Source: Nitrospirales bacterium (lineage in GTDB: Bacteria; Nitrospirota; Nitrospiria; Nitrospirales; UBA8639). Taken from it: DNA of 64,000 nt. The notes beneath the pieces are model-generated. The model ran no database searches. It worked only from the letters and a program-made list of their open reading frames with translations, and had not been told where the DNA came from. The translations under genes and the position numbers were made by a program. The DNA is taken from the NCBI GenBank assembly GCA_965223675.1, contig OZ245013.1, positions 1,569,169 through 1,633,168 of the forward strand. Direction: 5' to 3'. Positions 1-64,000 of the stretch are shown here, in pieces (the first letter of the stretch is position 1; each line of letters opens with the position of its first letter).

Positions 1-1
1 A

Positions 2-559
2 CCTGTTCCCAATATCCCAGCACATATCGCGAACGGGATGTATGGCATGATACTCGTTGAACCTGAAGGCGGTCTTCCCAAAGTTGACCATGAATATGCT
101 ATTGTCCAAAGCGAATTTTTTACGACGCCAAGTCAAGAAAAAGGCATTTATGAACTTTCCATGGAAAAAGGCCTGGCCGAACACCCAGATCACGTGGTGT
201 TTAATGGAAAAGCTGGGGCGCTGATGGGCGATGGTGAACTGAAAGCCGAAGTGGGTGAAAGTGTACGACTCTATTTTGGAAATATCGGTCCGAATAATGT
301 CTCGTCGTTTCATATTATCGGTGAGATTTTTGATACCGTGTATATTGATGGAGCCATCGACGGCACAATCAATCACAACGTGCAAACCACACTGGTCCCT
401 TCGGCAGGATCAGTCATCGTCGAATTTAACGTAGACGTTCCCGGAGCCTACCTCCTCGTAGACCATAGTATCTTTCGTGTCGCAAAAGGCGCGTTGGGAA
501 TTCTCTCGGCTACAGGCAAGGACAACCCACAAATCTTCAATGCACACCAGGCGGAATGA
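2..559 (+). CDS. nirK: copper-containing nitrite reductase NirK, C-terminal part (5' end lies outside the window)
   Basis: The frame is open from nt 2. The translation PVPNIPAHIANGMYGMILVEP...SSFHIIGEIFD...LLVDHS carries the conserved H-x-x-N-G-M copper-ligand loop and the C-terminal cupredoxin domain pattern of NirK. Confidence 0.85.
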   Translation, partial: PVPNIPAHIANGMYGMILVEPEGGLPKVDHEYAIVQSEFFTTPSQEKGIYELSMEKGLAEHPDHVVFNGKAGALMGDGELKAEVGESVRLYFGNIGPNNVSSFHIIGEIFDTVYIDGAIDGTINHNVQTTLVPSAGSVIVEFNVDVPGAYLLVDHSIFRVAKGALGILSATGKDNPQIFNAHQAE

Positions 560-687
560 TGGAGCATTTCGTATAGTCATGTAAGCCACATTCGCCAAAC
601 AGAAAACGAGAAACGTGTGACGAAGAAGACAAGTAGACGTTATTGTTTCTAATCGTTTTACGTCTCGCATTTTACGTTTTTTCGTCT

Positions 688-1008
688 TCAAGAAGGATTC
701 GGCGCCATAAAAACTAACACACGAAGTCGCTTGTCCGTCTGATTCATGACTCCATGCTCTTCACCTGCGGGTGCCATCGTTCCCTGCCCGACCCCCAGGA
801 CCTGGGCCTCTTGTCCGACTCGAAATGTTCCTGTCCCTTCAATAACCAGATAGACTTTATCTTGGTCAGCATGAACATGCCCTTTTTGTTCCTGACCTGA
901 CTCAAGGCAATAGACATCACAAAAAAATCTTTGAGACTGGAAAAGATTATGCTTTTTCATCTTTTCCTTCGAGAACTCTTGAATGTCGTCAAGATTCACT
1001 ACCTTCAT
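688..1008 (-). CDS. cupin-domain protein
   Basis: Cupin motifs are present (GHVHADQDKVYLVIEGTG ... PAGEEHGV). The ATG at 1008 is preceded by AGGAGG 9 nt upstream. The track ORF extends to 1074, but that start has no ribosome-binding site. Confidence 0.7.
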   Translation of the reverse strand: MKVVNLDDIQEFSKEKMKKHNLFQSQRFFCDVYCLESGQEQKGHVHADQDKVYLVIEGTGTFRVGQEAQVLGVGQGTMAPAGEEHGVMNQTDKRLRVLVFMAPNPS

Positions 1009-1204
1009 GTCCCATGACCTCCTTGATCGAAAATGTATAAAATATGCTCGTCTCCATACACTGCCTTGACTCATGACTCGTGAAAGATCGCTCAGGCTTC
1101 TTCAACTTACCGGCTTGAACCCCCCCACTCATCATGGTAGCCTGGTATAGAGAGTTTTTTAGATGTAGGCACTCGAAATACGCTGGTCAATGAAAGGGAT
1201 ATAT

Positions 1205-1840
1205 ATGCAAACCATACGCCTTCTATCTACTTGGTTCATCTGTGTCCTTATGTTATCCATAACTTTTTTCACTCCGGTCTGGGCTGCAAACAATACCATC
1301 CAGGGAGAATATGAGCTACTTGACGAACCTTCTAAGCACGAAAAAGGCAAGGTTATTCTCTTTGAGTTTGCTGATTTCTATTGCCCCCATTGTCACATGT
1401 TTGAACGAATCGTTGTCACAAAGCTTAAAGAAGAATTCGGGGATCAATTAGAAGCACGATTAATTGGGTTTCCGGTTATGCCAGGTAAACTCCCGACGGC
1501 TTTTGAGATGTATGAACAGGCCGTCACAATGGGGAAAGGGCCTGAGATGAAACAGGAACTGTTTGGATCGATACATGGGCAAAAAATAGAAGTATTTGAC
1601 AAGACCATTCGACGCCTCCTGTTGAAAAAACTCAAACTCGATGTGGAGACTTTTGAAAGAGGCTTGGCCAGCGGTGCTCCGTTCCGAACTCTTGAAAAAG
1701 GGAAAGCCTGGGGAGAACGCATCAAGGTCACTCATACCCCCACCGTGGTGATTGATGGAAATATACGGGTTGCGAATTTAACAGAAGAAAATCTTAAGAC
1801 TATCATCCACAGTATTCTTGAACAAGATAAGAATTCTTAA
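1205..1840 (+). CDS. DsbA-family thiol:disulfide oxidoreductase (secreted)
   Basis: N-terminal signal peptide (LSTWFICVLMLSITFFTPVWA) and a CPHC active-site motif in a thioredoxin-fold context. The start is either 1190 or, with a better SD, 1205. Confidence 0.75.
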   Translation: MQTIRLLSTWFICVLMLSITFFTPVWAANNTIQGEYELLDEPSKHEKGKVILFEFADFYCPHCHMFERIVVTKLKEEFGDQLEARLIGFPVMPGKLPTAFEMYEQAVTMGKGPEMKQELFGSIHGQKIEVFDKTIRRLLLKKLKLDVETFERGLASGAPFRTLEKGKAWGERIKVTHTPTVVIDGNIRVANLTEENLKTIIHSILEQDKNS

Positions 1841-1886
1841 GATCGAACCTATTCAAGAATACTCTTAACCAACAAGGAATTCGACC

Positions 1887-2099
1887 ATGGGTAAGAAAAG
1901 TAAATCTGACTCACCATTCCCGGAAATGGATGACATACTCGCAGGCATGGAAGATCTCATGAGGGATGAGCATGGCAATCCATTAACTCCAGACCACCCC
2001 CAGTATCAAAAGCTTGCGACCATTATGGAAAATATGGTCAATACCGTGAACAGTGAAAATGCTGAGCAGTCCTTAGAAGGACCACAAGGGCAAGCATAA
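1887..2099 (+). CDS. small acidic hypothetical protein (70 aa)
   Basis: ORF with AAGGA 8 nt upstream of the ATG. No recognisable motif. Confidence 0.45.
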   Translation: MGKKSKSDSPFPEMDDILAGMEDLMRDEHGNPLTPDHPQYQKLATIMENMVNTVNSENAEQSLEGPQGQA

Positions 2100-2167
2100 T
2101 CTCACAGCAACAGAGTTCATTGTCTCTCGATGCCCTCTTCATTATGAAGTGAGCTTTACATAATAGA

Positions 2168-2196
2168 TTGACAAATGGCCTGTTAATCACTACAAC
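2168..2196 (+). promoter_or_regulatory. sigma-70-like promoter for tRNA-Ser
   Basis: TTGACA (2168-2173), a 17-nt spacer, then TACAAC (2191-2196), about 27 nt upstream of the mature tRNA 5' end. Confidence 0.45.
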
Positions 2197-2222
2197 ATCA
2201 CCATTCAATAGAGAGAACACGC

Positions 2223-2314
2223 GGAGAGGTGGGTGAGTTTGGCTGAAACCAACGGTTTGCTAAACCGTCGTAGGGTAACACCTACCGCGGGTTCAAATCC
2301 CGCCCTCTCCGCCA
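2223..2314 (+). tRNA. tRNA-Ser (anticodon GCU), class II with long variable arm, CCA encoded
   Basis: Acceptor stem GGAGAGG/CCTCTCC. Anticodon arm ACGGT-TTGCTAA-ACCGT, giving anticodon GCT. Variable arm CGTAGGGTAACACCTACCG. T arm GCGGG-TTCAAAT-CCCGC. Discriminator G followed by CCA. Confidence 0.93.
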
Positions 2315-2427
2315 GTTTATTTCTCTAGACGTCATACTCGCAAACCAATTGCTCTTCCCGTTCGTTCCCTGCCACAATCTGAATCTGACCATCAGAGAAC
2401 ATTTCATTAACTGGTATCTAAATTATT

Positions 2428-3489
2428 ATGCGTGAACATCGCTGGGTCACACCGTCTCCCTTAACGTTTGATGAAATTCTTCTTACGGCAGATCAACTCG
2501 GCAAGGCAGGATTAACGCCTGTTCGTTCTGAAAAGGATGTTATTTGCTATATCGAAGAATGGCTGGTATCGGGGCCTCAAGATATTCGAATATTAGATCC
2601 ATGGCCATTAGAAGACGTCACACTCATTCATATTTTAGATAATTGGAACGGAGATTTTTTCTTACTCGCTGGGCACTATCACACCGTAGTGCAGCGCTAC
2701 CAATCTGTGAATACGTATTGTTCGATTTGTCATCCATGGCATATTGAAGAATACATGGTCACGCTACTCCCTGACGCGATGCTTTGGTTGGGATTTCGAC
2801 ATGCACACTCTTTCATCCGGATTCGAGTTCATACCACGGAAATCGTCGCACCCGGCGAGACCTGGGCTGATCATCAACGTCCCATGTGGGTAACAGAGCG
2901 ACAATCAGCCTTCAACATGGCAATCAAAACCCTGGGGTTATCCCTCGAAGCTGTCATTGATCACCGACAAGTCCGGGTACAAACCCCTCGCCCAGATACC
3001 CCTCTATTTTGTTCCTGGCCAGATGCCTTCGGTCCTTGCCAATTTGAGTTAAACTCTCCTGACGCGTTTGAGTTTCTTGTTCCGGCAAGTCAATTAGCGG
3101 CAACTTCTCAAGAACAGTCTCATTCTATACGGGCGTACTTGACCGGTTTTACGGAAGAACAGCTTCATCACTTTGATTCTTTTGATACCCCGAAACGCTC
3201 GGTGTATCGATGCTCCGTTCATAGTGTCATGAACGAACTCCCAGAACTTCTGGCCCTTCTGGGAGAATCTGGCCGTCTGTATTCCACCCTCTGCGAATTT
3301 CAGACATCAACCATCCTCCCCAATCAACACGATTCAGCTGCTATCATCGGAGTCGTCGCGAATAACGGACAATTTCAGATTGAGGCGAGACTCAACCGAT
3401 ACCCAATGAATCCACAAGAAACAACAGAATGGCTAGAAACCCTGATTGGGAAACCAGTCACCTACTCCCCTCTGTCAGCCTTTCCTTAA
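2428..3489 (+). CDS. hypothetical protein (353 aa), no recognisable domain
   Basis: Long ORF in its own orientation between the tRNA and the convergent LPS block. I recognised no motif. Confidence 0.6.
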   Translation: MREHRWVTPSPLTFDEILLTADQLGKAGLTPVRSEKDVICYIEEWLVSGPQDIRILDPWPLEDVTLIHILDNWNGDFFLLAGHYHTVVQRYQSVNTYCSICHPWHIEEYMVTLLPDAMLWLGFRHAHSFIRIRVHTTEIVAPGETWADHQRPMWVTERQSAFNMAIKTLGLSLEAVIDHRQVRVQTPRPDTPLFCSWPDAFGPCQFELNSPDAFEFLVPASQLAATSQEQSHSIRAYLTGFTEEQLHHFDSFDTPKRSVYRCSVHSVMNELPELLALLGESGRLYSTLCEFQTSTILPNQHDSAAIIGVVANNGQFQIEARLNRYPMNPQETTEWLETLIGKPVTYSPLSAFP

Positions 3490-3539
3490 TAGTCACCTGA
3501 CGGTCTGCCGACAACATTCCTGCAATCGTGCTCCCCTCA

Positions 3540-4556
3540 TTACATTTCGACCTTCAAGGGGTCAAGCAACACAAGCGCTGCCGAATAGACTTCATCCACG
3601 GAAATCTGTTTCATGCAGTTGTCATCCCCACGCAAACAACCTGGATGAAAACATGCACGACAATCTAATTCCTTGTAAATCACTTGACTTCTCTTACTCC
3701 GCGGCCCCCACACCAAAGGGTCTGTCGGCCCGAATAGCCCAACCACTGGACATTCAACTGCCGCAGCAATGTGCATAAGCCCTGTATCGTTACCGATAAA
3801 TAATTTGGCATGTTTCATCAGCGCTGCCAATTCCAATACGCTAGTCTGTCCGACTATGGAAATAAATGATTTGTTGGCCAGCTCCTGTATCTTTTCAGCG
3901 ACGATCTCATCTTGGGCATGCCCAGCAAGCACGACAGCAATCCCCTTTTCCGCAAGGCGATCGCTCAACATGGCAAATCGTTCCGCAGGCCACGTCTTAA
4001 ACCAATATCGTGCCGTGGGGTGGATCATCACCCAAGGTTGTCGTGCAAGCCCCAATTCGCTCAGTTTCGCCTCAGCCCATGATTCATAGGTATCTGGAAC
4101 ATACACTTTGGGCTCATGATTCAAGACATTGATCCCTAACAATTTAAGAGCCTGTGCATGATGTTCTACCATATGAACTCTGGCATTTTCAGGTTCAACA
4201 CAATCAGAATAGAGCAGGCCTCGCCAGCGTTTCTCCTCATCGAATCCAATTCGTACAGACGCACCCGAGATCCACGTAAGAAAAGCTGACCGGTCTCCAT
4301 CAGTCAAATCGATAACGCAATCAAATTGTCTTGCACGAAGCTCATAGCACAATTGGATTTGCTCTCTCAGACTTTCTCGAGGAACGACTAAAATTTCATC
4401 GATATACGGATTATGTGTCAGAACTTCTTGAGTGCCAGGATTGACCAGGCAAACCAAATTCACATCAGGGTATTGCTGTCGTAACCCCTGCAGCACCGGC
4501 GTGGTAAGGACAACATCTCCTATATATCGAAGCTTAATCACAAGAATGCGATTCAT
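3540..4556 (-). CDS. GT9 ADP-heptose:LPS heptosyltransferase (WaaQ/heptosyltransferase III-like)
   Basis: N-terminus ILVIKLRYIGDVVLTTPVL resembles the WaaQ-type signature. C-terminal GNDTGLMHIAAA and a Cys cluster (CRACFHPGC...C) are typical of GT9. Confidence 0.85.
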   Translation of the reverse strand: MNRILVIKLRYIGDVVLTTPVLQGLRQQYPDVNLVCLVNPGTQEVLTHNPYIDEILVVPRESLREQIQLCYELRARQFDCVIDLTDGDRSAFLTWISGASVRIGFDEEKRWRGLLYSDCVEPENARVHMVEHHAQALKLLGINVLNHEPKVYVPDTYESWAEAKLSELGLARQPWVMIHPTARYWFKTWPAERFAMLSDRLAEKGIAVVLAGHAQDEIVAEKIQELANKSFISIVGQTSVLELAALMKHAKLFIGNDTGLMHIAAAVECPVVGLFGPTDPLVWGPRSKRSQVIYKELDCRACFHPGCLRGDDNCMKQISVDEVYSAALVLLDPLKVEM

Positions 4557-4674
4557 GATTGAACTTCCTCGAAAAGAAAGGCTGACAAAAGTTTAAGGCC
4601 GCATCATCTCAAGACAACGGCCTCACACTTCACAGTCACTTTTTTACTATTGATTCTTACTCGATAAGCGTCTT

Positions 4675-5775
4675 CTAGCTATCGACGTGTTTTATTTGGG
4701 CTTCATGAAGTTCCGTCTCCCATTCTTCCATGACCTGGGAAGTCATTTGAAGGACATCATCAACCGTAATTTCTAACAATCTCCGATGATCATGTTGATA
4801 ATCGACGTTTTGCCAATACGCCTCTTCTGGTTGTCCTTTGGTCAACATCGTGGCACGTTGTCCCCAGGGAGCATACTGTATAGTATCAGCCGCTCCATAG
4901 AGGCCAATGACTTTCGGCTTGGATAATGCCGATGCAATATGCATGGGTCCCGTCACATTGGAAATCACCAAATCGAGTTCTGCTAACACGGCAATTAACT
5001 CTCGGAGACTCGTTTGTCCAGACAAATCTAAAGGTCTCTGTTGCATCATTTCACGAACTCGCTGACATACTGGCCGATCCTGTTCTCCACCAAGCAAGAC
5101 AACCTTCGCGTGGTATTGGTTGACGATGGCGTCGGCAAGTTCTGCAAATCGTTCCGAAGGCCAAATTCTCCACGGAGAACCAGCACCAGGGACAAGTCCC
5201 ACGATCTTCTGAGCGCCTAATTGCACTTCAGACAGCAACACATGTGCTTTCTGATTTTCCGCAGAAGAGAGACATACCTCTAAGTGAAGGTCCTGGCGGT
5301 TGACGTCTCCTATCAATGGACGAACTAAGTCAAATTTTTGATCAACAAGATGACGTGCGTCGCGAGCTATCGGAACTGAATGATTGTACAGATAACCTCG
5401 AATTCGACTCCGAACGTCCTCGCCATATCGATGTGTAGCCCTAGATAACCAAGCCAACAGAGCACTTCTTGGCCCACTAAATAAATCGATGACTGTATCA
5501 AATTGCTCTCGCCGAATTTCTCCGACAAGCTGTCTCCACTTCACGAATTGGGATAGTCTAGATTGTTGTTTCGCCGCATGTCGATCGCTCCCAATCACTC
5601 GATTAAGGTGTGGATTATGTTGAAGAATGTCGGCACTCGGTCCATCGGCGAGCACGACAAGGTACAAGTCCGGATAAGCCTTTCGAAGTTGCCGAATAAC
5701 TGGAGTAATAAGCACCACATCGCCAATGGCTCTTATGGACACGACGAGCAGGCGGTGTGGGCTATGGTTCAACAT
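4675..5775 (-). CDS. GT9 heptosyltransferase family protein
   Basis: LLVVSIRAIGDVVLITPVI and SNVTGPMHIASA motifs. The track ORF starts at a TTG at 5805; the ATG at 5775 sits just before the conserved N-terminus. Confidence 0.8.
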   Translation of the reverse strand: MLNHSPHRLLVVSIRAIGDVVLITPVIRQLRKAYPDLYLVVLADGPSADILQHNPHLNRVIGSDRHAAKQQSRLSQFVKWRQLVGEIRREQFDTVIDLFSGPRSALLAWLSRATHRYGEDVRSRIRGYLYNHSVPIARDARHLVDQKFDLVRPLIGDVNRQDLHLEVCLSSAENQKAHVLLSEVQLGAQKIVGLVPGAGSPWRIWPSERFAELADAIVNQYHAKVVLLGGEQDRPVCQRVREMMQQRPLDLSGQTSLRELIAVLAELDLVISNVTGPMHIASALSKPKVIGLYGAADTIQYAPWGQRATMLTKGQPEEAYWQNVDYQHDHRRLLEITVDDVLQMTSQVMEEWETELHEAQIKHVDS

Positions 5776-5833
5776 GGAGTGACAACGTTTACCCTTTGGT
5801 CCCAAGATGTCGATTGACCAACCATCCTATACA

Positions 5834-6928
5834 TTAAGAACTCACGATACGTTCATACAATTCTGTCGTCTTTGACGCCGTTTGATCCCAAGAGAACTGC
5901 TTAGATCGTTCAAGCCCAGCTTCCCGCATACGATACCGAAGCATTGAATCTGTCAGAACATGCTGTATGGCTTCTTCCAATGCAGAGACATCCGTGGGGT
6001 TCACCGTTATTGCCGCGTCACCAACGACTTCAGGCAGGGAAGACACGTCGGAACATATGACGGGACAACCGCAAGCCATGGCCTCTAACACAGGAAGGCC
6101 AAAGCCTTCATATAAGGAAGGAAATACAAACACTGAGGCGTTTTGATAATACTGTACCAACTGTTGGTCTGACACAATACCAGGACACACTGTCAACTGC
6201 TCAAGTCCTTTTTGCCTCACTAATCGCTGAAGTTCTCCTTGGCTATCGAGATCTCCAACGAGTATTAATTGGTGATGGCTTCGAACGTGTTCCGGCAACA
6301 TGGAAAAGGCGATGATGAGGGATTGAATATTCTTTGTGGGATCTGCCCCTGCGACACACAGCACGTAGGGAGTCGTCTCTGAATCAAGAGGACATTCAGC
6401 CAATCGAGGGAAAAATTTGTCACCTTCAACGCCCTGGGGGATCACAGTGACCAAATCTTCCGACACGTTTAGATTCTTGATGATATCCCGCCGTGAACAT
6501 TCTGATACCGTGATGATATGATCAATTTTCTGCAAAGGATCGGGAATGAGGGTTTGCTTGACTAACTCGTGAACATTCACGCGTTTTTTAGCTTTTGGAA
6601 ATAGCAACGGTTTGACATCATGAATCGTGGTCACAAGTTTTCCACGTTTGACGGCAAGGCATGAATCATAAGGGAAATGCAGAAGGTCATGGCTCCCCAC
6701 CAACATCGTGGCCATCTGTTCCCAAAATCGTCTCTTGAAAACAGGGAATCGGCAAACTCGATAACGAACATTCGGCCAAAGAGTAAAAGAAGATGCATCG
6801 ACCGGCATCAAGATTTCATATTCATTTTTTCTATCAACTCGACCAAGACCTTCAATCAAATTTCGCGTATACCGACCAAGGCCAACATTAAAATCTTTTA
6901 CATGCCAGGCAGCAATCACGATTTTCAT
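5834..6928 (-). CDS. GT4 (glycosyltransferase family 1 fold) LPS core glycosyltransferase
   Basis: C-terminal FVFPSLYEGFGLPVLEAMACGCPVI motif (the E-x7-E region of GT4). Confidence 0.85.
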   Translation of the reverse strand: MKIVIAAWHVKDFNVGLGRYTRNLIEGLGRVDRKNEYEILMPVDASSFTLWPNVRYRVCRFPVFKRRFWEQMATMLVGSHDLLHFPYDSCLAVKRGKLVTTIHDVKPLLFPKAKKRVNVHELVKQTLIPDPLQKIDHIITVSECSRRDIIKNLNVSEDLVTVIPQGVEGDKFFPRLAECPLDSETTPYVLCVAGADPTKNIQSLIIAFSMLPEHVRSHHQLILVGDLDSQGELQRLVRQKGLEQLTVCPGIVSDQQLVQYYQNASVFVFPSLYEGFGLPVLEAMACGCPVICSDVSSLPEVVGDAAITVNPTDVSALEEAIQHVLTDSMLRYRMREAGLERSKQFSWDQTASKTTELYERIVSS

Positions 6929-7017
6929 GAGTACAAGCTATTTCCCTAGGGCTGCCATGCTCTCAAACTCACCCTCACTTCGTTTCTGACCACCTTACGC
7001 ATCAACGCATCTCAAGG

Positions 7018-7794
7018 TCACTTCTTTCGTTCAGCCACTTCTCCCTCAAAAAGTTTGGTATATTTAACAAAAGTATACATACTCGCAAACACAGCGAATA
7101 TGACGCCCCGCGTGCCATCTCTGTATCCTTTTTTTAACACATAGGTCTTAAAAAATATCACAAATGGATTACAGACGAGATGATACCAAAAGACGGTTTT
7201 CTTAGATTTACTCTTTTCTAAAGCCGCTAAGGTCGTATAGAGATTAAACTTTCGAAAATGATCGGTAATGCGTCTTTCGGTGTAGTGATCGAGATGCTGT
7301 GAGAGGGTCCCGATCGACCCATCGACGAGTAAGTTTTCATGCACGGCGACATCATTGTACCGAGCTTTTCCTCTTTGAAATAGACGAATTTGATAGTCGG
7401 GATATGCCCCACCCCATTGAATCCACTTCCCGTAAAAGTAATTGCGCCGTGGAATACGAAAAGCATGAAAAGTGGTTGGTGAATGTAACGTCAAGATGTT
7501 TTGTATTTCTTCTGCCAGTTCTTCACTCACTCGCTCATCTGCATCAAGGATCAAAATCCAATCAGAGGCGGCATGTTCAATACCAAAATTTTTTTGCGCA
7601 CCGAATCCAGGCCAAGGTCGAACAAAAACTTTCTCGGCAAATTTCTTGGCAATATCCACGGTCTCATCCGTACTTTGAGCATCGACGACAACGACCTCAT
7701 GGACCCAATTCAGACATTGTAAACAATTTGAAATATTTTTAGCTTCGTTTTTCGTAATGACAACAACAGCAATTGTCGCATGTAGACTGGTCAT
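7018..7794 (-). CDS. GT2 glycosyltransferase, WaaE/KdtX-like LPS core enzyme
   Basis: VVVITKNEAKNI...VVVVDAQSTDET...LILDADE (DxD) and a C-terminal membrane-associating helix. Paralogous to the ORF at 9349-10143. Confidence 0.8.
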   Translation of the reverse strand: MTSLHATIAVVVITKNEAKNISNCLQCLNWVHEVVVVDAQSTDETVDIAKKFAEKVFVRPWPGFGAQKNFGIEHAASDWILILDADERVSEELAEEIQNILTLHSPTTFHAFRIPRRNYFYGKWIQWGGAYPDYQIRLFQRGKARYNDVAVHENLLVDGSIGTLSQHLDHYTERRITDHFRKFNLYTTLAALEKSKSKKTVFWYHLVCNPFVIFFKTYVLKKGYRDGTRGVIFAVFASMYTFVKYTKLFEGEVAERKK

Positions 7795-8144
7795 TATTCT
7801 TTACCCCCTAGCTACATCATCTTATGATAAAATCCACGGGGTAGCCAAAATTTCGACGAGGAGTGAAAGGTCTGCTTCCCGTAATTATAGCGAATCCACG
7901 TACGTTCCAGTTGAATCAGGCGTGGACACGATCATGAAGAGCACCACGGGCTCCTCGATCCACATTCGAGATTGAAGCAGCAAACCAACCGACATGGTGA
8001 TCAAAGGTGTCCAAGCTCTCAACGCGGGATCACACGCTTCAAGGGCACGGAAATTGATTGAATTGGCTATAATCCAACACGCTCATGTTTCTTGGGGCCA
8101 GCGTTGCTCCATGATCCCATGATTCAAGTTCGCACTTTTGATTT

Positions 8145-9323
8145 TCACTTTTTCACTTCTTGCGATGAAGGCGAAGATGAGACCCTATCGCGAAAGTCTG
8201 CATAGACAGCTTCTGTGCGTGACAGCATTCCCTCAATATCAAACGAGTGTTGAACCCAAGCACGTGCGGCTTGGCCGAGTTTTTCCCTAAATTTTTCATC
8301 GTGAAGCAACCTACGAATCGCACTGGCTAGAGACACGGCATCCTTTGGTTGCACCAGCAACCCAGTTCGTTCGTGTTTCACCAGTTCCGGAATGCCTCCA
8401 ACATCTGTTGCCACCACGGCTCGTTCCATCGCCATCGCTTGAACCAATGCTTGTGGAACACCCTCACCACCTGTTGACGTCAGCACAAAAGCATCCATAC
8501 AAGCAAGAAGTTCCATAATATCTTCGCGATGGCCTGTCATGACGATGCTATGCAACAGGTTGAGGTCTTGTATTCGAGTCTGAAGCTTTACATATTCAGG
8601 CCCACTACCAACGATCACAAACCGCGCTTGCGGGAATTCCACGGAGACTAACATAGCGGCCTCCAGGAGATACTCCAGTCCTTTATAGTCGCGCAAAAAT
8701 GTAACAGTTCCAATGATTAAATCACCCGGCTGAGCCCCGAGATCTCTTCGCCGCGCGACATCTCCAGGCGTCGGATAGAACTGCTGCATATCAATGCCTG
8801 TGGGAATTGATACGATACGATTAAGTGATACTTTTATTTGACGACTCACGGACTGTCGCACAGCCTCCCCGGTTGTTACGATCGCATGTGGTAGCTTCCC
8901 ATACAACCAACGATGCCGGCATGTATCCGATATTGGCGTCGATTTATGCCGTGTTCGAATGACGAGTGGGCGAAACGTTGATAATCGACCTGCAATCGAC
9001 GCCGTCCAGCTGTCAATGGAACCGTGGGTGTTCACAATCTCGACGGCATGCCTTGATACGAGCCGTAAAAAGACCCACACTAACCAGACCCAACGTATAC
9101 GACCCATTTTTACCAGCTCAGTGACAATCCCGTATTCGTGTGCACGTTGAGCGATCTGACTATTCGGCTGTGCGACAAGCACAACATAATGACCTCGCGC
9201 CCGCATGCCCCGCGCTTCTTGAAGGATACGAAGCTCTTGCCCTCCCAAGCCCATTGAGGATTCCGTATGAAGAATACGGAATCGTTTTTCCTGACAAGAA
9301 GCTTCATGCCTAGTCACAGACAC
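8145..9323 (-). CDS. GT4 glycosyltransferase
   Basis: RILHTESSMGLGGQE N-terminus and a GGEGVPQALVQAMAMERAVVATDVGG C-terminal motif. The track ORF (to 9467) overlaps the upstream gene by 119 nt. GTG codons at 9323 and 9317 lie just before the conserved N-terminus. The start is uncertain. Confidence 0.75.
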   Translation of the reverse strand: MSVTRHEASCQEKRFRILHTESSMGLGGQELRILQEARGMRARGHYVVLVAQPNSQIAQRAHEYGIVTELVKMGRIRWVWLVWVFLRLVSRHAVEIVNTHGSIDSWTASIAGRLSTFRPLVIRTRHKSTPISDTCRHRWLYGKLPHAIVTTGEAVRQSVSRQIKVSLNRIVSIPTGIDMQQFYPTPGDVARRRDLGAQPGDLIIGTVTFLRDYKGLEYLLEAAMLVSVEFPQARFVIVGSGPEYVKLQTRIQDLNLLHSIVMTGHREDIMELLACMDAFVLTSTGGEGVPQALVQAMAMERAVVATDVGGIPELVKHERTGLLVQPKDAVSLASAIRRLLHDEKFREKLGQAARAWVQHSFDIEGMLSRTEAVYADFRDRVSSSPSSQEVKK

Positions 9324-9348
9324 AAGATCATCAACAACTACACCTTCG

Positions 9349-10143
9349 TTATGAAGAGTCAAGGGAAACGTCCCTTTCCAATTCCCACAATTTTGCATAC
9401 TTGACGAATGTATAATAGGCATACAATCCGGATAAAATAAGACCAGGCTTCCCATCAAGAAACCCACGGCGTAACACGTACATCTTAAAAAATGTAAAGA
9501 GTGGATGAGACAGAAGTTGATGCACGTAAAATCGGCGACCTCTTTTTTTCATCTCCTCTGACATCAACGACGAATATCGATCCATTTTCATGAAATACTG
9601 ATTGATATCACGAAATGGATATTGCTTTACATGGCTGGTAAAGTATCCCACAGGACCCGAGACTTCGAAACTCTCATGAACAAGGTCTTCTCGATATCGC
9701 ATGTGTGCTTTATGAAAAAATTGAGGTTGACGATAGTCGGGATACCACCCACAATGGGTAATCCATCGGCCAAGAAAGTAATTCAGGCGGGGAATAAAAT
9801 AGGCATGGACATCAGAAGCATGAGATAGCTTATGACGAATTTCTTCATAGAGTTCAGGCGTCGCTCGTTCATCCGTATCTAAACTCAATACCCAATCGTA
9901 CGTGGCGTGGGCCATGGCTTCATTCCGCAAGCGCCCAAACCCATGAAATTCATGTTGATAGATTTTGTCCGTGTATTCCAGACTAATTTTAGCTGTTTGA
10001 TCAGTACTATAAGAATCAACCACGATAATTTCATCGGCCCAATACAAGCTTTCTAGGCATGCACGCATGTTTGCTTCATCATTATAGGCAATGACAACAG
10101 CAGACACCCTATGAGATTCCGATGACATCGATCGCGTTTTCAA
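9349..10143 (-). CDS. GT2 glycosyltransferase, WaaE/KdtX-like (paralog of 7018-7794)
   Basis: VSAVVIAYNDEANM...IIVVDSYSTDQT...SLDTDE. It has the same length and architecture as 7018-7794. Confidence 0.8.
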   Translation of the reverse strand: MKTRSMSSESHRVSAVVIAYNDEANMRACLESLYWADEIIVVDSYSTDQTAKISLEYTDKIYQHEFHGFGRLRNEAMAHATYDWVLSLDTDERATPELYEEIRHKLSHASDVHAYFIPRLNYFLGRWITHCGWYPDYRQPQFFHKAHMRYREDLVHESFEVSGPVGYFTSHVKQYPFRDINQYFMKMDRYSSLMSEEMKKRGRRFYVHQLLSHPLFTFFKMYVLRRGFLDGKPGLILSGLYAYYTFVKYAKLWELERDVSLDSS

Positions 10144-10164
10144 CAGGAGTCGTTGGCTTCAATC

Positions 10165-11250
10165 TCATGCTTGGGTTGAGAAAACATTCGACTGTTCCAG
10201 CATTTCTTTCGCATGACTCAATACGTCCTGAACCGAAGTGGCCGTGAGACATTCCTTCTGATTGACATGATGGCAGACAGTTTTTCCACATGGACGACAA
10301 GGAAGCACAACATTCAGCACACGATGACCTGCAGATCCATAGGGCCCGGTCGCGACAGCATGAGTTGGACCAAAAATACCAAGAACCGGAACCCCCACCC
10401 CTGCCGCAATATGAATCGGAGCTGAATCGTTCGCGATTAACAAATTGGTAAGACGCAAAAGCGTTCCTAGCTGACGAAGGCGAAGCCTTCCTACCATATC
10501 GATGACCTTCTTTCCTCCAATGTGCGAAAACTTTTCCATCATCCACCTTTGAGACAGAGACCCCAATATCACCACTTTACAATTGGGCCAGTGACAAATT
10601 TCTTGAGCTGTGCTCACAAAACGATCGAGAGGCCAACACTTGACTTCTTCGCGGGATAATGGGGCCATGGCAATGAGTCGATCATGAGGTTGCACCTCAG
10701 CCTCTCGAAAACGTCGTGCGATATCTATTTGATCAGATTTTAAATCCGGAATAGTAAACGTCGGATCAGAAATATCCGCTCCAAGATACCCTGCAACAGA
10801 GAGGTTTCGATCAACGGCGTGCATGTCTAATAAACGCCAAGGACGATTCCGTGAAAGAGGCAACTCGACTCGCCTGGTATAAAACCATGGACTGCCTTCT
10901 CTTGCTGCTGCAAAACCAACTCGTTCGGTCGCGCCCGATAGCCGCGCTAACAGACCCGTTCGAAATAGACCTTGAAGATCCACGACCAAGTCGAATTTTC
11001 CCTTTCGCACCCGCCGAATTAAAGTCAGCCAATGACGGGGGCCAAAGCTTACAGGGATGACTTCATCAAGATCAGGATTCTCTTCCAGCATTTCTGCCCA
11101 TTCATGTTTAATGAGCCAGGCAATCCTTGCAGAAGGATAAAGCCGTCGTAATGCCGAAAGAGTTGGGAGCGCATGTACAACATCGCCCAATGAACTTGGC
11201 TTCAGGATAAGGATTCGTTTAGATGTGGAACTCATGTATCTGTCATGCAA
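10165..11250 (-). CDS. waaC: GT9 heptosyltransferase, WaaC (heptosyltransferase I)-like
   Basis: N-terminus RILILKPSSLGDVVHALPTLSAL resembles the WaaC signature (SSMGDVLHTLPAL). ANDSAPIHIAAG and a CRPCGKTVC...C cluster are present. The symbol is tentative. Confidence 0.7.
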   Translation of the reverse strand: MHDRYMSSTSKRILILKPSSLGDVVHALPTLSALRRLYPSARIAWLIKHEWAEMLEENPDLDEVIPVSFGPRHWLTLIRRVRKGKFDLVVDLQGLFRTGLLARLSGATERVGFAAAREGSPWFYTRRVELPLSRNRPWRLLDMHAVDRNLSVAGYLGADISDPTFTIPDLKSDQIDIARRFREAEVQPHDRLIAMAPLSREEVKCWPLDRFVSTAQEICHWPNCKVVILGSLSQRWMMEKFSHIGGKKVIDMVGRLRLRQLGTLLRLTNLLIANDSAPIHIAAGVGVPVLGIFGPTHAVATGPYGSAGHRVLNVVLPCRPCGKTVCHHVNQKECLTATSVQDVLSHAKEMLEQSNVFSTQA

Positions 11251-11346
11251 ATGTCGGCTTCAATTCGCATGCAACAAATTCTTCTTAAGAAAGGCAGAGT
11301 CAAAACCTCACAAGGGCTTACGACGAGGAACACAATATCTCTACTC

Positions 11347-11925
11347 TCACATCGTCCACTCTCTTTTTGGTGCATCTTGAAGAATCCATTCGACAGCCTG
11401 GCCGAAACTTAATGTAAAACATTCAATATTCAGGACTCCTTCTTTATGAGCTTGAACGGCTTCTTCGCTTATTGCACTACTCGAAACGAGCACGCCAATT
11501 GCTCCAATATTTTTGGCTAATTCCATATCGCTCCGTTTATCACCAACCACGTAACTGCGTGATACTCGAACCCCTAATGTCTCAACGGCTTGATGAACAA
11601 GTCCGGGGCTTGGCTTTCGACATGCACATCCCTCTTCAGGGAGATGAGGACAGAAAAATATACCATCCAACATTCCGCCACCCTGTCGTAACAACACTTG
11701 AAGTTTATCATGAATAGCGTGCAAGTCAGTTCTGGTAAAATAGGATCGACCGATCCCGGACTGATTCGTCACCAACACCACACAACAACCAGCTCGCTTG
11801 AGTTTGGCGACAGCCTCTACCACTCCAGGAAACAATACCAACATATCGGGACTTGCTAAATAGCCGGGATCGTCATTCAACGTTCCATCCCGATCAACAA
11901 ATACGGTAATGCCATCAAGAAGCAT
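11347..11925 (-). CDS. gmhB: D-glycero-D-manno-heptose 1,7-bisphosphate phosphatase
   Basis: HAD motif DRDGTLN, a Zn-binding CPHLPEEGCACRKP loop and a VGDKRSD motif. Confidence 0.85.
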   Translation of the reverse strand: MLLDGITVFVDRDGTLNDDPGYLASPDMLVLFPGVVEAVAKLKRAGCCVVLVTNQSGIGRSYFTRTDLHAIHDKLQVLLRQGGGMLDGIFFCPHLPEEGCACRKPSPGLVHQAVETLGVRVSRSYVVGDKRSDMELAKNIGAIGVLVSSSAISEEAVQAHKEGVLNIECFTLSFGQAVEWILQDAPKREWTM

Positions 11926-11926
11926 C

Positions 11927-12997
11927 TTAACCCGCTCCCTTTACTTGAAATTGACGCATTGCCATATCAAATGCTTGCTGGACCGAAACTTGCGACATAC
12001 AGCGATGATCAATGGGGCAGGAACGCAGAAAACATGGAGCACATCTCACGGAATGCTGAACGACGGCGTCTTCCATACCAAAGGGTGCGGTCTCTCGTGG
12101 ATTCGTTGATCCGAAAATGGCCACAAGAGGAACCTTAAAGGCCGCAGCGATATGCATAGGTCCCGTGTCATTCGTGACGAAGAGGGAACATCGCTTGATG
12201 ATCACCATGAGTTCTCGAAGAGTTGTTTTCCCAGAAAGGATGATGGGGTGCACGTTCATCCGCGAAGCAATCGCATATGCGAGAGACTCTTCATCCTTCC
12301 CTCCTACAATGACACATTTTATTTTCGCATTAAAGCCGACGAACTCTGGAACATGTTCCATGATACGATCTGCCAGCTCAGCAAATCGATCAGGCAACCA
12401 CCTCTTTGACGACCCATACACGGCTCCAGGATTCAGGCCGATGATATATTCATCTTCTCGTGAAACGAGTTCAGGAAATCGTTCATTCACATTTGTCTCA
12501 TCTTCATGTAAAATCTTAAGTTGCAGCCCACGAGATCTACTTCGTCCTACAACCCGGTGAATCAAAGACTGATAATACTGAACCTGATGCACGTCATGTT
12601 GTTTAGATGAAACCGTCACGGCATTGGAAAGCAAAAAACTCCTTCCATCCGTTCCATATCCCCAGCGATGTGGAATTCCTGCGAAAAAGGTAAGAATGGC
12701 CGCTTCAAACGCATTCTGAAATAGAATAGCAATTTGAAAACGATGGCGGCGCAATTGCTCAATAAGCTTGAACTTCCCGAAGAGTCCAGCATGAGCCTGT
12801 TGATATTGATAGACGAGAACGCTATCGATTCCTGGGTGATCTCTTAACAAATCTGCAATCGCTGGCCGTGCCCACAACGTTATGTTGGCTTTCGGATAGG
12901 ACTCTCGTAGGTCCATCAAGGCCGGCGTACACATCACAGCATCACCGATCCAATTGGGAGCCCTGACAACAATTTCTGAAATCTCTTGGTCATCCAT
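11927..12997 (-). CDS. waaF: GT9 heptosyltransferase, WaaF (heptosyltransferase II)-like
   Basis: N-terminus VVRAPNWIGDAVMCTPAL resembles the WaaF signature (GPSWVGDMMMS). TNDTGPMHIAAA and a CAPCFLRSC...C cluster are present. The symbol is tentative. Confidence 0.75.
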   Translation of the reverse strand: MDDQEISEIVVRAPNWIGDAVMCTPALMDLRESYPKANITLWARPAIADLLRDHPGIDSVLVYQYQQAHAGLFGKFKLIEQLRRHRFQIAILFQNAFEAAILTFFAGIPHRWGYGTDGRSFLLSNAVTVSSKQHDVHQVQYYQSLIHRVVGRSRSRGLQLKILHEDETNVNERFPELVSREDEYIIGLNPGAVYGSSKRWLPDRFAELADRIMEHVPEFVGFNAKIKCVIVGGKDEESLAYAIASRMNVHPIILSGKTTLRELMVIIKRCSLFVTNDTGPMHIAAAFKVPLVAIFGSTNPRETAPFGMEDAVVQHSVRCAPCFLRSCPIDHRCMSQVSVQQAFDMAMRQFQVKGAG

Positions 12998-13069
12998 TTC
13001 ACTACGACACTCAACACAAACACTCTCGGTCAGACCGAACCATAAACACCATACATGGTTCCGCGCAGT

Positions 13070-14176
13070 TTACGAACCCATCGAAATACGTCCTAACATT
13101 GTTAACAGCTGCTCTTCACCCTTTTGAATGTTGGTCTCTAAACGAATGGCCCACCAATCTTTATCTTCCTTGAGGAGCGGAGTAAGTTTCACACTGTCTT
13201 TTTCAGTCGTCACAATAATTTCAGCCTTCCGTCGTTGAGCCTGGCGCCTTATCGCGTCAAGACTATCATCCGAGTAGGAAAAATGATCAGGAAACGCAAA
13301 CGTCTCTAAAATGGTCACCCCCATTTGTTGAACGGTTTGCCGAAAGGACAGAGCATTCCCGATTCCACTCACAATGACGGCATGTTTCCCAGAAAACCAA
13401 TCTCCAGATTGAACCTGACCCGTTCTCACATTTATCACTTCACATGGAAAAAATTGGACATGAATGGGAGAAATGCTCTTTCCAAGCCCAGATTGCAAGG
13501 TATTCAGCACGGCGGACGGCCTTGATGCCTGGTCCATTCGAGTCAAAAGAATAGCCGTGGCTCGTCGTGCCTCACAGATCGGCTCTCTCAGCCGGCCGAC
13601 CGGCAACATCCCGGCTAATCCTCGTTCATCTAAAGCATCAACAAGCAGAAGATTGCAATCGCGATGGAGTCGTAAATGTTGAAATCCATCGTCTAACACG
13701 AAACAGTCTACATCGACTTGATTGAGTACCCATAGGCCTAATTCGTAACGTTTTTTCCCCACAGCTATCACAACCTCTGGACAGCGTTGTGCCATTAAAA
13801 ATGGTTCATCACCACCTTCAGCAGGACTCGTGAGGCACTTCTGGCCATCTGAGACAAGCAGAAATTCACTGGCATGTTTTCGACGGTATCCTCTGCTCAA
13901 TATCGCAACACGTTTCCCACGACCCCGTAACCAATTGGCTACCCACATGACAATCGGTGTCTTTCCAGTTCCTCCTACCGTAAGATTTCCAACACTGATG
14001 ACCGGACGTGGAAGACGATGCTGTGTTAACCACCCGTGTTCATACAATTGGTTTCGGCCTCGAATGAGTAAACCATACGGAACGGTGAGAGCATTGAGCA
14101 GGAATGGGCAATAACTCTGACACCAGGAAAGATCTTTATCTGTTGAAGATTCAACGTCTGTCACCATGATAGACAA
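13070..14176 (-). CDS. lpxK: tetraacyldisaccharide 4'-kinase
   Basis: P-loop VGNLTVGGTGKTP and DDGFQH motif. Confidence 0.9.
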   Translation of the reverse strand: MSIMVTDVESSTDKDLSWCQSYCPFLLNALTVPYGLLIRGRNQLYEHGWLTQHRLPRPVISVGNLTVGGTGKTPIVMWVANWLRGRGKRVAILSRGYRRKHASEFLLVSDGQKCLTSPAEGGDEPFLMAQRCPEVVIAVGKKRYELGLWVLNQVDVDCFVLDDGFQHLRLHRDCNLLLVDALDERGLAGMLPVGRLREPICEARRATAILLTRMDQASRPSAVLNTLQSGLGKSISPIHVQFFPCEVINVRTGQVQSGDWFSGKHAVIVSGIGNALSFRQTVQQMGVTILETFAFPDHFSYSDDSLDAIRRQAQRRKAEIIVTTEKDSVKLTPLLKEDKDWWAIRLETNIQKGEEQLLTMLGRISMGS

Positions 14177-14196
14177 CTCATATCACCAAGAACTGG

Positions 14197-15615
14197 CTAT
14201 GGAGAAGCGATTGACGTACGGCACGTTGATGTTCCAACAGGGTTAGGCTTACCAGACTCTAGCACAGAACAAATTCGTTCAAAATTTTTTTCCACCGCCC
14301 CCCGGTGCGAAAGGAGAACCTTTTTGGCTGCCTGACCAGCCTGTTGGGTCCAGGAACGATCATGATACGCCTGCATGATTCGTTCATAGAGTTCTTGTTC
14401 GTTTTTGACGGCTATCCCTCCACCAGCATCACACAAGAGTGTAGCGACCTCAGCACAATGGTCAGTATATGGACCAAAGAGAACAGGGATCCCCCAACGG
14501 GCGGGCTCCAACAGATTGTGCCCACCGACTGGCGTTAAGGTCCCCCCCACAAAGGCCAACCACCCTAACGCATACATGGAGGCCAACTCTCCCCTGGTAT
14601 CAAGGATAATGACGCAGCCTCTCTCTCTGTGCTTGTTGATATCTTGAGAGAGCTGCAGTTGACTTTTACGCGAACAGGATAATCCATAATTCCGTATTTT
14701 CTCTTCGACTTTCTGAACGCGTTCAATATGTCGAGGGGCAATCAGAAGAACAAGATTGGAGATTTTTTCACGTAAGCGTTTGTAGCAACGTAAGAGTTGA
14801 TCTTCTTCATCTGAATGGGTACTACCCGCCACAAGCAACTCTTCATCGTCCGCTAAATCAATTATCGCACGCGAGACCATGGTTGTATCGACGACAGTTT
14901 CATCGCTCACTTGATCAAATTTCATATTTCCGCTGCAAGATACGATCTCAGGATTCGCTCCAAGCTCTATGATTCGCTGCGCATCACGCTCAGACTGCAT
15001 GAGAAACATCGTCACGGAAGAGAGCACGTGCTTCATAAATCCTCGAATATAACGATAACGCTTAAACGAATTTGACGAAAGACGACCATTCACGAGAATG
15101 ATCGGTGTGCGGAGACGACTAAGTGCCTTGAAAAGATTCGGCCATATCTCTGTTTCAACTACAAGGAGAAGACTGGGTTGCAAACACCGCACATACGCAC
15201 GAACAGCCCAAGGAAAATCTAATGGGAAATAGCAGTGAGTCGCAAAGCCCGCCAATCGTTGCTCGACAGCTTCTCGCCCGGTTTCAGTCACGGTAGAGAC
15301 CACAAGAGAACAATGAGGATACTGCTTAGATAAGGCTTTCACGAGGGGATCAACAGCCACAACTTCGCCAAGCGAAACAGCATGGACCCAGATGACTGGA
15401 GACTCAAGATTTCGAAGGTGGGCTGGAAGCAAACCAAGACGTTGCAGAACGCCGCGACGGCACCGGGGTTTCGCGATAAGTATCAACACAATCAATGGAG
15501 AGGCGATCATGAGAATCCCATTGTACAAGATGTGCCACACTATGCCCCTCACATATTGAACGAAATTGTCGCGTGACGCCTCATTCACTGAGAAAACAAA
15601 ATATAAAAATGTCAC
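14197..15615 (-). CDS. waaA: 3-deoxy-D-manno-octulosonic acid (Kdo) transferase
   Basis: N-terminal membrane helix, WVHAVSLGE motif and ETEIWPN motif of the GT30 Kdo transferases. The exact start is uncertain. Confidence 0.9.
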   Translation of the reverse strand: MTFLYFVFSVNEASRDNFVQYVRGIVWHILYNGILMIASPLIVLILIAKPRCRRGVLQRLGLLPAHLRNLESPVIWVHAVSLGEVVAVDPLVKALSKQYPHCSLVVSTVTETGREAVEQRLAGFATHCYFPLDFPWAVRAYVRCLQPSLLLVVETEIWPNLFKALSRLRTPIILVNGRLSSNSFKRYRYIRGFMKHVLSSVTMFLMQSERDAQRIIELGANPEIVSCSGNMKFDQVSDETVVDTTMVSRAIIDLADDEELLVAGSTHSDEEDQLLRCYKRLREKISNLVLLIAPRHIERVQKVEEKIRNYGLSCSRKSQLQLSQDINKHRERGCVIILDTRGELASMYALGWLAFVGGTLTPVGGHNLLEPARWGIPVLFGPYTDHCAEVATLLCDAGGGIAVKNEQELYERIMQAYHDRSWTQQAGQAAKKVLLSHRGAVEKNFERICSVLESGKPNPVGTSTCRTSIASP

Positions 15616-15640
15616 ATGCCATTAACCAATAAGCTCATGG

Positions 15641-16305
15641 TCATATGTTCTCTTGAGAAACAGTTTCATCAGCTGTCCGAGTGATCTGATTCAATGACTG
15701 TTCAAGTTCAAGCCGTTTCCTCTCAAGGGTGTCACGAGAAGAATCAGCTTCGACCCAAATAGGCGCCCCCCAGATATACAAAGCCTTCGCATAGGGATAT
15801 GGGATCATAAACTGATCCCAGCTAGAGAAAAGTTTTTTTTTGAGTAGGCCACGGTGACAGGAACAACTGGCAATCCCGTTAATTTCGCGAGATGAATCAC
15901 ACCTTCTTGGACTTTCCATTTTGGTCCCTTCGGACCATCTGGCGTCACCACAAGATCAGCTCCTTGTCGCCCATATCGAACTAACTGTCGAAGGGCCAGT
16001 CCTCCGCCCCTTGTGGTTGACCCCCTCACCGATTGAAAACCAAATTGACGAATCACTCGATGAATCATCTCACCATCCCTGTGTTGACTAATTAAAATAT
16101 AGGCTCGTTTTCCTCGATAGACGAAAGGCATCATGAGTTGCCGACCATGCCAGAACGCAAAAATGATAGACGTGCCTTTTTGGTACAGCATCTGAACAAC
16201 CTCTTCCCCGATTTTCGATATCGTTAACGAACGATTGAGGCATCGAAGCATTCCTGACCCTAAAACAGGAACGATTTGGACCTTGACCCATTGACGAATT
16301 GTCAT
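15641..16305 (-). pseudogene. DUF374-family (lysophospholipid acyltransferase-like) gene split by a frameshift in an A9 tract
   Basis: Two overlapping ORFs (15805-16305 and 15641-15919) together give one continuous DUF374-like sequence (...VTVAYSKK|KLFSSWDQFMIPYPYAK...). The break lies exactly at the T9 (plus strand) / A9 (coding strand) run at 15833-15841. Confidence 0.8.
15833..15841 (-). repeat. A9 homopolymer (coding strand) at the DUF374 frameshift site
   Basis: Counted directly: plus strand ...agTTTTTTTTTgag.... Confidence 0.95.
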
Positions 16306-16309
16306 CGAT

Positions 16310-18067
16310 TCAAACCGTATTTGGTTCCAACGTGTCCATCAGAGTGTGCTCGAATTGCGTATGATAGAGTCGCGTATACACACCATCGCGTTTAAGCAAC
16401 TGAGCATGGGTTCCTTCCTCAACAATCCGGCCATGTTCTAACACGACGATTCGATCCGCATGTTGGACCGTAGACAGTCGGTGTGCAATCACTAAGGTCG
16501 TTCGATGACTCATCAAATTTGATAGTGCTGCTTGTACGAGTTTTTCAGACTCTGAGTCTAACGCTGAAGTCGCTTCATCAAGGATTAAAATAGGGGGATC
16601 TCGCAAAAGAGCTCGCGCAATCGCCAGACGTTGCCGCTGACCGCCAGAAAGTTTTACACCATCTTCGCCCACAAGCGTATGGAGCTGATTTGGCAATCGC
16701 TCAATGAACTCCCAGGCAAAGGCGGCTTTTGCAGCATGAATGACATCTTGCTCACGAGCTTCAGGACGTCCATACGCAATATTGTTTCGTATGGTATCAT
16801 CAAATAAGATGGTCTCTTGTGTCACAATTCCGATTTGTCTTCGCAACGAAGCTCGACTGGCCTCTCGAATATCGCGACCATCAATTAATATCATCCCACC
16901 TGACGGTCGATAAAATCGTGGAACTAAACTGACCAATGTTGACTTACCACTCCCACTGCTTCCGACTAAAGCCACGACCTCTCCCACTTGAACGGTGAGT
17001 GAGATATGTTCGACTGCCGGCGGCTCGCTGCTTTCGTACGAAAATGTCACATCACGAAATTCTAACGATTGCGCAATTGCGGGTAGAGTGAATTTTCCCT
17101 GCTCTCTATCAAATTCATTCTCCAAATCCAAGACATCAAATACTCGTTTTGATGCTGCTAGAGCTCGTTGAATCGCTAGATTGGCTCCAGAAAGACGCCG
17201 AATCGGGGCATAGGCCATAAACATGGCCGCGAAGAATGAGGAGAACTCTCCAGGCGTCATGGCTCCTATACCAATGAGATATCCTCCATACCATGTGATG
17301 ACAACCGTACCACTCACTCCAATAATTTCCATTAAAGGAGAAGATAAGGCTGAAACCTGGGCTGACTTTTGACTTGCTGATCGGTAGGCACGATTGGTCT
17401 TTTCAAATCTCTGAGTTTCTGACTCCTCTCGCCCGTAAGCTTTGACCAGACGAATTCCAGTAAATGCCTCTTTGAGAACCGTCGCCATATCACCCATGCT
17501 CTCTTGGCCACGAGTGGCTAATTTTCTCAATCGCCTTCCAATTCGAACTATCACCAAAGCCGAAGCTGGGATGATGATGAGCAAGATCGTCGCCAGCTTC
17601 CAATTCTGATAAAACACCACACCTAAGAGCGCGACAAACGTCAAGCCCTGTTGAAAAAGATCTTTCATGACACTTGGAATGGCATTTGCCATTTCATTGA
17701 CATCATTGATCACGCGGGCCACTAATCGTCCCGAGGCATTGGTATCATGAAACCTCACGGGTAACCGCAGGACTTGCACGAAAAGCTGGTGTCGAACATC
17801 TGCAACAATCCAGTTGCCGACATAACTCATATAGTACGCTTGACCGTAAGCAAAACTGGCTTTCAACACAGCCACTCCCAAAATAATGGCAGGCAGAATG
17901 CGGAATAGATACTCATCCTGGGCGATAAAAATATCGTCCATCAGCGGCTGCACCAGCCACGCATACACAGCTTGTAAGCCTGCCACCCCCATAGAACAGA
18001 TTAATGCCACCAAAAGCCGAAATCTATACACATGAACATATTGGAGTAATCGTAGAAAAATCTTCAC
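16310..18067 (-). CDS. msbA: lipid A export ABC transporter (fused permease/ATPase)
   Basis: Six-helix TMD followed by Walker A GSSGSGKST, signature LSGGQRQR and Walker B ILILDEATS. It sits between lpxB and waaA. Confidence 0.9.
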   Translation of the reverse strand: MKIFLRLLQYVHVYRFRLLVALICSMGVAGLQAVYAWLVQPLMDDIFIAQDEYLFRILPAIILGVAVLKASFAYGQAYYMSYVGNWIVADVRHQLFVQVLRLPVRFHDTNASGRLVARVINDVNEMANAIPSVMKDLFQQGLTFVALLGVVFYQNWKLATILLIIIPASALVIVRIGRRLRKLATRGQESMGDMATVLKEAFTGIRLVKAYGREESETQRFEKTNRAYRSASQKSAQVSALSSPLMEIIGVSGTVVITWYGGYLIGIGAMTPGEFSSFFAAMFMAYAPIRRLSGANLAIQRALAASKRVFDVLDLENEFDREQGKFTLPAIAQSLEFRDVTFSYESSEPPAVEHISLTVQVGEVVALVGSSGSGKSTLVSLVPRFYRPSGGMILIDGRDIREASRASLRRQIGIVTQETILFDDTIRNNIAYGRPEAREQDVIHAAKAAFAWEFIERLPNQLHTLVGEDGVKLSGGQRQRLAIARALLRDPPILILDEATSALDSESEKLVQAALSNLMSHRTTLVIAHRLSTVQHADRIVVLEHGRIVEEGTHAQLLKRDGVYTRLYHTQFEHTLMDTLEPNTV

Positions 18068-19206
18068 CGCTGAACCTCTGCCAACACTTGTTCGGCAGCA
18101 CGCCGAGAAGCCCCTGGAGTCCCAAGAGCTGTTCGAACCTCTCCAAACCGAACGGCCATTTCATCAAGAAACTGGGGATTGTGTAAGAGCCTTAGAGCCT
18201 CGGGAACCAATCGTTTGACCGTCATTTCATGTTGAATCAATTCCGGGACAATGAGGCGACCTGCCACGATATTCACCAATCCAATATAAGGAATTTTGAT
18301 GACACTCCGGGCTATGGCGTACGTTAACCAGGAAACTCGATACAAGATAAGCATAGGCGTTCCAATAATAGCCGCTTGAAGTGTCGCAGTTCCGGAAGCC
18401 ACAAATAACAGATCAGACGCCGCCATCACTTCGTTCGGCTGACCGTCGATAACAGAGACCCGTAAACTCTTGTAAGCATTCACCATACCATGAATAGCCG
18501 CTTCTGACACCGAGGGTGATTTAGCAATGATGATATGCATTTTGGGAAACGCCTTCTTCACTTCCCAAGCTGATTCGAGCATCGTCGGAAGACAACGCTC
18601 CACCTCATGTTCTCGACTCCCTGGAAGAAGACCTAACACACGGGAATCCTCTGGCACATCTAATCGCTTGCGAACCGTCGACTTGTCATACGCAGGCTGC
18701 ATTGCATCTAGAAGTGGATGACCAACGAAATTGCATGGGATTCCAGCTTGACGATATATGGGTTCTTCGAACCGAAAAATCACAATTACGCGACTAACTG
18801 TTCGCCTGATCACATTGAGACGTCGTTTTCCCCATGCCCAAATTTGGGGAGCAATGTAATAAATGACATGCTGGCCTGCTTTAGCAGCTGTTTTGGCCAA
18901 ACGAAGATTCATGCCAGGACTATCGATGAAGACAACAGCATCATAGCGTTCATGTCTCAGGACTTTCTTTAAACGCTGCAATATTTGTAATCCCTGACAT
19001 AATTGCTGAAAACCTGGCACTCCAATCGCATCGACGCGCTCTATCCCCGGAATTAACCGGACACCTTCCGCCATCATCTGTTGCCCCCCAACACCATCAA
19101 TATGAATCTGAGGGTGTAAGCCATGAAGCTCCTTCGCCAAATTTGCGCCATGCAAATCACCTGAGGCCTCTCCGGTCACGATGAGAATTCGTGGTGTAGG
19201 TGTCAC
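18064..19206 (-). CDS. lpxB: lipid-A-disaccharide synthase
   Basis: ILIVTGEASGDLHGANL N-terminal motif of GT19. A 4-nt overlap couples it to msbA. Confidence 0.9.
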   Translation of the reverse strand: MTPTPRILIVTGEASGDLHGANLAKELHGLHPQIHIDGVGGQQMMAEGVRLIPGIERVDAIGVPGFQQLCQGLQILQRLKKVLRHERYDAVVFIDSPGMNLRLAKTAAKAGQHVIYYIAPQIWAWGKRRLNVIRRTVSRVIVIFRFEEPIYRQAGIPCNFVGHPLLDAMQPAYDKSTVRKRLDVPEDSRVLGLLPGSREHEVERCLPTMLESAWEVKKAFPKMHIIIAKSPSVSEAAIHGMVNAYKSLRVSVIDGQPNEVMAASDLLFVASGTATLQAAIIGTPMLILYRVSWLTYAIARSVIKIPYIGLVNIVAGRLIVPELIQHEMTVKRLVPEALRLLHNPQFLDEMAVRFGEVRTALGTPGASRRAAEQVLAEVQR

Positions 19207-19245
19207 AGATATTAACTCAGGTTACCACTGTGTCAGGCAACACAA

Positions 19246-20190
19246 TCATGAAGTCGTCACTGTCGAATGGATTTTCGTGAGTATTCGATGAGCCAAATCT
19301 AATGAAGCCACCCCGTCCTCTCCCGACACAAGTGGTGTCGTACCCCTATTGACTGCATCGATAAATGAGAGTAGTTCACGTTGAAGGGGTTCATCTTCAG
19401 ACCCAATCAGTTGATCGGTCTGAACATTTGAACCGTTTCCTCCCCTTCCGTTTCGACGATGAATCACTGCCTGTCGATCCTGATAATTGATGGAAAGATA
19501 AGATTGCGGTTGAAAAATTCGGCATTTCCGTAGCCGTCCTGTCGAGATTCTACTCGCCGTAAACGTTGCCACACTGCCGTTGATAAACTCTATTCGTGCG
19601 TTGGCAATATCGACTTGGTCAGTTAAGACGGCTAACCCTGAAGCTTCGACCGAGACAATCGAACCAAGGTTAAACGATAACACCATATCAAGATCATGAA
19701 TCATCAAATCCAACACAACATCGACATCAATGCCTCTTGCTTGAAAAGGGCTCAATCGATGACATTCAAAAAATCCAGGATTATGAATCAAGGGTCGCAC
19801 AAGCTCGACGATAGGATTAAAACGCTCAACATGACCCACTTGAAGAATACAGTTTCGGTCCTTAGCCAACTTCACGAGGAAATGTCCATCCTCCACGAGA
19901 GATGTAATGGGTTTTTCGACGAGGACATGGACTCCTGCTTCCAAGCAAGCACACACAATAGAGAAATGTTGAGAAGTCGGTACCGCTACGCTAACCGCGT
20001 CTACCATCGACAATAATCTACCAATTTGCTCGCAGTAGTGCGCATGATATTGAGAAGCGATAGATTCTCCACGGAACTGGTCGATATCCGAGACAGCAAC
20101 CAGTGTGGATTCTGAAAGAGCAGAATAAATACGAGCGTGATGTTGACCGAGATGACCAACTCCAATCACGCCGACCCTGAGTGACCCCAT
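19246..20190 (-). CDS. Gfo/Idh/MocA-family NAD-dependent oxidoreductase, GnnA-like
   Basis: Rossmann motif VGVIGVGHLGQHH and an EKP motif (VLVEKPIT). It is 314 aa and embedded between lpxI and lpxB. Confidence 0.75.
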   Translation of the reverse strand: MGSLRVGVIGVGHLGQHHARIYSALSESTLVAVSDIDQFRGESIASQYHAHYCEQIGRLLSMVDAVSVAVPTSQHFSIVCACLEAGVHVLVEKPITSLVEDGHFLVKLAKDRNCILQVGHVERFNPIVELVRPLIHNPGFFECHRLSPFQARGIDVDVVLDLMIHDLDMVLSFNLGSIVSVEASGLAVLTDQVDIANARIEFINGSVATFTASRISTGRLRKCRIFQPQSYLSINYQDRQAVIHRRNGRGGNGSNVQTDQLIGSEDEPLQRELLSFIDAVNRGTTPLVSGEDGVASLDLAHRILTKIHSTVTTS

Positions 20191-20278
20191 CCCTTATTGA
20201 TCACTTTCATTAAAACGTGAGAAACGCCAGGATTCGAATGACTGCCTCCTCATTGATTCCACAATCTCTAATCGTGTG

Positions 20279-21139
20279 TCATTCCGGAAGAGGAGGAAGC
20301 CGAGTTGCCGTCATTCCGACGATGGAAATACAACTAGCATTTGCTTGATTAAGCACAAGATCTCGGTCGAGTAAAACCGTACGTCCAGACTCCAACGCGA
20401 GCACAGAGGCTTTGACTCGCTGCATAGTTTCAATCGTGATTGGCCCTATCGCAGGAAGATCAAAACGTAAATCTTGGGTTGACTTGCATCGCTTAATGAC
20501 GATAGCACCTTTTTGCACCAACTGCCCACCACGCCGAATGGTTTCGTCCGTTCCTTCCGCTGCTTCAACGGCGACGACCGCTCGACTCTTCACGACCAGA
20601 CATTGGCCGATATCTAAACGACCAATGTCGTACGCTAGCTCCCAACCAAACTGAATGTCTTCCCATTCCTTCTGAGTAGGCTTTCTATCCGTCAAGACTC
20701 CTTCCTCGACAAGGATTTCATCTAAGCCGAAAGTCGAATCGATAATTTGAATGCCTTCTCGTTCAAGTTCCTCAGCCACAGCGCGTAATATTCCATCATC
20801 CTTCCAATCCTTCAACCGGCTCATGAGCGTCAAGGCTCGAAGATCGGGACGGATCGTGGAAAAGACATGAGTCTTTTTGAAGCCTCCCAGCATAACAGCC
20901 TGTTGGATGTCGTGCTTCCGAAAAGCCTGAACCACTTTATTAAACTGGCCGATTTTTACCCAATGGATCCATTCAACGGAGTGCTCAAGTTCAGGAGATG
21001 TCTCTCCGATATGCGCCACGGCAGACACCTGATAGCCAAGCGTGCGAACCTTTTCCGAAAATATAATGGGAAATCGTCCATTCCCTGCGATTAATCCAAT
21101 TCGTCCATTCTTCAACGTCACATTAGACTTCTTCGGCAT
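20279..21139 (-). CDS. lpxI: UDP-2,3-diacylglucosamine pyrophosphatase LpxI (DUF1009)
   Basis: IGLIAGNGRFP N-terminus and DIGQCLVVKSRAVVAVEAAEGTDETIRRGG motif. It lies between lpxA and lpxB, as in LpxI-type clusters. Confidence 0.85.
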   Translation of the reverse strand: MPKKSNVTLKNGRIGLIAGNGRFPIIFSEKVRTLGYQVSAVAHIGETSPELEHSVEWIHWVKIGQFNKVVQAFRKHDIQQAVMLGGFKKTHVFSTIRPDLRALTLMSRLKDWKDDGILRAVAEELEREGIQIIDSTFGLDEILVEEGVLTDRKPTQKEWEDIQFGWELAYDIGRLDIGQCLVVKSRAVVAVEAAEGTDETIRRGGQLVQKGAIVIKRCKSTQDLRFDLPAIGPITIETMQRVKASVLALESGRTVLLDRDLVLNQANASCISIVGMTATRLPPLPE

Positions 21140-21932
21140 CTAATTCTCTCGATGCAATTCGGCAAGTTCCTCGACGAGTACTTTCAATAAATGTCACGAG
21201 CTTCAACACGTCGGCACTATGCTCATATTGAGTGCGAACTAACTTTGTGGCTTCACTGATAGGATGTTTCTGTCGAAACAGCACATCAAATGCACCTTTG
21301 AGGGTCGCAATGCGTTCGCTACTGAACTTATGGCGTCGAAGAGCAAGCGAGTTTAACCCAAATAGCCGCGCACGATAGCCGCCAGCAGCTCGGAGAAAAG
21401 GTGGAACGTCTCGCCCTAAAGCAGAACAGCCGCCAACCATTGCATAGTCGCCAATTCGGACATACTGATGAACACCAACTAATCCACCAATGACGGAAAA
21501 GTTTCCAATGGAAATATGCCCGGCAAGAGTTGCCGCATTGGCCATCACGATGTGATCACCCAGTTCACAGTCATGCGCAACATGCACATAAGCCATCAAA
21601 AAGTTATGATGACCAAGACGAGTAACTCCTCCACCAAAACTTGTAGCACGATTCACTGTCACATATTCGCGTAAAATATTATCGTCGCCGATCACGACTT
21701 TGGTCGGTTCATCTTTATACTGGAGATGCTGTGGAGGAGACCCTATAGATGAAAAGGGAAACAGTTTGCATCGCTGCCCAATTTCAGTATGACCCTCGAT
21801 ATTGACATGCGAGATCAGCTCTGTACCATGCCGTATTCGGACATGCTCACCGACGATACAATAGGGTCCAATGCGCACATCTTCTTCGATTTCAGCTTTT
21901 GGATGAACGATGGCAGTGTGATGAATATTCAT
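21123..21932 (-). CDS. lpxA: UDP-N-acetylglucosamine acyltransferase
   Basis: Left-handed beta-helix hexapeptide repeats with an LpxA-type C-terminal helical domain. Adjacent to fabZ. Confidence 0.9.
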   Translation of the reverse strand: MNIHHTAIVHPKAEIEEDVRIGPYCIVGEHVRIRHGTELISHVNIEGHTEIGQRCKLFPFSSIGSPPQHLQYKDEPTKVVIGDDNILREYVTVNRATSFGGGVTRLGHHNFLMAYVHVAHDCELGDHIVMANAATLAGHISIGNFSVIGGLVGVHQYVRIGDYAMVGGCSALGRDVPPFLRAAGGYRARLFGLNSLALRRHKFSSERIATLKGAFDVLFRQKHPISEATKLVRTQYEHSADVLKLVTFIESTRRGTCRIASRELDAEEV

Positions 21933-21962
21933 CGTGCTAATTCCAGGGGCAGAATAGCCCAG

Positions 21963-22415
21963 TCATGAAGCCGATTCTTCTGTCACCATAGCTGTCATTT
22001 CCGCCTCACACACGAGAATGGAGTTGACTATAATTTTCCCTTGCATTTTCCAGAATGCAGATTTGTGCTTGAGCACTTCAACTTCAACTCGAAGTTGGTC
22101 ACCAGGAAATACAGGTTTTCGAAATTTCGCCTTGTCAACGCCTGCTAAGTACACAATCGGACGTCCAGGCCCCTCCGCGCCCTTCAACGCAAGCACAGCT
22201 CCAACTTGTGCCATCACTTCTAACTGTAACACTCCAGGCATGACCGGCTGACCAGGAAAATGTCCAGGGAAATATGGTTCGTTGCAAGTGACATTTTTGA
22301 TGCCGACAATTCGGTGACCGGCTTCACATTCAATAACCTTGTCAACCAGAAGAAATGGATACCGGTGAGGTAAAATGGATTGAATGTCCTGACACGTGAT
22401 TTCAAGACCAGCCAC
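21963..22415 (-). CDS. fabZ: 3-hydroxyacyl-ACP dehydratase
   Basis: ILPHRYPFLLVD and FPGHFPGQPVMPGVL motifs. Confidence 0.93.
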   Translation of the reverse strand: MAGLEITCQDIQSILPHRYPFLLVDKVIECEAGHRIVGIKNVTCNEPYFPGHFPGQPVMPGVLQLEVMAQVGAVLALKGAEGPGRPIVYLAGVDKAKFRKPVFPGDQLRVEVEVLKHKSAFWKMQGKIIVNSILVCEAEMTAMVTEESAS

Positions 22416-22532
22416 AATTACTCTCCTTCCGTAAAAGTGGATAGATTAAGATATCGTTTGCGCACTCATGGGCTTACGCTGACGCAGCATGTTCACTTCC
22501 AACATCATCGAACCACGAAAGAAGCCCTAGCA

Positions 22533-23114
22533 CTAGAATTCATCCCCATCCATTCGCTGAATGATATCATCAGAAATATCTAATTGAGGTTGATGAAACA
22601 GTGTCGAGGTACCTTGTCCTCGTTCTATCACCACAGAGAAATCACGATTTTGGGCGATTTCTGATACGATTTGTTTCACCTTTGCTCGAAAATCATTCAT
22701 CAAATCTTGCTGCTTCTGCTGAAGCTCACGAGACAGAGCCGCTTCTTTCAATTGATATTCCCGTACTCGTCGTTGGAATTTTTCTTCTCGTTGCCGTCTC
22801 GCCGCTTCACTTAAGACACTTCCTTGATTCACCAGGTCATTTTGAATCTTCTTAATCTCTTGTTGTTCAAGTTCAAGCAACACCTGCCGATCTTTCATAA
22901 AAGTATCAAAAGACTCTTTTAATGCTTTCCCAGCCTGTGTTTCCTCCAGTATACGTTGAACATCGACGACAGCAATATCATCGGTGTTTTTGATTGATGG
23001 GGCCGTCGCCGTACAACCAAGCATTCCTCCAAATACCACTGACACACTCAGAACCCCTCCCCATACAATGTGAGAACACAAGAATTGACAACTACTGAAT
23101 AGATGACATTTCAT
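22533..23114 (-). CDS. skp: OmpH/Skp-family periplasmic chaperone
   Basis: Signal sequence ending in a possible lipobox (MLGC), followed by a long coiled-coil Q/E/K-rich region. It lies immediately downstream of bamA. Confidence 0.8.
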   Translation of the reverse strand: MKCHLFSSCQFLCSHIVWGGVLSVSVVFGGMLGCTATAPSIKNTDDIAVVDVQRILEETQAGKALKESFDTFMKDRQVLLELEQQEIKKIQNDLVNQGSVLSEAARRQREEKFQRRVREYQLKEAALSRELQQKQQDLMNDFRAKVKQIVSEIAQNRDFSVVIERGQGTSTLFHQPQLDISDDIIQRMDGDEF

Positions 23115-23128
23115 GAATGAGTTCCATT

Positions 23129-25459
23129 CTAAAATACTGATCCAACTGAAAATTCAAATACTCCCCTCTTTTCTCCGCTCCGCCGAGATAAAGGGACACC
23201 ATAGGCAGCACGAAGCGGTCCAAATGGGGAAATCCAGCGTACCTCGAATCCTGTCGCCGGCCGGAGATTACAACAAATGTCAAAAAAGTCTGTTTTCGAA
23301 AACCCTTCACCATAATCAAAAAAGACCACTCCGTTCAGCTTAGCCTCCGCGAGAATAGGAAATATCAAATCTACGTTAAAAATTAACTGTTTGGTGGCTC
23401 CGACCAGCGTTCTGCTCGCCGTCACAGGGCCAGCTCGTCCGAATTTAAATCCTCGGACGGTATTGATACCTCCAACGAAAAACAGTTCTGACAAGGGAAC
23501 GTCATCCCCACCATACCCTTCGGCTAACCCCACTCTCCCACGTGTGGCGATACGGAGATCCCAAATAGGCAATGGTGTATACTTCAACGCATCAAATGCG
23601 AGTGAATAAAAATCATTTGTTCCACCCAACACTTCTGTTCCAAAACTTGCATTAACCCCCACTCGGGTGCCTGATCGTGGGTCAAGGAAATAATCTCGAG
23701 AATCACGGAATAAAGCTCCCCGTACTCCTGTCGTCGTTTGCGTCCCGACCTGGTCTAAGATGAGCTCCGGAGCATCCGACCGAGGATTTGATATTTTGAT
23801 TCGTTCCGCGACGAAGGTCAGACTTCCAGAAATAAATTCCGAAAATGATCGACCAAACGTAACATTGCCACCCGTCTTTTTCTCTTCATAGGTCAAAAAA
23901 TCTGTGTTTGTTTGAAAACCGTCAATCTGCATTGATGTCAAGCCATCATTTAATGCGGGATTCCGAAACGTGACAACCCCCAACGTTCGACGACCTCCTA
24001 CCTGTCCACGAATCCTCCCAGTATACCCCAGTCCAAAAAGATTACCCTCTGTAATATCTGCGATAGCGGTAAACCGATCGAGGGTACTAAATCCCCCTCC
24101 AATACTGAACGAACCTGTTGGTTTCTCTTTGACTTTCACTTCCAGGTCAACTTGGCCTTCATCTATTTCTTGAGGAAGAATTTCCACGGTTTCAAAAAAA
24201 TTCAGATTGTTGAGCCGTTCAAAACTTCGTTTCATGGCGACGGAATCGATCATATCTCTTTCATCGACTCGTAATTCACGACGGATAACATTATCTCGGG
24301 TTTTATCATTGCCGGTAATTCGAATGTTTCGTATTCGAATCAACTCTCCTTCTTTGATGGTAAACACAACCTCCGTACTTCGACTCTCAGGATCAGGTTG
24401 AATTGAAGGAATTGGTTCGGCAAACGCATAGCCTCTTTCACCATACAGATCGGTGAGCCGCGTGACTTCCTCTCTCACTTTCGCACGCTGAAAAACATCT
24501 CCCGGGTGAATCGAGAACCCTTCCTTCAATTCTTTATCCGTAAAGATCGTATTCCCTTTAATGAACACGCGACTGACAATATAGGGTTCGCCCTCGACAA
24601 TCGGAAAATTCACCTCAAACCATTCCTTACTTTCATCGAGGTCAATGGAAGGCATTCCGACCTTCACATCCAAATATCCTCTATTCATGTAAGCTTCTTT
24701 AATTCGTTCGACATCATTAGGAATTTCATCCTGCTTAAGAATCCCAGCATCGGTAAACCACGACCAAGGGAGAGACCATTCACGAGTGGCCATTCCACTC
24801 AGTAGTTCATCACGTTCTAGAACGTTTCGACCTTGAAAGGTGACGTGTTTTACGTGCGCCTGAGGACCTTCTTGAATAAAAAACGTTAAACGATTTCGAT
24901 TCTCTTCGACTTCTTCAATAACAGGAATCACTTGTGCATGGTAATACCCTTCTTCTTGATAGGCTTGTCGAATATTTTCTGCGCTGACATTCACCTGTTC
25001 TTGATCCAAAAACACCTGACTCTGGACCGTAACTTTTTCCTTGAGTTTATCTTCAGATAATTCATCATTTCCATCAAAAATCGTTTCTACATTAAAAGGT
25101 TTTTCACGAACAATAAACACAAGGTCAATCCCATTGCTCACCCTCTTCGTATCGACCTGAACATCTTCAAAAAATCCCATTTCATAAATATTCTGAATTT
25201 CCTTACGAACTGCTTCTTGAAGAAAACGGCTTCCCGGTTTTAACGTAAGCTTTGATTCGATAGCCTGCACTTCGATATGTTGTGTTCCCTGTACATGAAT
25301 CGAACGAATGTGCAGTTCATCTTCCGCTGCAAACACGGGAAGCGTCAAGAATATTAATGCTGTTATAACGCTAAGGCACGACTTCCGAAAAAATCGTTTC
25401 TCTATAGAGTTTCTCCAAATACCATACGAAATCAAAAATCGTTCCTGATCGTCTTTCAT
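23129..25459 (-). CDS. bamA: outer membrane protein assembly factor BamA
   Basis: 776 aa with a signal peptide, POTRA-type repeats and a C-terminal beta-barrel ending in an aromatic residue (...FEFSVGSVF). Confidence 0.92.
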   Translation of the reverse strand: MKDDQERFLISYGIWRNSIEKRFFRKSCLSVITALIFLTLPVFAAEDELHIRSIHVQGTQHIEVQAIESKLTLKPGSRFLQEAVRKEIQNIYEMGFFEDVQVDTKRVSNGIDLVFIVREKPFNVETIFDGNDELSEDKLKEKVTVQSQVFLDQEQVNVSAENIRQAYQEEGYYHAQVIPVIEEVEENRNRLTFFIQEGPQAHVKHVTFQGRNVLERDELLSGMATREWSLPWSWFTDAGILKQDEIPNDVERIKEAYMNRGYLDVKVGMPSIDLDESKEWFEVNFPIVEGEPYIVSRVFIKGNTIFTDKELKEGFSIHPGDVFQRAKVREEVTRLTDLYGERGYAFAEPIPSIQPDPESRSTEVVFTIKEGELIRIRNIRITGNDKTRDNVIRRELRVDERDMIDSVAMKRSFERLNNLNFFETVEILPQEIDEGQVDLEVKVKEKPTGSFSIGGGFSTLDRFTAIADITEGNLFGLGYTGRIRGQVGGRRTLGVVTFRNPALNDGLTSMQIDGFQTNTDFLTYEEKKTGGNVTFGRSFSEFISGSLTFVAERIKISNPRSDAPELILDQVGTQTTTGVRGALFRDSRDYFLDPRSGTRVGVNASFGTEVLGGTNDFYSLAFDALKYTPLPIWDLRIATRGRVGLAEGYGGDDVPLSELFFVGGINTVRGFKFGRAGPVTASRTLVGATKQLIFNVDLIFPILAEAKLNGVVFFDYGEGFSKTDFFDICCNLRPATGFEVRWISPFGPLRAAYGVPLSRRSGEKRGVFEFSVGSVF

Positions 25460-25760
25460 TCACCGTTCCGTTTTTCGGTATTTGGAGTTCGATGAGCACA
25501 CAAACTCCCTTGCGCGGAGTGAATACTCACATGAAAACACTGGATTAAAAAAACAGCTCTAGACAAGAGTTATTGACTGGCCATACCCGACGGAGGAGCA
25601 TTCATGATTCAAGTTGACATGCTCAACGGTAGGATAGGAATTCTACGGTTTGTAAGAATTGAATAATCTCTGGAAGACATTGAATTATATAGTTAAAACG
25701 CGATTATTGTAAAGTGTACGGCTGAATAGACTTTGTACAACATCCCTGTATGAGATTATC

Positions 25761-25790
25761 TTGACATTAATTTTCCCCTTCTCCTAGTAT
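25761..25790 (+). promoter_or_regulatory. candidate sigma-70-like promoter upstream of lon
   Basis: TTGACA (25761-25766), an 18-nt spacer, then TAGTAT (25785-25790), about 130 nt upstream of the lon ATG. Confidence 0.3.
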
Positions 25791-25919
25791 CGTTTCGATG
25801 GTGGACAAATGGCCACAGATTTTCTCTTGACACTCACAGGTCATAGTCAAACGTTTTGCATGCATCACTGCTAGCCCTTTTGATACTCTCGATTCGCTGC
25901 TAAAGTCATATAGAATACT

Positions 25920-28388
25920 ATGGAAGAACGTCCTCAAACCGATATACCCGCTTCCCTTCCGCTTCTACCCGTCCGAGACATTGTGGTGTTTCCATACATG
26001 GTGTTACCGCTTTTTGTGGGTCGTAATGTCTCTATTAAGGCGATTGAATCGGCGCTGGCGGATAATCGAATGATTTTCCTCACAACACAAAAGACACAAG
26101 ATACTGAATTACCACAACCTGACGACTTACATACGGTTGGCACGGTGGGAGTGATCATGCGTATGCTTAAACTCCCAGACGAACGCATCAAAATATTGGT
26201 TCAAGGCCTCGCAAAGGCACGGATTCTCGACTACACGCAATCGGAACCCTTTTATACTGTCAATATCGAGAAAATCGTGGACTCGCAAGTCTCCCCGCCT
26301 CAACTTGAGCATGAAGCGATCATGCGAACCACAAAAGAATCACTCGAACAATTAGTTAGCCTTGGCAAAGTAATCATGCCTGATGTCATCACGGTCATTG
26401 AAAATCTTGATGAACCGGGGCGATTGGCCGACATCATCGCGTCAAACCTCGGCCTCAAGGTCGAGACGACACAGGAAGTATTGGAGATTGAAGACCCAAT
26501 CACGCGACTCAAACGGGTTCAAGACATTCTCGCGAAGGAACATGAAGTCCTGTCAATGCAGCAAAAGATCCAAGCCCAAGCCAAAGGCGAAATGGACAAA
26601 ACCCAGAGAGAATACTTTCTGCGTGAACAACTCAAGGCTATTCAAAAAGAATTAGGAGAGCTAGATGATCGCGCTGAAGAAGCCTCTGAGTTTCGGACAC
26701 GTATTCAAGATGCCAACATGCCAGAAAAAGTTCTCAAAGAATGTGAAAAGCAACTGAAACGTTTAGAAAAGATGCATCCTGATGCTGCCGAATCTGGAAC
26801 AGTCCGGACGTATATAGAATGGATGGTTGATTTACCCTGGAGCCACCGCTCAAAGGATAATTTAAATATCAAAGAAGCCACCAAGGTCCTTCATGAAGAC
26901 CACTATGACTTGGAAAAGGTCAAAGATCGAATCCTTGAATATCTCGCCGTTCGAAAACTCAAAGAAAAAATGAAAGGACCGATCCTCTGTTTTGTTGGTC
27001 CTCCTGGAGTCGGCAAGACTTCACTCGGTAAATCTATCGCCCGCGCTCTCGGTCGAGAATTTGTTCGAATCAGCCTGGGAGGCACAAGGGATGAAGCGGA
27101 AATACGGGGACATCGTCGCACCTATGTCGGGGCGCTGCCCGGGCGGATCATTCAGGGATTAAAGCAAGCCGGAACCAACAACCCGGTATTCATGCTTGAT
27201 GAAATTGACAAAGTCGGAATGGATTTTCGCGGCGATCCATCCGCTGCATTACTCGAAGTATTGGATCCAGAGCAAAACCATGCATTTACCGATCATTACC
27301 TCGCTGTGCCTTTTGACCTTAGTGATGTCATGTTTATTACCACGGCCAATTTAACGGATCCCATCCTTTCCGCTCTACGCGACCGGATGGAAATTATTGA
27401 AATTCCAGGGTATTCTGAAGAAGAAAAGCTTGGCATTGCTCAGCGGTATCTCATCCCGCGTCAGTTAGAGGAACACGGAATTACGGAGAAGCACCTTCGG
27501 CTCACTGAACCAGTCGTGAAGCAAATCGTTTCACAGTACACGCGAGAAGCCGGTGTACGGAATCTTGAACGAGAAATCGCCAATGTGATGCGAAAAATCG
27601 CCAAGCGTGTCGCGGAAGGAAGCTCTCAACGATCTACCGTCAACCCAGAAAACCTTCACAAATACTTGGGTGTACCGAAATTTCTCCCTGACCAAGAGCA
27701 AGAACATGATGAAGTTGGAGTCGTCACAGGATTAGCATGGACTGAAAGTGGAGGAGATGTCTTATATGTGGAGGCCTCCTCTATCAAAGGAAAAGGACAA
27801 CTTACTCTGACAGGGCAATTAGGCGATGTGATGAAAGAATCCGCTCAGGCCGCCCTCAGCTATATCCGGACTCAAGCTAAACCACTAGGCATACAGCAAG
27901 ATATCTTTTCTAAAAAGGACATCCACATTCATGTTCCTGCAGGAGCTATTCCAAAGGACGGTCCTTCGGCAGGCATTACAATGGCTACGGCCTTGGCCTC
28001 GAGTCTGAGCGGTCTCCCAGCTCGTCGCGATATCGCCATGACTGGAGAAATTACCCTACGAGGCCGCATTCTTCCCGTTGGGGGGCTCAAGGAAAAAATT
28101 CTCGCGGCGAAACGCGCTAAGCTCAACTGCATCATTCTTCCCAAACGCAATGAAAAAGATATAGAAGAAATTCCCAAACATCTTCTTAAACATATCGACT
28201 TCGTCTTCGTCGAATCCATGGCAGACGTCTTGAAAGTTTCTCTTCGAAAGAAAGAAAAACCACGAACACTCCATCAGTCTCTAAACGGAAAAACTCCTAC
28301 GTCTCGACGAAAAGTCGCTACGGTCCCTCGAAAGCGAACCTCACAACCAAAAAAAATTATCGCCAGGAAGTCCCCGTCTCGCAAATAA
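25920..28388 (+). CDS. lon: ATP-dependent Lon protease (LonA) with a basic C-terminal tail
   Basis: LON N-domain (LPLLPVRDIVVFPYMVLPLFVGR), Walker A GPPGVGKTS and the protease Ser motif PKDGPSAG. Confidence 0.95.
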   Translation: MEERPQTDIPASLPLLPVRDIVVFPYMVLPLFVGRNVSIKAIESALADNRMIFLTTQKTQDTELPQPDDLHTVGTVGVIMRMLKLPDERIKILVQGLAKARILDYTQSEPFYTVNIEKIVDSQVSPPQLEHEAIMRTTKESLEQLVSLGKVIMPDVITVIENLDEPGRLADIIASNLGLKVETTQEVLEIEDPITRLKRVQDILAKEHEVLSMQQKIQAQAKGEMDKTQREYFLREQLKAIQKELGELDDRAEEASEFRTRIQDANMPEKVLKECEKQLKRLEKMHPDAAESGTVRTYIEWMVDLPWSHRSKDNLNIKEATKVLHEDHYDLEKVKDRILEYLAVRKLKEKMKGPILCFVGPPGVGKTSLGKSIARALGREFVRISLGGTRDEAEIRGHRRTYVGALPGRIIQGLKQAGTNNPVFMLDEIDKVGMDFRGDPSAALLEVLDPEQNHAFTDHYLAVPFDLSDVMFITTANLTDPILSALRDRMEIIEIPGYSEEEKLGIAQRYLIPRQLEEHGITEKHLRLTEPVVKQIVSQYTREAGVRNLEREIANVMRKIAKRVAEGSSQRSTVNPENLHKYLGVPKFLPDQEQEHDEVGVVTGLAWTESGGDVLYVEASSIKGKGQLTLTGQLGDVMKESAQAALSYIRTQAKPLGIQQDIFSKKDIHIHVPAGAIPKDGPSAGITMATALASSLSGLPARRDIAMTGEITLRGRILPVGGLKEKILAAKRAKLNCIILPKRNEKDIEEIPKHLLKHIDFVFVESMADVLKVSLRKKEKPRTLHQSLNGKTPTSRRKVATVPRKRTSQPKKIIARKSPSRK

Positions 28389-28389
28389 C

Positions 28390-29442
28390 ATGGCTCGTGC
28401 TCCCTCACGGAGATCTGTTTCTCATCTGGGTGAATTTGAGTTGATCACCCTGATAAAAAATACTTTATCTGATTGTCATCTTCCCTCTCCACGCGGCATT
28501 GGGGACGATGCGGCCATTGTTCGACCGGCTCCAAACCATGAATGGCTTGTGTCCAAAGATCTGTTCATTGAAGACATTCACTTTGACCCGAAATTCTCAT
28601 CTTATCGAGAAATTGGGTATAAGGCCGCTGCGGTCAATATCAGCGATATTGCGGCCATGGGTGGAATTCCCACATTCCTTTTGGTGGGCATTGCGGTCCC
28701 TAAATCGACGCTTCTCTCGCAGATTCGATCGATCTACCGTGGCCTGAATGCCGTCTGTAAGGAATTTAACGTGAAATTAATCGGTGGGGACACATCAGTA
28801 TCGCGGACAAACATGTTTATCAGCCTGACCATTATTGGGAAGGTTAAACGCGGGAAAGCACTCTGTCGAGAAGGAGCCAAGGTTGGAGATCATATCTATG
28901 TCACAGGGACGCTAGGAGATTCCGGGGCAGGGCTTCGACTCCTGCAGAACCCTATTCATACGACTGTTGGACAACTTCCTAAGTCTGTCGTACGATTTCT
29001 TATAAAACGTCATCTTCAACCTACACCGCGAGTTCAACTCGGTAGTCTGCTTTCTGAACGACAGATCGCTACGGCTGCCATTGATCTTTCTGACGGTTTA
29101 TCAGGGGATCTTCACCATCTATGTCATGCAAATCGAGTGGGGGCCAGTATTGCTGAATACAACATTCCAGTTTCACGCCAGTGTGCACGCTATGCGAAAT
29201 ATACCAAGGAATCTGTCATGAACTTGTCACTGCATAGTGGCGAAGACTACGAGCTCCTCTTTACGACGTCACCACACACACAAAAGCTTCTTGAGCGAAT
29301 GGCCAGTCGTTTTAATCAGAAGATCACACACATTGGATTCATCCAAAGTCATAAGCACGGCATTCAAATCAAGAAAATTGATGGATCCTGCCAACCGATA
29401 GCCCAACACAGTTACGATCATTTTTCTCCATACGAGCACTAA
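28390..29442 (+). CDS. thiL: thiamine-monophosphate kinase
   Basis: GEFELI...IGDDAAIV N-terminal motif and AIR-synthase-like fold motifs (GGDTS, DLSDGL). Confidence 0.88.
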   Translation: MARAPSRRSVSHLGEFELITLIKNTLSDCHLPSPRGIGDDAAIVRPAPNHEWLVSKDLFIEDIHFDPKFSSYREIGYKAAAVNISDIAAMGGIPTFLLVGIAVPKSTLLSQIRSIYRGLNAVCKEFNVKLIGGDTSVSRTNMFISLTIIGKVKRGKALCREGAKVGDHIYVTGTLGDSGAGLRLLQNPIHTTVGQLPKSVVRFLIKRHLQPTPRVQLGSLLSERQIATAAIDLSDGLSGDLHHLCHANRVGASIAEYNIPVSRQCARYAKYTKESVMNLSLHSGEDYELLFTTSPHTQKLLERMASRFNQKITHIGFIQSHKHGIQIKKIDGSCQPIAQHSYDHFSPYEH

Positions 29443-29451
29443 AGCCGTCGC

Positions 29452-29901
29452 GTGTTATCCTTACACACTATCCGCAACCAACTCGTTCAAATTCTTCATC
29501 TTCAAGAATCACCACAACGAACCGCCCTCGCTTTTGCTCTTGGTGTTTTTATTGCTTTTGCTCCTCATTATGGATTTCATACGGTCAGTGTGGTGTTTTG
29601 TGCCTGGGCCTTTCGGTTAAACTATTTGGCAGTGTTCATGGGAGCCTTACTTAATAATCCCTGGACCTTCGCTCCAATCTTAGGCCTCACACTCTACACA
29701 GGATTTACTTTCTTTGGGACATCACCAGTGCCAACATTCGAGGTATCCAACCTTCACCTCGATAATCTCTTTGAATCCCTCACGCCTTATTTAGTTCCGT
29801 TTATGCTTGGTGGATGTATCTTAGGGTTGATCGGAGCTTTGCTGGCCTATCCCACCATGTTGTTCATTATTTATCGTTATCGATCAACAAGAAATCCCTG
29901 A
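29452..29901 (+). CDS. DUF2062-family membrane protein
   Basis: GTG start. SPQRTALAFALGVFIAFAPHYGFHT motif and three or four hydrophobic helices. Confidence 0.65.
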   Translation: MLSLHTIRNQLVQILHLQESPQRTALAFALGVFIAFAPHYGFHTVSVVFCAWAFRLNYLAVFMGALLNNPWTFAPILGLTLYTGFTFFGTSPVPTFEVSNLHLDNLFESLTPYLVPFMLGGCILGLIGALLAYPTMLFIIYRYRSTRNP

Positions 29902-30003
29902 CACGAAGACCAATGATATTTCCGAAAAAAACACCTCATTAGCAAGTAAGCTTCAGAACAAGCGTGCCCTGGACTAACCGTCAGCTATAGGTTTCATTGA
30001 CCC

Positions 30004-31395
30004 ATGAGTAGCGACCCACGACTCCCCCATGATGGGACCTCTCTTATTGCCGACCCAATTCATGGGTACATTACATTTACCGTCCCATTGTCTCTCGGCC
30101 AATCAAGGGAACAAACTGAAAAAGATCTCATCGATTCCCCATGGGTACAACGATTACGCTACATTTACCAACTTCAAAGTGCACATTGGGTGTATCCATC
30201 AGCCGAGCATACTCGATTTCAGCATTCATTGGGTGCCATGCACCTCGCTGGGCAATTTGCCAATCAACTCTACCCAACACTCTCTAAAACCCTTCAGAAT
30301 GTTCCCTCCCAACCCTATATCGAAGAATTACTTCGTGTCACCGCACTTCTCCATGACATCGGGCACGGACCATTTTGTCACTTCTTCGATCATCATTTCC
30401 TGAATCGATATCATCTTACTCATGAACAAATCGGACAAACGATTGTTCGGACACAACTCGCCTCAATCATCAAGAATATCGGTCGGAGCCCATCAGGCAC
30501 TTTTGAATCAGGTGAACAACTGAATCCCGACCATATTGCATTTCTCATTCTGAAAGATCCACATAAACCGACTCAAGGATACCCACAATGGCTGACAGCC
30601 TTACAGCCCATATTGGGTGGCGTCTTTACGGCGGATAACTGCGACTACGTGCTTCGCGACTCCTACATGTGCGGTGTCGCCATAGGCCCAGTAGACATCG
30701 AGCGCCTAAAACACTACACATTTTTTACTCCAAAAGGTCTCACGATCCACAAATCAGGTCTACCAGCCCTTCAAATGTTCTTGAATGCCCGACATTATTT
30801 ATACTCCAACGTGTACTATCACCGGACGACCAGGGCGATTGATATTCATTTGCAGGAAATCTTCTCACAAACAATGCGGTATCTCTATCCGTACAATCCG
30901 CTTGATCAACTTGACACATACCTCCACCTAACTGACTGGAGTGTTATTGAATCCGTACGAAAATGGATAAAAGAAAACAACCGCACGAAGAAGCGGCTCG
31001 GAAAAGAATGGGCCTGTATCTTGAACCGAAATATTAAGTGGAAAATGGCGTATAATACGATATTACCGATTGTTCCGACACCACATGCGCAAAGCCGATT
31101 TCAATCGTCTCAACTGGAAACTCAAATTCGCCACGTGCTACCGAAACATCTCAAGAAACTCGAGTTTCGAATCGATATGGCTCATCAAGATACTCGTCCC
31201 ATCAATCTCCTCAATATGGGAGGATTCCAGATTTTCGTGTACGAACCCTCAACTCAACATGTCGCGAAGGAAAGTTTGAATACGTTTTTAGAACATCTTC
31301 CTGCCAGGATGGTACAGTTCCGCATCTACACGCATACCCATCAAGCAGATGCCGAGCTTACCCACGCGGCAAAGCTCGTGCTCAGGGAAAAATAA
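30004..31395 (+). CDS. HD-domain phosphohydrolase, dGTPase/SAMHD1-like
   Basis: RFQHSLG...ALLHDIGHGPFCH...DNCDYVLRD motifs of the HD dNTP triphosphohydrolase-like family. Confidence 0.75.
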   Translation: MSSDPRLPHDGTSLIADPIHGYITFTVPLSLGQSREQTEKDLIDSPWVQRLRYIYQLQSAHWVYPSAEHTRFQHSLGAMHLAGQFANQLYPTLSKTLQNVPSQPYIEELLRVTALLHDIGHGPFCHFFDHHFLNRYHLTHEQIGQTIVRTQLASIIKNIGRSPSGTFESGEQLNPDHIAFLILKDPHKPTQGYPQWLTALQPILGGVFTADNCDYVLRDSYMCGVAIGPVDIERLKHYTFFTPKGLTIHKSGLPALQMFLNARHYLYSNVYYHRTTRAIDIHLQEIFSQTMRYLYPYNPLDQLDTYLHLTDWSVIESVRKWIKENNRTKKRLGKEWACILNRNIKWKMAYNTILPIVPTPHAQSRFQSSQLETQIRHVLPKHLKKLEFRIDMAHQDTRPINLLNMGGFQIFVYEPSTQHVAKESLNTFLEHLPARMVQFRIYTHTHQADAELTHAAKLVLREK

Positions 31396-31396
31396 T

Positions 31397-31415
31397 GGGC
31401 AGACCACAAATGCCC
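31397..31415. terminator. weak bidirectional hairpin between convergent genes
   Basis: GGGCA-gaccacaaa-TGCCC, flanked by A-rich and T-rich sequence, between the HD gene stop (31395) and the lipoprotein gene stop (31460). Confidence 0.3.
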
Positions 31416-31459
31416 GAATAAAAAGTCTTCTCCCTAAGATTACAGTGGTATATTTGGTC

Positions 31460-33160
31460 TTATTTGGTTACTTTTGCCCCCAGACCAACATGCTGAAGGT
31501 CTTTGCTTAAATCCAGTTGGACGCGCATGTGAAACACATCCTTGTCTTCAGAATTTTCTTTTGCTATTGCTTCACATTCGCCGAAACATTGACCAATCAA
31601 TCGTCGAACCAATTGCTCCCCGCCTACACCTAACATTTCCTCATCAGGTCGCTGTATCATCTCAGCTCCATCCACGGTACCGCCTCGTCCGGCTATTCGC
31701 ATTTGAAGAGTTCGTCGATTCCCCGGAAGGTATCCATGGACAGGCAGAGACTCCGCAATGTATGGCTCCCAATTATCCGACAACCAGTGTTTCACCTGAT
31801 CGAGGATCTGGGCTTGTAACCCTGGCAACCTTGAAATCGAACTGGCTTGTTCCTCTGCAGGCTCTATCATTTCGACCGAGATCATACGATGTTCACCTGG
31901 AACCGAAACAACCACAGCATCAAAATGGCTAATGTTTTGATAATGAGCAAGCATCTTTGCTGAGAACGCTACATCACCTACAATCATCGGAGTCGGCCAG
32001 ACTGGAATTTCCGTGACTCTGTTTTCAGACGAATCAAGAGCGTGATCAGTCCGCCAAGACCATGGAGAAGCGACTCCAATAACCTCACCGGAGCTAGAAA
32101 TGGCCCGTACAAACACACGCCGAGGAGTACGAAATCGTTCCACGAATAACTGACTCGTGTTTACATTATCGTCTTGCCATCTCATGATCCCGCGATCGTC
32201 GTCATTATTCTGATTTTCCAGCAAAGAAAATTTCACCAATCGATGAATATTGCGAAGACGTTCGGGCACAAAGTACGACGTTACTGGGACCCACACGAAG
32301 TCCTGCTTATGTCCCCAGACATCAGAAATCGACGTCCCACTAAAACTTGGGGCTCCAAGCTCAATAGTGAACCCTTGCTGCCACACCTCATCGGCAACAT
32401 GCCAGGCTTCTTCTCGTCTCCGTTGGGTTTGCAGAAGACGCAAAGGCATGTCGGCAGGATGGATGTGCGATTGGGGAGAGGATTGTTTGTTAATCGTCGG
32501 GGCAAATGGCAATATTCGTTGACGCACCATGTCCTGCGAAGGTTGGGAGGCATCAGAAGATCTCAAGGTATCATTTGCTATCGGCTGTCTAGGCTTTTCT
32601 GATAGTGGACCAAAGAACCCTCCAATATGATTGGCCAATTGATGTGTGAGGGCAGGAAGAGCTTCGAGAGCATCAGAGAGTCTTGTCGCTCGTACGACAA
32701 ATCCGTGTTCTACATCAAGCACATGAACATCGACGGTTAATCGATGCCCAATGACAAAAAAACTCCCTTTTAATAAATATCGAGCCCCACTCAATTGCCC
32801 AAGCCTGACTGAAGATCCTGGATCAGACGTTCCTCGATGCTGAAGCCATTGTTCACGCAGGACGGCCCCCAACGATTGACGAGAGACGATATCTATCCCG
32901 GGCCACACGGCTAAATCTGTCACGAGCATATCAGAAAGGCCTTGCCGCAACCATTCCCACCCTGAATACTCTCCATGATAATCAAACGGCAACACGCCTA
33001 AAGAATGTGGTACAGGCAAAGGGTCTTGTTCTTGTGCGATGGAAGAGATGGGAAGAGTCGAAGGTTGAAAAGAGGAAGGCGCGGAACAACTGAGCAAGCA
33101 CAACATGGCCATACTCAGAAGACCACATTGAAGGATCAAACTTTTGTTAGCCAAGCACAC
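31460..33160 (-). CDS. putative lipoprotein with an N-terminal CsgG/LpoB-like domain and a large uncharacterised C-terminal region
   Basis: Lipobox LLSC. GVLPFDY...WEWLRQGLSDMLVTDL...IVSRQ pattern and a RYLLKGSF motif. The track start (33250) overlaps the PilZ gene. GTG 33160 or TTG 33154 would give a plausible signal peptide. The start is uncertain. Confidence 0.65.
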   Translation of the reverse strand: MCLANKSLILQCGLLSMAMLCLLSCSAPSSFQPSTLPISSIAQEQDPLPVPHSLGVLPFDYHGEYSGWEWLRQGLSDMLVTDLAVWPGIDIVSRQSLGAVLREQWLQHRGTSDPGSSVRLGQLSGARYLLKGSFFVIGHRLTVDVHVLDVEHGFVVRATRLSDALEALPALTHQLANHIGGFFGPLSEKPRQPIANDTLRSSDASQPSQDMVRQRILPFAPTINKQSSPQSHIHPADMPLRLLQTQRRREEAWHVADEVWQQGFTIELGAPSFSGTSISDVWGHKQDFVWVPVTSYFVPERLRNIHRLVKFSLLENQNNDDDRGIMRWQDDNVNTSQLFVERFRTPRRVFVRAISSSGEVIGVASPWSWRTDHALDSSENRVTEIPVWPTPMIVGDVAFSAKMLAHYQNISHFDAVVVSVPGEHRMISVEMIEPAEEQASSISRLPGLQAQILDQVKHWLSDNWEPYIAESLPVHGYLPGNRRTLQMRIAGRGGTVDGAEMIQRPDEEMLGVGGEQLVRRLIGQCFGECEAIAKENSEDKDVFHMRVQLDLSKDLQHVGLGAKVTK

Positions 33161-33755
33161 AGCTTTGAGATTGACTCTGGCGATGACGCTGCATGATCGC
33201 TTGCGACCGTATAATATGGCGAATGATGGCTTCACGGTCATCGTCCGCAATCTTAGTGAACTCTACAGCTATCTCAAATTTAGGGACATCGCTTGGCGTT
33301 TTCGATGGGGAGGTACGCAGTACTTTTCCAATAGCTTGTATGGGAATGAAAGGACGAAGAATCAATCGCAGCACAAGCACAGCATCAACCGGAAATTCTT
33401 TTTCCGAGGCAAACCGAATACCCGAACCACTCAAATTCACATTCATAAACTGCGGGATCGATTCTGACAAACGCTTATCTTTTGCGAGTGTCTTTAAGAC
33501 AGATGTGAGCAGCCAATCAATACGAGTCAACATTTGAAGCATTAATGGATCTTTAATGGTGAGGTCTTTTTCATCAACCATGGCCCGAACCAGATCAGGA
33601 GATATGGCTAATTCATCCCATTGCCATGGAGACATTTGCGTCCCATCAGCACCGACAGTTTCACACGAAAGCGCAAGGGGAACGTCTACAGAGACAGACG
33701 CATGAACTGATCCGCGAACGTCTTTTCGACGCTCATCACTATCAAGAACGCTCAT
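33147..33755 (-). CDS. PilZ-domain (c-di-GMP receptor-like) protein
   Basis: RRKDVR (RxxxR) at aa 9-14 and NLSGSG (D/NxSxxG) at aa 107-112, separated by an unusually long (about 90 aa) partly helical segment. Confidence 0.75.
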   Translation of the reverse strand: MSVLDSDERRKDVRGSVHASVSVDVPLALSCETVGADGTQMSPWQWDELAISPDLVRAMVDEKDLTIKDPLMLQMLTRIDWLLTSVLKTLAKDKRLSESIPQFMNVNLSGSGIRFASEKEFPVDAVLVLRLILRPFIPIQAIGKVLRTSPSKTPSDVPKFEIAVEFTKIADDDREAIIRHIIRSQAIMQRHRQSQSQSCVLG

Positions 33756-33790
33756 ACGTTACCTTGTACAACTGAAAATCCAGGCGTATA

Positions 33791-34132
33791 TCATATCGTT
33801 GACGTTGGTGAGGACTCATCCGATACGGATTCCACGACCGAAGAAGAAACATCAGCCTGCACTAAGTGTTGGAGCTCAGCCACAAGCAATCTCGCTTCTT
33901 CTGCCGAATGCTGAATCTTCTCTAAATGTTTAAGGATTTGAGGCTCGGTACATTGTCGAACAGCCAGTTGGGCAAACACGGTAATGGGCAACAACTTATT
34001 TGCTAGCATATGCATTCGCGGTCGAATTTCATCCTGATCACGATAAAGTATAGATCGTTCCTGAAGGTCGTCAGAATTTGATGGAAGAAAACTCTTTTGC
34101 ATAAGCCTTCTCAGTTCGTCATCGTCAAACAA
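33791..34132 (-). CDS. hypothetical protein (113 aa) with an H-box-like helix
   Basis: TTG start preceded by AGAGGA. The segment RMHMLANKLLPITVFAQLA resembles a histidine-kinase DHp H-box, but this is a weak call. Confidence 0.5.
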   Translation of the reverse strand: MFDDDELRRLMQKSFLPSNSDDLQERSILYRDQDEIRPRMHMLANKLLPITVFAQLAVRQCTEPQILKHLEKIQHSAEEARLLVAELQHLVQADVSSSVVESVSDESSPTSTI

Positions 34133-34319
34133 TTTTCCTCTTTAAGCATCTAGACAGCAATTGTTATACCAATCGCGTAATCCTTGAAATACAACAGAAC
34201 TACAAACTCATATGAGACTAAGTGAGAGACAGTTATTGAAAATAACAAGAAGAGGCGTTGATTCTACTGACCAGAAATGTCATTTTATTGACAGGAGTTT
34301 TACTTTTCGCACGAATATA

Positions 34320-34637
34320 TCAGACAGCTTTTATAAGACGCCCGCCTCGAGAAAGCGAGTGTTTCCACTGTTGTTGCCACTGACGTAGCTTCCGGCGTTG
34401 TTCTTGCGCGTCATTCAGGCTCTGCTGCGTCGCGGCTTGAACCACTCTTGCACGTTCTTGGACAACCTGATCAATATGGATAAGTCGTTTGGCAACTGCG
34501 GGCGATACTTTATCCAAATCAAACTGAGAGGTTCGACGTTCATACAAAAGGGCAACATGCCCCCAATGTCCCGCCTCAGCTGCGGCCAGCGCTTGTTGAG
34601 TTAAAGTTTCGATCGGATGTTTGGCAGGGAATGTCAT
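34320..34637 (-). CDS. FliT-like flagellar chaperone (tentative)
   Basis: 105-aa helical protein directly downstream of fliS. LTQQALAAAEAGHWGHVALLYERR resembles the FliT N-terminal pattern. Confidence 0.5.
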   Translation of the reverse strand: MTFPAKHPIETLTQQALAAAEAGHWGHVALLYERRTSQFDLDKVSPAVAKRLIHIDQVVQERARVVQAATQQSLNDAQEQRRKLRQWQQQWKHSLSRGGRLIKAV

Positions 34638-34646
34638 AGAGACCCA

Positions 34647-35039
34647 TCAGACTCCAACGGCTTCGGCCATTGACCCTTGATTTGCCAATTCCACCCAGGC
34701 CTCGCGAACAATGCCTAAACACTTAATGGGGCTGTTTAATCGTGTCGAGTCATGATGAAGATTAGACTGTGTAATTTCATGTTGAACGTATTCATACAAA
34801 CGGCGTAAATCATTCGCAATCGTCCCACCTTGTTCCATATTGAGTGAAGCCGATAACTCATTGACAACCGTCAGCGCTCGATCAAGAAATCGAGCCTTAT
34901 CTTGCATATTGTTCGTTAGCATGCCTTCTTGCGCGAGTTTCAGTGACTGGATCACGCCGTCGTACAGCAATACCACAACTTGCACAGACGAAGCTGTTTG
35001 AACTTCAGTTTTGGCGTACAGTTGCGCACCTTGCATCAT
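34647..35039 (-). CDS. fliS: flagellin-specific export chaperone
   Basis: YAKTEVQTASSVQVVVLLYDGVIQSL, typical of FliS, and a position downstream of fliD. Confidence 0.9.
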   Translation of the reverse strand: MMQGAQLYAKTEVQTASSVQVVVLLYDGVIQSLKLAQEGMLTNNMQDKARFLDRALTVVNELSASLNMEQGGTIANDLRRLYEYVQHEITQSNLHHDSTRLNSPIKCLGIVREAWVELANQGSMAEAVGV

Positions 35040-35065
35040 ACCACCTACCCTTCCCTAGGTTGTGT

Positions 35066-36454
35066 TTATATTAAGGAGTTCAAACTATCTAATTGCGACT
35101 GCAAACTCGCCAACAATCCATCCAGATTAGCAAATTTAATTCGCTGTTGCTCTTCAAATTGTTCCAAACGAGTTTCTAGCACATCAATTTGGTCGTCGAA
35201 ATCATCTATTTCATCTGTAAGCGAATCTTGCCTGAGAGCAAGGGCCCCAAACTCAATATCGTCTAGATCATCAACAGCATCCACCAAACGTTCAGCAATC
35301 CCACTTGTCCCATTTGTCGGATTATCGATAAAGAGCTCTCGAACTTCGTCGAATGAATCACTTAAACGTGCATCAAGATCGGCTTCCTCAAGGACAATGG
35401 TTCCATCATTGGCTTGCGTTTGAAACCCAATTTGCCCCGCGGCTGTGATAGTTGACAGTCCGCTCACTTGCTCAGACAATGCACGACGTATTTTATCGAG
35501 GACCGTGCGAACGACAGATTCACCGACAAAAATGCCACGCTCCTCTGTTTCAACATTAAAAACCGTCCGTTCATCAATGAAGGACACTACATCATTGTAA
35601 GCTTCAACAAGAGCGGTAATACCTTCTTTCACTGCTGCAACATCTTGCGTCACAGCAATCGTGACGGGATTGCTCGCATCGACTCCTTGAAGATTCAGAC
35701 TGACGCCTGTAATCACATCGGAAAGTGTATTAGACGAACGCTGAAGGGTTACCTGATCACTTCCGGCCGCCCCGAGAACCACCTCTGAATCTTGTGCAGC
35801 TTGCAGTGTATCCACTCCTGATGTCACCGTATCGAGCGTCGTATCGTCAGCAGTAATCGCGATAGTATTAGCGGCCCCCGTATCGTTGGATGTCAGCACC
35901 AACCGATAGGCAGGAGTTGTTTCACTGCCAGTATTGAGAGTCGAGGCACTTACGCCAGCACCCAGATCGTTAATCGCAGCTTTTAAATCGTCAAGTGTCG
36001 CATCACTCGATAAGTTGACGGTTTGAGTCGCGCCTCCTGCAACCGTAAACGAAAACGTCGCGGATGAACCGCTGACGATATCGGTTGTCGTTGACGCCAC
36101 AGTTGTCGTTGATTTAGAAGCCACTTGATGGGCGGTGGCCAATTGATTGACCGTCACGGTGTGGGTGCCCGCGGTAGCCGTGGAAGATGACGTCGCCGTC
36201 AATACGTTTTGAGTGCTCGCCGTGCTGACATCGACTTTGGTCTTGTCAAAGCTAATTCGAGTTCGAAGACTATTGGCAGCACTTTGTAGACTCAGCAACT
36301 TGGTTCCAACTGACCCAAAATCGGTGAGCTTTTCTTGAGAGGCAAGCTTTTTTTCAGTCAATCGATCAATGGGAATTCGTTCTGCTTGGACAAGGAACTC
36401 AACGATTTGTCCAAAATCGACACCATTCCCAAGTCCACCAAAACTGATATTCAT
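35066..36454 (-). CDS. fliD: flagellar filament cap protein (hook-associated protein 2)
   Basis: MNISFGGLGNGVDFGQIVEFLVQAERIPI N-terminus and a conserved C-terminal coiled coil. The ATG at 36454 has GGGAG 8 nt upstream; the track GTG at 36463 overlaps that SD. Confidence 0.9.
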   Translation of the reverse strand: MNISFGGLGNGVDFGQIVEFLVQAERIPIDRLTEKKLASQEKLTDFGSVGTKLLSLQSAANSLRTRISFDKTKVDVSTASTQNVLTATSSSTATAGTHTVTVNQLATAHQVASKSTTTVASTTTDIVSGSSATFSFTVAGGATQTVNLSSDATLDDLKAAINDLGAGVSASTLNTGSETTPAYRLVLTSNDTGAANTIAITADDTTLDTVTSGVDTLQAAQDSEVVLGAAGSDQVTLQRSSNTLSDVITGVSLNLQGVDASNPVTIAVTQDVAAVKEGITALVEAYNDVVSFIDERTVFNVETEERGIFVGESVVRTVLDKIRRALSEQVSGLSTITAAGQIGFQTQANDGTIVLEEADLDARLSDSFDEVRELFIDNPTNGTSGIAERLVDAVDDLDDIEFGALALRQDSLTDEIDDFDDQIDVLETRLEQFEEQQRIKFANLDGLLASLQSQLDSLNSLI

Positions 36455-36578
36455 CTCAAACACTCCCTGTTAGTTAGACGCATCCTGCCTGTTGCGGAAA
36501 CTTGCACTAACAATCGACTCCTGACTCACACACAAATCGCTTCATCTTTACTCATTTGGGCGATGAAGTTTCTTTTGA

Positions 36579-36965
36579 TTACGCCTCTTCCTTTAGAAGA
36601 ATTCCTGGTTGTTCCTCAAAAAACCGTTGAACACGAAGGACCTCCTCTGGAGGAAACTGCCGAATGAGCTCACCAGAATCACGCTCAACCACCTTAACCA
36701 CGACTTGATTCAAGTCTTCTTCAACAGAAAACTGAATCTGAGAGTCGATCTGGTTCACGGTATCCTGGATTCGTGCCACTGTTTCTTCGAGAACCTTTGG
36801 ATCTGAAGCATCACTGCGATCTTCTGACGGAGCAGATAACCGAGATGGAGTTTTTTTCTCCTGAACATCATGAGTTTCAGAAGTCGCCTTGGCTCCAGAA
36901 CGTTCGCGCACTCCTTGCCCGACGGACAAAGCCAGCGTTGATGATTCTGGAACGCCTTGTATCAT
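36579..36965 (-). CDS. flaG: flagellar protein FlaG
   Basis: C-terminal LNQVVVKVVERDSGELIRQFPPEEVL motif of the FlaG family. It lies between fliC and fliD. Confidence 0.85.
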   Translation of the reverse strand: MIQGVPESSTLALSVGQGVRERSGAKATSETHDVQEKKTPSRLSAPSEDRSDASDPKVLEETVARIQDTVNQIDSQIQFSVEEDLNQVVVKVVERDSGELIRQFPPEEVLRVQRFFEEQPGILLKEEA

Positions 36966-36996
36966 AGTATCCTCCCTCCGTTAATGTACGGAGCAG

Positions 36997-37031
36997 GAAT
37001 GGGCAAGACCTTCAACTGACCTTGCCCATTC
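36997..37031 (-). terminator. stem-loop immediately downstream of fliC (terminator or attenuator)
   Basis: Perfect 11-bp inverted repeat GAATGGGCAAG-N13-CTTGCCCATTC, 10 nt after the fliC stop. There is no clear U tract, so termination may be partial. Confidence 0.5.
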
Positions 37032-37041
37032 TTTACATCGT

Positions 37042-37869
37042 TTACTGCAGTAACGCCAACGCTTGCTGAGGCAAGGTGTTGGCCTGAGCTAAAATCGATG
37101 TCCCGGCTTGCACCAAGATTTGATTTCGCACGAATTGTGACGTTTCAAAAGCAATATCCGCGTCACGAATCCGTGATTCTGCAGCGGTGATATTTTCGTT
37201 TGCGACTTGCAAATTCTGAACGGCAGCATCGATACGATTCTGCAATGAACCTATTGTGGCTCGAGCACTCGCCACCGCGCTAATTGCACTATCAATATTG
37301 GACAGCGCACTCAAAGCTCCGGAAGACGTCGATACATTGACAGAGCTCAAACTAAGATCACTCGTCGTCAAATCATTAAGGGCGATCGACAAGGTATCAT
37401 TCGCGGAACTTCTGAATCCGATTTGAATCGAAAGACTGTTATTGTCCGCACCACTGAGTAATTTAACGTTGTTAAACTCAGTCACCGAGGCAATACGATC
37501 AATTTCAGATCGCAATGCAACGAATTCTTGATCTAGGTAAGACCGTTCCGTCGCACCAAGAATTCCACTTGCTGATTGTTCAGCCAACTCTCGAAGTCGG
37601 CCTAATAGATTACCAATATTGGCAGCACCACCGTCAGCGATCTGCAACAAGCTGATACCATCGTTGGCGTTTCGAGCGGCCTGATTAATACTTCTGATTT
37701 GAGCACGAAGAGTTTCCGAAATACCCAGACCGGCAGCGTCGTCAGCCGCTCGAGTAATTCGAAGTCCTGAGGAAAGACGCGCGACTGATCCATTCAACGA
37801 ATTTGTATTAACTTCAAGATTCCGTTGAGCGTTAAGCGACGCGATGTTGGTGTTTACGACAAGTGCCAT
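37042..37869 (-). CDS. fliC: flagellin (short, 275 aa)
   Basis: MALVVNTNIASLNAQRNL...LSSGLRI N-terminus and a LSLLQ-type C-terminus (QQALALLQ). AGGAGG SD. Ser/Thr-rich central segment. Confidence 0.93.
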   Translation of the reverse strand: MALVVNTNIASLNAQRNLEVNTNSLNGSVARLSSGLRITRAADDAAGLGISETLRAQIRSINQAARNANDGISLLQIADGGAANIGNLLGRLRELAEQSASGILGATERSYLDQEFVALRSEIDRIASVTEFNNVKLLSGADNNSLSIQIGFRSSANDTLSIALNDLTTSDLSLSSVNVSTSSGALSALSNIDSAISAVASARATIGSLQNRIDAAVQNLQVANENITAAESRIRDADIAFETSQFVRNQILVQAGTSILAQANTLPQQALALLQ

Positions 37870-37891
37870 AAAATCCTCCTTGATGTTGGTA

Positions 37892-37915
37892 CTTCAGAGT
37901 ATCCGTACTCTGAAG
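37892..37915 (-). promoter_or_regulatory. 5'-UTR hairpin presenting GGA in the loop (candidate CsrA-type site)
   Basis: The mRNA reads CUUCAGAGUA-CGGA-UACUCUGAAG (perfect 10-bp stem, 4-nt loop), 11 nt upstream of the AAGGAGGA Shine-Dalgarno. Confidence 0.45.
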
Positions 37916-37989
37916 AATGATTAGTGGTGAACTTGGCCCAAAGCCCCCTTTCCAAAACATGGATAATCGACTTCGGATTTCGCTCATAT

Positions 37990-38016
37990 CTATCGGAGGA
38001 ATACACAAAGACTTGA
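37990..38016 (-). promoter_or_regulatory. sigma-28 (FliA)-type promoter of fliC
   Basis: The minus strand reads TCAAGTCT-N11-TCCGATAG against the consensus TAAAGTTT-N11-GCCGATAA (6/8 and 6/8 matches, exact spacing). It lies about 120 nt upstream of the fliC ATG. Confidence 0.6.
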
Positions 38017-38121
38017 GGACAAATTACAGCTGATAAAATAACCAACAGTAACGAATGAAAACCTCTAAAAAGATCATAGGACATCTCTCTGGATTATCTG
38101 TTCAGCAATTGTCAGTGCTCT

Positions 38122-38655
38122 CTACCCACGCGATGGCAGGCGCGGAACAATTTCAAATTCCAAGAGGTCTGCGACTTCGACTATATCAACTCGTTCTCGC
38201 GCCGCAATGACCCTTTGCAGCCAATTCACCATTGAATCAGGCGGGGGTTGAGAGGTTCCAACTGTCCTGGCGAGTTCAGCCCATTCGACATAATCAGCCA
38301 GCCTCCCAAACCAATCGTCGAGTTGACGCAGACGTTTTTCTCCACGACGAAAGGCACGAGCCAAATTTTCTGCGTCTTCCTTAAGCGCTGCACCAAATTC
38401 TTGAGCACTCGGTGCCCCACTTTCGACGATCGACTGAAGCGGTCGACTGGTTGCGACTACATTGCCCATTTGACCAGCTTCCTGGGAAAGAATTGAAGGC
38501 ACGAGATCACGATCCGTAAAACATCGCTGGCCTACCTTCAAGTTGGTGACTAAACAGCCTCTTGCATGAGCCGTATCACTCAAGCGCGCAATCACTTCTT
38601 CGAGTTTCACGGTGTCCTCCATCTCCCAAGTCTCTTCATCGAGTTGAACTTGCAT
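38122..38655 (-). CDS. hypothetical protein (177 aa) between the GT9-like gene and fliC
   Basis: ATG preceded by AGGAGG at 7 nt. It overlaps the stop of the upstream gene by 20 nt. No recognisable motif. Confidence 0.65.
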   Translation of the reverse strand: MQVQLDEETWEMEDTVKLEEVIARLSDTAHARGCLVTNLKVGQRCFTDRDLVPSILSQEAGQMGNVVATSRPLQSIVESGAPSAQEFGAALKEDAENLARAFRRGEKRLRQLDDWFGRLADYVEWAELARTVGTSQPPPDSMVNWLQRVIAARERVDIVEVADLLEFEIVPRLPSRG

Positions 38656-40294
38656 ATTCGACCCTCCTTGTTGGTATATGATCGATTTTCAAATTCCGCA
38701 CCACATTCAATGCGCGACGTTTCCACATTGCGTATGCTTTCGCATGCTCACAGGCCATACCATAAAGATCGGATTGACTCAGGTTGTACGTATCTCGAAA
38801 ACAAGCAGAGGTAATCGGACTAAAAGCTGGCGACATACGTCCCAGTACTCTTGCCTCATGAGCTTTTTGATTTAAACGCTCATGGCAAGCTTTTATCCGG
38901 TGGACTGACAAGGAAGCCTGGGAGGTTAAGTCAACGAACTCGTTTACTGTATCACACAGAAACGTTAACAGAGGATCAAGTTTTGCGAACGTTTCTATCA
39001 CGTGATCCAGATCTGGAGGTTTTCCGTGTGGTCCTGACATGCGACTGATCTGCCCAGTACAGTCTTCATACCAAAACTTCCTCCAGAATTCTCCGTACCA
39101 TTGCTGAAGTGGGTCTTCTACTCCTACACGAAGGCGAAACGTCCCAAGCTGGTCTTCATCAACTCCCGCCTCATACACACGCGTTCCTATCGAAAAACCT
39201 GGCAACTCACCTTTCCCCAAGACATGCAGACACACATCTGCCACTAAGTGTGGCAGGAGTCGTTCCTTGCAGCTCTGGTGAGAACACACTTGGTCAAATC
39301 CACATGGTCCACATTCAATGTCTGGCTGGATGCACCAATGGTTTTTTCCGTAGGGACCTGTCTCTCGAAAATCAACGTGACCGACAGATACATTGACAAC
39401 CGGCAGGTTTACGCCAACGGCCAAGTGCATAGGCCCCGTATCATTCGTGAGCATTAACTGACATTGAGACAACAGTCCTAACAGCTGCTCGAGGTTTGTT
39501 TTTCCAATGGCATTACAAAGCGGACCAACCCCATCAGCATGTTTATAGCTCTGCACCGCTTCCTGTACTGCCTGTTGTTCCTTTTTTGTCCCAATCAACA
39601 CAAATCCAACGTTAAGCCGTTGACTAAGCAAGGCCATCGTCTGACCAAAATAGGTTGGGCGCCATGCTTTCATCACATCACTTGCCCCGACTTGCACCGC
39701 TAACCACGCGGAGGTCTCGCCAGACGACGCGAGTAAATTTCTTGCCCATTCCAGATCGATCGTATGTTGTTTTAACTCAATCGGTGCAAATGGACCCAGA
39801 CGACTCCCTCCCAAAGCATAGACATCAGCAAGATTAAAGCGGTTAAACTTTCGATAGGTATGCATATCGAGAAAATACGTCATCCAGGGGTTTTTGACGA
39901 TGACACTTCCATCCGGCGCGGTCGTGAGTCCTCGGATATCATGAGCTCCCACGTAACCCGTCAAATAGGCACTTCGTCGATTAAACGTGAGATTGATCAC
40001 CCGATCGTATCCATTCTCAACAAGAGGTTTCGCCCACTTTGCAAGATCCTGATACAACGCAACGACGTCTCTAGCCCGCACTCGTGTTTCATCCATGAGT
40101 AGTTGAAAGTCATGAGCCAGAACATGACGAATTCCAGGAAGAAGTTTCGCTATCTCAGAAAATTCCTTATCGACAATCAGGTCGATCTCCACACCTGGCC
40201 ATTCGTATTCCAATCGCTTCAACAATGGCGTCATCTGAACTAAATCACCCATGCGAGTGATATTTAATATGAGGACTTGTTTACTCATTAACAC
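38636..40294 (-). CDS. GT9-like glycosyltransferase with a ~200-aa C-terminal extension
   Basis: VLILNITRMGDLVQMTPLL N-terminus, TNDTGPMHLAVG and a CGPCGFDQVCSHQSC cluster (GT9 hallmarks), followed by a helical extension with no recognisable motif. Confidence 0.8.
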   Translation of the reverse strand: MLMSKQVLILNITRMGDLVQMTPLLKRLEYEWPGVEIDLIVDKEFSEIAKLLPGIRHVLAHDFQLLMDETRVRARDVVALYQDLAKWAKPLVENGYDRVINLTFNRRSAYLTGYVGAHDIRGLTTAPDGSVIVKNPWMTYFLDMHTYRKFNRFNLADVYALGGSRLGPFAPIELKQHTIDLEWARNLLASSGETSAWLAVQVGASDVMKAWRPTYFGQTMALLSQRLNVGFVLIGTKKEQQAVQEAVQSYKHADGVGPLCNAIGKTNLEQLLGLLSQCQLMLTNDTGPMHLAVGVNLPVVNVSVGHVDFRETGPYGKNHWCIQPDIECGPCGFDQVCSHQSCKERLLPHLVADVCLHVLGKGELPGFSIGTRVYEAGVDEDQLGTFRLRVGVEDPLQQWYGEFWRKFWYEDCTGQISRMSGPHGKPPDLDHVIETFAKLDPLLTFLCDTVNEFVDLTSQASLSVHRIKACHERLNQKAHEARVLGRMSPAFSPITSACFRDTYNLSQSDLYGMACEHAKAYAMWKRRALNVVRNLKIDHIPTRRVEYASSTR

Positions 40295-40444
40295 ACCCGA
40301 AAATCGGTAGACGGAAAACGAGAAACGATATAAGAAAATATTGAACGCTTTGGTAGATTGAAATATTTATTTGAGGTGGTCGATTCCTCAAACACGAAGT
40401 TGAGTCTTGAATCAATTCCTCGTCTAGCGTCTTACGTTTCACGA

Positions 40445-42265
40445 TCACACAAAATCCCTAGTTTCTTGCCGATATTCATCCATCATCAAGATAAGCAACT
40501 CATTCCGGCTTAAGACAGCTGTAGGACCCTTAGCCCGAATCTTGGCAGCCACATCTTCCAATTCCACTCGTTCAGTATCTCGGAACGGCTGCAAGAGAGG
40601 TAACAACTCAGGTGATTCCTGACTTTTTTTGACTAACGAAGATGCATTACGTTCACCGCGCAACACAGCACCAACTCGATCTGGCTGATGAAGTCCTATC
40701 TCACTCAATAAGGTCTTCATACGATGAACATAGGTATGATGACGTAATACGTGTTGTCTTGAGGCCTCAGCCATATCATGACGTGCGTCTGAATCTTTCA
40801 CGTACCGATCGACCGTCGAAGTCAGATCTTCGGGGCTATTGATCACACCCATCATTGACTGATCGAAATGCTCGAAGAGAAGCTCTCTCGTATCTGAGAT
40901 TTGAAAAGCTCCGCATGCCGCCAGTTCGAACATTCTTGGATTAAGACTATCACCATGAGGATCAAACCCTTCACCGGTATACGAATGAAGATTGATATTC
41001 ACTTTGGTGCAATTAAAGATCTTGACACTGGTTTCTGCATCAATCCTAGCGCCCTTTCGCTGCAAAACTTGTCCCAACGGACCGGGATCTTCCCATTCAT
41101 TTCCCCAAAGCTTGAATGACCAACTATGATTCAGGAGCGATTGAAGTAAAAGCCGGCGATTGGGATATCCTGCACCGAGGAAAGAAACATCGGCACCGAA
41201 TTCTTGCTGTTCTTCAAACGTACAATTCAGGGGTCGATGAATCTCTGGGTTCGCCGCTAACGGCAAATAGCTTACATGCTTGGCTCCTGCATGGGATAAT
41301 GCATCGATGCAAGCTCGTTGCTGCATGACAAACCAAAAGTCGTATCCCGTTGCCACCTGCTGCCAGTAGGTGAGATGTCTGAAATTTTCCACAAACCACA
41401 TGGCTGTCAGCACTTTCTTTTTGCGTAGTTGTTCCAATACGGGCATGGCTAAAGGCGCCTGTGCCATCGCCAGCACAAGATCAGGTGGATCGTCTGCGAT
41501 ATGTGCAAGGCTGACGATCCCAAGTGTTTCGCCAAAACGGCTCTGCATCGTCAGTCGTAACTGGGGATCACGAAGATTTTCCAAACTTTTATATCCTGGA
41601 TGATGGATGGAATGATCAATCCAACTGACTCGATGCCCAAGATGCTCCAAGGCTGGAACAACGTGGAGTGCTACCGATAAAGAGCCTCCATAGATTGGTC
41701 CCACCACTGCAACATGGAGACGCCCCCCTTGCTTTTGAGACACTCGCTCACGTAGACAGTCTTGAAATTCTCTGATGTACTGTTCGTGAATAGCGGCCGA
41801 GGGGTCGTGGCGAATCATATGAATCCGGGAAGATGACTGGCTGACATAATCGGCGACTTCTTTGCATTCTCCCCAGAGCCATTGAATATGTTCGCCCCAT
41901 CCATCAAGAACCCTCACTGAAAGTGCATCAACTAATTCTCGTAAATCTGGGACTAACACCAAGATTGATTGCGTATCTGGAATCTTCTTTTTCAACGCTT
42001 CAATATGATAGAGGAGTCCTACTCCAATAATCAGAATCGCTTCTCCTGCCTGAGGCTCGTGCATCTCCCTTTCTGCCCAGGTATACGCCTCTTTCATAGG
42101 ATCATAGGCACTATGAAGCCATTGCTCTTGAACACGTGCAGTCGGCATTCCATTCTTTGCATCGAGAATCGTGAAGGCTCCACCCTCTTCATCAAAAAGC
42201 TTTTCCGCAAGACCGGGATTTTGAAGACGAATAACGCGAAGATTTTCCTGAAGTATGCTCATCAA
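40445..42265 (-). CDS. Maf-N-terminal-like / CgeB-like glycosyltransferase family protein (606 aa)
   Basis: The N-terminus (LQENLRVIRLQNPGLAEKL...LHSAYDPMKEA...ILIIGVGLLYHIE) resembles motility-accessory-factor N-termini. The C-terminal half (NPRMFELAACGAFQISD...) resembles the CgeB/Glyco_trans_1_2 family. Confidence 0.65.
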   Translation of the reverse strand: MMSILQENLRVIRLQNPGLAEKLFDEEGGAFTILDAKNGMPTARVQEQWLHSAYDPMKEAYTWAEREMHEPQAGEAILIIGVGLLYHIEALKKKIPDTQSILVLVPDLRELVDALSVRVLDGWGEHIQWLWGECKEVADYVSQSSSRIHMIRHDPSAAIHEQYIREFQDCLRERVSQKQGGRLHVAVVGPIYGGSLSVALHVVPALEHLGHRVSWIDHSIHHPGYKSLENLRDPQLRLTMQSRFGETLGIVSLAHIADDPPDLVLAMAQAPLAMPVLEQLRKKKVLTAMWFVENFRHLTYWQQVATGYDFWFVMQQRACIDALSHAGAKHVSYLPLAANPEIHRPLNCTFEEQQEFGADVSFLGAGYPNRRLLLQSLLNHSWSFKLWGNEWEDPGPLGQVLQRKGARIDAETSVKIFNCTKVNINLHSYTGEGFDPHGDSLNPRMFELAACGAFQISDTRELLFEHFDQSMMGVINSPEDLTSTVDRYVKDSDARHDMAEASRQHVLRHHTYVHRMKTLLSEIGLHQPDRVGAVLRGERNASSLVKKSQESPELLPLLQPFRDTERVELEDVAAKIRAKGPTAVLSRNELLILMMDEYRQETRDFV

Positions 42266-42278
42266 ATACTATTCCTCT

Positions 42279-43370
42279 TCATACACCTAACTCATGATGG
42301 ATCTGATGACTGAGTTCACGAAATTTCCTCCCAACTGCATTGTATTTGCTAGACAAGGAAGCATTCTTGAGAGAACGATGAGCACTGTTCTCATAGCGGG
42401 AGGCAACATATTCATAGACTGGTGCCAGCAGGAAAAGAATTTCTCCTTGCCGATCACTACGTTGGCGAAGAACACTTTGTGAATCAATGGTTTTTAGCGT
42501 ATCGAGAATACTCTGTGCACGATGAACTCCAGTGTGTTTCTTCTCCACCTCCAAACGTCCGCGAGAAGCGATCTCTTCCCGCTCCTCATGATGTGCATCA
42601 TAATATTGTGCGATGTGAAGGACTTCTTCGATATTCCCTTTCGCATACATTACACAATGGGTCTTGTCCTGAAATAGATCCTCTAATCCGTTCCCAACCC
42701 GCTCCATCAACAACATGCCTCCGCAAGCCATGGCTTCAAACGTACGAAAATTCACATCATTGTCTGCACATTGATTCAGTATCATTTTGGATTGCATGAA
42801 CACGGAGAGATAGTCACCGGTTCCAACATAGAGAGGATAAGCCTCTTGTAGAGTTTTTAGAAATGCATACCGCACCGGATTGAGAGTCGGGTTGATGCTG
42901 CCTACAAAACTCAAATCATACGTTCTAGAATGACAATCATCTAAGGATGGAATAGTCGGAGGAAATAAGGGAAGCCACTGTGCAATCTGCCTGGACTGAT
43001 CACGTACATAACCCGAGACAAAATCTCGTTGTGCGACAAATATCACATCGAATATTGCAGCATAGGCTTGATGCCATCGATGATGAATATGCGAATCGAT
43101 CGCATACCAACCAACAGGAATATGTAGTCGCTCCAACCCTAAAAATAGAGGATGAGTACTTTCATCGGTCAACAACACAAAATCAGGATTCCATCCTGTG
43201 GGTAAGTGCTGCCATAGTCGATCAATCGAAATGGGATATTCAGGCATTTTGATATCACCGGTATTATCTGTTGGACAGGTCAAAACATCATGACCTAATT
43301 CCTGAAACCCCGGTTTCAACGCTGGTAACCCAAGGAGTAAAATCTTCATCAACTTCTCATTCTCAAACAC
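42279..43370 (-). CDS. CgeB-like glycosyltransferase family protein (paralog A)
   Basis: FRTFEAMACGGMLLMERV...EEREEIASRGRLEVEKKHTGVHRA, a CgeB/Glyco_trans_1_2-type C-terminus. It aligns along its full length with the next gene. Confidence 0.7.
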   Translation of the reverse strand: MFENEKLMKILLLGLPALKPGFQELGHDVLTCPTDNTGDIKMPEYPISIDRLWQHLPTGWNPDFVLLTDESTHPLFLGLERLHIPVGWYAIDSHIHHRWHQAYAAIFDVIFVAQRDFVSGYVRDQSRQIAQWLPLFPPTIPSLDDCHSRTYDLSFVGSINPTLNPVRYAFLKTLQEAYPLYVGTGDYLSVFMQSKMILNQCADNDVNFRTFEAMACGGMLLMERVGNGLEDLFQDKTHCVMYAKGNIEEVLHIAQYYDAHHEEREEIASRGRLEVEKKHTGVHRAQSILDTLKTIDSQSVLRQRSDRQGEILFLLAPVYEYVASRYENSAHRSLKNASLSSKYNAVGRKFRELSHQIHHELGV

Positions 43371-44443
43371 GGCGCTTCGCCTAAGTTATGAAGAACCTTC
43401 GATCGAGCCTCCTGGAATGCCGCTGACGTACGCACACATTCGTGAAACTGTGAAGGCAAATCCTTATAACGACGACTTGTTACCTCATACACACTGGCAG
43501 CATGCTCGTAGACACGATCTAACTGACGATTGATTTCAATTAGCTTGGATTGTCTACTCTTGACCAACACGTGAGCGTTCGCAGCCCGAACGATATCGAC
43601 GATTGTCCGAACTCGATGCATAGTCGTGTGACATGTGAGAACTCGCTCTCTTCCTTCATGAGCGATCTCTTCACGCTCCTGCTCATGCCTAATATAGTGC
43701 AGAGCTAATTCAACGATCTGATCGATATTGTCTCTTTCATACATCACGAGGTGCGTACGATCCTGGAACAGATCCTCGAAGCCATTTCCTACTCTTTCTG
43801 TCAGCAAAAGACTCCCACAGGCGAGCGCTTCAAACACTCGAAAATTCACGTCATTGGCGGCACATTCATTGAAGACCACCCGTGAGCGATTAAACACGCT
43901 CACATATTCGCCAGTCGTCGTATACATCGGAATTCGTTCCATCACTGCATTGAGTAAGCGACTCCGCTTAGGTTTCCATCTTTCATCAATAACGCCGACA
44001 AAACTCAGATCATATATTTTCGGTAATGGAAAATAGCGATCTCGCTCAGGATTACAAAAGAGCGGCAACCATCTCACAACCTGCCGAGAAGAGTCTTGTT
44101 CATAATCAGGGAGATAATCTCTTTGAGCGACAAACACAAAATCGAACACGGATGTGTAGGATTTATGCCAATCCAAATGGAGATGGGCATCGATGGTGTA
44201 CCATGCCAGCGGGACATCGAGACGCTCTAATCCCAAAAACATGGGTTCCGTACTCTCATCCATCAACATAACAAGATCGGGATTCCAATCACTCGGCAAC
44301 GCTTGAAGAACTTTATTGATAGAGACAGGAAATTCATCGATCCAAATATCTCCACTTTGATCGGTCGTACACGTCAATACGTCATGTCCACATTGGAGAA
44401 AAGCTCCCTTCAGTACAGGAAACCCTAATAAAAGTACGTTCAT
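43349..44443 (-). CDS. CgeB-like glycosyltransferase family protein (paralog B)
   Basis: Collinear with 42279-43370 (for example GHDVLTC.TD..GDI, WNPD, DES..P.FLGLERL, VFVAQRD, WLPLF, FRVFEALACGSLLL). Confidence 0.7.
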   Translation of the reverse strand: MNVLLLGFPVLKGAFLQCGHDVLTCTTDQSGDIWIDEFPVSINKVLQALPSDWNPDLVMLMDESTEPMFLGLERLDVPLAWYTIDAHLHLDWHKSYTSVFDFVFVAQRDYLPDYEQDSSRQVVRWLPLFCNPERDRYFPLPKIYDLSFVGVIDERWKPKRSRLLNAVMERIPMYTTTGEYVSVFNRSRVVFNECAANDVNFRVFEALACGSLLLTERVGNGFEDLFQDRTHLVMYERDNIDQIVELALHYIRHEQEREEIAHEGRERVLTCHTTMHRVRTIVDIVRAANAHVLVKSRQSKLIEINRQLDRVYEHAASVYEVTSRRYKDLPSQFHECVRTSAAFQEARSKVLHNLGEAPCLRMRS

Positions 44444-45801
44444 ATCAACCCCTGCGAGGCGTAAGAAAATTCAGATTCATTCATCAGTTCTACAACTGAG
44501 TCCCAATCAACATTCTCACGACCATGAAGCTTCTCCCATAATTGTTCTCGATAACGACCAGCCCCCATATTGGGGTTACCGTACTGGACGAAATGAGCAC
44601 CGTAATGATCCTGTTGACTCCTCCAGAGGCTCCATCCTTCAGGAATGACCGAACATGTTTCCGTCAACAAAAGCTCCACACTTTCTCTGACCGGCCAATA
44701 CTCCGGCCTAACCCCCTCATTGGCATTTTTCACTTTGCCATTCCCACGTTGAGTTTCATTCCCTTCCTTACCCTTCACCCCTAACTCCTCACGCCTCCCC
44801 CCTACTTCCGCATGTTTCACGTTTAACGTTTCACGTTTCACGCTCCGCTCGGCCTGCCACACCCAATGGCCTTTGCCGTAGGGTCCTGTTTCATGGACGC
44901 GCGCACGAGAAAAATACAAGCCTTGTGTTTTTGCGCCGCATGCCACACCCAAATGGAGAGGTCCCGTATCCGAACCAATAACCCAATCACAATAAGATAA
45001 GAGATGAGCCAATTGGGGAAATGTGGTTTGTCCACACATATTCCAAATCCGCCCCATAAGCAATGATGGGATCCGATCTAAAAGTGAATACGTTAACTCC
45101 CGTTCTCCTGTCCCTCCAATCAGGACGACACGACCTTGAGGGGATGTTGAAAGAAAGGTAGAAATCCATTGTTCCCACGTATGAAGTGGGATTCGTCGAT
45201 CAGCGTCACCCGATCCGATAACAATGCCCACTCGAATGCCATCAGATGTCATAAAATCATCAAGCTCACGGGGCCAATTCATTTCAGACAATTGCAACAT
45301 TGCAACATGACTTGGAGGTTTGACCCCACAAAGGCCACAAAACGCGTCAGCAAGATGCACCCGATTATTTCCTCGATGTGCACCCACAAGATTCAAATAC
45401 TTCACCCAACTGGGAAGCTCTGACGAAAGAGGTCCATAACAACCAGGACCACTCACGTTAGTCGCCATAAGATGTGCGGCGAAGATCGCTCGAGAATGAT
45501 TATTCAAGTTATAGGCCATCTCATACGTGTCTGCCTGATATCTTTCCATGCACTTCGCCGCTCGAGACAACACGTTTTCAGCTTTAAATGACCAACTTTT
45601 CGCCATCTCTCCCCATTCAGTTCCATCCCAAGGAAAGACTCGTTCCACTCCTGGGAAAAGTTTGCCTACTGGAACCAAAGGAGCAGCACACAAAAGGTCA
45701 ATCCGATTATCTGGGGGTAAAGATCTCAGAGCAGTCACTGCCGGTAGGGTTTGAACAAGATCCCCCAACCTAGCCAATTGGATTACAAGACGATTCGACA
45801 T
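44440..45801 (-). CDS. GT9-like glycosyltransferase with the Cys cluster replaced by a low-complexity insert
   Basis: LVIQLARLGDLVQTLPAV N-terminus and GSDTGPLHLGVA motif. After GPYGKGHWVW the usual CxxC...C cluster is replaced by RSVKRETLNVKHAEVGGRREELGVKGKEGNETQRGNGKVKNANEG. Confidence 0.75.
   Translation of the reverse strand: MSNRLVIQLARLGDLVQTLPAVTALRSLPPDNRIDLLCAAPLVPVGKLFPGVERVFPWDGTEWGEMAKSWSFKAENVLSRAAKCMERYQADTYEMAYNLNNHSRAIFAAHLMATNVSGPGCYGPLSSELPSWVKYLNLVGAHRGNNRVHLADAFCGLCGVKPPSHVAMLQLSEMNWPRELDDFMTSDGIRVGIVIGSGDADRRIPLHTWEQWISTFLSTSPQGRVVLIGGTGERELTYSLLDRIPSLLMGRIWNMCGQTTFPQLAHLLSYCDWVIGSDTGPLHLGVACGAKTQGLYFSRARVHETGPYGKGHWVWQAERSVKRETLNVKHAEVGGRREELGVKGKEGNETQRGNGKVKNANEGVRPEYWPVRESVELLLTETCSVIPEGWSLWRSQQDHYGAHFVQYGNPNMGAGRYREQLWEKLHGRENVDWDSVVELMNESEFSYASQGLI
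44814..44841 (-). repeat. 4 tandem heptanucleotide units inside the GT9-like CDS
   Basis: The plus strand reads gtttcac gtttaac gtttcac gtttcac (coding strand GTGAAAC x3 plus GTTAAAC), followed on the coding strand by a purine-rich tract. Confidence 0.9.
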
Positions 45802-45974
45802 ATTCTTCCTCGTTGTCGGCGATTCTTGTTCATTTCTTTAATTTGTTTTGATCAGTGATACAGTCCGTTTGGAACAATGAGGATAATATTCAACTTTGAG
45901 GACAGAGTAGAAACAGGGAAAAACTGATACGTCGAGAAGAGATTGTGAAGAGTAAAGACTGGAATTGATCGAAT

Positions 45975-47015
45975 TCAGCAGGGCTGACAACTCGATAAAA
46001 AATAGGAATTTGTCCGATCCCAAAGCATGTAAAAGTTCATAGACATTTCCGCGCCGCCGATGGTGGGGTATAAGTCCTGTATCTCCGAAACAGCCTTTTT
46101 GACACCCTCGACATTGTAGTCATCAACGAGAATGATCCCATTTTCTTGAAGTTTCGGAACAATGAGTTTAAGACTCGACAAGGTTCCTTGGTATTGATCG
46201 GTATCAACCAATGCAAACGATACATGTTGCTCGTTTGACAATACCCTCGGAAGCGTATCCTGTATGAGTCCCTTCACTAAAGTCGTATGCTGAGCCAAAC
46301 CATGCTCTTGAACATAATGCGTGACTCTCTCTAATGATGTCTCCATAAACGTCCCGGCTTGAAAAACCGTTTCCTGATCAGAGGTTGTTGGGTTGGGCAT
46401 GCCGGAAAAGGTATCAAAAGCATAGACTTGCCTAACATCGCCCCATTCCCTCAAGAGCAGACCCATGAACACCGTCGTACCACCTTTAAATGATCCACAC
46501 TCTAAAATACATCCGTCGTAGGTGGAAAGTAGAGCTTGAGCAACAAGCCCAAGTTTTCTCATGTTCAAACAGGTTTCCAATCGGCTGACTTTCGAAAAGG
46601 CATTTTTTACGCCAGAACGTAACCTTCTTATCAAGAGGACCGGACAAGTTAAACGATTGTCACCAGAAAAATAATCACTCAATTGTTGAAGAAGTAAAGA
46701 TTCTTCAGCTTGTGAATTGGCCCCAACGAGTAGGAGATCGTAATCGGAGCTACTAAGATCTTGAATCGATTGACTTGGATGAAAGATATCATGAGGACGA
46801 CCTGCATAATATCCCTTGATTGATAATCCAAAATCTTGAATGGCTTCGGCGTTCTCGAATACTGAATCATCGACACCAATAGCGGCAACACGCAGTGTAT
46901 CCTGTCGAGAAAAAGTCGATAAGGCGGTACCATAGAGATCATAGAGAATGAGGTCTAACGACTCATTTAAATATCTCTGAAGAACAGGCTCTATTGAGTC
47001 TTCTATTGATATCAT
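45975..47015 (-). CDS. TylF/MycF-family SAM-dependent O-methyltransferase with an N-terminal extension
   Basis: ECGSFKGGTTVFMG, FDTFSGMP and VDTDQYQGT...ILVDDY motifs of the macrocin-O-methyltransferase family. About 130 additional N-terminal residues. Confidence 0.75.
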   Translation of the reverse strand: MISIEDSIEPVLQRYLNESLDLILYDLYGTALSTFSRQDTLRVAAIGVDDSVFENAEAIQDFGLSIKGYYAGRPHDIFHPSQSIQDLSSSDYDLLLVGANSQAEESLLLQQLSDYFSGDNRLTCPVLLIRRLRSGVKNAFSKVSRLETCLNMRKLGLVAQALLSTYDGCILECGSFKGGTTVFMGLLLREWGDVRQVYAFDTFSGMPNPTTSDQETVFQAGTFMETSLERVTHYVQEHGLAQHTTLVKGLIQDTLPRVLSNEQHVSFALVDTDQYQGTLSSLKLIVPKLQENGIILVDDYNVEGVKKAVSEIQDLYPTIGGAEMSMNFYMLWDRTNSYFLSSCQPC

Positions 47016-47025
47016 CGGCTTTACG

Positions 47026-50000
47026 CTAAGAATTTGCGACAGCCTTGAGATCTACTTCGCCATTCTCAATGGCACGCTCCAAATCTTGAAGTCCCTCATA
47101 GTCTGGGCTGAGAAGTTGTAGAGTTTGTAAATGTGATTGGGCCTCGTAAATATTTCCTCGACGAACCTGAACCCCCGCCAATGCATATCGCATGTCACAA
47201 TTCGCTGGATTCCGCTCTACAAAGTTCGTGAGGCATGTCACTAACGCATTCCAATCAGCTAATTCAGTACCGACTTGAATTAACCAGTTCATGATTTCCA
47301 CATCATCAGGATTTTGATTCCAGGCTATCTTAAGCGTGTTCCACGCTTGTTTCGTTTTCCCTAAACCTACGTACGCCATTCCTAATCCCATTTGGGATTT
47401 TGTGGAATTGTCACCATCTTGAATAGCACGCTGAAATGCTGTAACGGCATCGACAAACCTTTGACATTGGATATGACAAACACCTTGAATATTCCATAAA
47501 TCTCCGTCATCGTTTTTATAGACAAATGCCTTGTCGAGGTGGCTCTGTGCACAGTGTATGTCACCCCGACTCAATGCCAATTTTGCGAGTACTTTCCGCA
47601 CATCAAGATCCTCTCTTGATTGAAGAACACGTTGAAAGAAGCTTTCACTTTCTCGGCCCAGGTTCATACTCGCACAGGTCTCACCTAACCATTTCAGAAT
47701 TTCAGAGTCGTCCGGCCACTCCCTCTCCCCTCTCAAGAGTTTATCAATTTCGTCTTTTAACCCTGAACTGGCTTCTGCTCCACTCTTTTTCCACCGAAAA
47801 AGAAGACGTTGAAGATCAGCAACGTTCTTGCTTTCCTGCGAATCATTAGTTGTCTGAAGAAGCCTGTAGATATATCTCCCCACCCCCCCCTCACTTGACG
47901 TTTCTAATTTAAGCCCATCTTCAAACGCCATAAAATCTTCATCGACGCAAATCGTGTTCCCCCATCGCTTCAGAAACAGTTCAACATTGTGGCTTTCATG
48001 ATTTTTTCTTCCCGGGCTTTGACTCTCTAAGTGATACATCCAACTTTTAGGCTGATAGACAATCTTCCCTCCTCGTTCTCCAATCCTTAGACAGAGATCG
48101 ATATCTTCAAATCCATTCTTGTAGTGTTCGTCATATCCCTCAGCGCTTTCAAACCAAGGACGCTTCACCAGCATGCAAGCGGCCGTCACCGCCTGAAACT
48201 CTCTTCGACGATTTCCAATTCTTCCATCATTGGGTAACCCACGATAGATGTGATAGGGCGTTAAGAGATTCCGACTAAATACCACCCCTGCATGCTGTAG
48301 AGAGCCATCAGCAAACAGAAGTTTGCTGCCCACAATCGCAATGTCATTGCTGGATTCAGCTTCTGCTACCAAGCACTTTAGCCATCCTTCCTGCGGAATT
48401 GTGTCATTATTCAGAAAGACCAGGTGCTTTCCTCGAGCCGCCTGTGCACCCTGATTGCAGCCCCTGGCAAACCCAAAATTTTCTTCATTCGAGATAATCT
48501 GCACATCCCCCTTGAGGGTTTTTAAGAATTCGTGCGTTCCATCGGTAGAATGATTATCCACGACAATCACTTCATAACTCACACTATCTGTAACCTTCGC
48601 CAGTTGAATAAGACATTGCTGGGTCAATTCTACCTTATTAAAAACTGGAATAATGATTGAACAGTCATATGGAAAGGAGTCAGGATTCTCTTTTTGATTA
48701 ATTACATCTCCAGCCTTTTGTGTAGCATTCGGATGACGCCTATACGTTCGATATTTTTCATGAATAATCTTCTGAGTTTTTAGAAAATCGTCAGGTCGCT
48801 GACTGGTCGTCGATGTGCCATCTGTGCGCCAGGTAAACTCAGCTGTCACAGACTTTATGTGATGCAAAGAAAAACACCGAGAGAGACGAATGATTAAGTC
48901 CCAATCTTCATGGGTGGAAAGTGTCTCATCGAATCCACCTACACGATCCACACACGACTTTGCATGCATGAGACATAATATCGGGATGTAGTTCTGTCGG
49001 AGAATCGCCTCTTTATTGAAATCCACTGAGTAGGGCACATCCCGGTCTTTCCTAATATACTGGCCGTTTTCTTTTATCTGCAGAACTCGATGCGCATCAG
49101 TATACGCCACTTGACAATCTGAGTTTTCTAAGCAGGATACAAGGGTCTCGATATGGTTCTCATAAAATCGATCGTCATCATCAAGATACGCGATATATTT
49201 CCCCTTAGAGAGTTTTATGCCCATATTTCGTGCATGAGACCGTTCTTTGTTTGCACCAAGACGAAGATATACTATCTTTTCTGAACCGGAGAGTGATGAG
49301 AGTTGCGTTTCCACATCACACCCACCATCATTAATCACGATCACTTCTACAGATTCATAGGTCTGGGCAAGAACACTTTTCACGGCTTCGACGAGGCGTT
49401 CTGGACGGTTAAACGTGGGAATAATCACCGAAACCATCGGCTGGTCTTTAGCGGAAACTTCGTCAGGTGATAGATCCGGAGACGCCTGTTCCATAAAAGA
49501 ATACTCCTTCTCCCCAAGACTGTTTTGAAGAGGATTCAAAGAATTGTCCTGATCGTTATCACGAAAATGTTTCATTTCTGACCCTTCCTGATTCAAAAGC
49601 TCCTGATTAGACATCCCTCCTGTGTGACGTTGGGTCAATTGACGAATCTTACCTGCCTCCTCAGACTTGCCATTTCGGGCGAGACAGCTAGACAGTAGCC
49701 AGTATATTTCTTCGCATGTTGGATAATGTTGAACGATTCGGTCATAGACTCCATGAAGTCCTTCAATGTGATTGCACAGATCCAGGGCACTTGCAAGGCC
49801 TAACAGTTCACATTCTTGTTCGGGAATATCAATACCGCGACTATACTGGCTCTGACTATTTATTCGATAGACAAAATAATCTTTCCAAAAATTAATCTGT
49901 TCACACCGAGAAAGCTTCGATTGATGCGCGGCAGAAATTTTGGTCCATTCATCCGCACGTGTTTCAAACGGCGCCACGACAGATTTCGACTCCGCTCGAC

Positions 50001-50619
50001 CTCCTTCCCTTGATTCACCAAGTATATGATCGATGTAATGGAAGACTTTCCCATGTGACGTGATTCTTAACCAGAACTCATAGTCAATTCCATATGGCAA
50101 ATCTTCCCGAAATTCACCCATTTCATCTAACAATGACTTCGAGTAAAACATGGAGGGCTGAAAAAGACCGTGCCCATTAAACCACCGAGCGACAACTGAA
50201 TGTGTGATCGGATATTTAGGAATATGCAGTCGAAGGGCGTCACCATTCTCATTAATAAACAAACCTTTTCCATACAAAACATATGATTCAGATAGTGTTG
50301 CTGCCTTCGAAACAACCTGCTGAAACACTCCTGCGTTCGAATACCGATCATCGGCCCCGATCCAGCCAATGATGTCGCCGGTAGCCATACGAATAGCTTT
50401 ATTGAGTGCCTCTGCCTCTCCATGATCAGGCTCAGAGATCCATTTAAGATGAGAATATTTTTTGAGAACTTCCACTGTTCCGTCCGTTGAGGCACCATCG
50501 ACAATAATATGCTCAAAATCCTGGAAGCTCTGGGCGAGAACACTTTCAATACATTGTGGAAGAAAGTCTGCACAATTGAACGCCGGTGTCACGATAGAAA
50601 TCTTAGGATATGCACTCAT
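47026..50619 (-). CDS. 1197-aa multidomain protein: three GT2 glycosyltransferase domains plus C-terminal TPR repeats
   Basis: GT2 no. 1 at aa ~6-225 (ISIVTPAFN...IIVDGASTDGT). GT2 no. 2 at aa ~396-600 (VSVIIPTFN...VIVINDGG...LDDDD). GT2 no. 3 at aa ~653-870 (CSIIIPVFN...VIVVDNHSTDGT...NFGFARGCNQG). TPR-like helices at aa ~975-1180. Confidence 0.85.
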   Translation of the reverse strand: MSAYPKISIVTPAFNCADFLPQCIESVLAQSFQDFEHIIVDGASTDGTVEVLKKYSHLKWISEPDHGEAEALNKAIRMATGDIIGWIGADDRYSNAGVFQQVVSKAATLSESYVLYGKGLFINENGDALRLHIPKYPITHSVVARWFNGHGLFQPSMFYSKSLLDEMGEFREDLPYGIDYEFWLRITSHGKVFHYIDHILGESREGGRAESKSVVAPFETRADEWTKISAAHQSKLSRCEQINFWKDYFVYRINSQSQYSRGIDIPEQECELLGLASALDLCNHIEGLHGVYDRIVQHYPTCEEIYWLLSSCLARNGKSEEAGKIRQLTQRHTGGMSNQELLNQEGSEMKHFRDNDQDNSLNPLQNSLGEKEYSFMEQASPDLSPDEVSAKDQPMVSVIIPTFNRPERLVEAVKSVLAQTYESVEVIVINDGGCDVETQLSSLSGSEKIVYLRLGANKERSHARNMGIKLSKGKYIAYLDDDDRFYENHIETLVSCLENSDCQVAYTDAHRVLQIKENGQYIRKDRDVPYSVDFNKEAILRQNYIPILCLMHAKSCVDRVGGFDETLSTHEDWDLIIRLSRCFSLHHIKSVTAEFTWRTDGTSTTSQRPDDFLKTQKIIHEKYRTYRRHPNATQKAGDVINQKENPDSFPYDCSIIIPVFNKVELTQQCLIQLAKVTDSVSYEVIVVDNHSTDGTHEFLKTLKGDVQIISNEENFGFARGCNQGAQAARGKHLVFLNNDTIPQEGWLKCLVAEAESSNDIAIVGSKLLFADGSLQHAGVVFSRNLLTPYHIYRGLPNDGRIGNRRREFQAVTAACMLVKRPWFESAEGYDEHYKNGFEDIDLCLRIGERGGKIVYQPKSWMYHLESQSPGRKNHESHNVELFLKRWGNTICVDEDFMAFEDGLKLETSSEGGVGRYIYRLLQTTNDSQESKNVADLQRLLFRWKKSGAEASSGLKDEIDKLLRGEREWPDDSEILKWLGETCASMNLGRESESFFQRVLQSREDLDVRKVLAKLALSRGDIHCAQSHLDKAFVYKNDDGDLWNIQGVCHIQCQRFVDAVTAFQRAIQDGDNSTKSQMGLGMAYVGLGKTKQAWNTLKIAWNQNPDDVEIMNWLIQVGTELADWNALVTCLTNFVERNPANCDMRYALAGVQVRRGNIYEAQSHLQTLQLLSPDYEGLQDLERAIENGEVDLKAVANS
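47883..47890 (-). repeat. G8 homopolymer (coding strand) inside the triple-GT2-TPR gene
   Basis: Counted directly: plus strand c-a-CCCCCCCC-t. The coding strand GAG GGG GGG GTG GGG encodes EGGVG (aa ~909-913), between GT2 no. 3 and the TPR region. Confidence 0.95.
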
Positions 50620-50681
50620 AATGATCTCGCTTCCTTACAAAAAATCACACCCCCTACGTCGTCTTACTGATCAGTTCGCAT

Positions 50682-51791
50682 TTACGAGTAAACATGATTC
50701 ATTTTGATTAATGCTCGCCCGACCTCTCCTGAATCCATAGCACGTACAACCTCATTGATTTCCTCAAGAGGATGTTCGTGAGTAATGAGCTGACCTAAAG
50801 GAAGGTCACCGCTGAGATATTTTTCAACATACAGACAAATATCACGTTCGGGAACCGTTTCCCCTCCCCACGTTCCTATCAGCTGTTTTCCCTTGATCAG
50901 ATCAAATGGATCGATTGCGATGGTCTCTCCATACGACACATTTCCCGCTAGAACACACAGTCCACCATTCGTACGCACCACACTGAATGCGTTCTCCATT
51001 GTTGTACGACTTCCAACCGCTTCAATGGCATAGTCAACCCCGTGGCCATTGGTAATTTCTAATATCTCTTTCGTCACATCTACTAATCGTGCATTCAAAG
51101 TATGAGTGGCTCCAATTGAACGAGCTTGTTCAAGCTTGTGATCGTAGACATCAACTGCGATAATCTTTTGAGTTTTCAGACAGCCCGCAGCCATCACAGC
51201 ACTCAGCCCGATTCCTCCCAGTCCAAAGACAGCCACACTCTTATCCGATTGTACCCGAGCTGTATTGAATACGATGCCAGCTCCGGTTGGAATAGCACAT
51301 CCCAACAATGCTGCCTCACGCAATGGCATGCTTCTAGGAATAGGTGTCACACGATTCTCGCTGGTAACGGTATGGCACATGAATGTACTGATGGCACCTG
51401 AGTTAATCATGCCTTTTTCGCTCTTGTATTGTGTCGCAGGAACTTCTCCCCCTTTCCCTTTGATCCATGATAAGACAACATGGTCGCCAGGCCTTACCTT
51501 CGTAACAGCAGATCCTACTTCCCGTACAATTCCTGACCCTTCATGCCCCAATGTATGAGGCAAAAACGGGTCAGGACCTTTTTGGCCCTGAATCTCCATC
51601 AATTGCGTCCGACAGACCCCACTGTAAGCCACCTCAACGAGGATCTGTTTGGGTTTCAAAGGAGGTAAAGTTACGGTGATGAGAGAAAGTGGTTCACCGG
51701 TTTCAAATAACACGGCGGCTTGAGTCGTTGACACCTTCCTCAAGCCTTCAGATACACGCTCCTTCTTCTGATCAATCAATGACGTTCCCAT
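50682..51791 (-). CDS. zinc-dependent medium-chain alcohol dehydrogenase
   Basis: GVCRTQ...GHEGSGIV Zn-binding pattern and a GLGGIG NAD-binding motif. Confidence 0.85.
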   Translation of the reverse strand: MGTSLIDQKKERVSEGLRKVSTTQAAVLFETGEPLSLITVTLPPLKPKQILVEVAYSGVCRTQLMEIQGQKGPDPFLPHTLGHEGSGIVREVGSAVTKVRPGDHVVLSWIKGKGGEVPATQYKSEKGMINSGAISTFMCHTVTSENRVTPIPRSMPLREAALLGCAIPTGAGIVFNTARVQSDKSVAVFGLGGIGLSAVMAAGCLKTQKIIAVDVYDHKLEQARSIGATHTLNARLVDVTKEILEITNGHGVDYAIEAVGSRTTMENAFSVVRTNGGLCVLAGNVSYGETIAIDPFDLIKGKQLIGTWGGETVPERDICLYVEKYLSGDLPLGQLITHEHPLEEINEVVRAMDSGEVGRALIKMNHVYS

Positions 51792-51805
51792 TCCTCACGG
51801 ACCCA

Positions 51806-52465
51806 TTACGCTGCGAGAAACCAATAATAGTCACCAGTGTATTCAGCTTCTTGAAATACCTTTTTCCAATCCCGTACATCCATGTAGGTCAATGCTGTCA
51901 GATTCCATTTCAATAACTGCTCACGTTCTTCTTCCGTCCTCCAGGCATCCATCGTCACGAACGCTGGGCCTTTCGACACTCGTTGAATTTCTTTCAAGGC
52001 TTGCCTGCAATTTTCAAGATTGAGATTGTGAACCGTATTGATAGAAATCACTAAATTAAAAGAATCGTCTGGAAATGGCAGGTCTTTGGCATTGCCAAGC
52101 TGAAGATACGGTCGAACCGATTCAAGACTGTGCTCAAGGGCATAGTTGGAGATATCTACCCCAGCTACTGTTAAGCCGGGAAGCAATTCTTTAAAATCGT
52201 GGAGCATATACCCTTTTGCACAGCCAACGTCTAGCACACTCGATTCATTCGTCAATCCGTAAAATTCAGCAAACCGCTTGACCGTTTCCTGCCAAAATCG
52301 AGGATGATAGGAGTATCCCCCGTACCCATACAGTCGATCACCATCGAAGTATTCTTTCCCAAACTTTCTCGCGACCTGACGGTGCTTCTCTTTGATAAGA
52401 GCCCCACGCTCATCAATCGGTCTTTTTGATTGAGGATAACGATCTAAAAGATTCACTTCCCCCAT
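51806..52465 (-). CDS. class I SAM-dependent methyltransferase
   Basis: VLDVGCAKGYML motif I and FNLVISINTVHNL. Confidence 0.8.
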   Translation of the reverse strand: MGEVNLLDRYPQSKRPIDERGALIKEKHRQVARKFGKEYFDGDRLYGYGGYSYHPRFWQETVKRFAEFYGLTNESSVLDVGCAKGYMLHDFKELLPGLTVAGVDISNYALEHSLESVRPYLQLGNAKDLPFPDDSFNLVISINTVHNLNLENCRQALKEIQRVSKGPAFVTMDAWRTEEEREQLLKWNLTALTYMDVRDWKKVFQEAEYTGDYYWFLAA

Positions 52466-52572
52466 TGATAGCCTCCTTCACGCCAACAATTCTGTCTATG
52501 CATATGTCTATGCTGCAGTCACGGTTCGTTATGAACCCATTTGAAAATGAGGTGACAGACGCAGACCTGTGC

Positions 52573-53823
52573 TTACGCCGTCTTTTTTAAGGTGTCTACC
52601 GCTACCGTTGCAGCATTCGAATCGGCACCTTGACGATCTTTCACGATCTTCTTATCGCCGATTTGATAAAACTCCTTCTCCATCCCGTTGATCGATTTAC
52701 CTGTAATCTTAGTAAAAATATCGAAAACCTGCGCAATCGTTTGTTCAATCGTTGAATAACGATATGTGCCCAGACGTCCTGTGGTATACACACCATCAGG
52801 AAGGGATTCCGTATACTGTTTTGCCCGATCAAGATATTTATTTATCATATAGGGATACAGTTTCCCGTTTTTTGATGGAATCTCCATAACCAGCAAAGTA
52901 TCTGGCGATTCGTAATTCGTGAGTTTTTTGTACTCGACAATTCGAGTATAGGCTTCTTTTTGAGTGTAGTGGAGAAAGCGGATATTATCCGGACACACTT
53001 CTTTGCAGGGGAGCACAAACGGGATGAAATCACGCCCAGCATAAGGAAGTTCTCCAAAGCGGTGTTGACAGACTTCTTCAATAGGAATCGAACTGACGAT
53101 AATATCTCCTTCGAGTCTGGTGCCATCTTGGAGGATGACGGCCTTATGATCGAGGTCAAAGTTCCTGACGGTTTCACCTAAAATAACCTCAAGACCAGTT
53201 GTCGTTTTATTGAAGTATGAATTGTAGCCATCGTAAGCCGTAGGATAGGCCAAGTGCGAACCTTTATAGGCAATTCGTGATCCAGTATTGATCGGATTAT
53301 CTTTCGCAGACCACGCGAATGTGTCCAATTCTTTATTACTACTGATCATCCACATCTTTTCTGAATAGTCTTTCACGAACATTTCATAGAGAGTCTTTCC
53401 AACATTTCCAATCCAATAATCTTCAAAGTTACTGTGAACTTTTTCGAGGTCACGAGCCGCCAGTTCCTCTCGAATCTGTTTTTCTTTGCGCATCCGTGGA
53501 AGATCGTCTTCATGAATTGGATAAGAGAAAAATCTTTGCTCACTTTCAACATAACTATTGAGCTCAAAATCAAGTTGCTTCAATTCAATGAATTTGTTGA
53601 CCCATTCAAAGATCTTGTCACTATAGCCATAGTACACTCGAGGACCATTCATGTAGGGATGACCGCCGTAGAAAAACGTACGACATCCACCTCCAAGATA
53701 CTTCTCTTTTTCGACAATGGTGCAATCCCAGCCTTCTTGTTTCAGCAAGTATCCGATCGTGCATCCTGAGAATCCACCACCAAGAATTATTGCTTTTTTA
53801 CTCATGAGCAGCCTCCGTAACAA
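52573..53823 (-). CDS. UDP-galactopyranose mutase-like FAD-dependent enzyme
   Basis: AIILGGGFSGCTIGYLL...VEKEKYLGGGCRT...GHPYMNGPRVY... resembles the Glf N-terminal dinucleotide-binding and GG motif pattern. Confidence 0.65.
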   Translation of the reverse strand: MLRRLLMSKKAIILGGGFSGCTIGYLLKQEGWDCTIVEKEKYLGGGCRTFFYGGHPYMNGPRVYYGYSDKIFEWVNKFIELKQLDFELNSYVESEQRFFSYPIHEDDLPRMRKEKQIREELAARDLEKVHSNFEDYWIGNVGKTLYEMFVKDYSEKMWMISSNKELDTFAWSAKDNPINTGSRIAYKGSHLAYPTAYDGYNSYFNKTTTGLEVILGETVRNFDLDHKAVILQDGTRLEGDIIVSSIPIEEVCQHRFGELPYAGRDFIPFVLPCKEVCPDNIRFLHYTQKEAYTRIVEYKKLTNYESPDTLLVMEIPSKNGKLYPYMINKYLDRAKQYTESLPDGVYTTGRLGTYRYSTIEQTIAQVFDIFTKITGKSINGMEKEFYQIGDKKIVKDRQGADSNAATVAVDTLKKTA

Positions 53824-54854
53824 TCTTTACAGTAATCACGAACTTCAACGTTTGGATCTTTCATTGCATCCCGAAAGGATGTGTACTTATTGAACCAAAT
53901 ATTCTGAAAATCATCGTAGTGTCCGAAGTCAACTACCTCTTGATTCGCAATGTAGCAGCAAGGCACGATGTGCATATCAGTCGTAAGATAGACTCGTTGG
54001 AAGGGAATTTGACAGAAACGCTCTTTGGTGAAAGAAGGATGCTGCCACCAAAACACGTCGATTCCCAGCTCTTGGCCAATCTCCATAGCCCGCTGAAGAT
54101 CTTCACTCGAAAAATCAAAAGGTGTCGACTCTGAGTTCTCGTCCTCACGCCCATAGTTGTGCATAGCAAAGCTGTAACACATTTCCTTGAAGCCAAGGTC
54201 TGCAAACACTTTTGGGAAATCATAAAATTCGTGTTTGTTCCCCTCTTGAATGACAACCCAGGCCCGCGTTTTCGTGCCATGGCCGAATTGAGTGTTATAG
54301 TCATTCAAGATCTTGGCGTTCCGCAAAAAGAGTTCCCATTCACCCCCTTGCCGGATATCTTCAAACGTTTCTTTCGATGCCCCGTCACAAGAAAGATTGA
54401 TGTCATGAATCCCCATGTCGATAAGATGCTTATAGGCATCCTCCTTATGAAGAAACGACCCGTTGAGTGTGGTGCGCACCCAAAGCTTTTTGCTAAGGGC
54501 ATATTCGCACATTCTCAGAAAGTCCTTATTCATGAGTGGCTCACCCACTCCTTGGATCTTCACTTCAATCAGCCCATACTGTTCGTCGATAAAACGCTTG
54601 AAATGCTCGAAAGACATTTGCTTTCGTTTCACGGAAAACAAGGCTGAAGGATCACACATCTTACATTTAAAGTTACAGACTTGATTAGGTTCGATATCAC
54701 AGAGCAGGGGCAAATACTTTACGTGGGAGCTAAATCGCGATGACTTGAACTTTAGATAGTTCCACAATCGCTTAGGATGCTGTAAACAGCCTAACGTTCG
54801 ATAGAAGTTGTAATGAAACCTACTTGGCACCGGCGTTCGATTAGGCATCTTCAT
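53802..54854 (-). CDS. radical SAM enzyme with a SPASM/twitch-like C-terminal Cys cluster
   Basis: CNFKCKMC (CX3CX2C), a GGEP-like GVGEPLM motif, and C-terminal cysteines (VPCCY...CKDCYGGC). Confidence 0.8.
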   Translation of the reverse strand: MKMPNRTPVPSRFHYNFYRTLGCLQHPKRLWNYLKFKSSRFSSHVKYLPLLCDIEPNQVCNFKCKMCDPSALFSVKRKQMSFEHFKRFIDEQYGLIEVKIQGVGEPLMNKDFLRMCEYALSKKLWVRTTLNGSFLHKEDAYKHLIDMGIHDINLSCDGASKETFEDIRQGGEWELFLRNAKILNDYNTQFGHGTKTRAWVVIQEGNKHEFYDFPKVFADLGFKEMCYSFAMHNYGREDENSESTPFDFSSEDLQRAMEIGQELGIDVFWWQHPSFTKERFCQIPFQRVYLTTDMHIVPCCYIANQEVVDFGHYDDFQNIWFNKYTSFRDAMKDPNVEVRDYCKDCYGGCS

Positions 54855-55642
54855 AGGTATTCTGCGTTACACCCAAAAACGTCAGTGAGGGTCTGTTGGA
54901 CACAATAACGAAACTCTTTCTCGCCTGATGGAGTATCAAATACATCCATATTTGGACGACAAGAAGGTTTGGGGAAAATGAGAGATCGATCTAATCCACG
55001 GATGTCCGCGATGAGGTCAATGGCATCAAAATACGTGAGCTGTGAATTCGCCGATACGAGAATGTTGGTACTGGTCTTCAATAATTCAGGATCGCCAAGA
55101 ACACCAAGAACATGTTTCATACTGACAGGAGCAAAGTAGTAATCGTTGAACGGTTCAATTGTCTGACCCGCTTCCAGTTCATTGACCCATTTTGCTAATC
55201 TACCGGTTTCTTTATTGATGACTTTCCCCAGCCTAACAACAGTAGCCCGTCTACCATGAAGATACTCTTCTACTTCCTTTTTTTGTGATCCATACTCGGC
55301 ACCAGAATCGTTAACTAAATCACTTGAAAGAAATACAACGTGGATATCTTGTTTTAAGAGTCTGTCAATGAGACGTTGTGTTCGTTCGACATTGATATAC
55401 CAAGTTCTCTCACGTTCTCTTTCACAGATTTTGGTGCTAGTAATGGCTATGCATACGTAGGCAATTGACACAAAATCTGGAATCTTCCATCGCCCTAACT
55501 CTGTGTCTAGATCTAATAGTTGATGCTGAGTCCCCTTGCGTCTCGTCGTTCCAACAACCTGAGTAGCACGCGCCTTAAAAAGCTCGAAAAGAGCGCTGCC
55601 AATAACGCTATGGCATCCAATAATCAGCGGCGTATCGCGCAT
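54851..55642 (-). CDS. short NAD(P)-dependent SDR, RmlD/sugar-reductase-like
   Basis: IIGCHSVIGSAL glycine-rich N-terminus and a YGSQK (YxxxK) motif. ATGA overlap with the downstream gene. Confidence 0.6.
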   Translation of the reverse strand: MRDTPLIIGCHSVIGSALFELFKARATQVVGTTRRKGTQHQLLDLDTELGRWKIPDFVSIAYVCIAITSTKICERERERTWYINVERTQRLIDRLLKQDIHVVFLSSDLVNDSGAEYGSQKKEVEEYLHGRRATVVRLGKVINKETGRLAKWVNELEAGQTIEPFNDYYFAPVSMKHVLGVLGDPELLKTSTNILVSANSQLTYFDAIDLIADIRGLDRSLIFPKPSCRPNMDVFDTPSGEKEFRYCVQQTLTDVFGCNAEYL

Positions 55643-56310
55643 GCCAGAGCTAAAAAATAATTGGCCATCTTAGAAAATCCAGTATGAACGACCTCGTCAT
55701 TCATTGAAAAAATAAAGACGTTATAGAAATATTCCTCTAACAAACTTTTCATACCCTCATAATCTTTGCAATTCACATGACCGGCTCGACTTGGTGGAGA
55801 CGCATAGGGTTGAGAATGAATAGTGGGAGATCCGAGAATCAAGACTCCGTATGGATCCAATGAGTGTTGAATGTTTCGTATGAAGGCATGTTCATTCTCA
55901 GGATCGATATGTTCGAGTAGGTCTAACGAGTAGGCGGCATCAAATGTTTGATCGAAAGGGCTCTCCAAGATGTCGTGCTCAATGGCCGTCAACTTCCAAT
56001 CGTGATTCATTCGTGCTCTCACATCTTCGACAAAAACTGGATCAACGTCGGCAGCCGTCACATGCCCGACATGCTGCTGCACAATGCGAGTTCCAAATGC
56101 ATCGGCTGAGCCAACTTCAACAACACGTTTCCGACCTTGAAGCATCTTGGCAACGAACTTATAGCGCGCAAGCAAAAACACCAGTCGCTTGGGATCGTCA
56201 TGCCAGGTCTGGTTACTCATAATTCCGAGCTGTGTCAAACCATACTGCTCCTGAACGTCTATACAACGACTGTACTGTGGCTCTACTGTTTTTAGTGTCA
56301 CTTTACTCAT
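55624..56310 (-). CDS. class I SAM-dependent methyltransferase
   Basis: VVEVGSADAFGTRIV motif I and a FDAAYSLDLLEHI motif. Confidence 0.8.
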   Translation of the reverse strand: MSKVTLKTVEPQYSRCIDVQEQYGLTQLGIMSNQTWHDDPKRLVFLLARYKFVAKMLQGRKRVVEVGSADAFGTRIVQQHVGHVTAADVDPVFVEDVRARMNHDWKLTAIEHDILESPFDQTFDAAYSLDLLEHIDPENEHAFIRNIQHSLDPYGVLILGSPTIHSQPYASPPSRAGHVNCKDYEGMKSLLEEYFYNVFIFSMNDEVVHTGFSKMANYFLALACAIRR

Positions 56311-56317
56311 AATCGCT

Positions 56318-57223
56318 CTACGTATTCACAAGAGAATACGATCCACTTACGTTAAATTTTGGAATAATCTGCTGAACAAGCATAAAGTTTTTCTGGCTCC
56401 ACAGATCTGGGTTCTGAAGAATAACGAGTACTGCTTCATGTTGAAAATGATTCATGATGTTTCCCCAGATGAAAGACGGAACAATATCCTGAAATTCAGG
56501 CGAGTTAAGAAGATTAAAAATATTTTTCAACACGATGGACTGCTGCTTCCAATTTTTTCGGCCTACTTCGGAATGAGAGGTATCGCGAACTCTAAGGGTG
56601 ACAAGACATTCAGGAATAAAACACACCCCATAGCGCATCGCAACGACAAGCCACCCAAACCAATCGCTGTGCCAGAGCAATTCTGGGCGATAACCACCCA
56701 AATCCATGAACGGTTGTTTTTTGACCACGACCGTCGTTCCAGAAATCCAGTGCCCATTCACAACATGTGCGAACTCTCTTCCAGAAAAAAAACACGAGTT
56801 CTCTGACCAATGACTTCGTGATTCTGTCATAACACCCGAAGAGTGCAGGTAATACAGATCGCTACAGCAGATCCCTGCCTCAGGGTGTCGTTCTAGCATA
56901 GCCATAGATTTTTCGAGCCAGCTCGGGTCATTCGAGTCATCCATCGAGACAAACGCCACATATTCGGAATGGATCTCTTTAAGTGCACGATTAAAAGCAT
57001 AAACGACGCCTTGATTTCGTTCGCTGATTAATACACGGACGTGAGGATACTGAGCAGCAACGGCTTTGATCACCTCCAGACTATTGTCCGTAGATCCATC
57101 ATCTATGATGATCAGTTCGTTCGGTTGCCGAGTTTGTTTTAAAACACCCTCTACAGCCTGAGGGATCATTTCAGCATCATTGTAATTTGGCATAATGACA
57201 GCCAATGTTATCGCGTTAGCCAT
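56318..57223 (-). CDS. GT2 glycosyltransferase
   Basis: LAVIMPNYNDAEMI...LIIIDDGSTDNS...VSMDD (DxD). Confidence 0.85.
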   Translation of the reverse strand: MANAITLAVIMPNYNDAEMIPQAVEGVLKQTRQPNELIIIDDGSTDNSLEVIKAVAAQYPHVRVLISERNQGVVYAFNRALKEIHSEYVAFVSMDDSNDPSWLEKSMAMLERHPEAGICCSDLYYLHSSGVMTESRSHWSENSCFFSGREFAHVVNGHWISGTTVVVKKQPFMDLGGYRPELLWHSDWFGWLVVAMRYGVCFIPECLVTLRVRDTSHSEVGRKNWKQQSIVLKNIFNLLNSPEFQDIVPSFIWGNIMNHFQHEAVLVILQNPDLWSQKNFMLVQQIIPKFNVSGSYSLVNT

Positions 57224-57427
57224 AATGTCTTTCTAGGAAGAAAGCAATCTTTTCACATAGTCACAGAAATCAATTATCAGGACTCTGAACACTTACCTTA
57301 TCCAACTGAATCTTCGAACATACGTTTAGCATCTTCATTCTGGAGAAAATATGCGACTGAGTCAGAAGTCTTTGTCATCATTGCCTGAGTCTCATCAGCC
57401 AGTGAGTAGCTTCATCCACTATTACGC

Positions 57428-58453
57428 TCACGCCGCGTGTTGGTATTCTAAAGAAGAGTTAGATATCACCTGCCAGTTCTTGTCGATCCAGCTTGCAGTT
57501 TGTCGTAAGCCTTCATCAAGCGAAATTTGCGTGGACCATCCAAGCTCAGACCGACTTCGACTTGAGTCGATTTTATACGCCGCGTCCTGTCCTAGTCGTT
57601 CTTCAACGGTAACGGTTGACTCCGAAAAGTCTCTTCCGAACAAGAGACACAGTTGTTTCACGACATCTCTTACGGCAATTCCACGTTCTGGAGAGAAATG
57701 ATAAATCTTTCCAGAACTCCCGTGCTCCATAGCCAACAACTCACCTCTCGAGACATCACGAATGTGAATATAGGACTTCACGGCTTTCCCGCCGCCATGT
57801 AGATGAATCTTCTGTCTTGTTTTTAGTGAAATAATCGTTCGAGGAATAATCTTGAAAAGCTGTTGATGCGGACCATACACATTGGTTGCCCGAATCATCA
57901 CCAGTGGGAAATTGTAGTTTTTGACTAATGTAAAGAGATAAAGATCGGCTGCCGCTTTAGAGGCGGCATAGGGAGTACTAGGATTCAGTGGAGCCGACTC
58001 GGTCACACGGCCTTCACACGTTCCGTATACTTCTGGAGACGAGATGTGGACATATCGCTTGAGATATTCTCGTTCTTTGAGGGCATTCGTGAGTTTTGCC
58101 AGTGCCACAGCATTGGTTTGAAACCAATGCTCTGGATGCTGCCAACTTGGTGCGACTTCACTTTGCGCAGCAAAATTGACGATGTAGTCTGGTTTGACTG
58201 AATCCAAGAGTCGAATGATTCGATCACCATCAATATTGAGATCCATTTGATAAAAGGTAAATTTTGATCGGTCATGCCGCTTATACGGAAGAAAGGTCCC
58301 ATTTTTCTCTGCCGACCGACTCACGCCAACGACCGTATTGCGAGGGTCTTCCAAGAGTAGATCGATAAAATCACTTCCTGAAAAAGAATTACTTCCAATG
58401 ACGACAATCTTTCGTAACGTATTCGAACTAGTGATTAGTCCTCCGATATTCAT
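57428..58453 (-). CDS. NDP-hexose 4,6-dehydratase (RmlB-like extended SDR)
   Basis: VVIGSNSFSGSDF, NFAAQSEV, SSPEVYG and YAASKAAADL (YxxxK) motifs. Confidence 0.8.
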   Translation of the reverse strand: MNIGGLITSSNTLRKIVVIGSNSFSGSDFIDLLLEDPRNTVVGVSRSAEKNGTFLPYKRHDRSKFTFYQMDLNIDGDRIIRLLDSVKPDYIVNFAAQSEVAPSWQHPEHWFQTNAVALAKLTNALKEREYLKRYVHISSPEVYGTCEGRVTESAPLNPSTPYAASKAAADLYLFTLVKNYNFPLVMIRATNVYGPHQQLFKIIPRTIISLKTRQKIHLHGGGKAVKSYIHIRDVSRGELLAMEHGSSGKIYHFSPERGIAVRDVVKQLCLLFGRDFSESTVTVEERLGQDAAYKIDSSRSRSELGWSTQISLDEGLRQTASWIDKNWQVISNSSLEYQHAA

Positions 58454-58464
58454 GAAGTTCCTTT

Positions 58465-59523
58465 CTAAAATGGACCGACAAAGCTTCGATCTGGAACATC
58501 GAGCGGGTGAGAAGAGTGCTCCAAATCGATTTCTGTTATCTCTTTTTTATTCATTAAAGACCGGACGACATTCATGATTTGGATTGCGCGTGGGTAATAA
58601 TGCTCCGTTAACGCATGAGAAGTCGGCGTAGGACAATCCGGCAACCCGATTCGCTTCGGAGAACATTTAAGCTCGAAAAATGCATGTTCCACGACCAGAG
58701 AAACAATCTCTGCCGAGACACCAAACGAGGTCCACCCAGTATCCGCCACCACGAGACGTCCGGTCTTACAGACTGATTTCACGATGAGCGAGTCATCTAA
58801 AGGACGCAGACTCCGAACATCCACAACTTCAGCCCCAATCCCATCTTCTGCCAGCATGTTTGCCGCTCTCATGGCTTCGAGTGTCATATAAGAAGTCGCC
58901 ACGATCGTCACATCAGAACCTTGTCTGAGCACTCGACTCGTCCCTAAAGGAACTCGATAGAGACCGTCTGGCACATGATCAATCGTGTCATGCAGCCAGC
59001 GATGTTCGAGAAACACCACAGGGTTAGGATCTTCGATACTCGCGATCAGTAATCCCTTAGCATCATAGGCCGTTGTCGGCATGACTACCTTGAGCCCTGG
59101 AATATGCGAAAACCAGGCTTGTAAGCTTTGGGAATGTTGAGGGCCCTGTCCCCACCCCCTTCCGATCATTAATCGGATAACTAAGGGAACACTGTGCTGG
59201 CCACCGAACATGTACTGCCAATTCGCCGCTTGATTCACCATTTGTTCTACAGCTAATAAAGCAAAATCCATACGTTGGTGAGTCATAACGGGCTTCATGC
59301 CCATTAACGCGGAACCAATAGCCACGCCGGTCATTGCATTTTCCGAGGTGGGCATATCCATAACTCGATTTTCACCATAATCTTCTTCTAACCCTCGCGT
59401 ACTCCCGAATATCCCTTTGGGATCCGGAACGCCCAACCCCATCACATACACAGCGGGGTCTTTTTCCAGGCAAAGATCCAAAGCTTCTCTGATGGCTTCA
59501 ACGTATGTTCGTTGTCGAGTCAT
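58465..59523 (-). CDS. TPP-dependent 2-oxoacid dehydrogenase E1 component, beta subunit-like
   Basis: MTRQRTYVEAIREAL...DVMGLGVPDP...MPTSENAMTGVAIG, typical of an E1-beta/transketolase pyrimidine-binding domain. The ATG at 59523 overlaps the alpha stop (ATGA). The track ORF start at 59667 is an artefact. Confidence 0.85.
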   Translation of the reverse strand: MTRQRTYVEAIREALDLCLEKDPAVYVMGLGVPDPKGIFGSTRGLEEDYGENRVMDMPTSENAMTGVAIGSALMGMKPVMTHQRMDFALLAVEQMVNQAANWQYMFGGQHSVPLVIRLMIGRGWGQGPQHSQSLQAWFSHIPGLKVVMPTTAYDAKGLLIASIEDPNPVVFLEHRWLHDTIDHVPDGLYRVPLGTSRVLRQGSDVTIVATSYMTLEAMRAANMLAEDGIGAEVVDVRSLRPLDDSLIVKSVCKTGRLVVADTGWTSFGVSAEIVSLVVEHAFFELKCSPKRIGLPDCPTPTSHALTEHYYPRAIQIMNVVRSLMNKKEITEIDLEHSSHPLDVPDRSFVGPF

Positions 59524-60557
59524 GCGGCTTTTTCTCTGGATGGTACGGAATGCACAGCATACACATGTTGAAATAACTGCTCCTTCGGTGGAAACTGACT
59601 TTTTTGGGCGTATCGTACGGCGGCCTCTATCTCCGACGAGAGACGTTCCACATGACCACGTTCCCAAGACGCATCAAACCCGCCTCGCTGAGACAAAACA
59701 TGTTTTGTCTTTTCGATTGGGCACCTTGTGTGCCATTCTTCAAACTCCGACAGCGTTCGATATCCTAAGTGATGATCAAAGTTTGGCCCGCAATGTTCTC
59801 GCCATCGATAGGTTTCAAATTCGAGAAATGTTGGGCCACCACTGTTCCGTGCTTTGTGTACCGCCTGTGAAGCTGATTCATAGACGGCACGCACATCATT
59901 GCCATCTAGTCGCTTACCCTCACATCCATGCGCTTCCGCAATGAGCATGACATCACGCGTATGAGGTTGCCGAACTGATAAAGGGGAATACACCGAATAC
60001 AAATTGTTTTCACAGACGAATATGATTGGCAGGTTTTTCAGCACGGCAAAGTTCACACTTTCGTGAAATGTCCCTTCTTCGGTAGCTCCTTCTCCAAAGT
60101 ACACGACGGTGACGATAGGCTGTCCTTTCAACAGAGCACCAAATGCCGCGCCGACAGCAATTGGAATTGAACTCGCGACGATTGGGGTCGCGCCTAAAAA
60201 TCCAGCGGACAGGTCAACCAAGTGCATCGACCCACCTTTTCCCTTGGCGCATCCGCTTTCCTTTCCATAAATCTCAGCGAGCATCCGACTGAGATCTCCC
60301 CCTTTGGCTAAATAATGTCCGTGAGAGCGATGACCGCTCAAGACCACATCATTTTTCCTTAATGTTGCGCTGACTCCAACCGGAATCGCTTCTTGCCCAA
60401 TACACAAATGTACCGGGCAACGCATCTCCTTGTCGGTATACAGGTCAGCAATTCGCTCTTCGACCATCCTGATTCGAAGCATTTCAAGATAAAGATATCG
60501 CAGCAGATCAGAAGAAAGAGATCGATCGATGCGTGTCATGTGATCAGTAGTTTTCAT
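59520..60557 (-). CDS. TPP-dependent 2-oxoacid dehydrogenase E1 component, alpha subunit-like
   Basis: The TPP-binding motif region (YFGEGATEEGTFHESVNFA...PIIFVCENNLY) matches the GDG-X-N pattern of E1-alpha. Confidence 0.85.
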   Translation of the reverse strand: MKTTDHMTRIDRSLSSDLLRYLYLEMLRIRMVEERIADLYTDKEMRCPVHLCIGQEAIPVGVSATLRKNDVVLSGHRSHGHYLAKGGDLSRMLAEIYGKESGCAKGKGGSMHLVDLSAGFLGATPIVASSIPIAVGAAFGALLKGQPIVTVVYFGEGATEEGTFHESVNFAVLKNLPIIFVCENNLYSVYSPLSVRQPHTRDVMLIAEAHGCEGKRLDGNDVRAVYESASQAVHKARNSGGPTFLEFETYRWREHCGPNFDHHLGYRTLSEFEEWHTRCPIEKTKHVLSQRGGFDASWERGHVERLSSEIEAAVRYAQKSQFPPKEQLFQHVYAVHSVPSREKAA

Positions 60558-60594
60558 CGTCTTCTACACAGAACGTAGGGCTTCAATTTCTTGC

Positions 60595-61599
60595 TTAAAT
60601 CAGTTCGACTTCTTTCATACGCTTGATATTGAAATACCGACTGTCATCGAAGGAATTTGGAATTTTCCCTTCTTGAAAAGCCGTGATGAGATCCCCAATA
60701 GCATCTCGAACCGAATGGTTAGGAGTGAACCCTAATACGCGGGCAATCTTTTCTGACGAGATATGATAGGAACGATGATCATCGGTCTCCGTATGGATAA
60801 TCTCGACATCCTGCCCAACTTTACTCTGAACCATTTCTGCAATGTCTGACACGCGATGATTATGATATCCGGCATTAAAAATTTCCCCATTTATTTTTTC
60901 AGACGGCCAATTTAAGCATTGCGTATAGACTTCCACCATGTCCTGAATATGGATGTTTGGCCGTTTCTGCTGCCCGCCAAACACAGTAATCCTTCGATTA
61001 TTGACTGCATGATTCGTCAAAATATTCACCGTCAGATCCAACCTCAGTCGCGGAGAATAGCCGCAGACCGTGGCAGGGCGAATGACCACCACTTCAAATC
61101 CCGCACGTTGTTTTTTCAATAAGATCTCCTCACAGAGCGCTTTGTACTTGGAATAATCCGTCAAAGGGGTCAGTGGAAGATCTTCTGTTACATTTTCCTC
61201 TTTCTTCACACCGTACACAGAAGATGACGAAGCATAGATAAAACGTTTCACGCCAAGCTCGCAAGCTCGGTCTACTAAACCGGAAAAAGCATCATAGTTG
61301 ATCGAACGACCCAAAGATGGGTTCAGTTCAAAACTTGGATCGTTTGAAATGCAAGCTAAATGTATCATGACATCGCATCCGGGAATTATCTGCTCTACTA
61401 GTCTATGGTCCCTAATGTCTCCGCGAACTTCCTCGAGATTATGATGCCCTCGTACCGATTCAAGGACTGACTCTCCATAGAGATAGAGATCCAGAACCTT
61501 CACTCGATAGCCTTCGTCCAGTAATCGAGGCACTAACGCTGAGCCAACATATCCAGCTCCTCCAGTTACCAACACCGTCTTGCAACCTTGAGCACTCAT
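60595..61599 (-). CDS. NAD-dependent nucleotide-sugar epimerase/dehydratase (extended SDR)
   Basis: VLVTGGAGYVGS Rossmann motif and YSKYK (YxxxK). Confidence 0.8.
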   Translation of the reverse strand: MSAQGCKTVLVTGGAGYVGSALVPRLLDEGYRVKVLDLYLYGESVLESVRGHHNLEEVRGDIRDHRLVEQIIPGCDVMIHLACISNDPSFELNPSLGRSINYDAFSGLVDRACELGVKRFIYASSSSVYGVKKEENVTEDLPLTPLTDYSKYKALCEEILLKKQRAGFEVVVIRPATVCGYSPRLRLDLTVNILTNHAVNNRRITVFGGQQKRPNIHIQDMVEVYTQCLNWPSEKINGEIFNAGYHNHRVSDIAEMVQSKVGQDVEIIHTETDDHRSYHISSEKIARVLGFTPNHSVRDAIGDLITAFQEGKIPNSFDDSRYFNIKRMKEVELI

Positions 61600-61703
61600 G
61601 AAGTCCTATCTCCTCGTGACATACTGTGAAAAGTTAAAAGTAAGAAGATTGAAGTAGGTCACAACATTCTCCTCAATACATTTCACTTGTTACTCCTTAC
61701 CGT

Positions 61704-63239
61704 TCACTTCAACAGTGATTCAACACTTCGTTGCAGTTGAACTCGATCAAGAGAAGCACGATTTCCCACAGTCATCACAGCTTGAGCCCCTGCTAAATTT
61801 CCGATTAATCCAACGACATCTGAAGGAACCCCCATCGCCACACACGGAGCAGTTAAGGCAAACAACGCATCTCCTGCTCCAATTCGATCAACAACTTTGA
61901 CCGCTAAAGAGGGAGTTTCAAAGAACCCATCATGCTGGTGATAAAGCAACGTTCCCTTATTCCCCTGGGTAACCATGACGGACGGACATCTCAAATCCTT
62001 CGACAGACTTTTTACGATAGACTTCAAGTTTCCACGAGCATCTCGCCGATCCACCCGTATCTCTTTTTCTTGTATGGAGATGTAGTCAGCCTTCCTATAT
62101 TTTGAGATTGTGTGAAACCCCATATTCGCAGCATTAATTTGAGTATTCACCGCTAAAAACGGGGCATGTTCCCCCACAAGATGAATTGCGGCTGGCGACA
62201 GTAACCCATGCCCGAAGTCTGCTACAATCGCCAGATCGCAATGTGCGAGTTTTTCCTTCAGCGTGTCACGCAGTTCCATATCTTCTCGATCGGTAAGAAC
62301 CGTATCGTTCATCTCATACACTTCCAAGAGTTTGGAAAATTGATATTGCTCAATGAATCGACGTTTAACGATGGTGGGAGAGCCAGACTTAAAGATAAAG
62401 GTCGGTTCGATATTGGTTTTTAGATTTTCTCGGATGAATCGTTCGTGCGGGTGCATCGTCCCCAAGTACGACACGAGCTCCACGCGATCACAGAAGCTTG
62501 CAAGATGGTTCGCAACCGCCAAACTACCACCTAACTGTTTTTCTTTTGAGGCATACTGCATAGCGAGGATAGGTTCTTTAGAGGATTTCCCTAACGCATG
62601 GCAATACACGTATTCATCGATGATCGCTTCTCCAATCACCAACACTCTGAGAGAACGCATGCGCTCAAGGTATTCAATAATGTTTTCTGCTCTATACTGT
62701 TCTCGAAATTTTGTCAGCCACCCATTCAAGTCTGGCGGAAACAAGGGAACATAACGGTTCAATAAACTCGTGGAGCTAAACTGCACGTCATTGGTGATTT
62801 CAAGACGTCCGCCAACGGATTGTACGGCAGCCTGCTCCCGTGCAAGTCCACCGGTTAAATCGGGGCGATCCTGGCTATAGTCCGGCCCTTTCACGTAGAC
62901 ATCTGGTTTTAAGGCTTTGATCGCATTCTCGGCTGTCTCCCAGCGATTAATGGCGACGTAGTCCACCGCATCCAAGGCCGCAATACCTTCAACTCTCAAA
63001 TCTTGCTGAAATGCAGGTCGATGAGGACCTTTATTCACATAACGATCGGGCGTAACCGTCACGACCAGCACATCTCCCAGCGCTTTGGCTTCTTCCAAAT
63101 GACGAATATGACCGACATGAAGTAAATCAAAGACTCCATGACAGTGCACAATGGTCTTTCCCCGACAACGAGCGTCTTGAAGAAGCAATTCTAACTCTTC
63201 AAGGGATTGTGCTTTTCTCAGGACGGCTACACTTGCCAT
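61704..63239 (-). CDS. bifunctional cytidylyltransferase-fold nucleotidyltransferase / PfkB-family sugar kinase (domain order reversed relative to HldE)
   Basis: N-terminal HCHGVFDLLHVGHIRHLEEA (HxGH nucleotidyltransferase motif). The C-terminal ribokinase-like domain ends with VVDRIGAGDALFA (PfkB GAGD motif). Confidence 0.8.
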   Translation of the reverse strand: MASVAVLRKAQSLEELELLLQDARCRGKTIVHCHGVFDLLHVGHIRHLEEAKALGDVLVVTVTPDRYVNKGPHRPAFQQDLRVEGIAALDAVDYVAINRWETAENAIKALKPDVYVKGPDYSQDRPDLTGGLAREQAAVQSVGGRLEITNDVQFSSTSLLNRYVPLFPPDLNGWLTKFREQYRAENIIEYLERMRSLRVLVIGEAIIDEYVYCHALGKSSKEPILAMQYASKEKQLGGSLAVANHLASFCDRVELVSYLGTMHPHERFIRENLKTNIEPTFIFKSGSPTIVKRRFIEQYQFSKLLEVYEMNDTVLTDREDMELRDTLKEKLAHCDLAIVADFGHGLLSPAAIHLVGEHAPFLAVNTQINAANMGFHTISKYRKADYISIQEKEIRVDRRDARGNLKSIVKSLSKDLRCPSVMVTQGNKGTLLYHQHDGFFETPSLAVKVVDRIGAGDALFALTAPCVAMGVPSDVVGLIGNLAGAQAVMTVGNRASLDRVQLQRSVESLLK

Positions 63240-63241
63240 AT

Positions 63242-64000
63242 TTAGGCCTCACACGCCACAGGTTCATCAGAGCCTCGACCCAAATACCGAAACCAATCCG
63301 CAGAAGCTGTCGCAATGGAAACAGGATCCCACACTGGGGCCCCTTCCCAAGCACTGATTTGTTCAAGCATCACATTCACACCATCTTCCAAGGAGATCGT
63401 CGGCATCCACCCAAGAATATTTTGCGCCTTCTTAGTATCTGCGAATGTACAATCGGGCTCTCCCGGACGTTTGGGAATGTAGACGGCTGTTCCACCAAGA
63501 AGTTCCACGAGTTGATTGATACTATAGGTTCCTCCCGAACCTATATTAAACATTTCTTGTGAACAGTCAGATTCGGCTGCCTTCACAAAGGCTTCGACCA
63601 CATCCGTCACAAAGGTGAAGTCGCGAGTTTGCGTACCATCTCCGACAACCGTCAATGGTTTCTGTTGGAGTTTCTGAGCAAGAAATACCCCGAAGACGGC
63701 GCCATAAGTACCTGAGGTTCGCGCACGTGGCCCATAGACATTAAAGAGGCGAAGGGACACCACCGGCAAACGATAGGTCCGCGCCCAATGCATCACCAGT
63801 TGTTCGCCTAGATACTTGGTTAGGGCATAGGGGTATTGGGGTTGAATGGCCGCTGTTTCCGGAGTCGGATAGATATCTGGGATTCCATAACATGACGATG
63901 AAGCGGTATAGATAAATCGTTTGATTCCTGCTTTTCTTGCACCTTCGACCAGCGTGGCGGTCCCCGAAACATTTGCCCGATAATACGCTAAGGGATTGAC
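63242..64000 (-). CDS. NAD-dependent nucleotide-sugar epimerase/dehydratase, C-terminal part (5' end outside the window)
   Basis: The frame stays open to nt 64000. YPYALTKYLGEQL (YxxxK), then FNVYGPR and GDGTQTRDFTFV motifs of the GalE/UXS-like extended SDRs. Confidence 0.8.
   Translation of the reverse strand, partial: VNPLAYYRANVSGTATLVEGARKAGIKRFIYTASSSCYGIPDIYPTPETAAIQPQYPYALTKYLGEQLVMHWARTYRLPVVSLRLFNVYGPRARTSGTYGAVFGVFLAQKLQQKPLTVVGDGTQTRDFTFVTDVVEAFVKAAESDCSQEMFNIGSGGTYSINQLVELLGGTAVYIPKRPGEPDCTFADTKKAQNILGWMPTISLEDGVNVMLEQISAWEGAPVWDPVSIATASADWFRYLGRGSDEPVACEA

What the first reader, a model, noticed from the sequence alone, without database searches (positions are those of the whole stretch)
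38122..64000. About 26 kb co-directional glycan island feeding into fliC: candidate undescribed flagellin glycosylation system
Twenty-one consecutive minus-strand ORFs, with short gaps or overlapping stop/start codons, run directly into fliC-flaG-fliD-fliS.

Transferases in the island:
- Two GT9-like proteins.
- One Maf-N/CgeB-like protein.
- Two CgeB-like proteins.
- One triple-GT2-TPR protein.
- One solo GT2.

It also carries its own nucleotide-sugar pathway and four methyltransferases.

In the visible part I found no Wzx/Wzy/Wzz, no ABC exporter and no polyprenyl-phosphate initiating transferase (WecA/WbaP type). This argues against an O-antigen or capsule locus and for cytoplasmic protein glycosylation.

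I also found no NeuB-like synthase, PseB/PseC-type aminotransferase or CMP-nonulosonate synthetase. It therefore does not match the Pse/Leg-Maf, Pseudomonas Fgt or GmaR O-GlcNAc systems.

The window ends inside the island, so its upstream boundary is unknown.
Basis: partly seen in the sequence, partly recalled or inferred. Interest (0 to 1): 0.85.

Follow-up and report, generated by a model that had tools for sequence, protein, structure and literature searches.

The report
Nitrospirales flagellin glycosylation island, new enzymes
Next to its flagellin gene, this Nitrospirales bacterium carries a large cluster of soluble sugar-making and sugar-transferring enzymes that most likely decorates the flagellar filament, and at its heart is a conserved enzyme pair that no flagellar glycosylation study found here describes.

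Summary
Twenty-one co-directional minus-strand ORFs (38122-64000, the last cut by the window end) lie upstream of fliC-flaG-fliD-fliS. They encode only soluble glycosyltransferases, methyltransferases and nucleotide-sugar enzymes.

Evidence for a flagellin glycosylation island, all from genomic context:
- Five other Nitrospirales genomes share one core next to a 275-aa fliC: a large TPR multi-transferase, a short GT9, a 605-aa transferase, a 550-aa GT9 and a 177-aa orphan.
- In three relatives, fliW-csrA bound the island upstream.
- Canonical LPS heptosyltransferases sit in a separate lipid A/core locus in the same window.

New findings:
- The 605-aa protein has a Maf-type N-terminal domain fused to a CgeB-like GT-B domain.
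- This protein and a long GT9 form a conserved gene pair in 42 of 48 diverse metagenomic loci.
- Eleven of those loci carry flagellar filament genes.
- Two sampled representatives are natural Maf-N/GT9 fusions.

The sugar cassette (HldE-like enzyme, SDRs, E1 alpha/beta) is not flagellum-specific. It occurs in many phyla, once beside an ABC-2 exporter.

No mass spectrometry exists, and the acceptor and the sugars are inferred. Verdict: a new variant of a known kind, of moderately high interest.

The parts
63242..64000 (-). SDR epimerase/dehydratase, truncated by the window end. First visible gene of the island.
   Evidence: Pfam Epimerase and GDP_Man_Dehyd. The reading frame continues to nt 64000. 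Orthologues of about 354 aa follow a SIS (GmhA-like) gene in relatives.
61704..63239 (-). HldE-like bifunctional enzyme with swapped domain order: N-terminal nucleotidyltransferase, C-terminal PfkB sugar kinase.
   Evidence: PF01467 + PF00294. NCBIfam HldE, rfaE_dom_I and rfaE_dom_II, all below cut-off. PDB: heptose 7-phosphate kinase 4E84 (2e-15) and nucleotidyltransferase 5X9Q (4.5e-17).
60595..61599 (-). SDR epimerase/reductase (334 aa).
   Evidence: Pfam Epimerase, 6.6e-39. Travels with the HldE-like gene in 69 of 80 loci.
59520..60557 (-). PDH-E1 alpha-like ThDP enzyme subunit.
   Evidence: PF00676, 6.7e-60.
58465..59523 (-). PDH-E1 beta-like subunit. The likely start is M49 of the listed ORF, overlapping the E1 alpha stop codon.
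   Evidence: Transket_pyr + Transketolase_C. Start inferred.
57428..58453 (-). NDP-sugar 4,6-dehydratase-like SDR (341 aa).
   Evidence: TIGR01181, 206 bits, below cut-off. PF16363.
56318..57223 (-). Solo GT2 glycosyltransferase.
   Evidence: PF00535, 3.7e-32.
55624..56310 (-). Class I SAM methyltransferase (228 aa).
   Evidence: Methyltransf_25 and Methyltransf_11.
54851..55642 (-). Short SDR (263 aa), RmlD/epimerase-like N-terminus.
53802..54854 (-). Radical-SAM/SPASM enzyme.
   Evidence: PF04055 + PF13186. Its SPASM region is weakly similar to BtrN.
52573..53823 (-). UDP-galactopyranose-mutase-like flavoenzyme.
   Evidence: PF03275. PDB UGM 3HDQ, 1.3e-24.
51806..52465 (-). Class I SAM methyltransferase (219 aa).
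50682..51791 (-). Zn-dependent alcohol dehydrogenase-like reductase.
   Evidence: ADH_N + ADH_zinc_N.
47026..50619 (-). 1197-aa soluble protein with three GT2 domains plus a C-terminal TPR region.
   Evidence: PF00535 in three stretches, TPR_19 and related families. No TM segment. Every relative carries a differently composed large TPR multi-transferase at this position.
45975..47015 (-). TylF-like sugar O-methyltransferase.
   Evidence: PF05711, 5.9e-23.
44440..45801 (-). Short divergent GT9 (453 aa).
   Evidence: PF01075, 1.5e-12. Conserved position in relatives, 341-436 aa. Homologues in 40 of 48 distant loci.
43349..44443 (-). CgeB-like Glyco_trans_1_2 protein (364 aa).
42279..43370 (-). 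CgeB-like Glyco_trans_1_2 protein (363 aa).
40445..42265 (-). Core enzyme 1 (605/606 aa). Domains: Maf-type N-terminal domain (1-180), GT-B/GT4-like DUF3880 + Glyco_trans_1_2 catalytic domain, C-terminal helical region.
   Evidence: Pfam. AF2 model, pLDDT 83. Foldseek hits GT4 enzymes. PF20157 in 18 of 50 orthologues. N-terminus matches Maf-type proteins. Identity of 52% or more across 120 Nitrospirales clusters.
38636..40294 (-). Core enzyme 2: long GT9 (550/552 aa). GT9 catalytic domain plus a beta-hairpin and a roughly 140-aa four-helix C-terminal domain.
   Evidence: PF01075. AF2 pLDDT 90. Foldseek best hits 3TOV, WaaF and WaaC; TibC weaker. Invariant D17, K209 and D285-T-G..H290. Adjacent to core enzyme 1 in 42 of 48 distant loci.
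38122..38655 (-). 177-aa acidic orphan protein. Its start overlaps the GT9 stop by 20 nt.
   Evidence: No Pfam, NCBIfam or PDB assignment. Found only in Nitrospirales, always between the long GT9 and fliC.
37991..38016 (-). Sigma-28-type promoter candidate for fliC: TCAAG-N15-CCGATA.
   Evidence: Read. Both boxes are invariant in four genomes.
37874..37915 (-). fliC leader: 10-bp hairpin with a CGGA loop (37892-37915) plus AAGGAGGA at the ribosome-binding site (37874-37881). Candidate CsrA-binding sites.
   Evidence: conserved, with changes on both sides of the stem in L004; fold, z = -2.5.
37042..37869 (-). fliC: a 275-aa flagellin with D0/D1 only. Ser/Thr make up 18 of 50 residues at 151-200.
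   Evidence: Flagellin_N + Flagellin_C. Composition. 69-99% identical across six genomes.
34647..36965 (-). flaG (36579-36965), fliD (35066-36463) and fliS (34647-35039).

Best explanation
This is a flagellin glycosylation island of a Nitrospirales bacterium, inserted between the late flagellar regulators fliW-csrA (beyond the window end) and fliC.

Conserved core. Soluble cytoplasmic enzymes build an O-linked glycan on the short (275-aa) flagellin before it is exported through the flagellar type III system. The invariant, flagellin-proximal core has four parts:
- A 605-aa enzyme that combines a Maf-type N-terminal domain and a helical C-terminal region with a GT-B (CgeB-like) catalytic domain.
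- A 550-aa GT9 enzyme with intact ADP-heptose-type motifs and an extra C-terminal helical bundle.
- A second, shorter GT9.
- A large TPR multi-glycosyltransferase.

Proposed division of labour. I infer that the Maf-N enzyme and/or the long GT9 recognise flagellin and start the glycan. The GT9 enzymes would add heptose from ADP-heptose, which this lineage also makes for LPS.

Variable distal part. This part comprises an HldE-like kinase/nucleotidyltransferase, SDRs, a 4,6-dehydratase-like enzyme, PDH-E1 alpha/beta, a Zn-ADH, a UGM-like mutase, a radical-SAM enzyme, three methyltransferases, GT2 enzymes and small CgeB-like transferases. I infer that it supplies and attaches strain-specific sugars that are deoxygenated, C2-branched and methylated.

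Shown versus inferred. Shown: gene content, synteny, domain architectures, conserved catalytic motifs and absence of export genes in the sequenced parts. Inferred: the acceptor (flagellin), the order of steps, the donor sugars and the role of the 177-aa orphan.
For: 1. Synteny. Five other Nitrospirales genomes share the order large TPR multi-GT, short GT9, 0-2 CgeB-like genes, 605-aa enzyme, 550-558-aa GT9, 176-182-aa orphan, fliC(275 aa)-flaG-fliD-fliS.

2. Upstream boundary. fliW-csrA bound the island in L004, L005 and L006. Nitrospira sp. Ecomares 2.1 has a minimal island of about 10 kb with only transferases between csrA and fliC.

3. Variable distal content against a conserved flagellin (69-99% identical) and a conserved core.

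4. No exporter, polymerase or initiating transferase and no multi-pass membrane protein in the window, or in the 10 kb upstream in L005 and L009.

5. Canonical LPS GT9 enzymes (356 and 361 aa, 151 and 114 bits) with GmhB-like, WaaA, LpxK, MsbA and LpxB genes form a separate locus at 8-25 kb. The island GT9 enzymes are only 22-26% identical to them.

6. Maf link.
- PF20157 is hit in 18 of 50 orthologues.
- A profile of the N-terminal domain finds 2903 representative proteins.
- Of 40 sampled, 28 have a Maf-type catalytic domain. The reference among them, P0289, hits PDB 5MU5 at 7e-8.
- Nine have the CgeB-type domain and two are Maf-N/GT9 fusions.

7. Gene pair beyond Nitrospirales.
- In 48 metagenomic loci (GC 0.29-0.66), 42 have a long-GT9 homologue next to the Maf-N/CgeB-like gene.
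- Eleven of these loci carry fliC, flaG, fliD, fliS, fliW or csrA; among loci of at least 12 kb it is 7 of 16.
- The comparison set is 0 of 75 non-Nitrospirales loci fetched around the sugar cassette.

8. The GT9 catalytic and donor motifs are invariant, and the GT9 fold is modelled with pLDDT 90.
Against: - No experimental evidence shows that any Nitrospirales flagellin is glycosylated. No relevant paper was found.
- The true upstream end in this genome is unseen. The source contig could not be retrieved.
- About 17 kb in the middle of the closest long relative's island (NPIRA02) was not inspected.
- The characterised GT9 acceptors I know of are LPS cores and, for the BAHT family, autotransporters (PMC4358343).
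- The sugar cassette is found in many phyla away from flagellar genes and, in L044, directly after an ABC-2 permease/ATPase pair.
- fliC has its own promoter, so co-transcription with the island is not implied.
- Only 11 of the 48 distant loci show flagellar genes. The rest are mostly short contigs, but 9 of the 16 loci of at least 12 kb show none.
Confidence: 0.75

Rival explanations
1. The cluster makes a lipid-linked surface polysaccharide (LPS outer core, O-antigen or capsule). Its initiating transferase, flippase or ABC exporter and its ligase are encoded elsewhere, and it lies next to the flagellar genes by accident.
For: - The characterised GT9 acceptors I know of are LPS cores.
- A lipid A/core locus lies only about 13 kb beyond fliS in the same window.
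- The same nucleotide-sugar cassette follows an ABC-2 permease + ATPase in a Pyrinomonadaceae locus and occurs in many phyla without flagellar genes.
- The window ends inside the island.
Against: - The position between csrA and fliC is conserved across Nitrospirales.
- The complete minimal island in L004 has no exporter.
- There are no membrane proteins in 26 kb.
- Canonical LPS GT9 enzymes are already present in the LPS locus.
- One core enzyme carries a Maf-type N-terminal domain.
- The core gene pair is enriched next to fliC, fliD and fliS in unrelated lineages.
Confidence: 0.1
2. The island is a cytoplasmic protein-glycosylation system whose main target is not FliC. The target could be another flagellar protein such as FliD or FlaG, or a wider set of secreted proteins.
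For: - Nothing in the sequence identifies the acceptor.
- The neighbouring genes include fliD and flaG, and a conserved CsgG-like lipoprotein and a PilZ protein lie downstream.
- GT9-fold BAHT enzymes glycosylate non-flagellar proteins (PMC4358343).
Against: - From my own knowledge, every characterised Maf-domain system acts on flagellin; PMC11339370 describes Maf enzymes as flagellin O-glycosyltransferases.
- The core sits immediately upstream of fliC in all six genomes.
- The flagellin has a Ser/Thr-rich central segment.
Confidence: 0.1
3. The long GT9 is a member of the autotransporter heptosyltransferase (BAHT, TibC/AAH) family that has been redirected to flagellin.
For: - It has a GT9 fold, soluble character and a Cys-x2-Cys...Cys...Cys motif at about the position of the TibC iron finger.
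- TibC appears among the Foldseek hits.
Against: - TibC is not found by sequence or by profile even at E<=10.
- Foldseek ranks it 41st, with TM 0.49 against 0.65-0.80 for 3TOV, WaaF and WaaC.
- The model starts directly with the Rossmann strand, so the BAHT N-terminal beta-barrel is absent.
- The Cys motif is also present in the window's canonical LPS GT9 enzymes.
- No autotransporter gene is nearby.
Confidence: 0.03

Closest known systems
Maf (motility-associated factor) flagellin nonulosonic-acid transferases (Campylobacter, Helicobacter, Aeromonas, Clostridium botulinum, Magnetospirillum; PDB 5MU5)
   Same: - The 605-aa core enzyme shares the Maf N-terminal domain: PF20157 in orthologues, and BLASTP 36% over 131 aa (E=1.7e-20) to a Maf-type protein.
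- It has the same three-part layout: Rossmann-like N-domain, catalytic domain, helical C-terminal region (PMC11339370).
- It has the same position next to flagellin.
   Different: - The catalytic MAF_flag10 domain is replaced by a GT-B DUF3880/Glyco_trans_1_2 domain.
- The window has no NeuB/PseI, PseC-type aminotransferase or CMP-nonulosonate synthetase.
- The N-terminal profile does not hit 5MU5 directly.
LPS heptosyltransferases WaaC/WaaF and GT9 structure 3TOV
   Same: - They are the best structural and sequence matches of the long GT9.
- The G-D, K and D-T-G-x2-H motifs are conserved.
   Different: - The long GT9 has about 200 extra C-terminal residues (a beta-hairpin plus a four-helix bundle).
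- It is only about 25% identical to the canonical GT9 pair in the LPS locus of the same window.
- It is always next to fliC and the Maf-N enzyme.
Bacterial autotransporter heptosyltransferases (TibC, AAH)
   Same: They set the precedent that a soluble GT9-fold enzyme can O-heptosylate a protein in the cytoplasm using the LPS precursor ADP-heptose (PMC4358343).
   Different: - No detectable sequence relationship.
- A weaker structural match.
- No N-terminal beta-barrel.
- A different genomic partner.
TPR-containing flagellin glycosyltransferases (FlmG of Caulobacter; from my own knowledge also GmaR of Listeria and Pseudomonas Fgt enzymes)
   Same: The 1197-aa protein joins TPR repeats to glycosyltransferase domains. 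In FlmG the TPR domain binds flagellin (PMC7591256).
   Different: - Three GT2 (GT-A) domains with the TPR at the C-terminus.
- The composition differs in every relative, so it is more likely an elongating enzyme than the conserved initiator.
Flagellin glycosylation islands of Pseudomonas, Geobacillus, Enterobacteriaceae and Clostridium
   Same: A variable block of transferase and sugar-pathway genes inserted among late flagellar genes (PMC5109656, PMC4875605).
   Different: - Those two papers mention no GT9, heptose or CgeB genes, and the Enterobacteriaceae one no transketolase or pyruvate-dehydrogenase genes either.
- The size is at least 26 kb here, and about 50 kb from fliW to fliC in NPIRA02.
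PDH-E1 alpha/beta-like two-carbon branching enzymes of deoxysugar pathways (Plm8/Plm9, AviB1/AviB2)
   Same: An E1 alpha/beta pair inside a nucleotide-sugar cluster together with a 4,6-dehydratase and O-methyltransferases (PMC4802897).
   Different: - The context is a protein glycan or a polysaccharide, not an antibiotic.
- The activating enzyme is HldE-like, which suggests a heptose rather than a dTDP-hexose.
- Some relatives use a split transketolase instead.

Membership tests
Flagellin glycosylation island | Located within or next to the flagellar filament gene cluster | tested here: met
   It lies immediately upstream of fliC-flaG-fliD-fliS. In relatives it lies between fliW-csrA and fliC.
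Flagellin glycosylation island | Encodes glycosyltransferases and dedicated sugar-biosynthesis enzymes, with content that varies between related strains | tested here: met
   The island is about 10 kb in L004, at least 26 kb here and about 50 kb in NPIRA02.
Flagellin glycosylation island | Flagellin carries the glycan | not testable with these tools
   Needs mass spectrometry. No report was found.
Maf glycosyltransferase family | MAF_flag10 (PF01973) catalytic domain | tested here: not met
   Pfam finds DUF3880 + Glyco_trans_1_2 instead. The fold is GT-B/GT4-like.
Maf glycosyltransferase family | Maf N-terminal domain (PF20157) | tested here: met
   - PF20157 is hit in 18 of 50 orthologues, best E=9.7e-4.
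- Distant homologue P0303 carries the PF20157 hit at E<=1e-5.
- The window protein's N-terminus matches Maf-type proteins at E down to 1.7e-20. The catalytic domain of one such protein hits 5MU5.
Maf glycosyltransferase family | Accompanied by a CMP-nonulosonic-acid pathway (NeuB/PseI, aminotransferase, CMP synthetase) | tested here: not met
   None in the window. A DegT aminotransferase does occur upstream in relative L009.
CAZy GT9 | PF01075 above the gathering score, with the catalytic Asp, phosphate-binding Lys and D-T/S-G-x2-H donor motif | tested here: met
   75.1 and 47.8 bits against a cut-off of 22. D17, K209, D285-T286-G287 and H290 are invariant in 52 sequences. Alignment to 3TOV.
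BAHT (TibC/AAH) protein heptosyltransferases | Specific sequence and structure relationship to TibC, including the N-terminal beta-barrel | tested here: not met
   Not found by profile at E<=10. Foldseek rank 41, TM 0.49. No beta-barrel in the model.
BAHT (TibC/AAH) protein heptosyltransferases | Cys4 iron finger | tested here: inconclusive
   C328, C331, C337 and C342 are invariant. The same motif is present in the window's canonical LPS GT9 enzymes. Metal binding is not testable here.
Wzx/Wzy- or ABC-dependent O-antigen or capsule locus | Flippase/polymerase or an ABC-2 exporter, plus a polyprenyl-phosphate initiating transferase | tested here: not met
   Absent from 38122-64000 and from the sequenced parts of the relatives' islands. 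DNA beyond nt 64000 of this genome was not seen.
TPR-glycosyltransferase flagellin transferases (FlmG type) | TPR domain and glycosyltransferase domain in one soluble protein | tested here: met
   Three GT2 stretches plus TPR. No TM segment.
TPR-glycosyltransferase flagellin transferases (FlmG type) | The TPR domain binds flagellin | not testable with these tools
   Needs a binding assay.

The most novel reading that the evidence does not exclude
The 605-aa Maf-N/GT-B enzyme and the 550-aa GT9 together form a widespread, uncharacterised class of flagellin glycosyltransferases. They are independent of nonulosonic acids. In this class the Maf N-terminal scaffold has been recombined with other catalytic domains (CgeB-like GT-B, or GT9 directly, as in the natural fusions P0324 and P0389). 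The long GT9 would be the first flagellin O-heptosyltransferase, unrelated to the BAHT family. In this genome the glycan would further carry a C2-branched, methylated deoxy-heptose made by a nucleotide-sugar cassette that I found uncharacterised and that is shared with polysaccharide loci in many phyla.
Probability: 0.35. Interest if true: 0.8.

Novelty: new variant of a known kind. Interest (0 to 1): 0.62.

Why it matters
Flagellin glycosylation is best understood for nonulosonic-acid/Maf systems and a few TPR-transferase systems, mostly in pathogens.

New enzymology. If confirmed, this locus adds two transferase architectures to flagellin glycosylation: Maf-N fused to a GT-B domain, and a long GT9. 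It would show that the Maf N-terminal domain is a portable module attached to at least three catalytic folds. It would also extend protein O-heptosylation beyond autotransporters.

Distribution and organism. The core pair occurs in many uncultured lineages, so the finding would not be limited to one organism. Members of Nitrospirales such as Nitrospira are, from my own knowledge, key nitrite oxidisers in wastewater, soil and marine systems. Filament glycans could affect their motility, aggregation and phage susceptibility.

Sugar cassette. The accompanying cassette (HldE-like enzyme, SDRs, and E1 or split transketolase) is widespread. I found no description of it, and it is a tractable target for glycan biochemistry.

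Tried and rejected
1. Retrieving the source contig to see beyond nt 64000 failed.
- Exact look-ups of four window proteins, including the 100%-identical P0001, returned nothing.
- The genome collection holds only relatives of 87% identity or less.
- Cluster look-up gave no accession or name.

2. The BAHT/TibC relationship of the long GT9 is rejected.

3. The 'iron-finger analogue' idea is dropped. The same Cys motif occurs in the canonical LPS GT9 enzymes.

4. Direct detection of Maf in the PDB failed.
- A profile of the 605-aa enzyme's N-terminus gave no hit.
- The whole-model Foldseek search is dominated by the GT-B domain.
- The link was established transitively instead.

5. The 177-aa orphan has no family, no PDB relative and no homologue outside Nitrospirales. 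Its function is left open.

6. Context of the two Maf-N/GT9 fusion proteins: the contigs are too short to show flagellar genes.

7. Rfam and tRNA scans found nothing in the island.

8. The sigma-70 promoter and terminator scan of 36.4-47.1 kb gave no excess over shuffles.

9. Literature searches returned nothing relevant for Nitrospira flagellin glycosylation, heptosyltransferase + flagellin, CgeB + flagellin, or DUF3880.

Full report
**Observation.** Between 38122 and 64000 there are 21 consecutive minus-strand ORFs. The last is an SDR cut by the window end. They are followed by fliC (37042-37869, 275 aa), flaG, fliD and fliS. Inside the island, neighbouring genes overlap by 4-22 nt or are separated by at most 204 nt. 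Likely true starts are a few codons inside some listed ORFs.

- Two GT9 proteins (552 and 453 aa).
- A 606-aa DUF3880 + Glyco_trans_1_2 protein.
- Two smaller Glyco_trans_1_2 proteins.
- A 1197-aa protein with three GT2 domains plus TPR.
- A solo GT2.
- A sugar-nucleotide set: an HldE-like kinase/nucleotidyltransferase with swapped domain order, five SDRs (a 4,6-dehydratase-like one among them), PDH-E1 alpha and beta, a UGM-like mutase, a Zn-ADH and a radical-SAM/SPASM enzyme.

I count three SAM methyltransferases, not four. No protein has more than one borderline hydrophobic window. No exporter, polymerase, chain-length regulator, initiating phosphotransferase or nonulosonate gene is present in the visible part.

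**Organism and the unseen end.** The proteins are 100% identical to entries from a 4.36-Mb contig held under NCBI and ENA. Their named relatives are all Nitrospirales or Nitrospira. That contig could not be fetched.

The closest available relatives are MAGs NPIRA02, OFTM51 and NPIRA01, whose HldE-like proteins are 83-87% identical. They show what lies upstream of the equivalent of nt 64000:
- A SIS (GmhA-like) gene, a GHMP kinase, an NTP-transferase, more SDRs, a C-methyltransferase and a NUDIX protein.
- In NPIRA01, also a DegT aminotransferase, a B12-radical-SAM enzyme and a split transketolase.
- In NPIRA02 and OFTM51, csrA and fliW come next.

No exporter appears in these stretches. In NPIRA02 the distance from fliW to fliC is about 50 kb on one contig, of which about 17 kb was not inspected.

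**Synteny.** Five further Nitrospirales genomes share one gene order. The long GT9 in them is 52-74% identical to the window's. The order is: a large TPR multi-transferase of variable composition; a short GT9 (341-436 aa); 0-2 small CgeB-like genes; a 605-aa enzyme; a 550-558-aa GT9; a 176-182-aa orphan; then fliC (always 275 aa), flaG, fliD and fliS.

In Nitrospira sp. Ecomares 2.1 the whole island is just these genes between csrA and fliC, with no sugar-pathway genes. Its donors must therefore come from housekeeping pools.

Flagellin is 69-99% identical among the six genomes, and Ser/Thr make up 18 of 50 residues at 151-200. The distal island content differs widely.

**Not the LPS machinery.** The same window carries a classical lipid A/core locus at about 8-25 kb. 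It holds BamA, Skp, FabZ, LpxA, LpxI, LpxB, MsbA, WaaA, LpxK, a GmhB-like HAD phosphatase, two canonical GT9 enzymes of 356 and 361 aa (151 and 114 bits), a GT2 and a GT4. The island GT9 proteins are only 22-26% identical to these. They are extra paralogues, not the core heptosyltransferases.

**The long GT9.**
- The AlphaFold model is confident (pLDDT 90).
- Residues 1-~360 form a GT9 GT-B fold. The best matches are 3TOV, WaaF and WaaC (TM 0.65-0.80 on the target).
- TibC is only rank 41 (TM 0.49) and is undetectable by sequence profile.
- The catalytic Asp (D17), K209 and the D285-T-G..H290 donor motif are invariant in 52 sequences.
- Residues ~370-534 form a beta-hairpin plus a four-helix bundle with no identifiable relatives.
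- An invariant Cys4 motif looked like the TibC iron finger (PMC4358343). It is also present in the window's LPS GT9 enzymes, so it says nothing about the acceptor.

**The 605-aa enzyme.**
- The model (pLDDT 83) shows a Rossmann-like N-domain (1-180), a GT-B/GT4-like catalytic part (PimB', MshA and BshA are the best hits) and a helical C-terminal region.
- This three-part layout matches the published description of Maf, apart from the catalytic domain (PMC11339370).
- Pfam's Maf_flag10_N is hit by 18 of 50 orthologues.
- A profile of the N-domain finds 2903 representative proteins at E<=1e-3.
- Of 40 long hits examined, 28 carry a Maf-type catalytic domain. The reference among them, P0289, matches PDB 5MU5 at 7e-8 and MptE-like kinases. 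From my own knowledge, 5MU5 is the Magnetospirillum Maf structure.
- Nine of the 40 carry the CgeB-type domain. One (P0330) shows only a partial CgeB-type match. Two (P0324 and P0389) have the Maf N-domain fused directly to a GT9 domain.
- The window protein's own N-terminus aligns to P0289 at 36% over 131 aa, E=1.7e-20.
The Maf N-domain is a module combined with three different catalytic folds.

**The pair beyond Nitrospirales.** A distant homologue (P0303, 39% identical in the GT part) carries Pfam Maf_flag10_N + Glyco_trans_1_2. It sits beside a 555-aa GT9 and a TPR protein. A metagenome scan with it returned 48 loci with GC 0.29-0.66:
- 42 have a long-GT9 homologue next to it, usually immediately downstream as in the window. 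The alignments often span the full ~550 aa.
- 40 have a second GT9.
- 11 carry fliC, flaG, fliD, fliS, fliW or csrA within the fetched flanks. Among loci of at least 12 kb it is 7 of 16.
- As an internal comparison, none of the 75 non-Nitrospirales loci of similar size fetched around the sugar cassette has such genes.

**The sugar cassette.** The block SDR, HldE-like, SDR, E1 alpha/beta (or a split transketolase), 4,6-dehydratase-like, two methyltransferases and Zn-ADH has 541 relatives across Elusimicrobiota, Chloroflexota, Planctomycetota, Acidobacteriota, Verrucomicrobiota and other phyla. Flagellar and GT9 genes are not nearby. In one Pyrinomonadaceae locus it directly follows an ABC-2 permease/ATPase pair. 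It is therefore a shared, mobile sugar module that Nitrospirales have placed in the flagellar island.

What it makes is inferred:
- The kinase and nucleotidyltransferase halves resemble heptose 7-phosphate kinase and heptose 1-phosphate nucleotidyltransferases, and a GmhA-like SIS gene precedes the block in relatives. This points to an activated heptose.
- E1 alpha/beta pairs in sugar clusters attach a pyruvate-derived two-carbon branch to 4-keto sugars (PMC4802897).
- The remaining enzymes suggest reduction, O- and C-methylation and possibly ring contraction.

**Regulation.** The 252-nt spacer before fliC holds TCAAG-N15-CCGATA. From my own knowledge this resembles the sigma-28 consensus. It also holds a 10-bp hairpin presenting GGA in its loop, and AAGGAGGA at the ribosome-binding site. 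All three are conserved in four genomes, and the stem shows changes on both sides. Together with fliW-csrA at the other end of the island, this suggests the FliW/CsrA/flagellin partner-switch control known from Bacillus and Campylobacter (my own knowledge). It also means fliC is probably transcribed on its own.

**Mechanism proposed.**
- Shown: a conserved, soluble transferase core lies next to fliC. It has intact catalytic motifs and a Maf-type domain. The donor pathways vary. Export genes are absent in the sequenced parts.
- Inferred: flagellin is glycosylated in the cytoplasm on Ser/Thr of its central segment. The Maf-N enzyme and/or the long GT9 start the glycan, and their helical C-terminal domains are candidate flagellin-binding parts. 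The GT9 enzymes add heptose from ADP-heptose. The TPR multi-GT2, the small CgeB-like proteins and the solo GT2 extend the glycan with strain-specific sugars, and the methyltransferases finish it.
- I put 0.75 on 'flagellin glycosylation island'. I put about 0.35 on the specific claim that the long GT9 is a flagellin-directed heptosyltransferase working with the Maf-N enzyme.

**Comparison and novelty.** Flagellin glycosylation islands are a known kind. This one differs in its core enzymes: a Maf N-domain on a GT-B catalytic domain, and long GT9 proteins. It also differs in lacking a nonulosonate pathway in the window and in its heptose/branched-sugar cassette. Two comparative papers on such islands mention no GT9, heptose or CgeB genes, and no paper found links DUF3880, CgeB-like or GT9 enzymes to flagellin, or treats Nitrospira flagellin glycosylation. 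It is not a member of the Maf family (catalytic domain not met) nor of the BAHT family. I rate it a new variant of a known kind, with moderately high interest because the core pair is widespread and directly testable.

Noticed in passing
window 8145-25459 (minus strand): A complete lipid A/inner-core locus. It holds BamA, Skp/OmpH, FabZ, LpxA, LpxI, a GFO/IDH/MocA oxidoreductase, LpxB, an MsbA-like ABC transporter, DUF374, WaaA, LpxK, two canonical GT9 heptosyltransferases (356 and 361 aa), a GmhB-like HAD phosphatase, a GT2 and a GT4.
   Followed up: partly
window 37874-38016 (minus strand): The fliC leader carries a sigma-28-like promoter, a GGA-loop hairpin and a GGA-containing ribosome-binding site. 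All are conserved in four Nitrospirales genomes. They suggest FliW/CsrA control of flagellin translation.
   Followed up: partly
L005-L084 (loci around HldE-like homologues); window 50682-64000: The cassette has 541 relatives in many phyla. It consists of SDR, swapped-order HldE-like, SDR, E1 alpha/beta or split transketolase, 4,6-dehydratase-like, two methyltransferases and Zn-ADH. Flagellar genes are absent nearby. In L044 it follows an ABC-2 permease and ATPase. Its sugar product appears uncharacterised.
   Followed up: partly
P0324 (776 aa) and P0389 (757 aa); loci L088, L089: Natural fusions of a Maf-type N-terminal domain to a GT9 catalytic domain. P0324 lies next to a DegT aminotransferase and a GNAT acetyltransferase. 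The contigs are too short to show flagellar genes.
   Followed up: partly
window 31460-34637 (minus strand): Downstream of fliS lie two small unassigned ORFs (105 and 113 aa), a PilZ-domain protein (202 aa) and a 596-aa CsgG-domain protein with one N-terminal hydrophobic segment. The PilZ gene follows fliS in all five relatives examined and the CsgG-domain gene in four (not L087).
   Followed up: no
window 38636-40294 and 10165-12997: The motif Cys-x2-Cys...Cys...Cys follows the donor-binding motif in the long GT9 and also in both canonical LPS GT9 enzymes. It is absent from the 453-aa GT9. It may be a general metal site of many GT9 enzymes rather than a BAHT-specific feature.
   Followed up: partly
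window 25920-31395 (plus strand): Lon protease, an AIR-synthase-related protein, DUF2062 and an HD-domain protein. In four of the five relatives examined the last three flank the flagellar block in the same order.
   Followed up: no
window 2223-2314 (plus strand): A single tRNA-Ser(GCT). No other Rfam family reaches its gathering score in the window.
   Followed up: no

Follow-up and report, generated by a model that had tools for sequence, protein, structure and literature searches.

We propose that a family GT9 glycosyltransferase with an extended C terminus (GT9_552) and the small protein encoded next to it (p177) probably take part in flagellin glycosylation in Nitrospirales. The more specific idea, that the two constitute a dedicated two-component enzyme of Nitrospirales flagellin O-glycosylation, is one that we hold at just short of even confidence. 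Both genes lie beside the flagellin gene in a 64,000-nucleotide stretch of DNA from a Nitrospirales bacterium (GCA_965223675.1 OZ245013.1:1569169-1633168), which is called the window here. The enzymology of flagellin glycosylation is dominated by the Maf, FlmG, Fgt, and GT2/TPR enzymes. In soils, oceans, and wastewater plants, Nitrospira are the main nitrite oxidizers and comammox bacteria. If the proposal is true, the flagellin glycosyltransferases would gain a new catalytic family and a new adaptor fold, the pair would illustrate how an enzyme of LPS synthesis becomes retargeted to protein or to a protein-bound glycan, and Nitrospira flagella would prove to have a conserved surface modification.

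The flagellin end of the locus is organized as follows, with positions counted from the first letter of the window.

37042 to 37869, minus strand: fliC, a 275-aa flagellin with D0/D1 only (Pfam Flagellin_N and Flagellin_C)
37990 to 38016, minus strand: sigma-28-type promoter of fliC, TCAAGTCT-N11-TCCGATAG (sequence)
38122 to 38655, minus strand: p177, the Nitrospirales-restricted partner, 177 aa (open reading frame, AF2)
38663 to 38669, minus strand: AAGGAGG ribosome-binding site of p177, within the last GT9_552 codons (translational coupling; sequence)
38636 to 40294, minus strand: GT9_552, an extended GT9-fold glycosyltransferase (open reading frame, Pfam, AF2, Foldseek)
38693 to 39010, minus strand: clade-specific helical bundle of GT9_552, residues 429 to 534 (AF2)
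39062 to 39259, minus strand: post-GT9 module (helix, beta-hairpin, helix), residues 346 to 411, common to GT9_453
39269 to 39313, minus strand: Cys cluster C328-x2-C331-x5-C337-x4-C342, invariant, predicted metal site
39320 to 40294, minus strand: GT-B catalytic core, residues 1 to about 325 (D17, K209, D285-T-G-P-M-H290)

The gene models of the sequence-only reading hold up: a 552-aa GT9-like protein and a 177-aa partner, both on the minus strand upstream of fliC, overlap by 20 nt (38636 to 38655). The length of 552 aa is counted from a GTG codon; in public annotation, the identical protein starts two codons later, at an ATG, and is 550 aa long. Within the GT9_552 coding sequence, a perfect AAGGAGG Shine-Dalgarno sequence precedes the p177 ATG by 7 nt. 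The same reading had p177 abutting fliC; instead, a 252-nt spacer lies between them and holds the sigma-28-type promoter and the leader of fliC.

Comparison of 80 related Nitrospirales loci (identity of about 48 to 71%, flanks of 8 kb) revealed that the order GT9_453 (453 aa), p606 (a 606-aa glycosyltransferase), GT9_552, p177, fliC, flaG, fliD, and fliS is kept wherever the contig is long enough. N. defluvii carries the same locus, and GT9_552 is conserved at 49% identity or more throughout the Nitrospirales. In 75 of 75 loci p177 is beside GT9_552 and p606 is upstream of it, and fliC is in place in 71 of 71. In all 75 loci, GT9_552 and p177 either overlap nominally, by 4 to 236 nt, or are separated by at most 50 nt, figures that come from a mechanical first-start-codon call in which some N termini are overextended. 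The distance from p177 to fliC is 189 to 427 nt in all but two loci. Purifying selection on both GT9_552 and p177 is strong (dN/dS of 0.05 to 0.2).

In 72 of 73 loci, the fliC promoter motif precedes the fliC ATG by 124 to 205 nt (mostly about 145 to 160 nt). A search for sigma-28-type promoters before the glycosyltransferase genes detected none beyond that of fliC itself, and therefore coregulation of these genes with fliC is unsupported. A generic scan for sigma-70 promoters and terminators gave matches below shuffle expectation, and a tRNA was the sole match in an Rfam scan. The fliC leader contains a conserved GGA-loop hairpin together with a GGA-containing Shine-Dalgarno sequence.

GT9_552 is clearly placed in family GT9. 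Pfam PF01075 scores 75.1 bits over its residues 86 to 334 (cutoff 22, E = 7e-21), and in the AF2 model (pLDDT 87, pTM 0.85) a GT-B core extends to about residue 325. The GT9 N-terminal motif, the TNDTGPMH motif (residues 283 to 290), and the Cys cluster that had been noticed earlier are all present, and G16, D17, K209, D285TGPMH290, and C328/C331/C337/C342 are invariant among 34 homologues. When aligned with 3TOV, WaaF, and WaaC, D17 corresponds to WaaC D13, K209 to the EKRW motif of 3TOV, and D285TGPMH290 to WaaC DTGLSH. These residues correspond to the catalytic Asp of the N-terminal GD motif, the K-x-W Lys, and the donor-binding D(T/S)G(P/L)xH motif of GT9 enzymes such as WaaC.

The structural comparison with WaaC/WaaF and TibC that the sequence-only reading had suggested found the GT-B model closest to the Veillonella GT9 structure 3TOV (Foldseek E = 1e-13), WaaF (1PSW; 2e-13), and WaaC (1e-11), and not to TibC. 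These three enzymes are the best matches in both sequence and fold, and they share with GT9_552 the GT-B architecture, the GD Asp, the K-x-W Lys, the D(T/S)G(P/L)xH motif, and a Cys cluster after the C-lobe. GT9_552 differs from them in its extra C terminus of about 225 aa, its N-lobe insertions, its flagellar locus, and its coupled small partner. Moreover, it did not match the NCBIfam equivalogs for LPS heptosyltransferases, scoring 75 versus 185 bits (I), 69 versus 135 bits (II), and 60 versus 170 bits (III). Because GT9_552 is far under all of these cutoffs, its donor sugar is not defined by family membership. The Cys cluster is probably a metal site. Of the four LPS GT9s of the window, three have an equivalent CxxC..C..C, which GT9_453 is missing; because those LPS enzymes have it too, the cluster is an ancestral GT9 trait rather than a TibC-like one.

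The extension of GT9_552, which had been described as long and helical, proved to be real (about 200 to 225 aa), because past the core the AF2 model continues with one helix and a beta-hairpin, after which come four long helices (395 to 534). The first part is shared with GT9_453, as evidenced by an hhalign match between residues 346 to 411 and GT9_453 364 to 429 (probability 97%, E = 8.5e-11), and it is the only part of the extension that GT9_453 has. Beyond it, helices at 429 to 458, 464 to 485, 492 to 503, and 510 to 534 are modeled with pLDDT of about 90 to 97, and the last 140 aa or so form a helical bundle restricted to the clade. Among 1.84 billion proteins, just 33 representatives match residues 335 to 552, and LPS GT9s are without an extension of this type.

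The partner, p177, has 401 homologues, of which those that are named are all hypothetical proteins from Nitrospira or Nitrospirales. Its AF2 model (pLDDT 89) consists of a beta-grasp-like domain (residues 1 to 72) and a four-helix bundle (81 to 172), of which the last helix bears the invariant acidic residues D163, E166, and E168. The protein as a whole is acidic (pI 4.75). Searches of Pfam and NCBIfam returned no family, and no flagellar family even at E ≤ 10. A precomputed PF26154 tag is attached to some p177 homologues, and a Pfam rescan, with a copy that does not include the PF26154 model, gave no match. Foldseek comparison of the model with the PDB found nothing at E ≤ 0.001, the only matches being weak ones to ubiquitin-like proteins and designed bundles. 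By hhalign, p177 has no similarity to FliS or p105 of the locus, and the GT9_552 bundle has none to FliS, p105, p177, or the p606 N terminus. The idea that either the bundle or p177 is FliS/FliT/GlfM-like was rejected, as probabilities against the locus FliS, p105, and the p606 N terminus were at most 0.5%. Pfam TPR families matched neither GT9_552 nor p177.

Farther upstream, GT9_552 is followed by an island of carbohydrate-related genes, which includes the following.

40445 to 42265, minus strand: p606, with an N terminus of about 290 aa of unknown type, DUF3880, and Glyco_trans_1_2 (Pfam)
42279 to 44443, minus strand: two CgeB-like Glyco_trans_1_2 proteins of 363 and 364 aa (Pfam), in some loci only
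44440 to 45801, minus strand: GT9_453, a second divergent GT9 paralogue (Pfam GT9, E = 1.5e-12)
47026 to 50619, minus strand: a protein of 1197 aa in which three GT2 domains are combined with C-terminal TPR repeats (Pfam)
61704 to 63239, minus strand: an HldE-like bifunctional nucleotidyltransferase/sugar kinase with reversed domain order (Pfam CTP_transf_like and PfkB)

At least seven glycosyltransferase domains, at least six of them besides GT9_552, are gathered here in one co-oriented block on the strand of fliC. p606 is a two-domain GT-B protein and part of the conserved core; a literature search found nothing on DUF3880 in flagellar contexts. GT9_453, a second GT9 in the same flagellar block that had been overlooked earlier, is related to the GT9_552 core (hhalign E = 4e-95) and is present in 67 of 68 loci, the lone miss being an ORF-merging artifact. 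A C-terminal "YAS" tail that seemed common to both GT9 paralogues in a six-sequence alignment was dropped, as it is not conserved across lineages. In many loci a homologue of the 1197-aa GT2/TPR protein is encoded upstream of GT9_453, although the 8-kb flanks of some loci do not show one. The HldE-like protein matches NCBIfam rfaE domains I and II under cutoff and might supply an activated donor of the heptose type.

The upstream end of the island is outside the window. Within 38 to 64 kb, Pfam detected no flippase, polymerase, ligase, oligosaccharyltransferase, or polyprenyl-phosphate transferase, and none of 21 island proteins has convincing transmembrane segments by a measure that clearly picks out MsbA and WaaA. 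From these predictions, the island looks like a cytoplasmic pathway of soluble enzymes, as in flagellin glycosylation islands. Also, as expected of such islands, the glycosyltransferase and sugar genes are contiguous with the flagellin gene, and the core order is invariant over the 80 loci.

The canonical LPS genes are elsewhere. As had been claimed, four GT9 genes (338, 376, 361, and 356 aa; 114 to 184 bits) sit in the lipid A/core block of the window, together with GmhB, LpxK, WaaA, MsbA, LpxB, LpxI, LpxA, FabZ, Skp, and BamA. The four share the 3.5 to 18 kb interval with GmhB, LpxK, WaaA, and MsbA, and with the Lpx genes included the range is 3.5 to 25 kb. LPS heptosylation is covered by these four enzymes. 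The block is on the same strand as the flagellar island and 13 kb from it, and GT9_552 is outside it, between p606 and p177/fliC. The charge of the N-lobe was considered as a way of telling enzymes with LPS acceptors from those with protein acceptors and was dropped as uninformative, because the LPS GT9s of the window span net charges from -6 to +10.

Comparison with known systems helps to define what is new in this locus. The precedent cited by the sequence-only reading is the TibC/AAH family (BAHT), in which a GT-B enzyme O-heptosylates Ser residues of protein using ADP-heptose (PMC4358343). TibC has a four-Cys metal site (an iron finger formed by Cys339/342/358/370, within a dodecamer assembly) and extra modules for substrate handling (PMC4358343), and GT9_552 has four invariant Cys residues and extra modules of its own. 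Nevertheless, kinship was rejected: neither phmmer nor a profile search retrieved a TibC chain at E ≤ 10, and none was among the top 50 Foldseek matches. The N-terminal beta-barrel and the inserted beta-hairpin thumb of TibC are missing from the GT9_552 model, in which Rossmann beta-1 begins at residue 6 and the only beta-hairpins are at 119 to 134 (N-lobe) and 371 to 390 (after the C-lobe). The C-x2-C-x5-C-x4-C spacing also differs from that of TibC and is shared with LPS GT9s of the window, and there is no autotransporter near GT9_552.

A second useful comparison is the tripartite system of Shewanella and others, built on Maf-2, which is without an overt flagellin-binding domain and needs GlfM, a small cis-encoded soluble protein of 89 aa and four helices that bridges Maf-2 to flagellin (bioRxiv 2023.12.03.569772). 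p177 is likewise cis-encoded, with a predicted four-helix bundle, and is translationally coupled. The last helix of GlfM has an essential acidic residue, and that of p177 has D163, E166, and E168. However, Maf is a GT-A (MAF_flag10) transferase of nonulosonic acids, whereas GT9_552 is a GT9, and GlfM is FliS/FliT-like by HHpred, whereas p177 is 177 aa long with an extra beta-grasp domain and no FliS similarity. In Pseudomonas syringae, fgt1 and fgt2 upstream of fliC are responsible for glycosylation of six Ser residues at positions 143 to 201 of flagellin (PMC3927599). That system and Caulobacter FlmG resemble the present locus in having glycosyltransferases directly upstream of fliC, a short D0/D1 flagellin (about 275 to 282 aa) with a Ser-rich center, and a modular logic of binding domain plus GT-B catalytic domain. 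They differ in family, Fgt/FlmG versus GT9, and GT9_552 is without TPR. The bipartite arrangement of FlmG and Maf-1, with TPR fused to the catalytic domain, is found here only in the 1197-aa GT2 protein.

The thought that a flagellin-directed GT9 would be a new use of the fold is not supported, because GT9-1 to GT9-5 in the VR1 region of enterobacterial flag-2 loci have already been predicted, in silico only, to function in flagellin glycosylation (PMC6993521). Those loci share GT9 genes in a flagellar setting with the Nitrospirales, belong to another phylum, and have no reported C-terminal extension or partner.

To our knowledge, the characterized non-BAHT GT9 enzymes (WaaC, WaaF, and WaaQ) all use sugar acceptors, BAHT is the sole family proven for protein heptosylation, and there is no biochemical proof so far of a GT9-fold enzyme in flagellin glycosylation. 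A literature search found no experimental report of glycosylated Nitrospira flagellin.

In the mechanism that we propose, GT9_552 would be a competent inverting GT-B enzyme that uses a nucleotide-activated sugar. Its donor would be ADP-heptose, which E. coli makes, or a related heptose, as suggested by the GT9 default and by the divergent HldE-like gene in the island; heptose as the donor is, in our estimation, evenly balanced. Transfer would take place in the cytoplasm on unfolded or partly folded flagellin, before flagellar type III export. Acceptor recognition may come from the clade-specific helical bundle together with the translationally coupled p177, which would link the enzyme to flagellin in the way that GlfM links Maf-2. 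This adaptor role is argued by analogy and from gene order, because p177 has neither FliS similarity nor a significant match to a solved structure. The presumed acceptor is the Ser/Thr-rich central segment of the 275-aa flagellin, in which Ser/Thr columns at about 140 to 200 are conserved, a pattern that is only permissive. We infer the flagellin glycan itself, as well as the acceptor, the donor, and the contacts among p177, enzyme, and flagellin.

Two modes of action can be envisaged. Direct transfer to Ser/Thr of the central segment is favored, because GT9_552 is the only universally conserved glycosyltransferase of the locus with what appears to be protein-interaction hardware, and elongation of a sugar set by a neighboring glycosyltransferase is nearly as likely. 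That GT9_552 primes the protein by adding the first sugar is, in our estimation, somewhat less likely than not. The strongest version, in which GT9_552 and p177 are a second, independently evolved protein O-heptosyltransferase, an LPS-type GT9 retargeted from Kdo/heptose to flagellin Ser/Thr via the helical domain and p177 that primes a conserved flagellar glycan across nitrite-oxidizing Nitrospirales, is unlikely. The flagellin link made by the sequence-only reading is strongly favored by context (synteny with fliC, LPS GT9s located elsewhere, and a soluble island), whereas its direct O-heptosylation by GT9_552 is not supported, given at least six other glycosyltransferase domains in the locus and equivalog scores far under cutoff.

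The explanation nearest to ours, somewhat unlikely as a full account, is that GT9_552 only elongates a flagellin glycan, with p606, the GT2/TPR protein, or GT9_453 as the priming enzyme and p177 either positioning GT9_552 on glycosylated flagellin or handling flagellin in an unrelated way. The sheer number of glycosyltransferase domains in one co-oriented block points this way, as do the sugar acceptors of characterized non-BAHT GT9s and a fold nearest to LPS GT9s. TPR-bearing and two-domain glycosyltransferases are experimentally established flagellin-binding architectures, and the GT2/TPR protein and p606 are equally or more conventional priming candidates. Nevertheless, GT9_552 and p177 are universal, whereas the 8-kb flanks do not show the GT2/TPR gene for all loci; p606 has no Pfam TPR; and a pure elongator would have no obvious need of a 140-aa clade-specific bundle and a coupled partner. 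Another account, which we consider quite unlikely, removes p177 from the enzyme and makes it a flagellin regulator or an export/assembly factor of the partner-switch or chaperone type that shares the operon and works with a CsrA-type fliC leader. p177 is encoded just upstream of the fliC promoter, the leader has the GGA elements described above, and many flagellar chaperones are acidic, as p177 is. Set against this are the absence of flagellar matches in Pfam and NCBIfam at E ≤ 10, the lack of resemblance to FliS or p105, a FliS already encoded in the locus, and the fact that p177 always meets the GT9_552 stop, by overlap or within 50 nt, and lies farther from fliC.

Two further explanations remain. 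If the block made LPS, capsule, or another envelope glycan, its adjacency to fliC would be a historical accident, with GT9_552 serving as a heptosyltransferase of the LPS outer core. Most of the GT9 family by far is LPS-related, the nearest folds are WaaF and WaaC, and the LPS block is on the same strand 13 kb away; yet the invariant gene order with fliC in 80 loci, the lack of flippase, polymerase, ligase, polyprenyl-phosphate transferase, and membrane proteins in 38 to 64 kb, scores far below the LPS equivalogs, and an extension missing from LPS GT9s make this very unlikely. Finally, GT9_552 as a TibC/AAH member or a convergent copy, or as a noncatalytic GT9-fold scaffold like the plant NDH subunit, is largely refuted and hardly credible. 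The four-Cys cluster speaks for the former and Foldseek ranks of 9th, 11th, and 16th for NDH-PSI chains for the latter, but sequence and profile searches and the top 50 fold matches did not yield TibC, the beta-barrel and an autotransporter neighbor are missing, and the Cys cluster has a different spacing and recurs in LPS GT9s. Moreover, the invariance of D17, K209, and D285 speaks against a pseudoenzyme.

The extended GT9-fold glycosyltransferase GT9_552 and its 177-aa partner, p177, lie just upstream of the flagellin gene, and both ORFs were recovered with the coordinates, sizes, and 20-nt overlap that the sequence-only reading had described. The features of the fliC-proximal block and of the sugar island extending from it are as follows.

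37042..37869, minus strand: fliC, 275-aa flagellin
38122..38655, minus strand: p177, ORF of 177 aa
38636..40294, minus strand: GT9_552, ORF of 552 aa from GTG
40445-42265, minus strand: p606, 606-aa DUF3880/Glyco_trans_1_2 protein
44440-45801, minus strand: GT9_453, second divergent GT9, 453 aa
47026-50619, minus strand: 1197-aa protein, three tandem GT2 domains and C-terminal TPR repeats
61704-63239, minus strand: HldE-like bifunctional enzyme, domain order reversed
Island, fliC strand: two CgeB-like glycosyltransferases (363/364 aa)
Island, fliC strand: TylF methyltransferase
Island, fliC strand: dehydrogenases, methyltransferases, and epimerases/dehydratases
Island, fliC strand: GLF-like mutase, radical-SAM/SPASM enzyme, and TPP-dependent E1 pair

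In a public annotation, the identical GT9_552 protein begins two codons later, at an ATG, and is 550 aa long. A perfect AAGGAGG stands 7 nt 5′ of the p177 ATG, within the final GT9_552 codons; p177 had been said to abut fliC, but a 252-nt spacer separates the two on the same strand. Judged from sequence, GT9_552 and p177 are real genes, and dN/dS against relatives is 0.05 to 0.2 for each, with dS saturated, indicating strong purifying selection on both. The flagellin is short, with a conserved central segment rich in Ser/Thr, and its gene is followed on the same strand by flaG, fliD, fliS, and a conserved 105-aa ORF. Upstream of fliC is a sigma-28-type promoter, TCAAGTCT-N11-TCCGATAG (38016..37990, minus), recognizable in 72 of 73 loci at 124 to 205 nt (mostly ~145 to 160 nt) 5′ of the fliC ATG. 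Since fliC has its own promoter, the glycosyltransferase genes form a separate transcription unit ending there.

This arrangement is conserved across the order. A scan at one genome per species returned 230 GT9_552 relatives, and the best 80 loci all come from Nitrospirales, including Ca. Nitrospira defluvii; homologues bear Nitrospirales or Nitrospira names throughout. Wherever the contig allows, p177 directly follows GT9_552 (75/75 loci), p606 directly precedes it (75/75), and both fliC (71/71) and GT9_453 (67/68, the one miss being an ORF-merging artifact) lie nearby. The 363/364-aa glycosyltransferases and genes farther upstream differ between lineages, and the GT2-TPR gene lies upstream of GT9_453 in many loci, not all, within the 8-kb flank.

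The window holds a second glycan region, at 3.5 to 25.5 kb, which is a textbook lipid A/inner-core block with GmhB, LpxK, WaaA, MsbA, LpxB, LpxI, LpxA, FabZ, Skp, and BamA. As had been counted before, it contains four GT9 genes, all of canonical length (338, 376, 361, and 356 aa; 114 to 184 bits). From 38 kb to the window end, by comparison, every gene lies on the fliC strand and codes for a glycosyltransferase or sugar-modifying enzyme, and the upstream boundary of this island falls beyond the window. Membrane prediction gave no convincing segment in any of the 21 island proteins, with MsbA and WaaA scoring clearly in the same analysis, and no island gene matched flippase, polymerase, or polyprenyl-phosphate transferase families. 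Together, these features are characteristic of an island that glycosylates proteins in the cytoplasm and not of a locus for envelope polysaccharide.

Residues 86 to 334 of GT9_552 fall in GT9 (Pfam, E = 7e-21). An AF2 model (pLDDT 87, pTM 0.85) has a GT-B fold up to about residue 325, beyond which come a Cys loop, a helix, a beta-hairpin (371 to 390), and four long helices to residue 534, in keeping with the long helical extension reported earlier; the last 12 residues are disordered. In alignments to the Veillonella GT9 structure 3TOV, WaaF, and WaaC, D17 aligns on WaaC D13 and K209 on the K-x-W lysine, and D285-T-G-P-M-H aligns on WaaC D261-T-G-L-S-H. Among 34 homologues, reaching down to 49% identity, none departs from these residues or from the Cys cluster C328/331/337/342, which the sequence-only reading had already noticed. 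In Foldseek the highest ranks go to 3TOV, WaaF, and WaaC (E = 1e-13 to 1e-10), and just below the bacterial GT9 enzymes it lists the plant NDH-PSI supercomplex chains 9GRX_1, 7WFF_a, and 7F9O_6; chloroplasts recruited the GT9 fold as a noncatalytic subunit.

With its catalytic residues invariant, GT9_552 is poorly supported as a pseudo-enzyme. A role in LPS synthesis is likewise poorly supported: every NCBIfam LPS heptosyltransferase equivalog matches the protein, all far under cutoff. The sequence-only reading had looked to the autotransporter heptosyltransferases (TibC/AAH) for a precedent, and the structure comparison did not sustain this link, as TibC is outside the top 50 Foldseek matches; sequence and profile searches (E ≤ 10) did not retrieve it either. 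TibC has an N-terminal beta-barrel, a thumb hairpin, an iron finger (Cys339/342/358/370), and a dodecameric assembly (PMC4358343), whereas GT9_552 lacks both barrel and thumb, and its Cys cluster has a comparable C-lobe position but other spacing. A CxxC..C..C motif follows the C-lobe in three of the four canonical LPS GT9 enzymes (3540-12997, minus), the same place as in GT9_552 (39269-39313, minus), and from its sequence looks like a widespread, little-discussed probable metal site of GT9 enzymes. Because TibC goes undetected, the barrel and thumb are absent, and the cluster is common to ordinary LPS GT9 enzymes, we regard GT9_552 as an LPS-type GT9 with additions; kinship to TibC/AAH is poorly supported, and membership of that family was rejected.

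Residues 335 to 552 match just 33 of 1.84 billion representative proteins, many of them fragments, so the extension is clade restricted. Its first part (346 to 411), a helix/beta-hairpin module, is shared with GT9_453, where the homologous stretch follows the GT9 core (hhalign, probability 97%, E = 8.5e-11); this second GT9 of the flagellar block had gone unmentioned. For the two cores, hhalign gives E = 4e-95, and GT9_552 is the best within-window BLAST partner of GT9_453; thus, the locus has its own small GT9 subfamily. Within this subfamily, the terminal helical bundle of ~140 aa and the partner gene are found with GT9_552 alone. In this genome, GT9_453 has a low-complexity Lys/Glu/Gly-rich insert in place of the Cys cluster.

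The partner was called a protein of unknown function, and a family search for a named flagellar component agreed, with no Pfam or NCBIfam match to p177 even at E ≤ 10. Some p177 homologues carry a PF26154 tag. Single-sequence search found 28 relatives and profile search 401, all about 175 to 190 aa, and those with a named source all come from Nitrospira or Nitrospirales and are labeled "hypothetical protein." The AF2 model (pLDDT 89) combines a beta-grasp-like N-terminal domain (1 to 72) with a four-helix bundle (81 to 172); Foldseek against the PDB gave weak ubiquitin-like and designed-bundle matches, none of which reached E ≤ 0.001. Invariant residues concentrate in D113-W-x-G-x-x-A-D-Y-x-E and the last helix (D163, L165, E166, and E168).

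It is established that glycosyltransferase genes immediately 5′ of fliC encode flagellin glycosyltransferases. For instance, fgt1 and fgt2 lie upstream of fliC in Pseudomonas syringae, where Fgt1 adds rhamnose to Ser and six flagellin Ser residues (positions 143 to 201) are modified (PMC3927599). Caulobacter FlmG binds flagellin by its N-terminal TPR domain, and its free GT-B domain cannot bind (PMC7591256). Shewanella Maf-2 has no binding domain and depends on GlfM, a cis-encoded 89-aa four-helix protein with an essential last-helix Asp (bioRxiv 2023.12.03.569772); p177 resembles GlfM in being small and coupled, with a predicted helical bundle whose last helix carries invariant acidic residues. 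Given a competent catalytic domain, a clade-specific helical module, the coupled p177, and a neighboring Ser/Thr-rich flagellin, we propose that GT9_552 and p177 would act as a two-component glycosyltransferase of the flagellin pathway. By analogy with these systems, membership in that pathway is quite probable. Heptose as the donor has an even chance, since it is the GT9 default and the island holds an HldE-like gene, albeit one under the rfaE equivalog cutoffs (NCBIfam). That GT9_552 itself primes flagellin Ser/Thr is possible but somewhat doubtful. In the main rival reading, GT9_552 would only elongate a glycan whose priming falls to p606, GT9_453, or the TPR-bearing GT2 protein. As a flagellin-binding glycosyltransferase, the last is a conventional candidate, and p606 resembles FlmG-type enzymes in size and two-domain layout, although without a detected TPR.

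The sequence-only reading considered a flagellin-directed GT9 a new use of the fold. Flagellin-glycosylation regions of enterobacterial flag-2 loci have already been listed as containing GT9 genes (PMC6993521), which means that the basic idea has a precedent. A literature search found no biochemically proven flagellin-pathway GT9 and no report of Nitrospira flagellin glycosylation. What is new here is the conservation of a GT9 pair throughout the order, together with the clade-specific extension and the beta-grasp/four-helix partner. Direct protein heptosylation, if true, would raise the interest of GT9_552 and p177 considerably.

Other island genes merit brief description. The N-terminal ~290 aa of p606 are uncharacterized; its C-terminal tail, LILMMDEYRQE[KT]RDF[LI], is strongly conserved over 77 loci (near-identical in closer lineages), which suggests a docking motif. 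The HldE-like enzyme has its nucleotidyltransferase N-terminal and its PfkB kinase C-terminal, the opposite order to E. coli HldE, and may be a dedicated activator of a heptose-like island sugar. A 184-aa ORF (63242-63796, minus) matches only the C-terminal half of NAD-dependent epimerase/dehydratase (profile positions 155 to 240 of 240); either the gene is truncated or frameshifted, or its N-terminal half lies in another frame by the window end. The tailoring set at 50682-60557 (minus) is unusual and includes a radical-SAM/SPASM enzyme, a Zn-dependent alcohol dehydrogenase, a GLF-like flavoenzyme, three methyltransferases, and TPP-dependent E1 alpha/beta; taken together, these enzymes hint that the sugar is heavily modified and perhaps branched-chain or acylated. 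The E1 ORFs as listed overlap by 148 nt, probably a start-codon miscall.

The fliC leader, which follows the conserved promoter, is roughly 100 to 180 nt across loci and about 120 nt here; the stretch described lies at 37892-38016 (minus), and its equivalent precedes fliC in L001 to L080, the related loci. The leader contains a hairpin, CUUCAGAGUA-CGGA-UACUCUGAAG (37915..37892), with GGA in the loop, followed by the Shine-Dalgarno sequence AAGGAGGA; the stem varies by lineage with pairing kept (e.g., CCUCAAGG..CCUUUGAGG and CGUCGGC..GCUGGCG). We take loop GGA plus Shine-Dalgarno to be the classic two-site CsrA-type arrangement, as in Bacillus subtilis hag; a simple motif search of the window and loci found no csrA-like ORF. 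Just 3′ of the fliS operon (31460-33755, minus) are a 202-aa PilZ-domain protein and one of 596 aa that has a CsgG-like segment; the two may be components of motility or secretion linked to c-di-GMP.

Follow-up and report, generated by a model that had tools for sequence, protein, structure and literature searches.

The gene at 47026–50619 on the minus strand of the window, the 64,000-nucleotide stretch of Nitrospirales DNA analysed here, encodes a 1197-aa protein, probably a soluble cytoplasmic glycosyltransferase that has several catalytic domains and belongs to a flagellin glycosylation island. This assignment draws on its domain content, its conserved catalytic motifs, its solubility, its position within the island and its synteny and co-occurrence with a short flagellin. 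The role in flagellin glycosylation is well supported by comparative genomics, and the protein is an uncharacterised variation on a known theme and no new kind of system.

Domain organisation and catalytic motifs

The gene is a single open reading frame with an ATG start, divided as follows.

47026–50619, minus strand: whole gene, GT2-A/GT2-B/GT2-C/TPR protein, 1197 aa; stop codon at 47026–47028
49915–50619, minus strand: GT2-A, residues 1–235 (PF00535, 95.5 bits; pLDDT 81–94)
49621–49908, minus strand: helical, weakly TPR-like segment after GT2-A, residues 238–333 (sub-threshold BTAD/TPR_8 matches at 282–323; helices at pLDDT 42–74)
49447–49617, minus strand: disordered linker, residues 335–391 (pLDDT <50; length-variable, poorly conserved columns)
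48739–49446, minus strand: GT2-B, residues 392–627, conserved core (PF00535, 92.3 bits)
48676–48738, minus strand: short flexible linker, residues 628–648 (pLDDT <50 at 625–648)
47920–48675, minus strand: GT2-C, residues 649–900, conserved core (PF00535, 91.4 bits; PF13641, 58 bits)
47029–47919, minus strand: beta-hairpin (903–920) and 16-helix TPR array (924–1196) (TPR_19, 51 bits; TPR_16, 39.6; TPR_14, 41.3)
47883–47890, minus strand: run of eight G on the coding strand (G8), codons 910–913, at the GT2-C/TPR junction

The sequence-only reading of three GT2 domains and a C-terminal TPR region in one polypeptide was borne out. Scored as separate segments, all three GT2 domains exceed the PF00535 cut-off of 23.3 bits, and each has its own xxPxFN motif (VTPAFN, residues 10–15; IIPTFN, 399–404; IIPVFN, 656–661) and DxD-type motif (GADD, 88–91; DDDD, 480–483; NNDT, 737–740). 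The domains are dissimilar, as had been claimed, with 25–26% global identity to one another. No match to a GT-B or PF01973 domain was found in the protein by Pfam search. The helical segment at 238–333 and the disordered linkers at 335–391 and 625–648 had gone unmentioned in the earlier reading.

Degenerate or pseudo-catalytic domains, which that reading had named as a point to be checked by alignment, are ruled out by the invariance of the catalytic motifs in homologues. Two alignments were used, A1 with 18 full-length homologues, the most distant at 37% identity, and A2 with 47 sequences covering the residues of GT2-B and GT2-C. Invariant residues of GT2-A are N15, D41, D90-D91 (GADD) and D179 (DYEFW) in A1; those of GT2-B, in the 47 sequences, are N404-R405, D431, D480-D483 (DDDD) and H570-E-D-W-D-L575. 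In GT2-C they are N661, D688/N689, N714-G-F-A...C721-N-Q-G-A725 (within NFGFARGCNQG, residues 714–724), L736-N-N-D-T740, E838-D839-x-D841 and H863-L-E-S866. The nucleotide-binding aspartate and the DxD-type residues (D41 with D90-D91, D431 with D480-D483, D688 with N738-D739) are thus invariant in A1, and those of GT2-B and GT2-C in A2 too. An A or N at the first DxD position, as in GT2-A and GT2-C, is common to many GT2 subfamilies. In GT2 enzymes the acidic catalytic base lies about 90–100 residues past the DxD motif, and the putative base motifs, D179 (DYEFW), E571-D572 (HEDWDL) and E838-D839 (FEDxD), are invariant and at the expected distance; HEDWD of GT2-B pairs with EEDWD in the alignment with AvpGT. 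Judged by these motifs, all three domains are non-degenerate and apparently active.

The AlphaFold2 (AF2) model shows the beta-alpha pattern of the GT-A fold with pLDDT mostly at 80–96, and Foldseek returned a probability of 1.00 to the GT-A enzymes K4CP, WrtF, AvpGT, 6p61 and ppGalNAc-T2. By sequence, the nearest solved relatives of GT2-A are the K4CP A2 domain and WrtF, and the best for GT2-B is AvpGT (9jma; E 4.6e-23, full length). GT2-C matches the K4CP A1 domain and polypeptide GalNAc-transferases by sequence and fold. The label of 9jma as a PglI-type lipid-linked glucosyltransferase was considered as a hint at a lipid acceptor and discarded; the entry is AvpGT crystallised with a nucleoside and permits no inference on the acceptor. 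No NCBIfam model reached its cut-off on the protein, and the names of polysaccharide enzymes returned reflect generic GT2 similarity only. The description of GT2-C as rhamnosyltransferase-like did not hold, since TIGR01556 reached 54.4 of the 200.55 bits required by its cut-off and was outscored by MftF-like and EpsD models, themselves below their own cut-offs.

The TPR models TPR_19, TPR_16 and TPR_14 exceed their cut-offs at residues ~1010–1115, and the AF2 model places 16 helices across 924–1196. The passage from GT2-C into the TPR array is continuous in the model (pLDDT >90, with no low-confidence break); where GT2-A and GT2-B lie with respect to the array is not fixed by it (pTM 0.48). 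Invariant TPR-region residues in A1 are W968-P-x-D971, W977, G1046, Q1051, P1104-D1105 and R1136-N-P1138. Searched against the PDB, the region matched generic TPRs alone (engineered TPRs, PEX5, OGT, MamA), with no specific relative. By analogy with the enzymes discussed below, we propose that it may be the acceptor-docking module.

No TM-like segment was found in the protein (maximum 19-residue Kyte-Doolittle mean 1.26), and this hydropathy scan rules out membrane association. A slip of −1 or +1 in the G8 tract would give products of 953 or 924 aa without the TPR array. Its use as a phase-variation switch is unsupported, because G/C runs of at least 8 show no enrichment (38 in the genome, where ~56 are expected; one of them in the island) and the tract is not conserved in an 85% identical homologue.

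The island and its coupling to short flagellins

The gene lies within an island of ~36 kb between flgK-flgL and fliC-fliD, which occupies the classic flgL-fliC slot. The genes between it and the flagellin gene are the following.

45975–47015, minus strand: TylF-type O-methyltransferase (PF05711, 81.9 bits), 10 bp downstream of the gene
38122–45801, minus strand: conserved partner block between the gene and fliC (Pfam), comprising the next four entries
44440–45801, minus strand: GT9b (Pfam)
43349–44443, 42279–43370 and 40445–42265, minus strand: three CgeB-like glycosyltransferases (Pfam)
38636–40294, minus strand: GT9a (Pfam)
38122–38655, minus strand: 177-aa protein of no known function (u177)
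37042–37869, minus strand: fliC, 275-aa D0/D1-only flagellin (PF00669 and PF00700)

The remainder of the island, as far as flgL-flgK, holds soluble sugar enzymes only. By hydropathy, none of its 23 ORFs resembles a membrane protein. Soluble enzymes without TM segments fit a cytoplasmic protein glycosylation. At least six other glycosyltransferase genes are present. The proposed acceptor is the fliC product, which contains 35 Ser and 15 Thr and has a Ser/Thr-rich centre with an invariant S176-V-N-V-S-T-S182 (alignment A3).

The order and strand of the partner block are the same in three mapped genomes (G016, G020 and G025), in a genome of the same genus (G001) and in cultured Nitrospira moscoviensis. 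The order (GT2-B/GT2-C/TPR)-GT9b-CgeB-GT9a-u177-fliC-fliD is kept in other genera and another family, while the upstream sugar-synthesis genes vary. The TylF-type methyltransferase is lineage-specific, being absent from the maps of G016, G020 and G025 and present as an 80% identical copy in G001.

The core (GT2-B, GT2-C and TPR, called at E <= 1e-100) was searched in 201 genomes of the class and is present in 70. Wherever core and flagellin gene share a contig (64/64 cases), the flagellin is downstream, co-directional and 5449–9172 bp away, and this linked flagellin is short (~280 aa). A short flagellin occurs in 68 of the 70 core-bearing genomes, and the core is absent from all 35 genomes whose flagellins are long only. 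Over the 201 genomes Fisher's test gives p = 8e-41, not corrected for phylogeny; the core occurs in 10 of 56 genera and shared ancestry inflates such phyletic statistics. A set of 41 genomes gave an identical outcome. Synteny and phyletic pattern thereby lend strong support to the earlier suggestion of a flagellin acceptor pathway. A contig scan with the single protein was uninformative, its sole returns being two distant loci from Clostridia/Eubacteriales, neither of them near a flagellin gene. One distant member outside Nitrospirota (P0120) is on a contig too short for gene context.

The compact form with three GT2 domains and TPR is common to six metagenomic relatives (55–85% identity). Homologues in N. 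moscoviensis (1561 aa) and Ca. N. inopinata (1679 aa), annotated just as ‘glycosyltransferase’, are 37–43% identical. These giant Nitrospira proteins share the GT2-B/GT2-C/TPR core and its position upstream of GT9-CgeB-GT9-175aa-flagellin, but differ by an extra N-terminal CgeB-like domain, a methyltransferase and more GT2 domains. In N. moscoviensis the triple GT2-TPR protein begins with a fused CgeB-like domain, which ties it functionally to the CgeB-like genes nearby. The core homologues in G016, G020 and G025 lack GT2-A, a lineage-specific accessory module to the conserved GT2-B/GT2-C core. In G001 the slot is filled by GT-B and GT2 modules of other type with a C-terminal TPR array; catalytic cassettes thus vary and the TPR stays.

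Known systems and alternative readings

In FlmG and Maf-1 TPR domains bind flagellin and are needed for glycosylation (PMC7591256; bioRxiv 10.1101/2023.12.03.569772), and binding has been proposed for GmaR, a GT2-TPR flagellin GlcNAc transferase (PMC9638930); this supports the statement in the sequence-only reading on TPR domains of characterised flagellin glycosyltransferases. GmaR of Listeria monocytogenes has the same soluble, cytoplasmic GT2-then-TPR order as GT2-C and TPR here, and its target flagellin is likewise short (~287 aa). It differs in having a single catalytic domain and, at its C-terminus, an anti-repressor domain, against three catalytic domains and no anti-repressor here (PMC9638930), and its sequence similarity to GT2-C is marginal (22ao, E 5e-4), so that orthology is not claimed. 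FlmG (Caulobacter) and Maf-1 (Shewanella) similarly join a flagellin-binding TPR to a catalytic module, work in the cytoplasm ahead of export and have their genes in flagellar/glycan loci. However, each has one catalytic domain, GT-B with N-terminal TPR in FlmG and MAF_flag10/DUF115 in Maf-1, and transfers nonulosonic acid. The protein, which unites TPR and catalytic modules in one predicted cytoplasmic polypeptide encoded by a flagellin-linked gene, would by analogy work like these TPR-docked flagellin O-glycosyltransferases. It stands outside all three families, its catalytic domains belonging to neither the FlmG (GT-B), Maf (PF01973) nor GmaR GT2 family.

Large soluble multi-domain GT2 proteins are also encoded in the flgL-fliC region of Pseudomonas (Fgt1/Fgt2; VioT/OrfN, 1173 aa; PA1091/FgtA, a flagellin enzyme in which a GT2 domain is fused to another catalytic activity), where they assemble short hetero-oligosaccharides O-linked to Ser/Thr of flagellin (PMC3927599; PMC11833859). 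Compared by published descriptions only, they differ in their longer flagellins, and a triple GT2 with TPR is not described.

A possible but unlikely alternative is that the enzyme acts in flagellin glycosylation with a TPR that does not bind flagellin, initiation falling to GT9a and its 177-aa partner. These two are the nearest genes to fliC in every genome mapped, and given this most tightly attached position they may be the pair that actually initiates glycosylation of flagellin, with the 1197-aa protein as chain extender. The TPR of GmaR serves intramolecular and regulatory contacts (PMC9638930), and Maf-2 depends for flagellin binding on GlfM, a small adaptor encoded in cis (bioRxiv 10.1101/2023.12.03.569772), of which u177 might be an analogue. 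Between lineages with flagellins 72–99% identical, TPR identity is moreover only 30–40%. In G001 the TPR is just 40% identical despite a 98.9% identical flagellin, a figure that is either neutral or slightly at odds with a conserved flagellin-binding surface. Against this stand the flagellin-binding TPRs of FlmG and Maf-1 and the survival of the C-terminal TPR through exchange of the catalytic modules, as expected of an acceptor-side function, though a scaffold fits too.

That GT2-B and GT2-C form a bifunctional co-polymerase of the K4CP, heparosan synthase or LARGE1 type, laying a repeating disaccharide on flagellin or a primer glycan, we regard as very improbable. The pair is an invariant unit with a short linker, the best fold matches are tandem GT-A polymerases within one chain (K4CP, 2z86/2z87, E 7e-21 over ~580 aligned columns; PmHS2, 8vh7, 5e-19; LARGE1, 7ui6, 2e-11), which are also the top phmmer matches, and K4CP is the top or near-top sequence match for all three domains. 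However, at 14–18% identity and an rmsd of 18–24 Å, with the domain orientation not reproduced, these matches reflect merely two generic GT-A domains in series. The known co-polymerases lack a TPR, single-domain GT2s (WrtF, AvpGT) match each domain about equally, and the numerous extra transferase genes favour a defined hetero-oligosaccharide.

GT2s acting on undecaprenyl-PP-linked acceptors are likewise soluble, so a missing TM segment is compatible with a lipid-linked acceptor. Least probable of all is a glycoconjugate outside the flagellum, whether O-antigen or core of LPS, EPS or another glycoprotein, with only historical adjacency to fliC, for which speak the common action of soluble GT2s on lipid-linked intermediates, the sub-cut-off names of polysaccharide enzymes (EpsD, TuaG, WcaA/E, PglI-like) nearest in NCBIfam and PDB and the LPS heptosyltransferase-like look of the GT9 neighbours, but against which stand an island of ~36 kb with no initiating phosphoglycosyltransferase, flippase, polymerase or ABC or other exporter, its flgL-fliC slot, the constant linkage of core and flagellin, and the absence of the core where flagellin is missing or only long.

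Proposed mode of action and significance

For the preferred reading, a soluble flagellin glycosyltransferase, we infer the acceptor, the docking, the order of action and the donor sugars as follows. The TPR array, a rigid unit with GT2-C in the model, would attach the enzyme to the short D0/D1-only flagellin, or alternatively to a flagellin-bound partner, before export of the flagellin via the flagellar type III system. The three unrelated, presumably inverting and metal-dependent GT-A (GT2) domains would each move a different nucleotide-activated sugar, produced by the island enzymes, onto Ser/Thr in the central segment of flagellin or onto a growing O-glycan. GT2-A, on its 57-residue disordered tether, may add a strain-variable sugar, and GT9a, GT9b, the CgeB-like transferases and the TylF-type methyltransferase would complete and decorate the glycan. 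The trisaccharide assembled processively of the sequence-only reading is not supported; with the further transferase genes in the island and GT2-A outside the conserved core, a larger glycan is probable, and there is no need for the three domains to act one after another.

A bolder extension, which we consider rather improbable, is a plug-and-play assembly line with a constant TPR dock for short flagellin and cassettes (GT2, GT-B, methyltransferase, CgeB-like) swapped by recombination between strains, the GT2-B/GT2-C pair possibly being a K4CP/LARGE1-like co-polymerase. If true, near-identical flagellins would bear strain-specific glycan coats that replace the missing D2/D3 surface domains, and GT2-B/GT2-C could lay a repeating disaccharide backbone on a protein.

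Nitrite-oxidising Nitrospira are key to nitrogen cycling and to the treatment of wastewater. To our knowledge, flagellin glycosylation has been studied almost solely in pathogens and a few model bacteria, and we know of nothing for these organisms; a literature search for glycosylated flagellin in Nitrospirota found none. The GT2-B/GT2-C/TPR family, with up to six catalytic modules on one TPR tail and a strict coupling to short flagellins, would be a natural system for how acceptor docking and donor specificity separate in protein O-glycosylation, and its soluble modular enzymes could be useful in glyco-engineering. It extends the principles of FlmG, Maf-1, GmaR and the Pseudomonas islands and overturns none, and the presence of the same block in cultured N. 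moscoviensis makes the hypothesis directly testable.

Domain architecture and active sites

The protein under study is encoded by the following gene:

47026-50619, minus strand: ORF of 1197 aa, a single unbroken frame with an ATG start in the ORF listing

The protein was scanned against Pfam as four separate segments. PF00535 (Glycos_transf_2; gathering score 23.3) was found in three separate stretches, GT2-A, GT2-B and GT2-C, which scored 95.5, 92.3 and 91.4 bits one by one, and several TPR families followed at the C-terminus, with TPR_19, TPR_16 and TPR_14 above threshold in the last 269 residues. Together with the recovery of all quoted motifs in this one frame, these scores confirm the sequence-only reading of three GT2 domains fused to a TPR region. 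Pairwise identity among the three domains is only 25–26%, showing that each belongs to a GT2 lineage of its own and that the array did not arise by recent triplication. A hydropathy scan of the protein revealed no segment resembling a transmembrane helix.

Motif conservation was analysed in two successive alignments, the first of 18 full-length homologues with 37–85% identity and the second of 47 sequences. The invariant residues in GT2-A, from the homologue alignment, are N15, D41, D90-D91 and D179. In GT2-B they are N404-R405, D431, D480-D483 and H570-E-D-W-D-L575, and in GT2-C N661, D688, the NxGFAxxCNQGA block, L736-N-N-D-T740, E838-D839-x-D841 and H863-L-E-S866. Judged by these alignments, each domain retains as invariant all signatures expected for an inverting, metal-dependent GT-A enzyme, and the degenerate domains that would have spoken against the initial proposal were looked for and not found. 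With three unrelated, apparently active domains, the suggestion that they form three different linkages is plausible. The third domain had additionally been called rhamnosyltransferase-like; this is not supported, as the rhamnosyltransferase model scored 54 bits where its cut-off is 200. No NCBIfam equivalog reached its cut-off with the 1197-aa protein.

With the 47-sequence alignment as input, AlphaFold2 gave a model with a mean pLDDT of 79.8 and a pTM of 0.48, so that the overall domain arrangement is not fixed by the model. It contains confident GT-A domains at residues 1–235, 392–627 and 649–900, a helical segment of low confidence (238–333) and disordered linkers (335–391 and 625–648). 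A beta-hairpin and 16 helices (901–1196, pLDDT >90) continue from GT2-C without a flexible break. Foldseek comparison with the PDB returned the polymerases K4CP and PmHS2 as tandem GT-A matches, and further the single GT2 enzymes WrtF and AvpGT, polypeptide GalNAc-transferases and LARGE1.

The GT2-C/TPR junction contains a G8 run (47883-47890), where a slip of ±1 would leave a product of 924 or 953 aa that lacks the TPR region. As a contingency locus it is unsupported: base composition predicts about 56 G/C runs of at least 8 in the genome, but 38 are present, the island contains just one, and the 85% identical homologue lacks the run. Much longer G/C homopolymers of 17, 16 and 12 nt occur elsewhere in the same genome (C1:2023995-2024011, 2060436-2060451 and 2792430-2792441), two of the three less than 37 kb apart.

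A soluble sugar island in the flgL-fliC slot

The gene belongs to a long co-directional minus-strand run, organised as follows:

Past the right edge of the window: soluble sugar enzymes (SIS, GHMP kinase, C-methyltransferase, NUDIX, DAO), then a GGDEF response regulator, flgL and flgK
Upstream of the gene, towards 64000: epimerase/dehydratases, a cytidylyltransferase-PfkB fusion, an E1 alpha/beta TPP pair, a single GT2, methyltransferases, a radical-SAM enzyme, a GLF-like flavoenzyme and a Zn-ADH
Downstream of the gene, in order: a TylF-type methyltransferase, a GT9-like protein (GT9b), three CgeB-like (Glyco_trans_1_2) proteins and a second GT9 (GT9a)
After the second GT9: a 177-aa unknown protein, then a 275-aa flagellin (fliC) and fliD
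38122-45801, minus strand: GT9b, CgeB-like (1–3 copies), GT9a and the ~175-aa protein, directly upstream of fliC; order and strand kept across genomes

From the gene content between flgK/flgL and the flagellin, the island (~36 kb) occupies the classic flgL-fliC slot. No membrane protein was found among its 23 ORFs by hydropathy scan, and it contains no flippase, polymerase, ABC exporter or initiating phosphoglycosyltransferase. An all-soluble island without export genes is what cytoplasmic protein glycosylation predicts, not an envelope polysaccharide pathway. A non-flagellar product of the 1197-aa protein is disfavoured on the same ground and by the strict synteny with flagellin.

The E1 beta ORF (58465-59667) is listed with a TTG start and shares 148 nt with the E1 alpha ORF (59520-60557), both on the minus strand; E1 beta probably begins at a site downstream of this TTG. 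The response-regulator/GGDEF diguanylate cyclase between flgL and the island (10262-14377 of the fetched locus L013; genome C1:1642261-1646376) is kept at ~62% identity in two of the compared genomes (G016 and G020), and a PilZ protein lies just beyond fliD (33147-33755). Together the two proteins point to regulation by c-di-GMP in the neighbourhood of the filament genes.

When the island proteins were mapped onto three other genomes, representing two other genera and another family, and onto the cultured N. moscoviensis, the same ordered block was found: [GT2-B/GT2-C/TPR]-GT9b-CgeB-like-GT9a-~175-aa protein-fliC-fliD. Among the genomes mapped, FlaG and FliS are in the block only in N. moscoviensis, and the sugar-nucleotide genes upstream of the block differ.

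Relatives, linkage to short flagellins and module exchange

A search of large databases returned >1600 relatives, mostly from Nitrospira and Nitrospirales, 800–2100 aa long and annotated only as 'glycosyltransferase'. A protein of N. inopinata is among these hits. Module content across the relatives is highly variable and includes extra GT2, methyltransferase, CgeB-like, GT-B, radical SAM and kinase domains. Whole-genome searches delimited a conserved core at residues ~390–1190 (GT2-B, GT2-C and TPR), with GT2-A behaving as a separate module.

In a class-wide sample of 201 genomes the core (E ≤ 1e-100) was present in 70, belonging to 10 of 56 genera. Wherever core and flagellin shared a contig (64/64), the flagellin gene lay downstream on the same strand at a distance of 5449–9172 bp (median 5550). 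Short flagellins (frame ~275–340 aa) occurred in 68 of the 70 core-bearing genomes, while the core was found in none of 35 genomes with only long flagellins (~410–655 aa). The two core genomes without a short flagellin, and four with core and flagellin on different contigs, are fragmented assemblies. The association of core and short flagellin (Fisher p = 8e-41) is inflated by shared ancestry; the pattern is without counter-example in the 201 genomes.

In a genome of the same genus (G001) the flagellin is 98.9% identical, yet the 1197-aa gene is replaced (G001:C2:2849000-2868500, 422-7213) by genes for an 814-aa GT2-TPR-GT2 protein and a 1446-aa GT-B/GT2 (A-like)/GT-B/TPR protein, accompanied by a GDP-mannose 4,6-dehydratase gene. 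The flanking TylF, GT9b, CgeB-like, GT9a and 177-aa protein genes are kept at 62–80% identity. Catalytic modules have thus been exchanged while a C-terminal TPR stays; the slot is a hot-spot of recombination that diversifies the glycan. The triple GT2-TPR protein of N. moscoviensis and of about 15 other relatives carries a CgeB-like (Glyco_trans_1_2) domain of ~350 aa, fused at its N-terminus:

CP011801.1 locus, 10001-14686 of L020: N. moscoviensis fusion gene

Compared with the separate CgeB-like genes here, this establishes a fusion/fission link between these genes and the triple GT2-TPR protein.

Proposed role in flagellin glycosylation

Synteny and co-occurrence with short flagellin support the initially proposed link to flagellin glycosylation, and the 1197-aa protein is probably an enzyme building a flagellin glycan. 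Precedent for a mechanism was drawn from three classes of flagellin glycosyltransferase. In GmaR a GT2 domain is followed by TPR (PMC9638930), the order seen in GT2-C/TPR here, and fused GT2 enzymes occur in Pseudomonas flagellin islands (PMC11833859, PMC3927599). The FlmG/Maf-1/GmaR-type precedent favours the TPR region as a substrate-side module, as had been supposed; that it binds flagellin directly has roughly an even chance.

What the analysis shows is the domain content, the conserved motifs, the solubility and the genetic linkage; the acceptor, docking by the TPR region, the sequence of steps and the sugars donated are inferences. By analogy with these precedents, short flagellin, either unfolded or bound by a chaperone, would be docked in the cytoplasm by the rigid GT2-C/TPR unit. 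A hetero-oligosaccharide would then grow on Ser/Thr of the flagellin central segment through the tethered GT2-B and GT2-A acting together with the neighbouring GT9 and CgeB-like enzymes. The segment is Ser/Thr-rich and carries an invariant S176-V-N-V-S-T-S182 motif. GT2-A and the adjacent TylF methyltransferase would add lineage-specific decoration. The processive assembly of a trisaccharide, as first envisaged, is not supported, given the presence of at least six more transferase genes and the position of GT2-A outside the conserved core.

Alternatively, the TPR region might scaffold other transferases or regulate, with GT9a and the 177-aa protein initiating on flagellin. No genes lie closer to fliC, or accompany it more constantly, than those for GT9a and the 177-aa protein, and Maf-2 requires the small adaptor GlfM; GT9a and the 177-aa protein could, by analogy, be an initiating flagellin transferase with its adaptor. 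The only pointer to a K4CP/LARGE1-like co-polymerase formed by GT2-B and GT2-C, an unlikely reading, is the set of generic tandem GT-A matches from Foldseek.

The family of the 1197-aa protein is uncharacterised, and our search for papers on how Nitrospira might glycosylate its flagellin found none. Soluble flagellin glycosyltransferases docked by a TPR are already known in principle, as are flgL-fliC islands with fused GT2 enzymes, and a flagellin glycosyltransferase of this kind will not surprise specialists. The flagellin-glycan hypothesis is a clean one that can be tested in a cultured nitrifier, and the exchange of catalytic cassettes around a constant TPR region is an attractive feature. 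The restriction of the core to short flagellins hints that a glycan coat may stand in for the missing outer flagellin domains.
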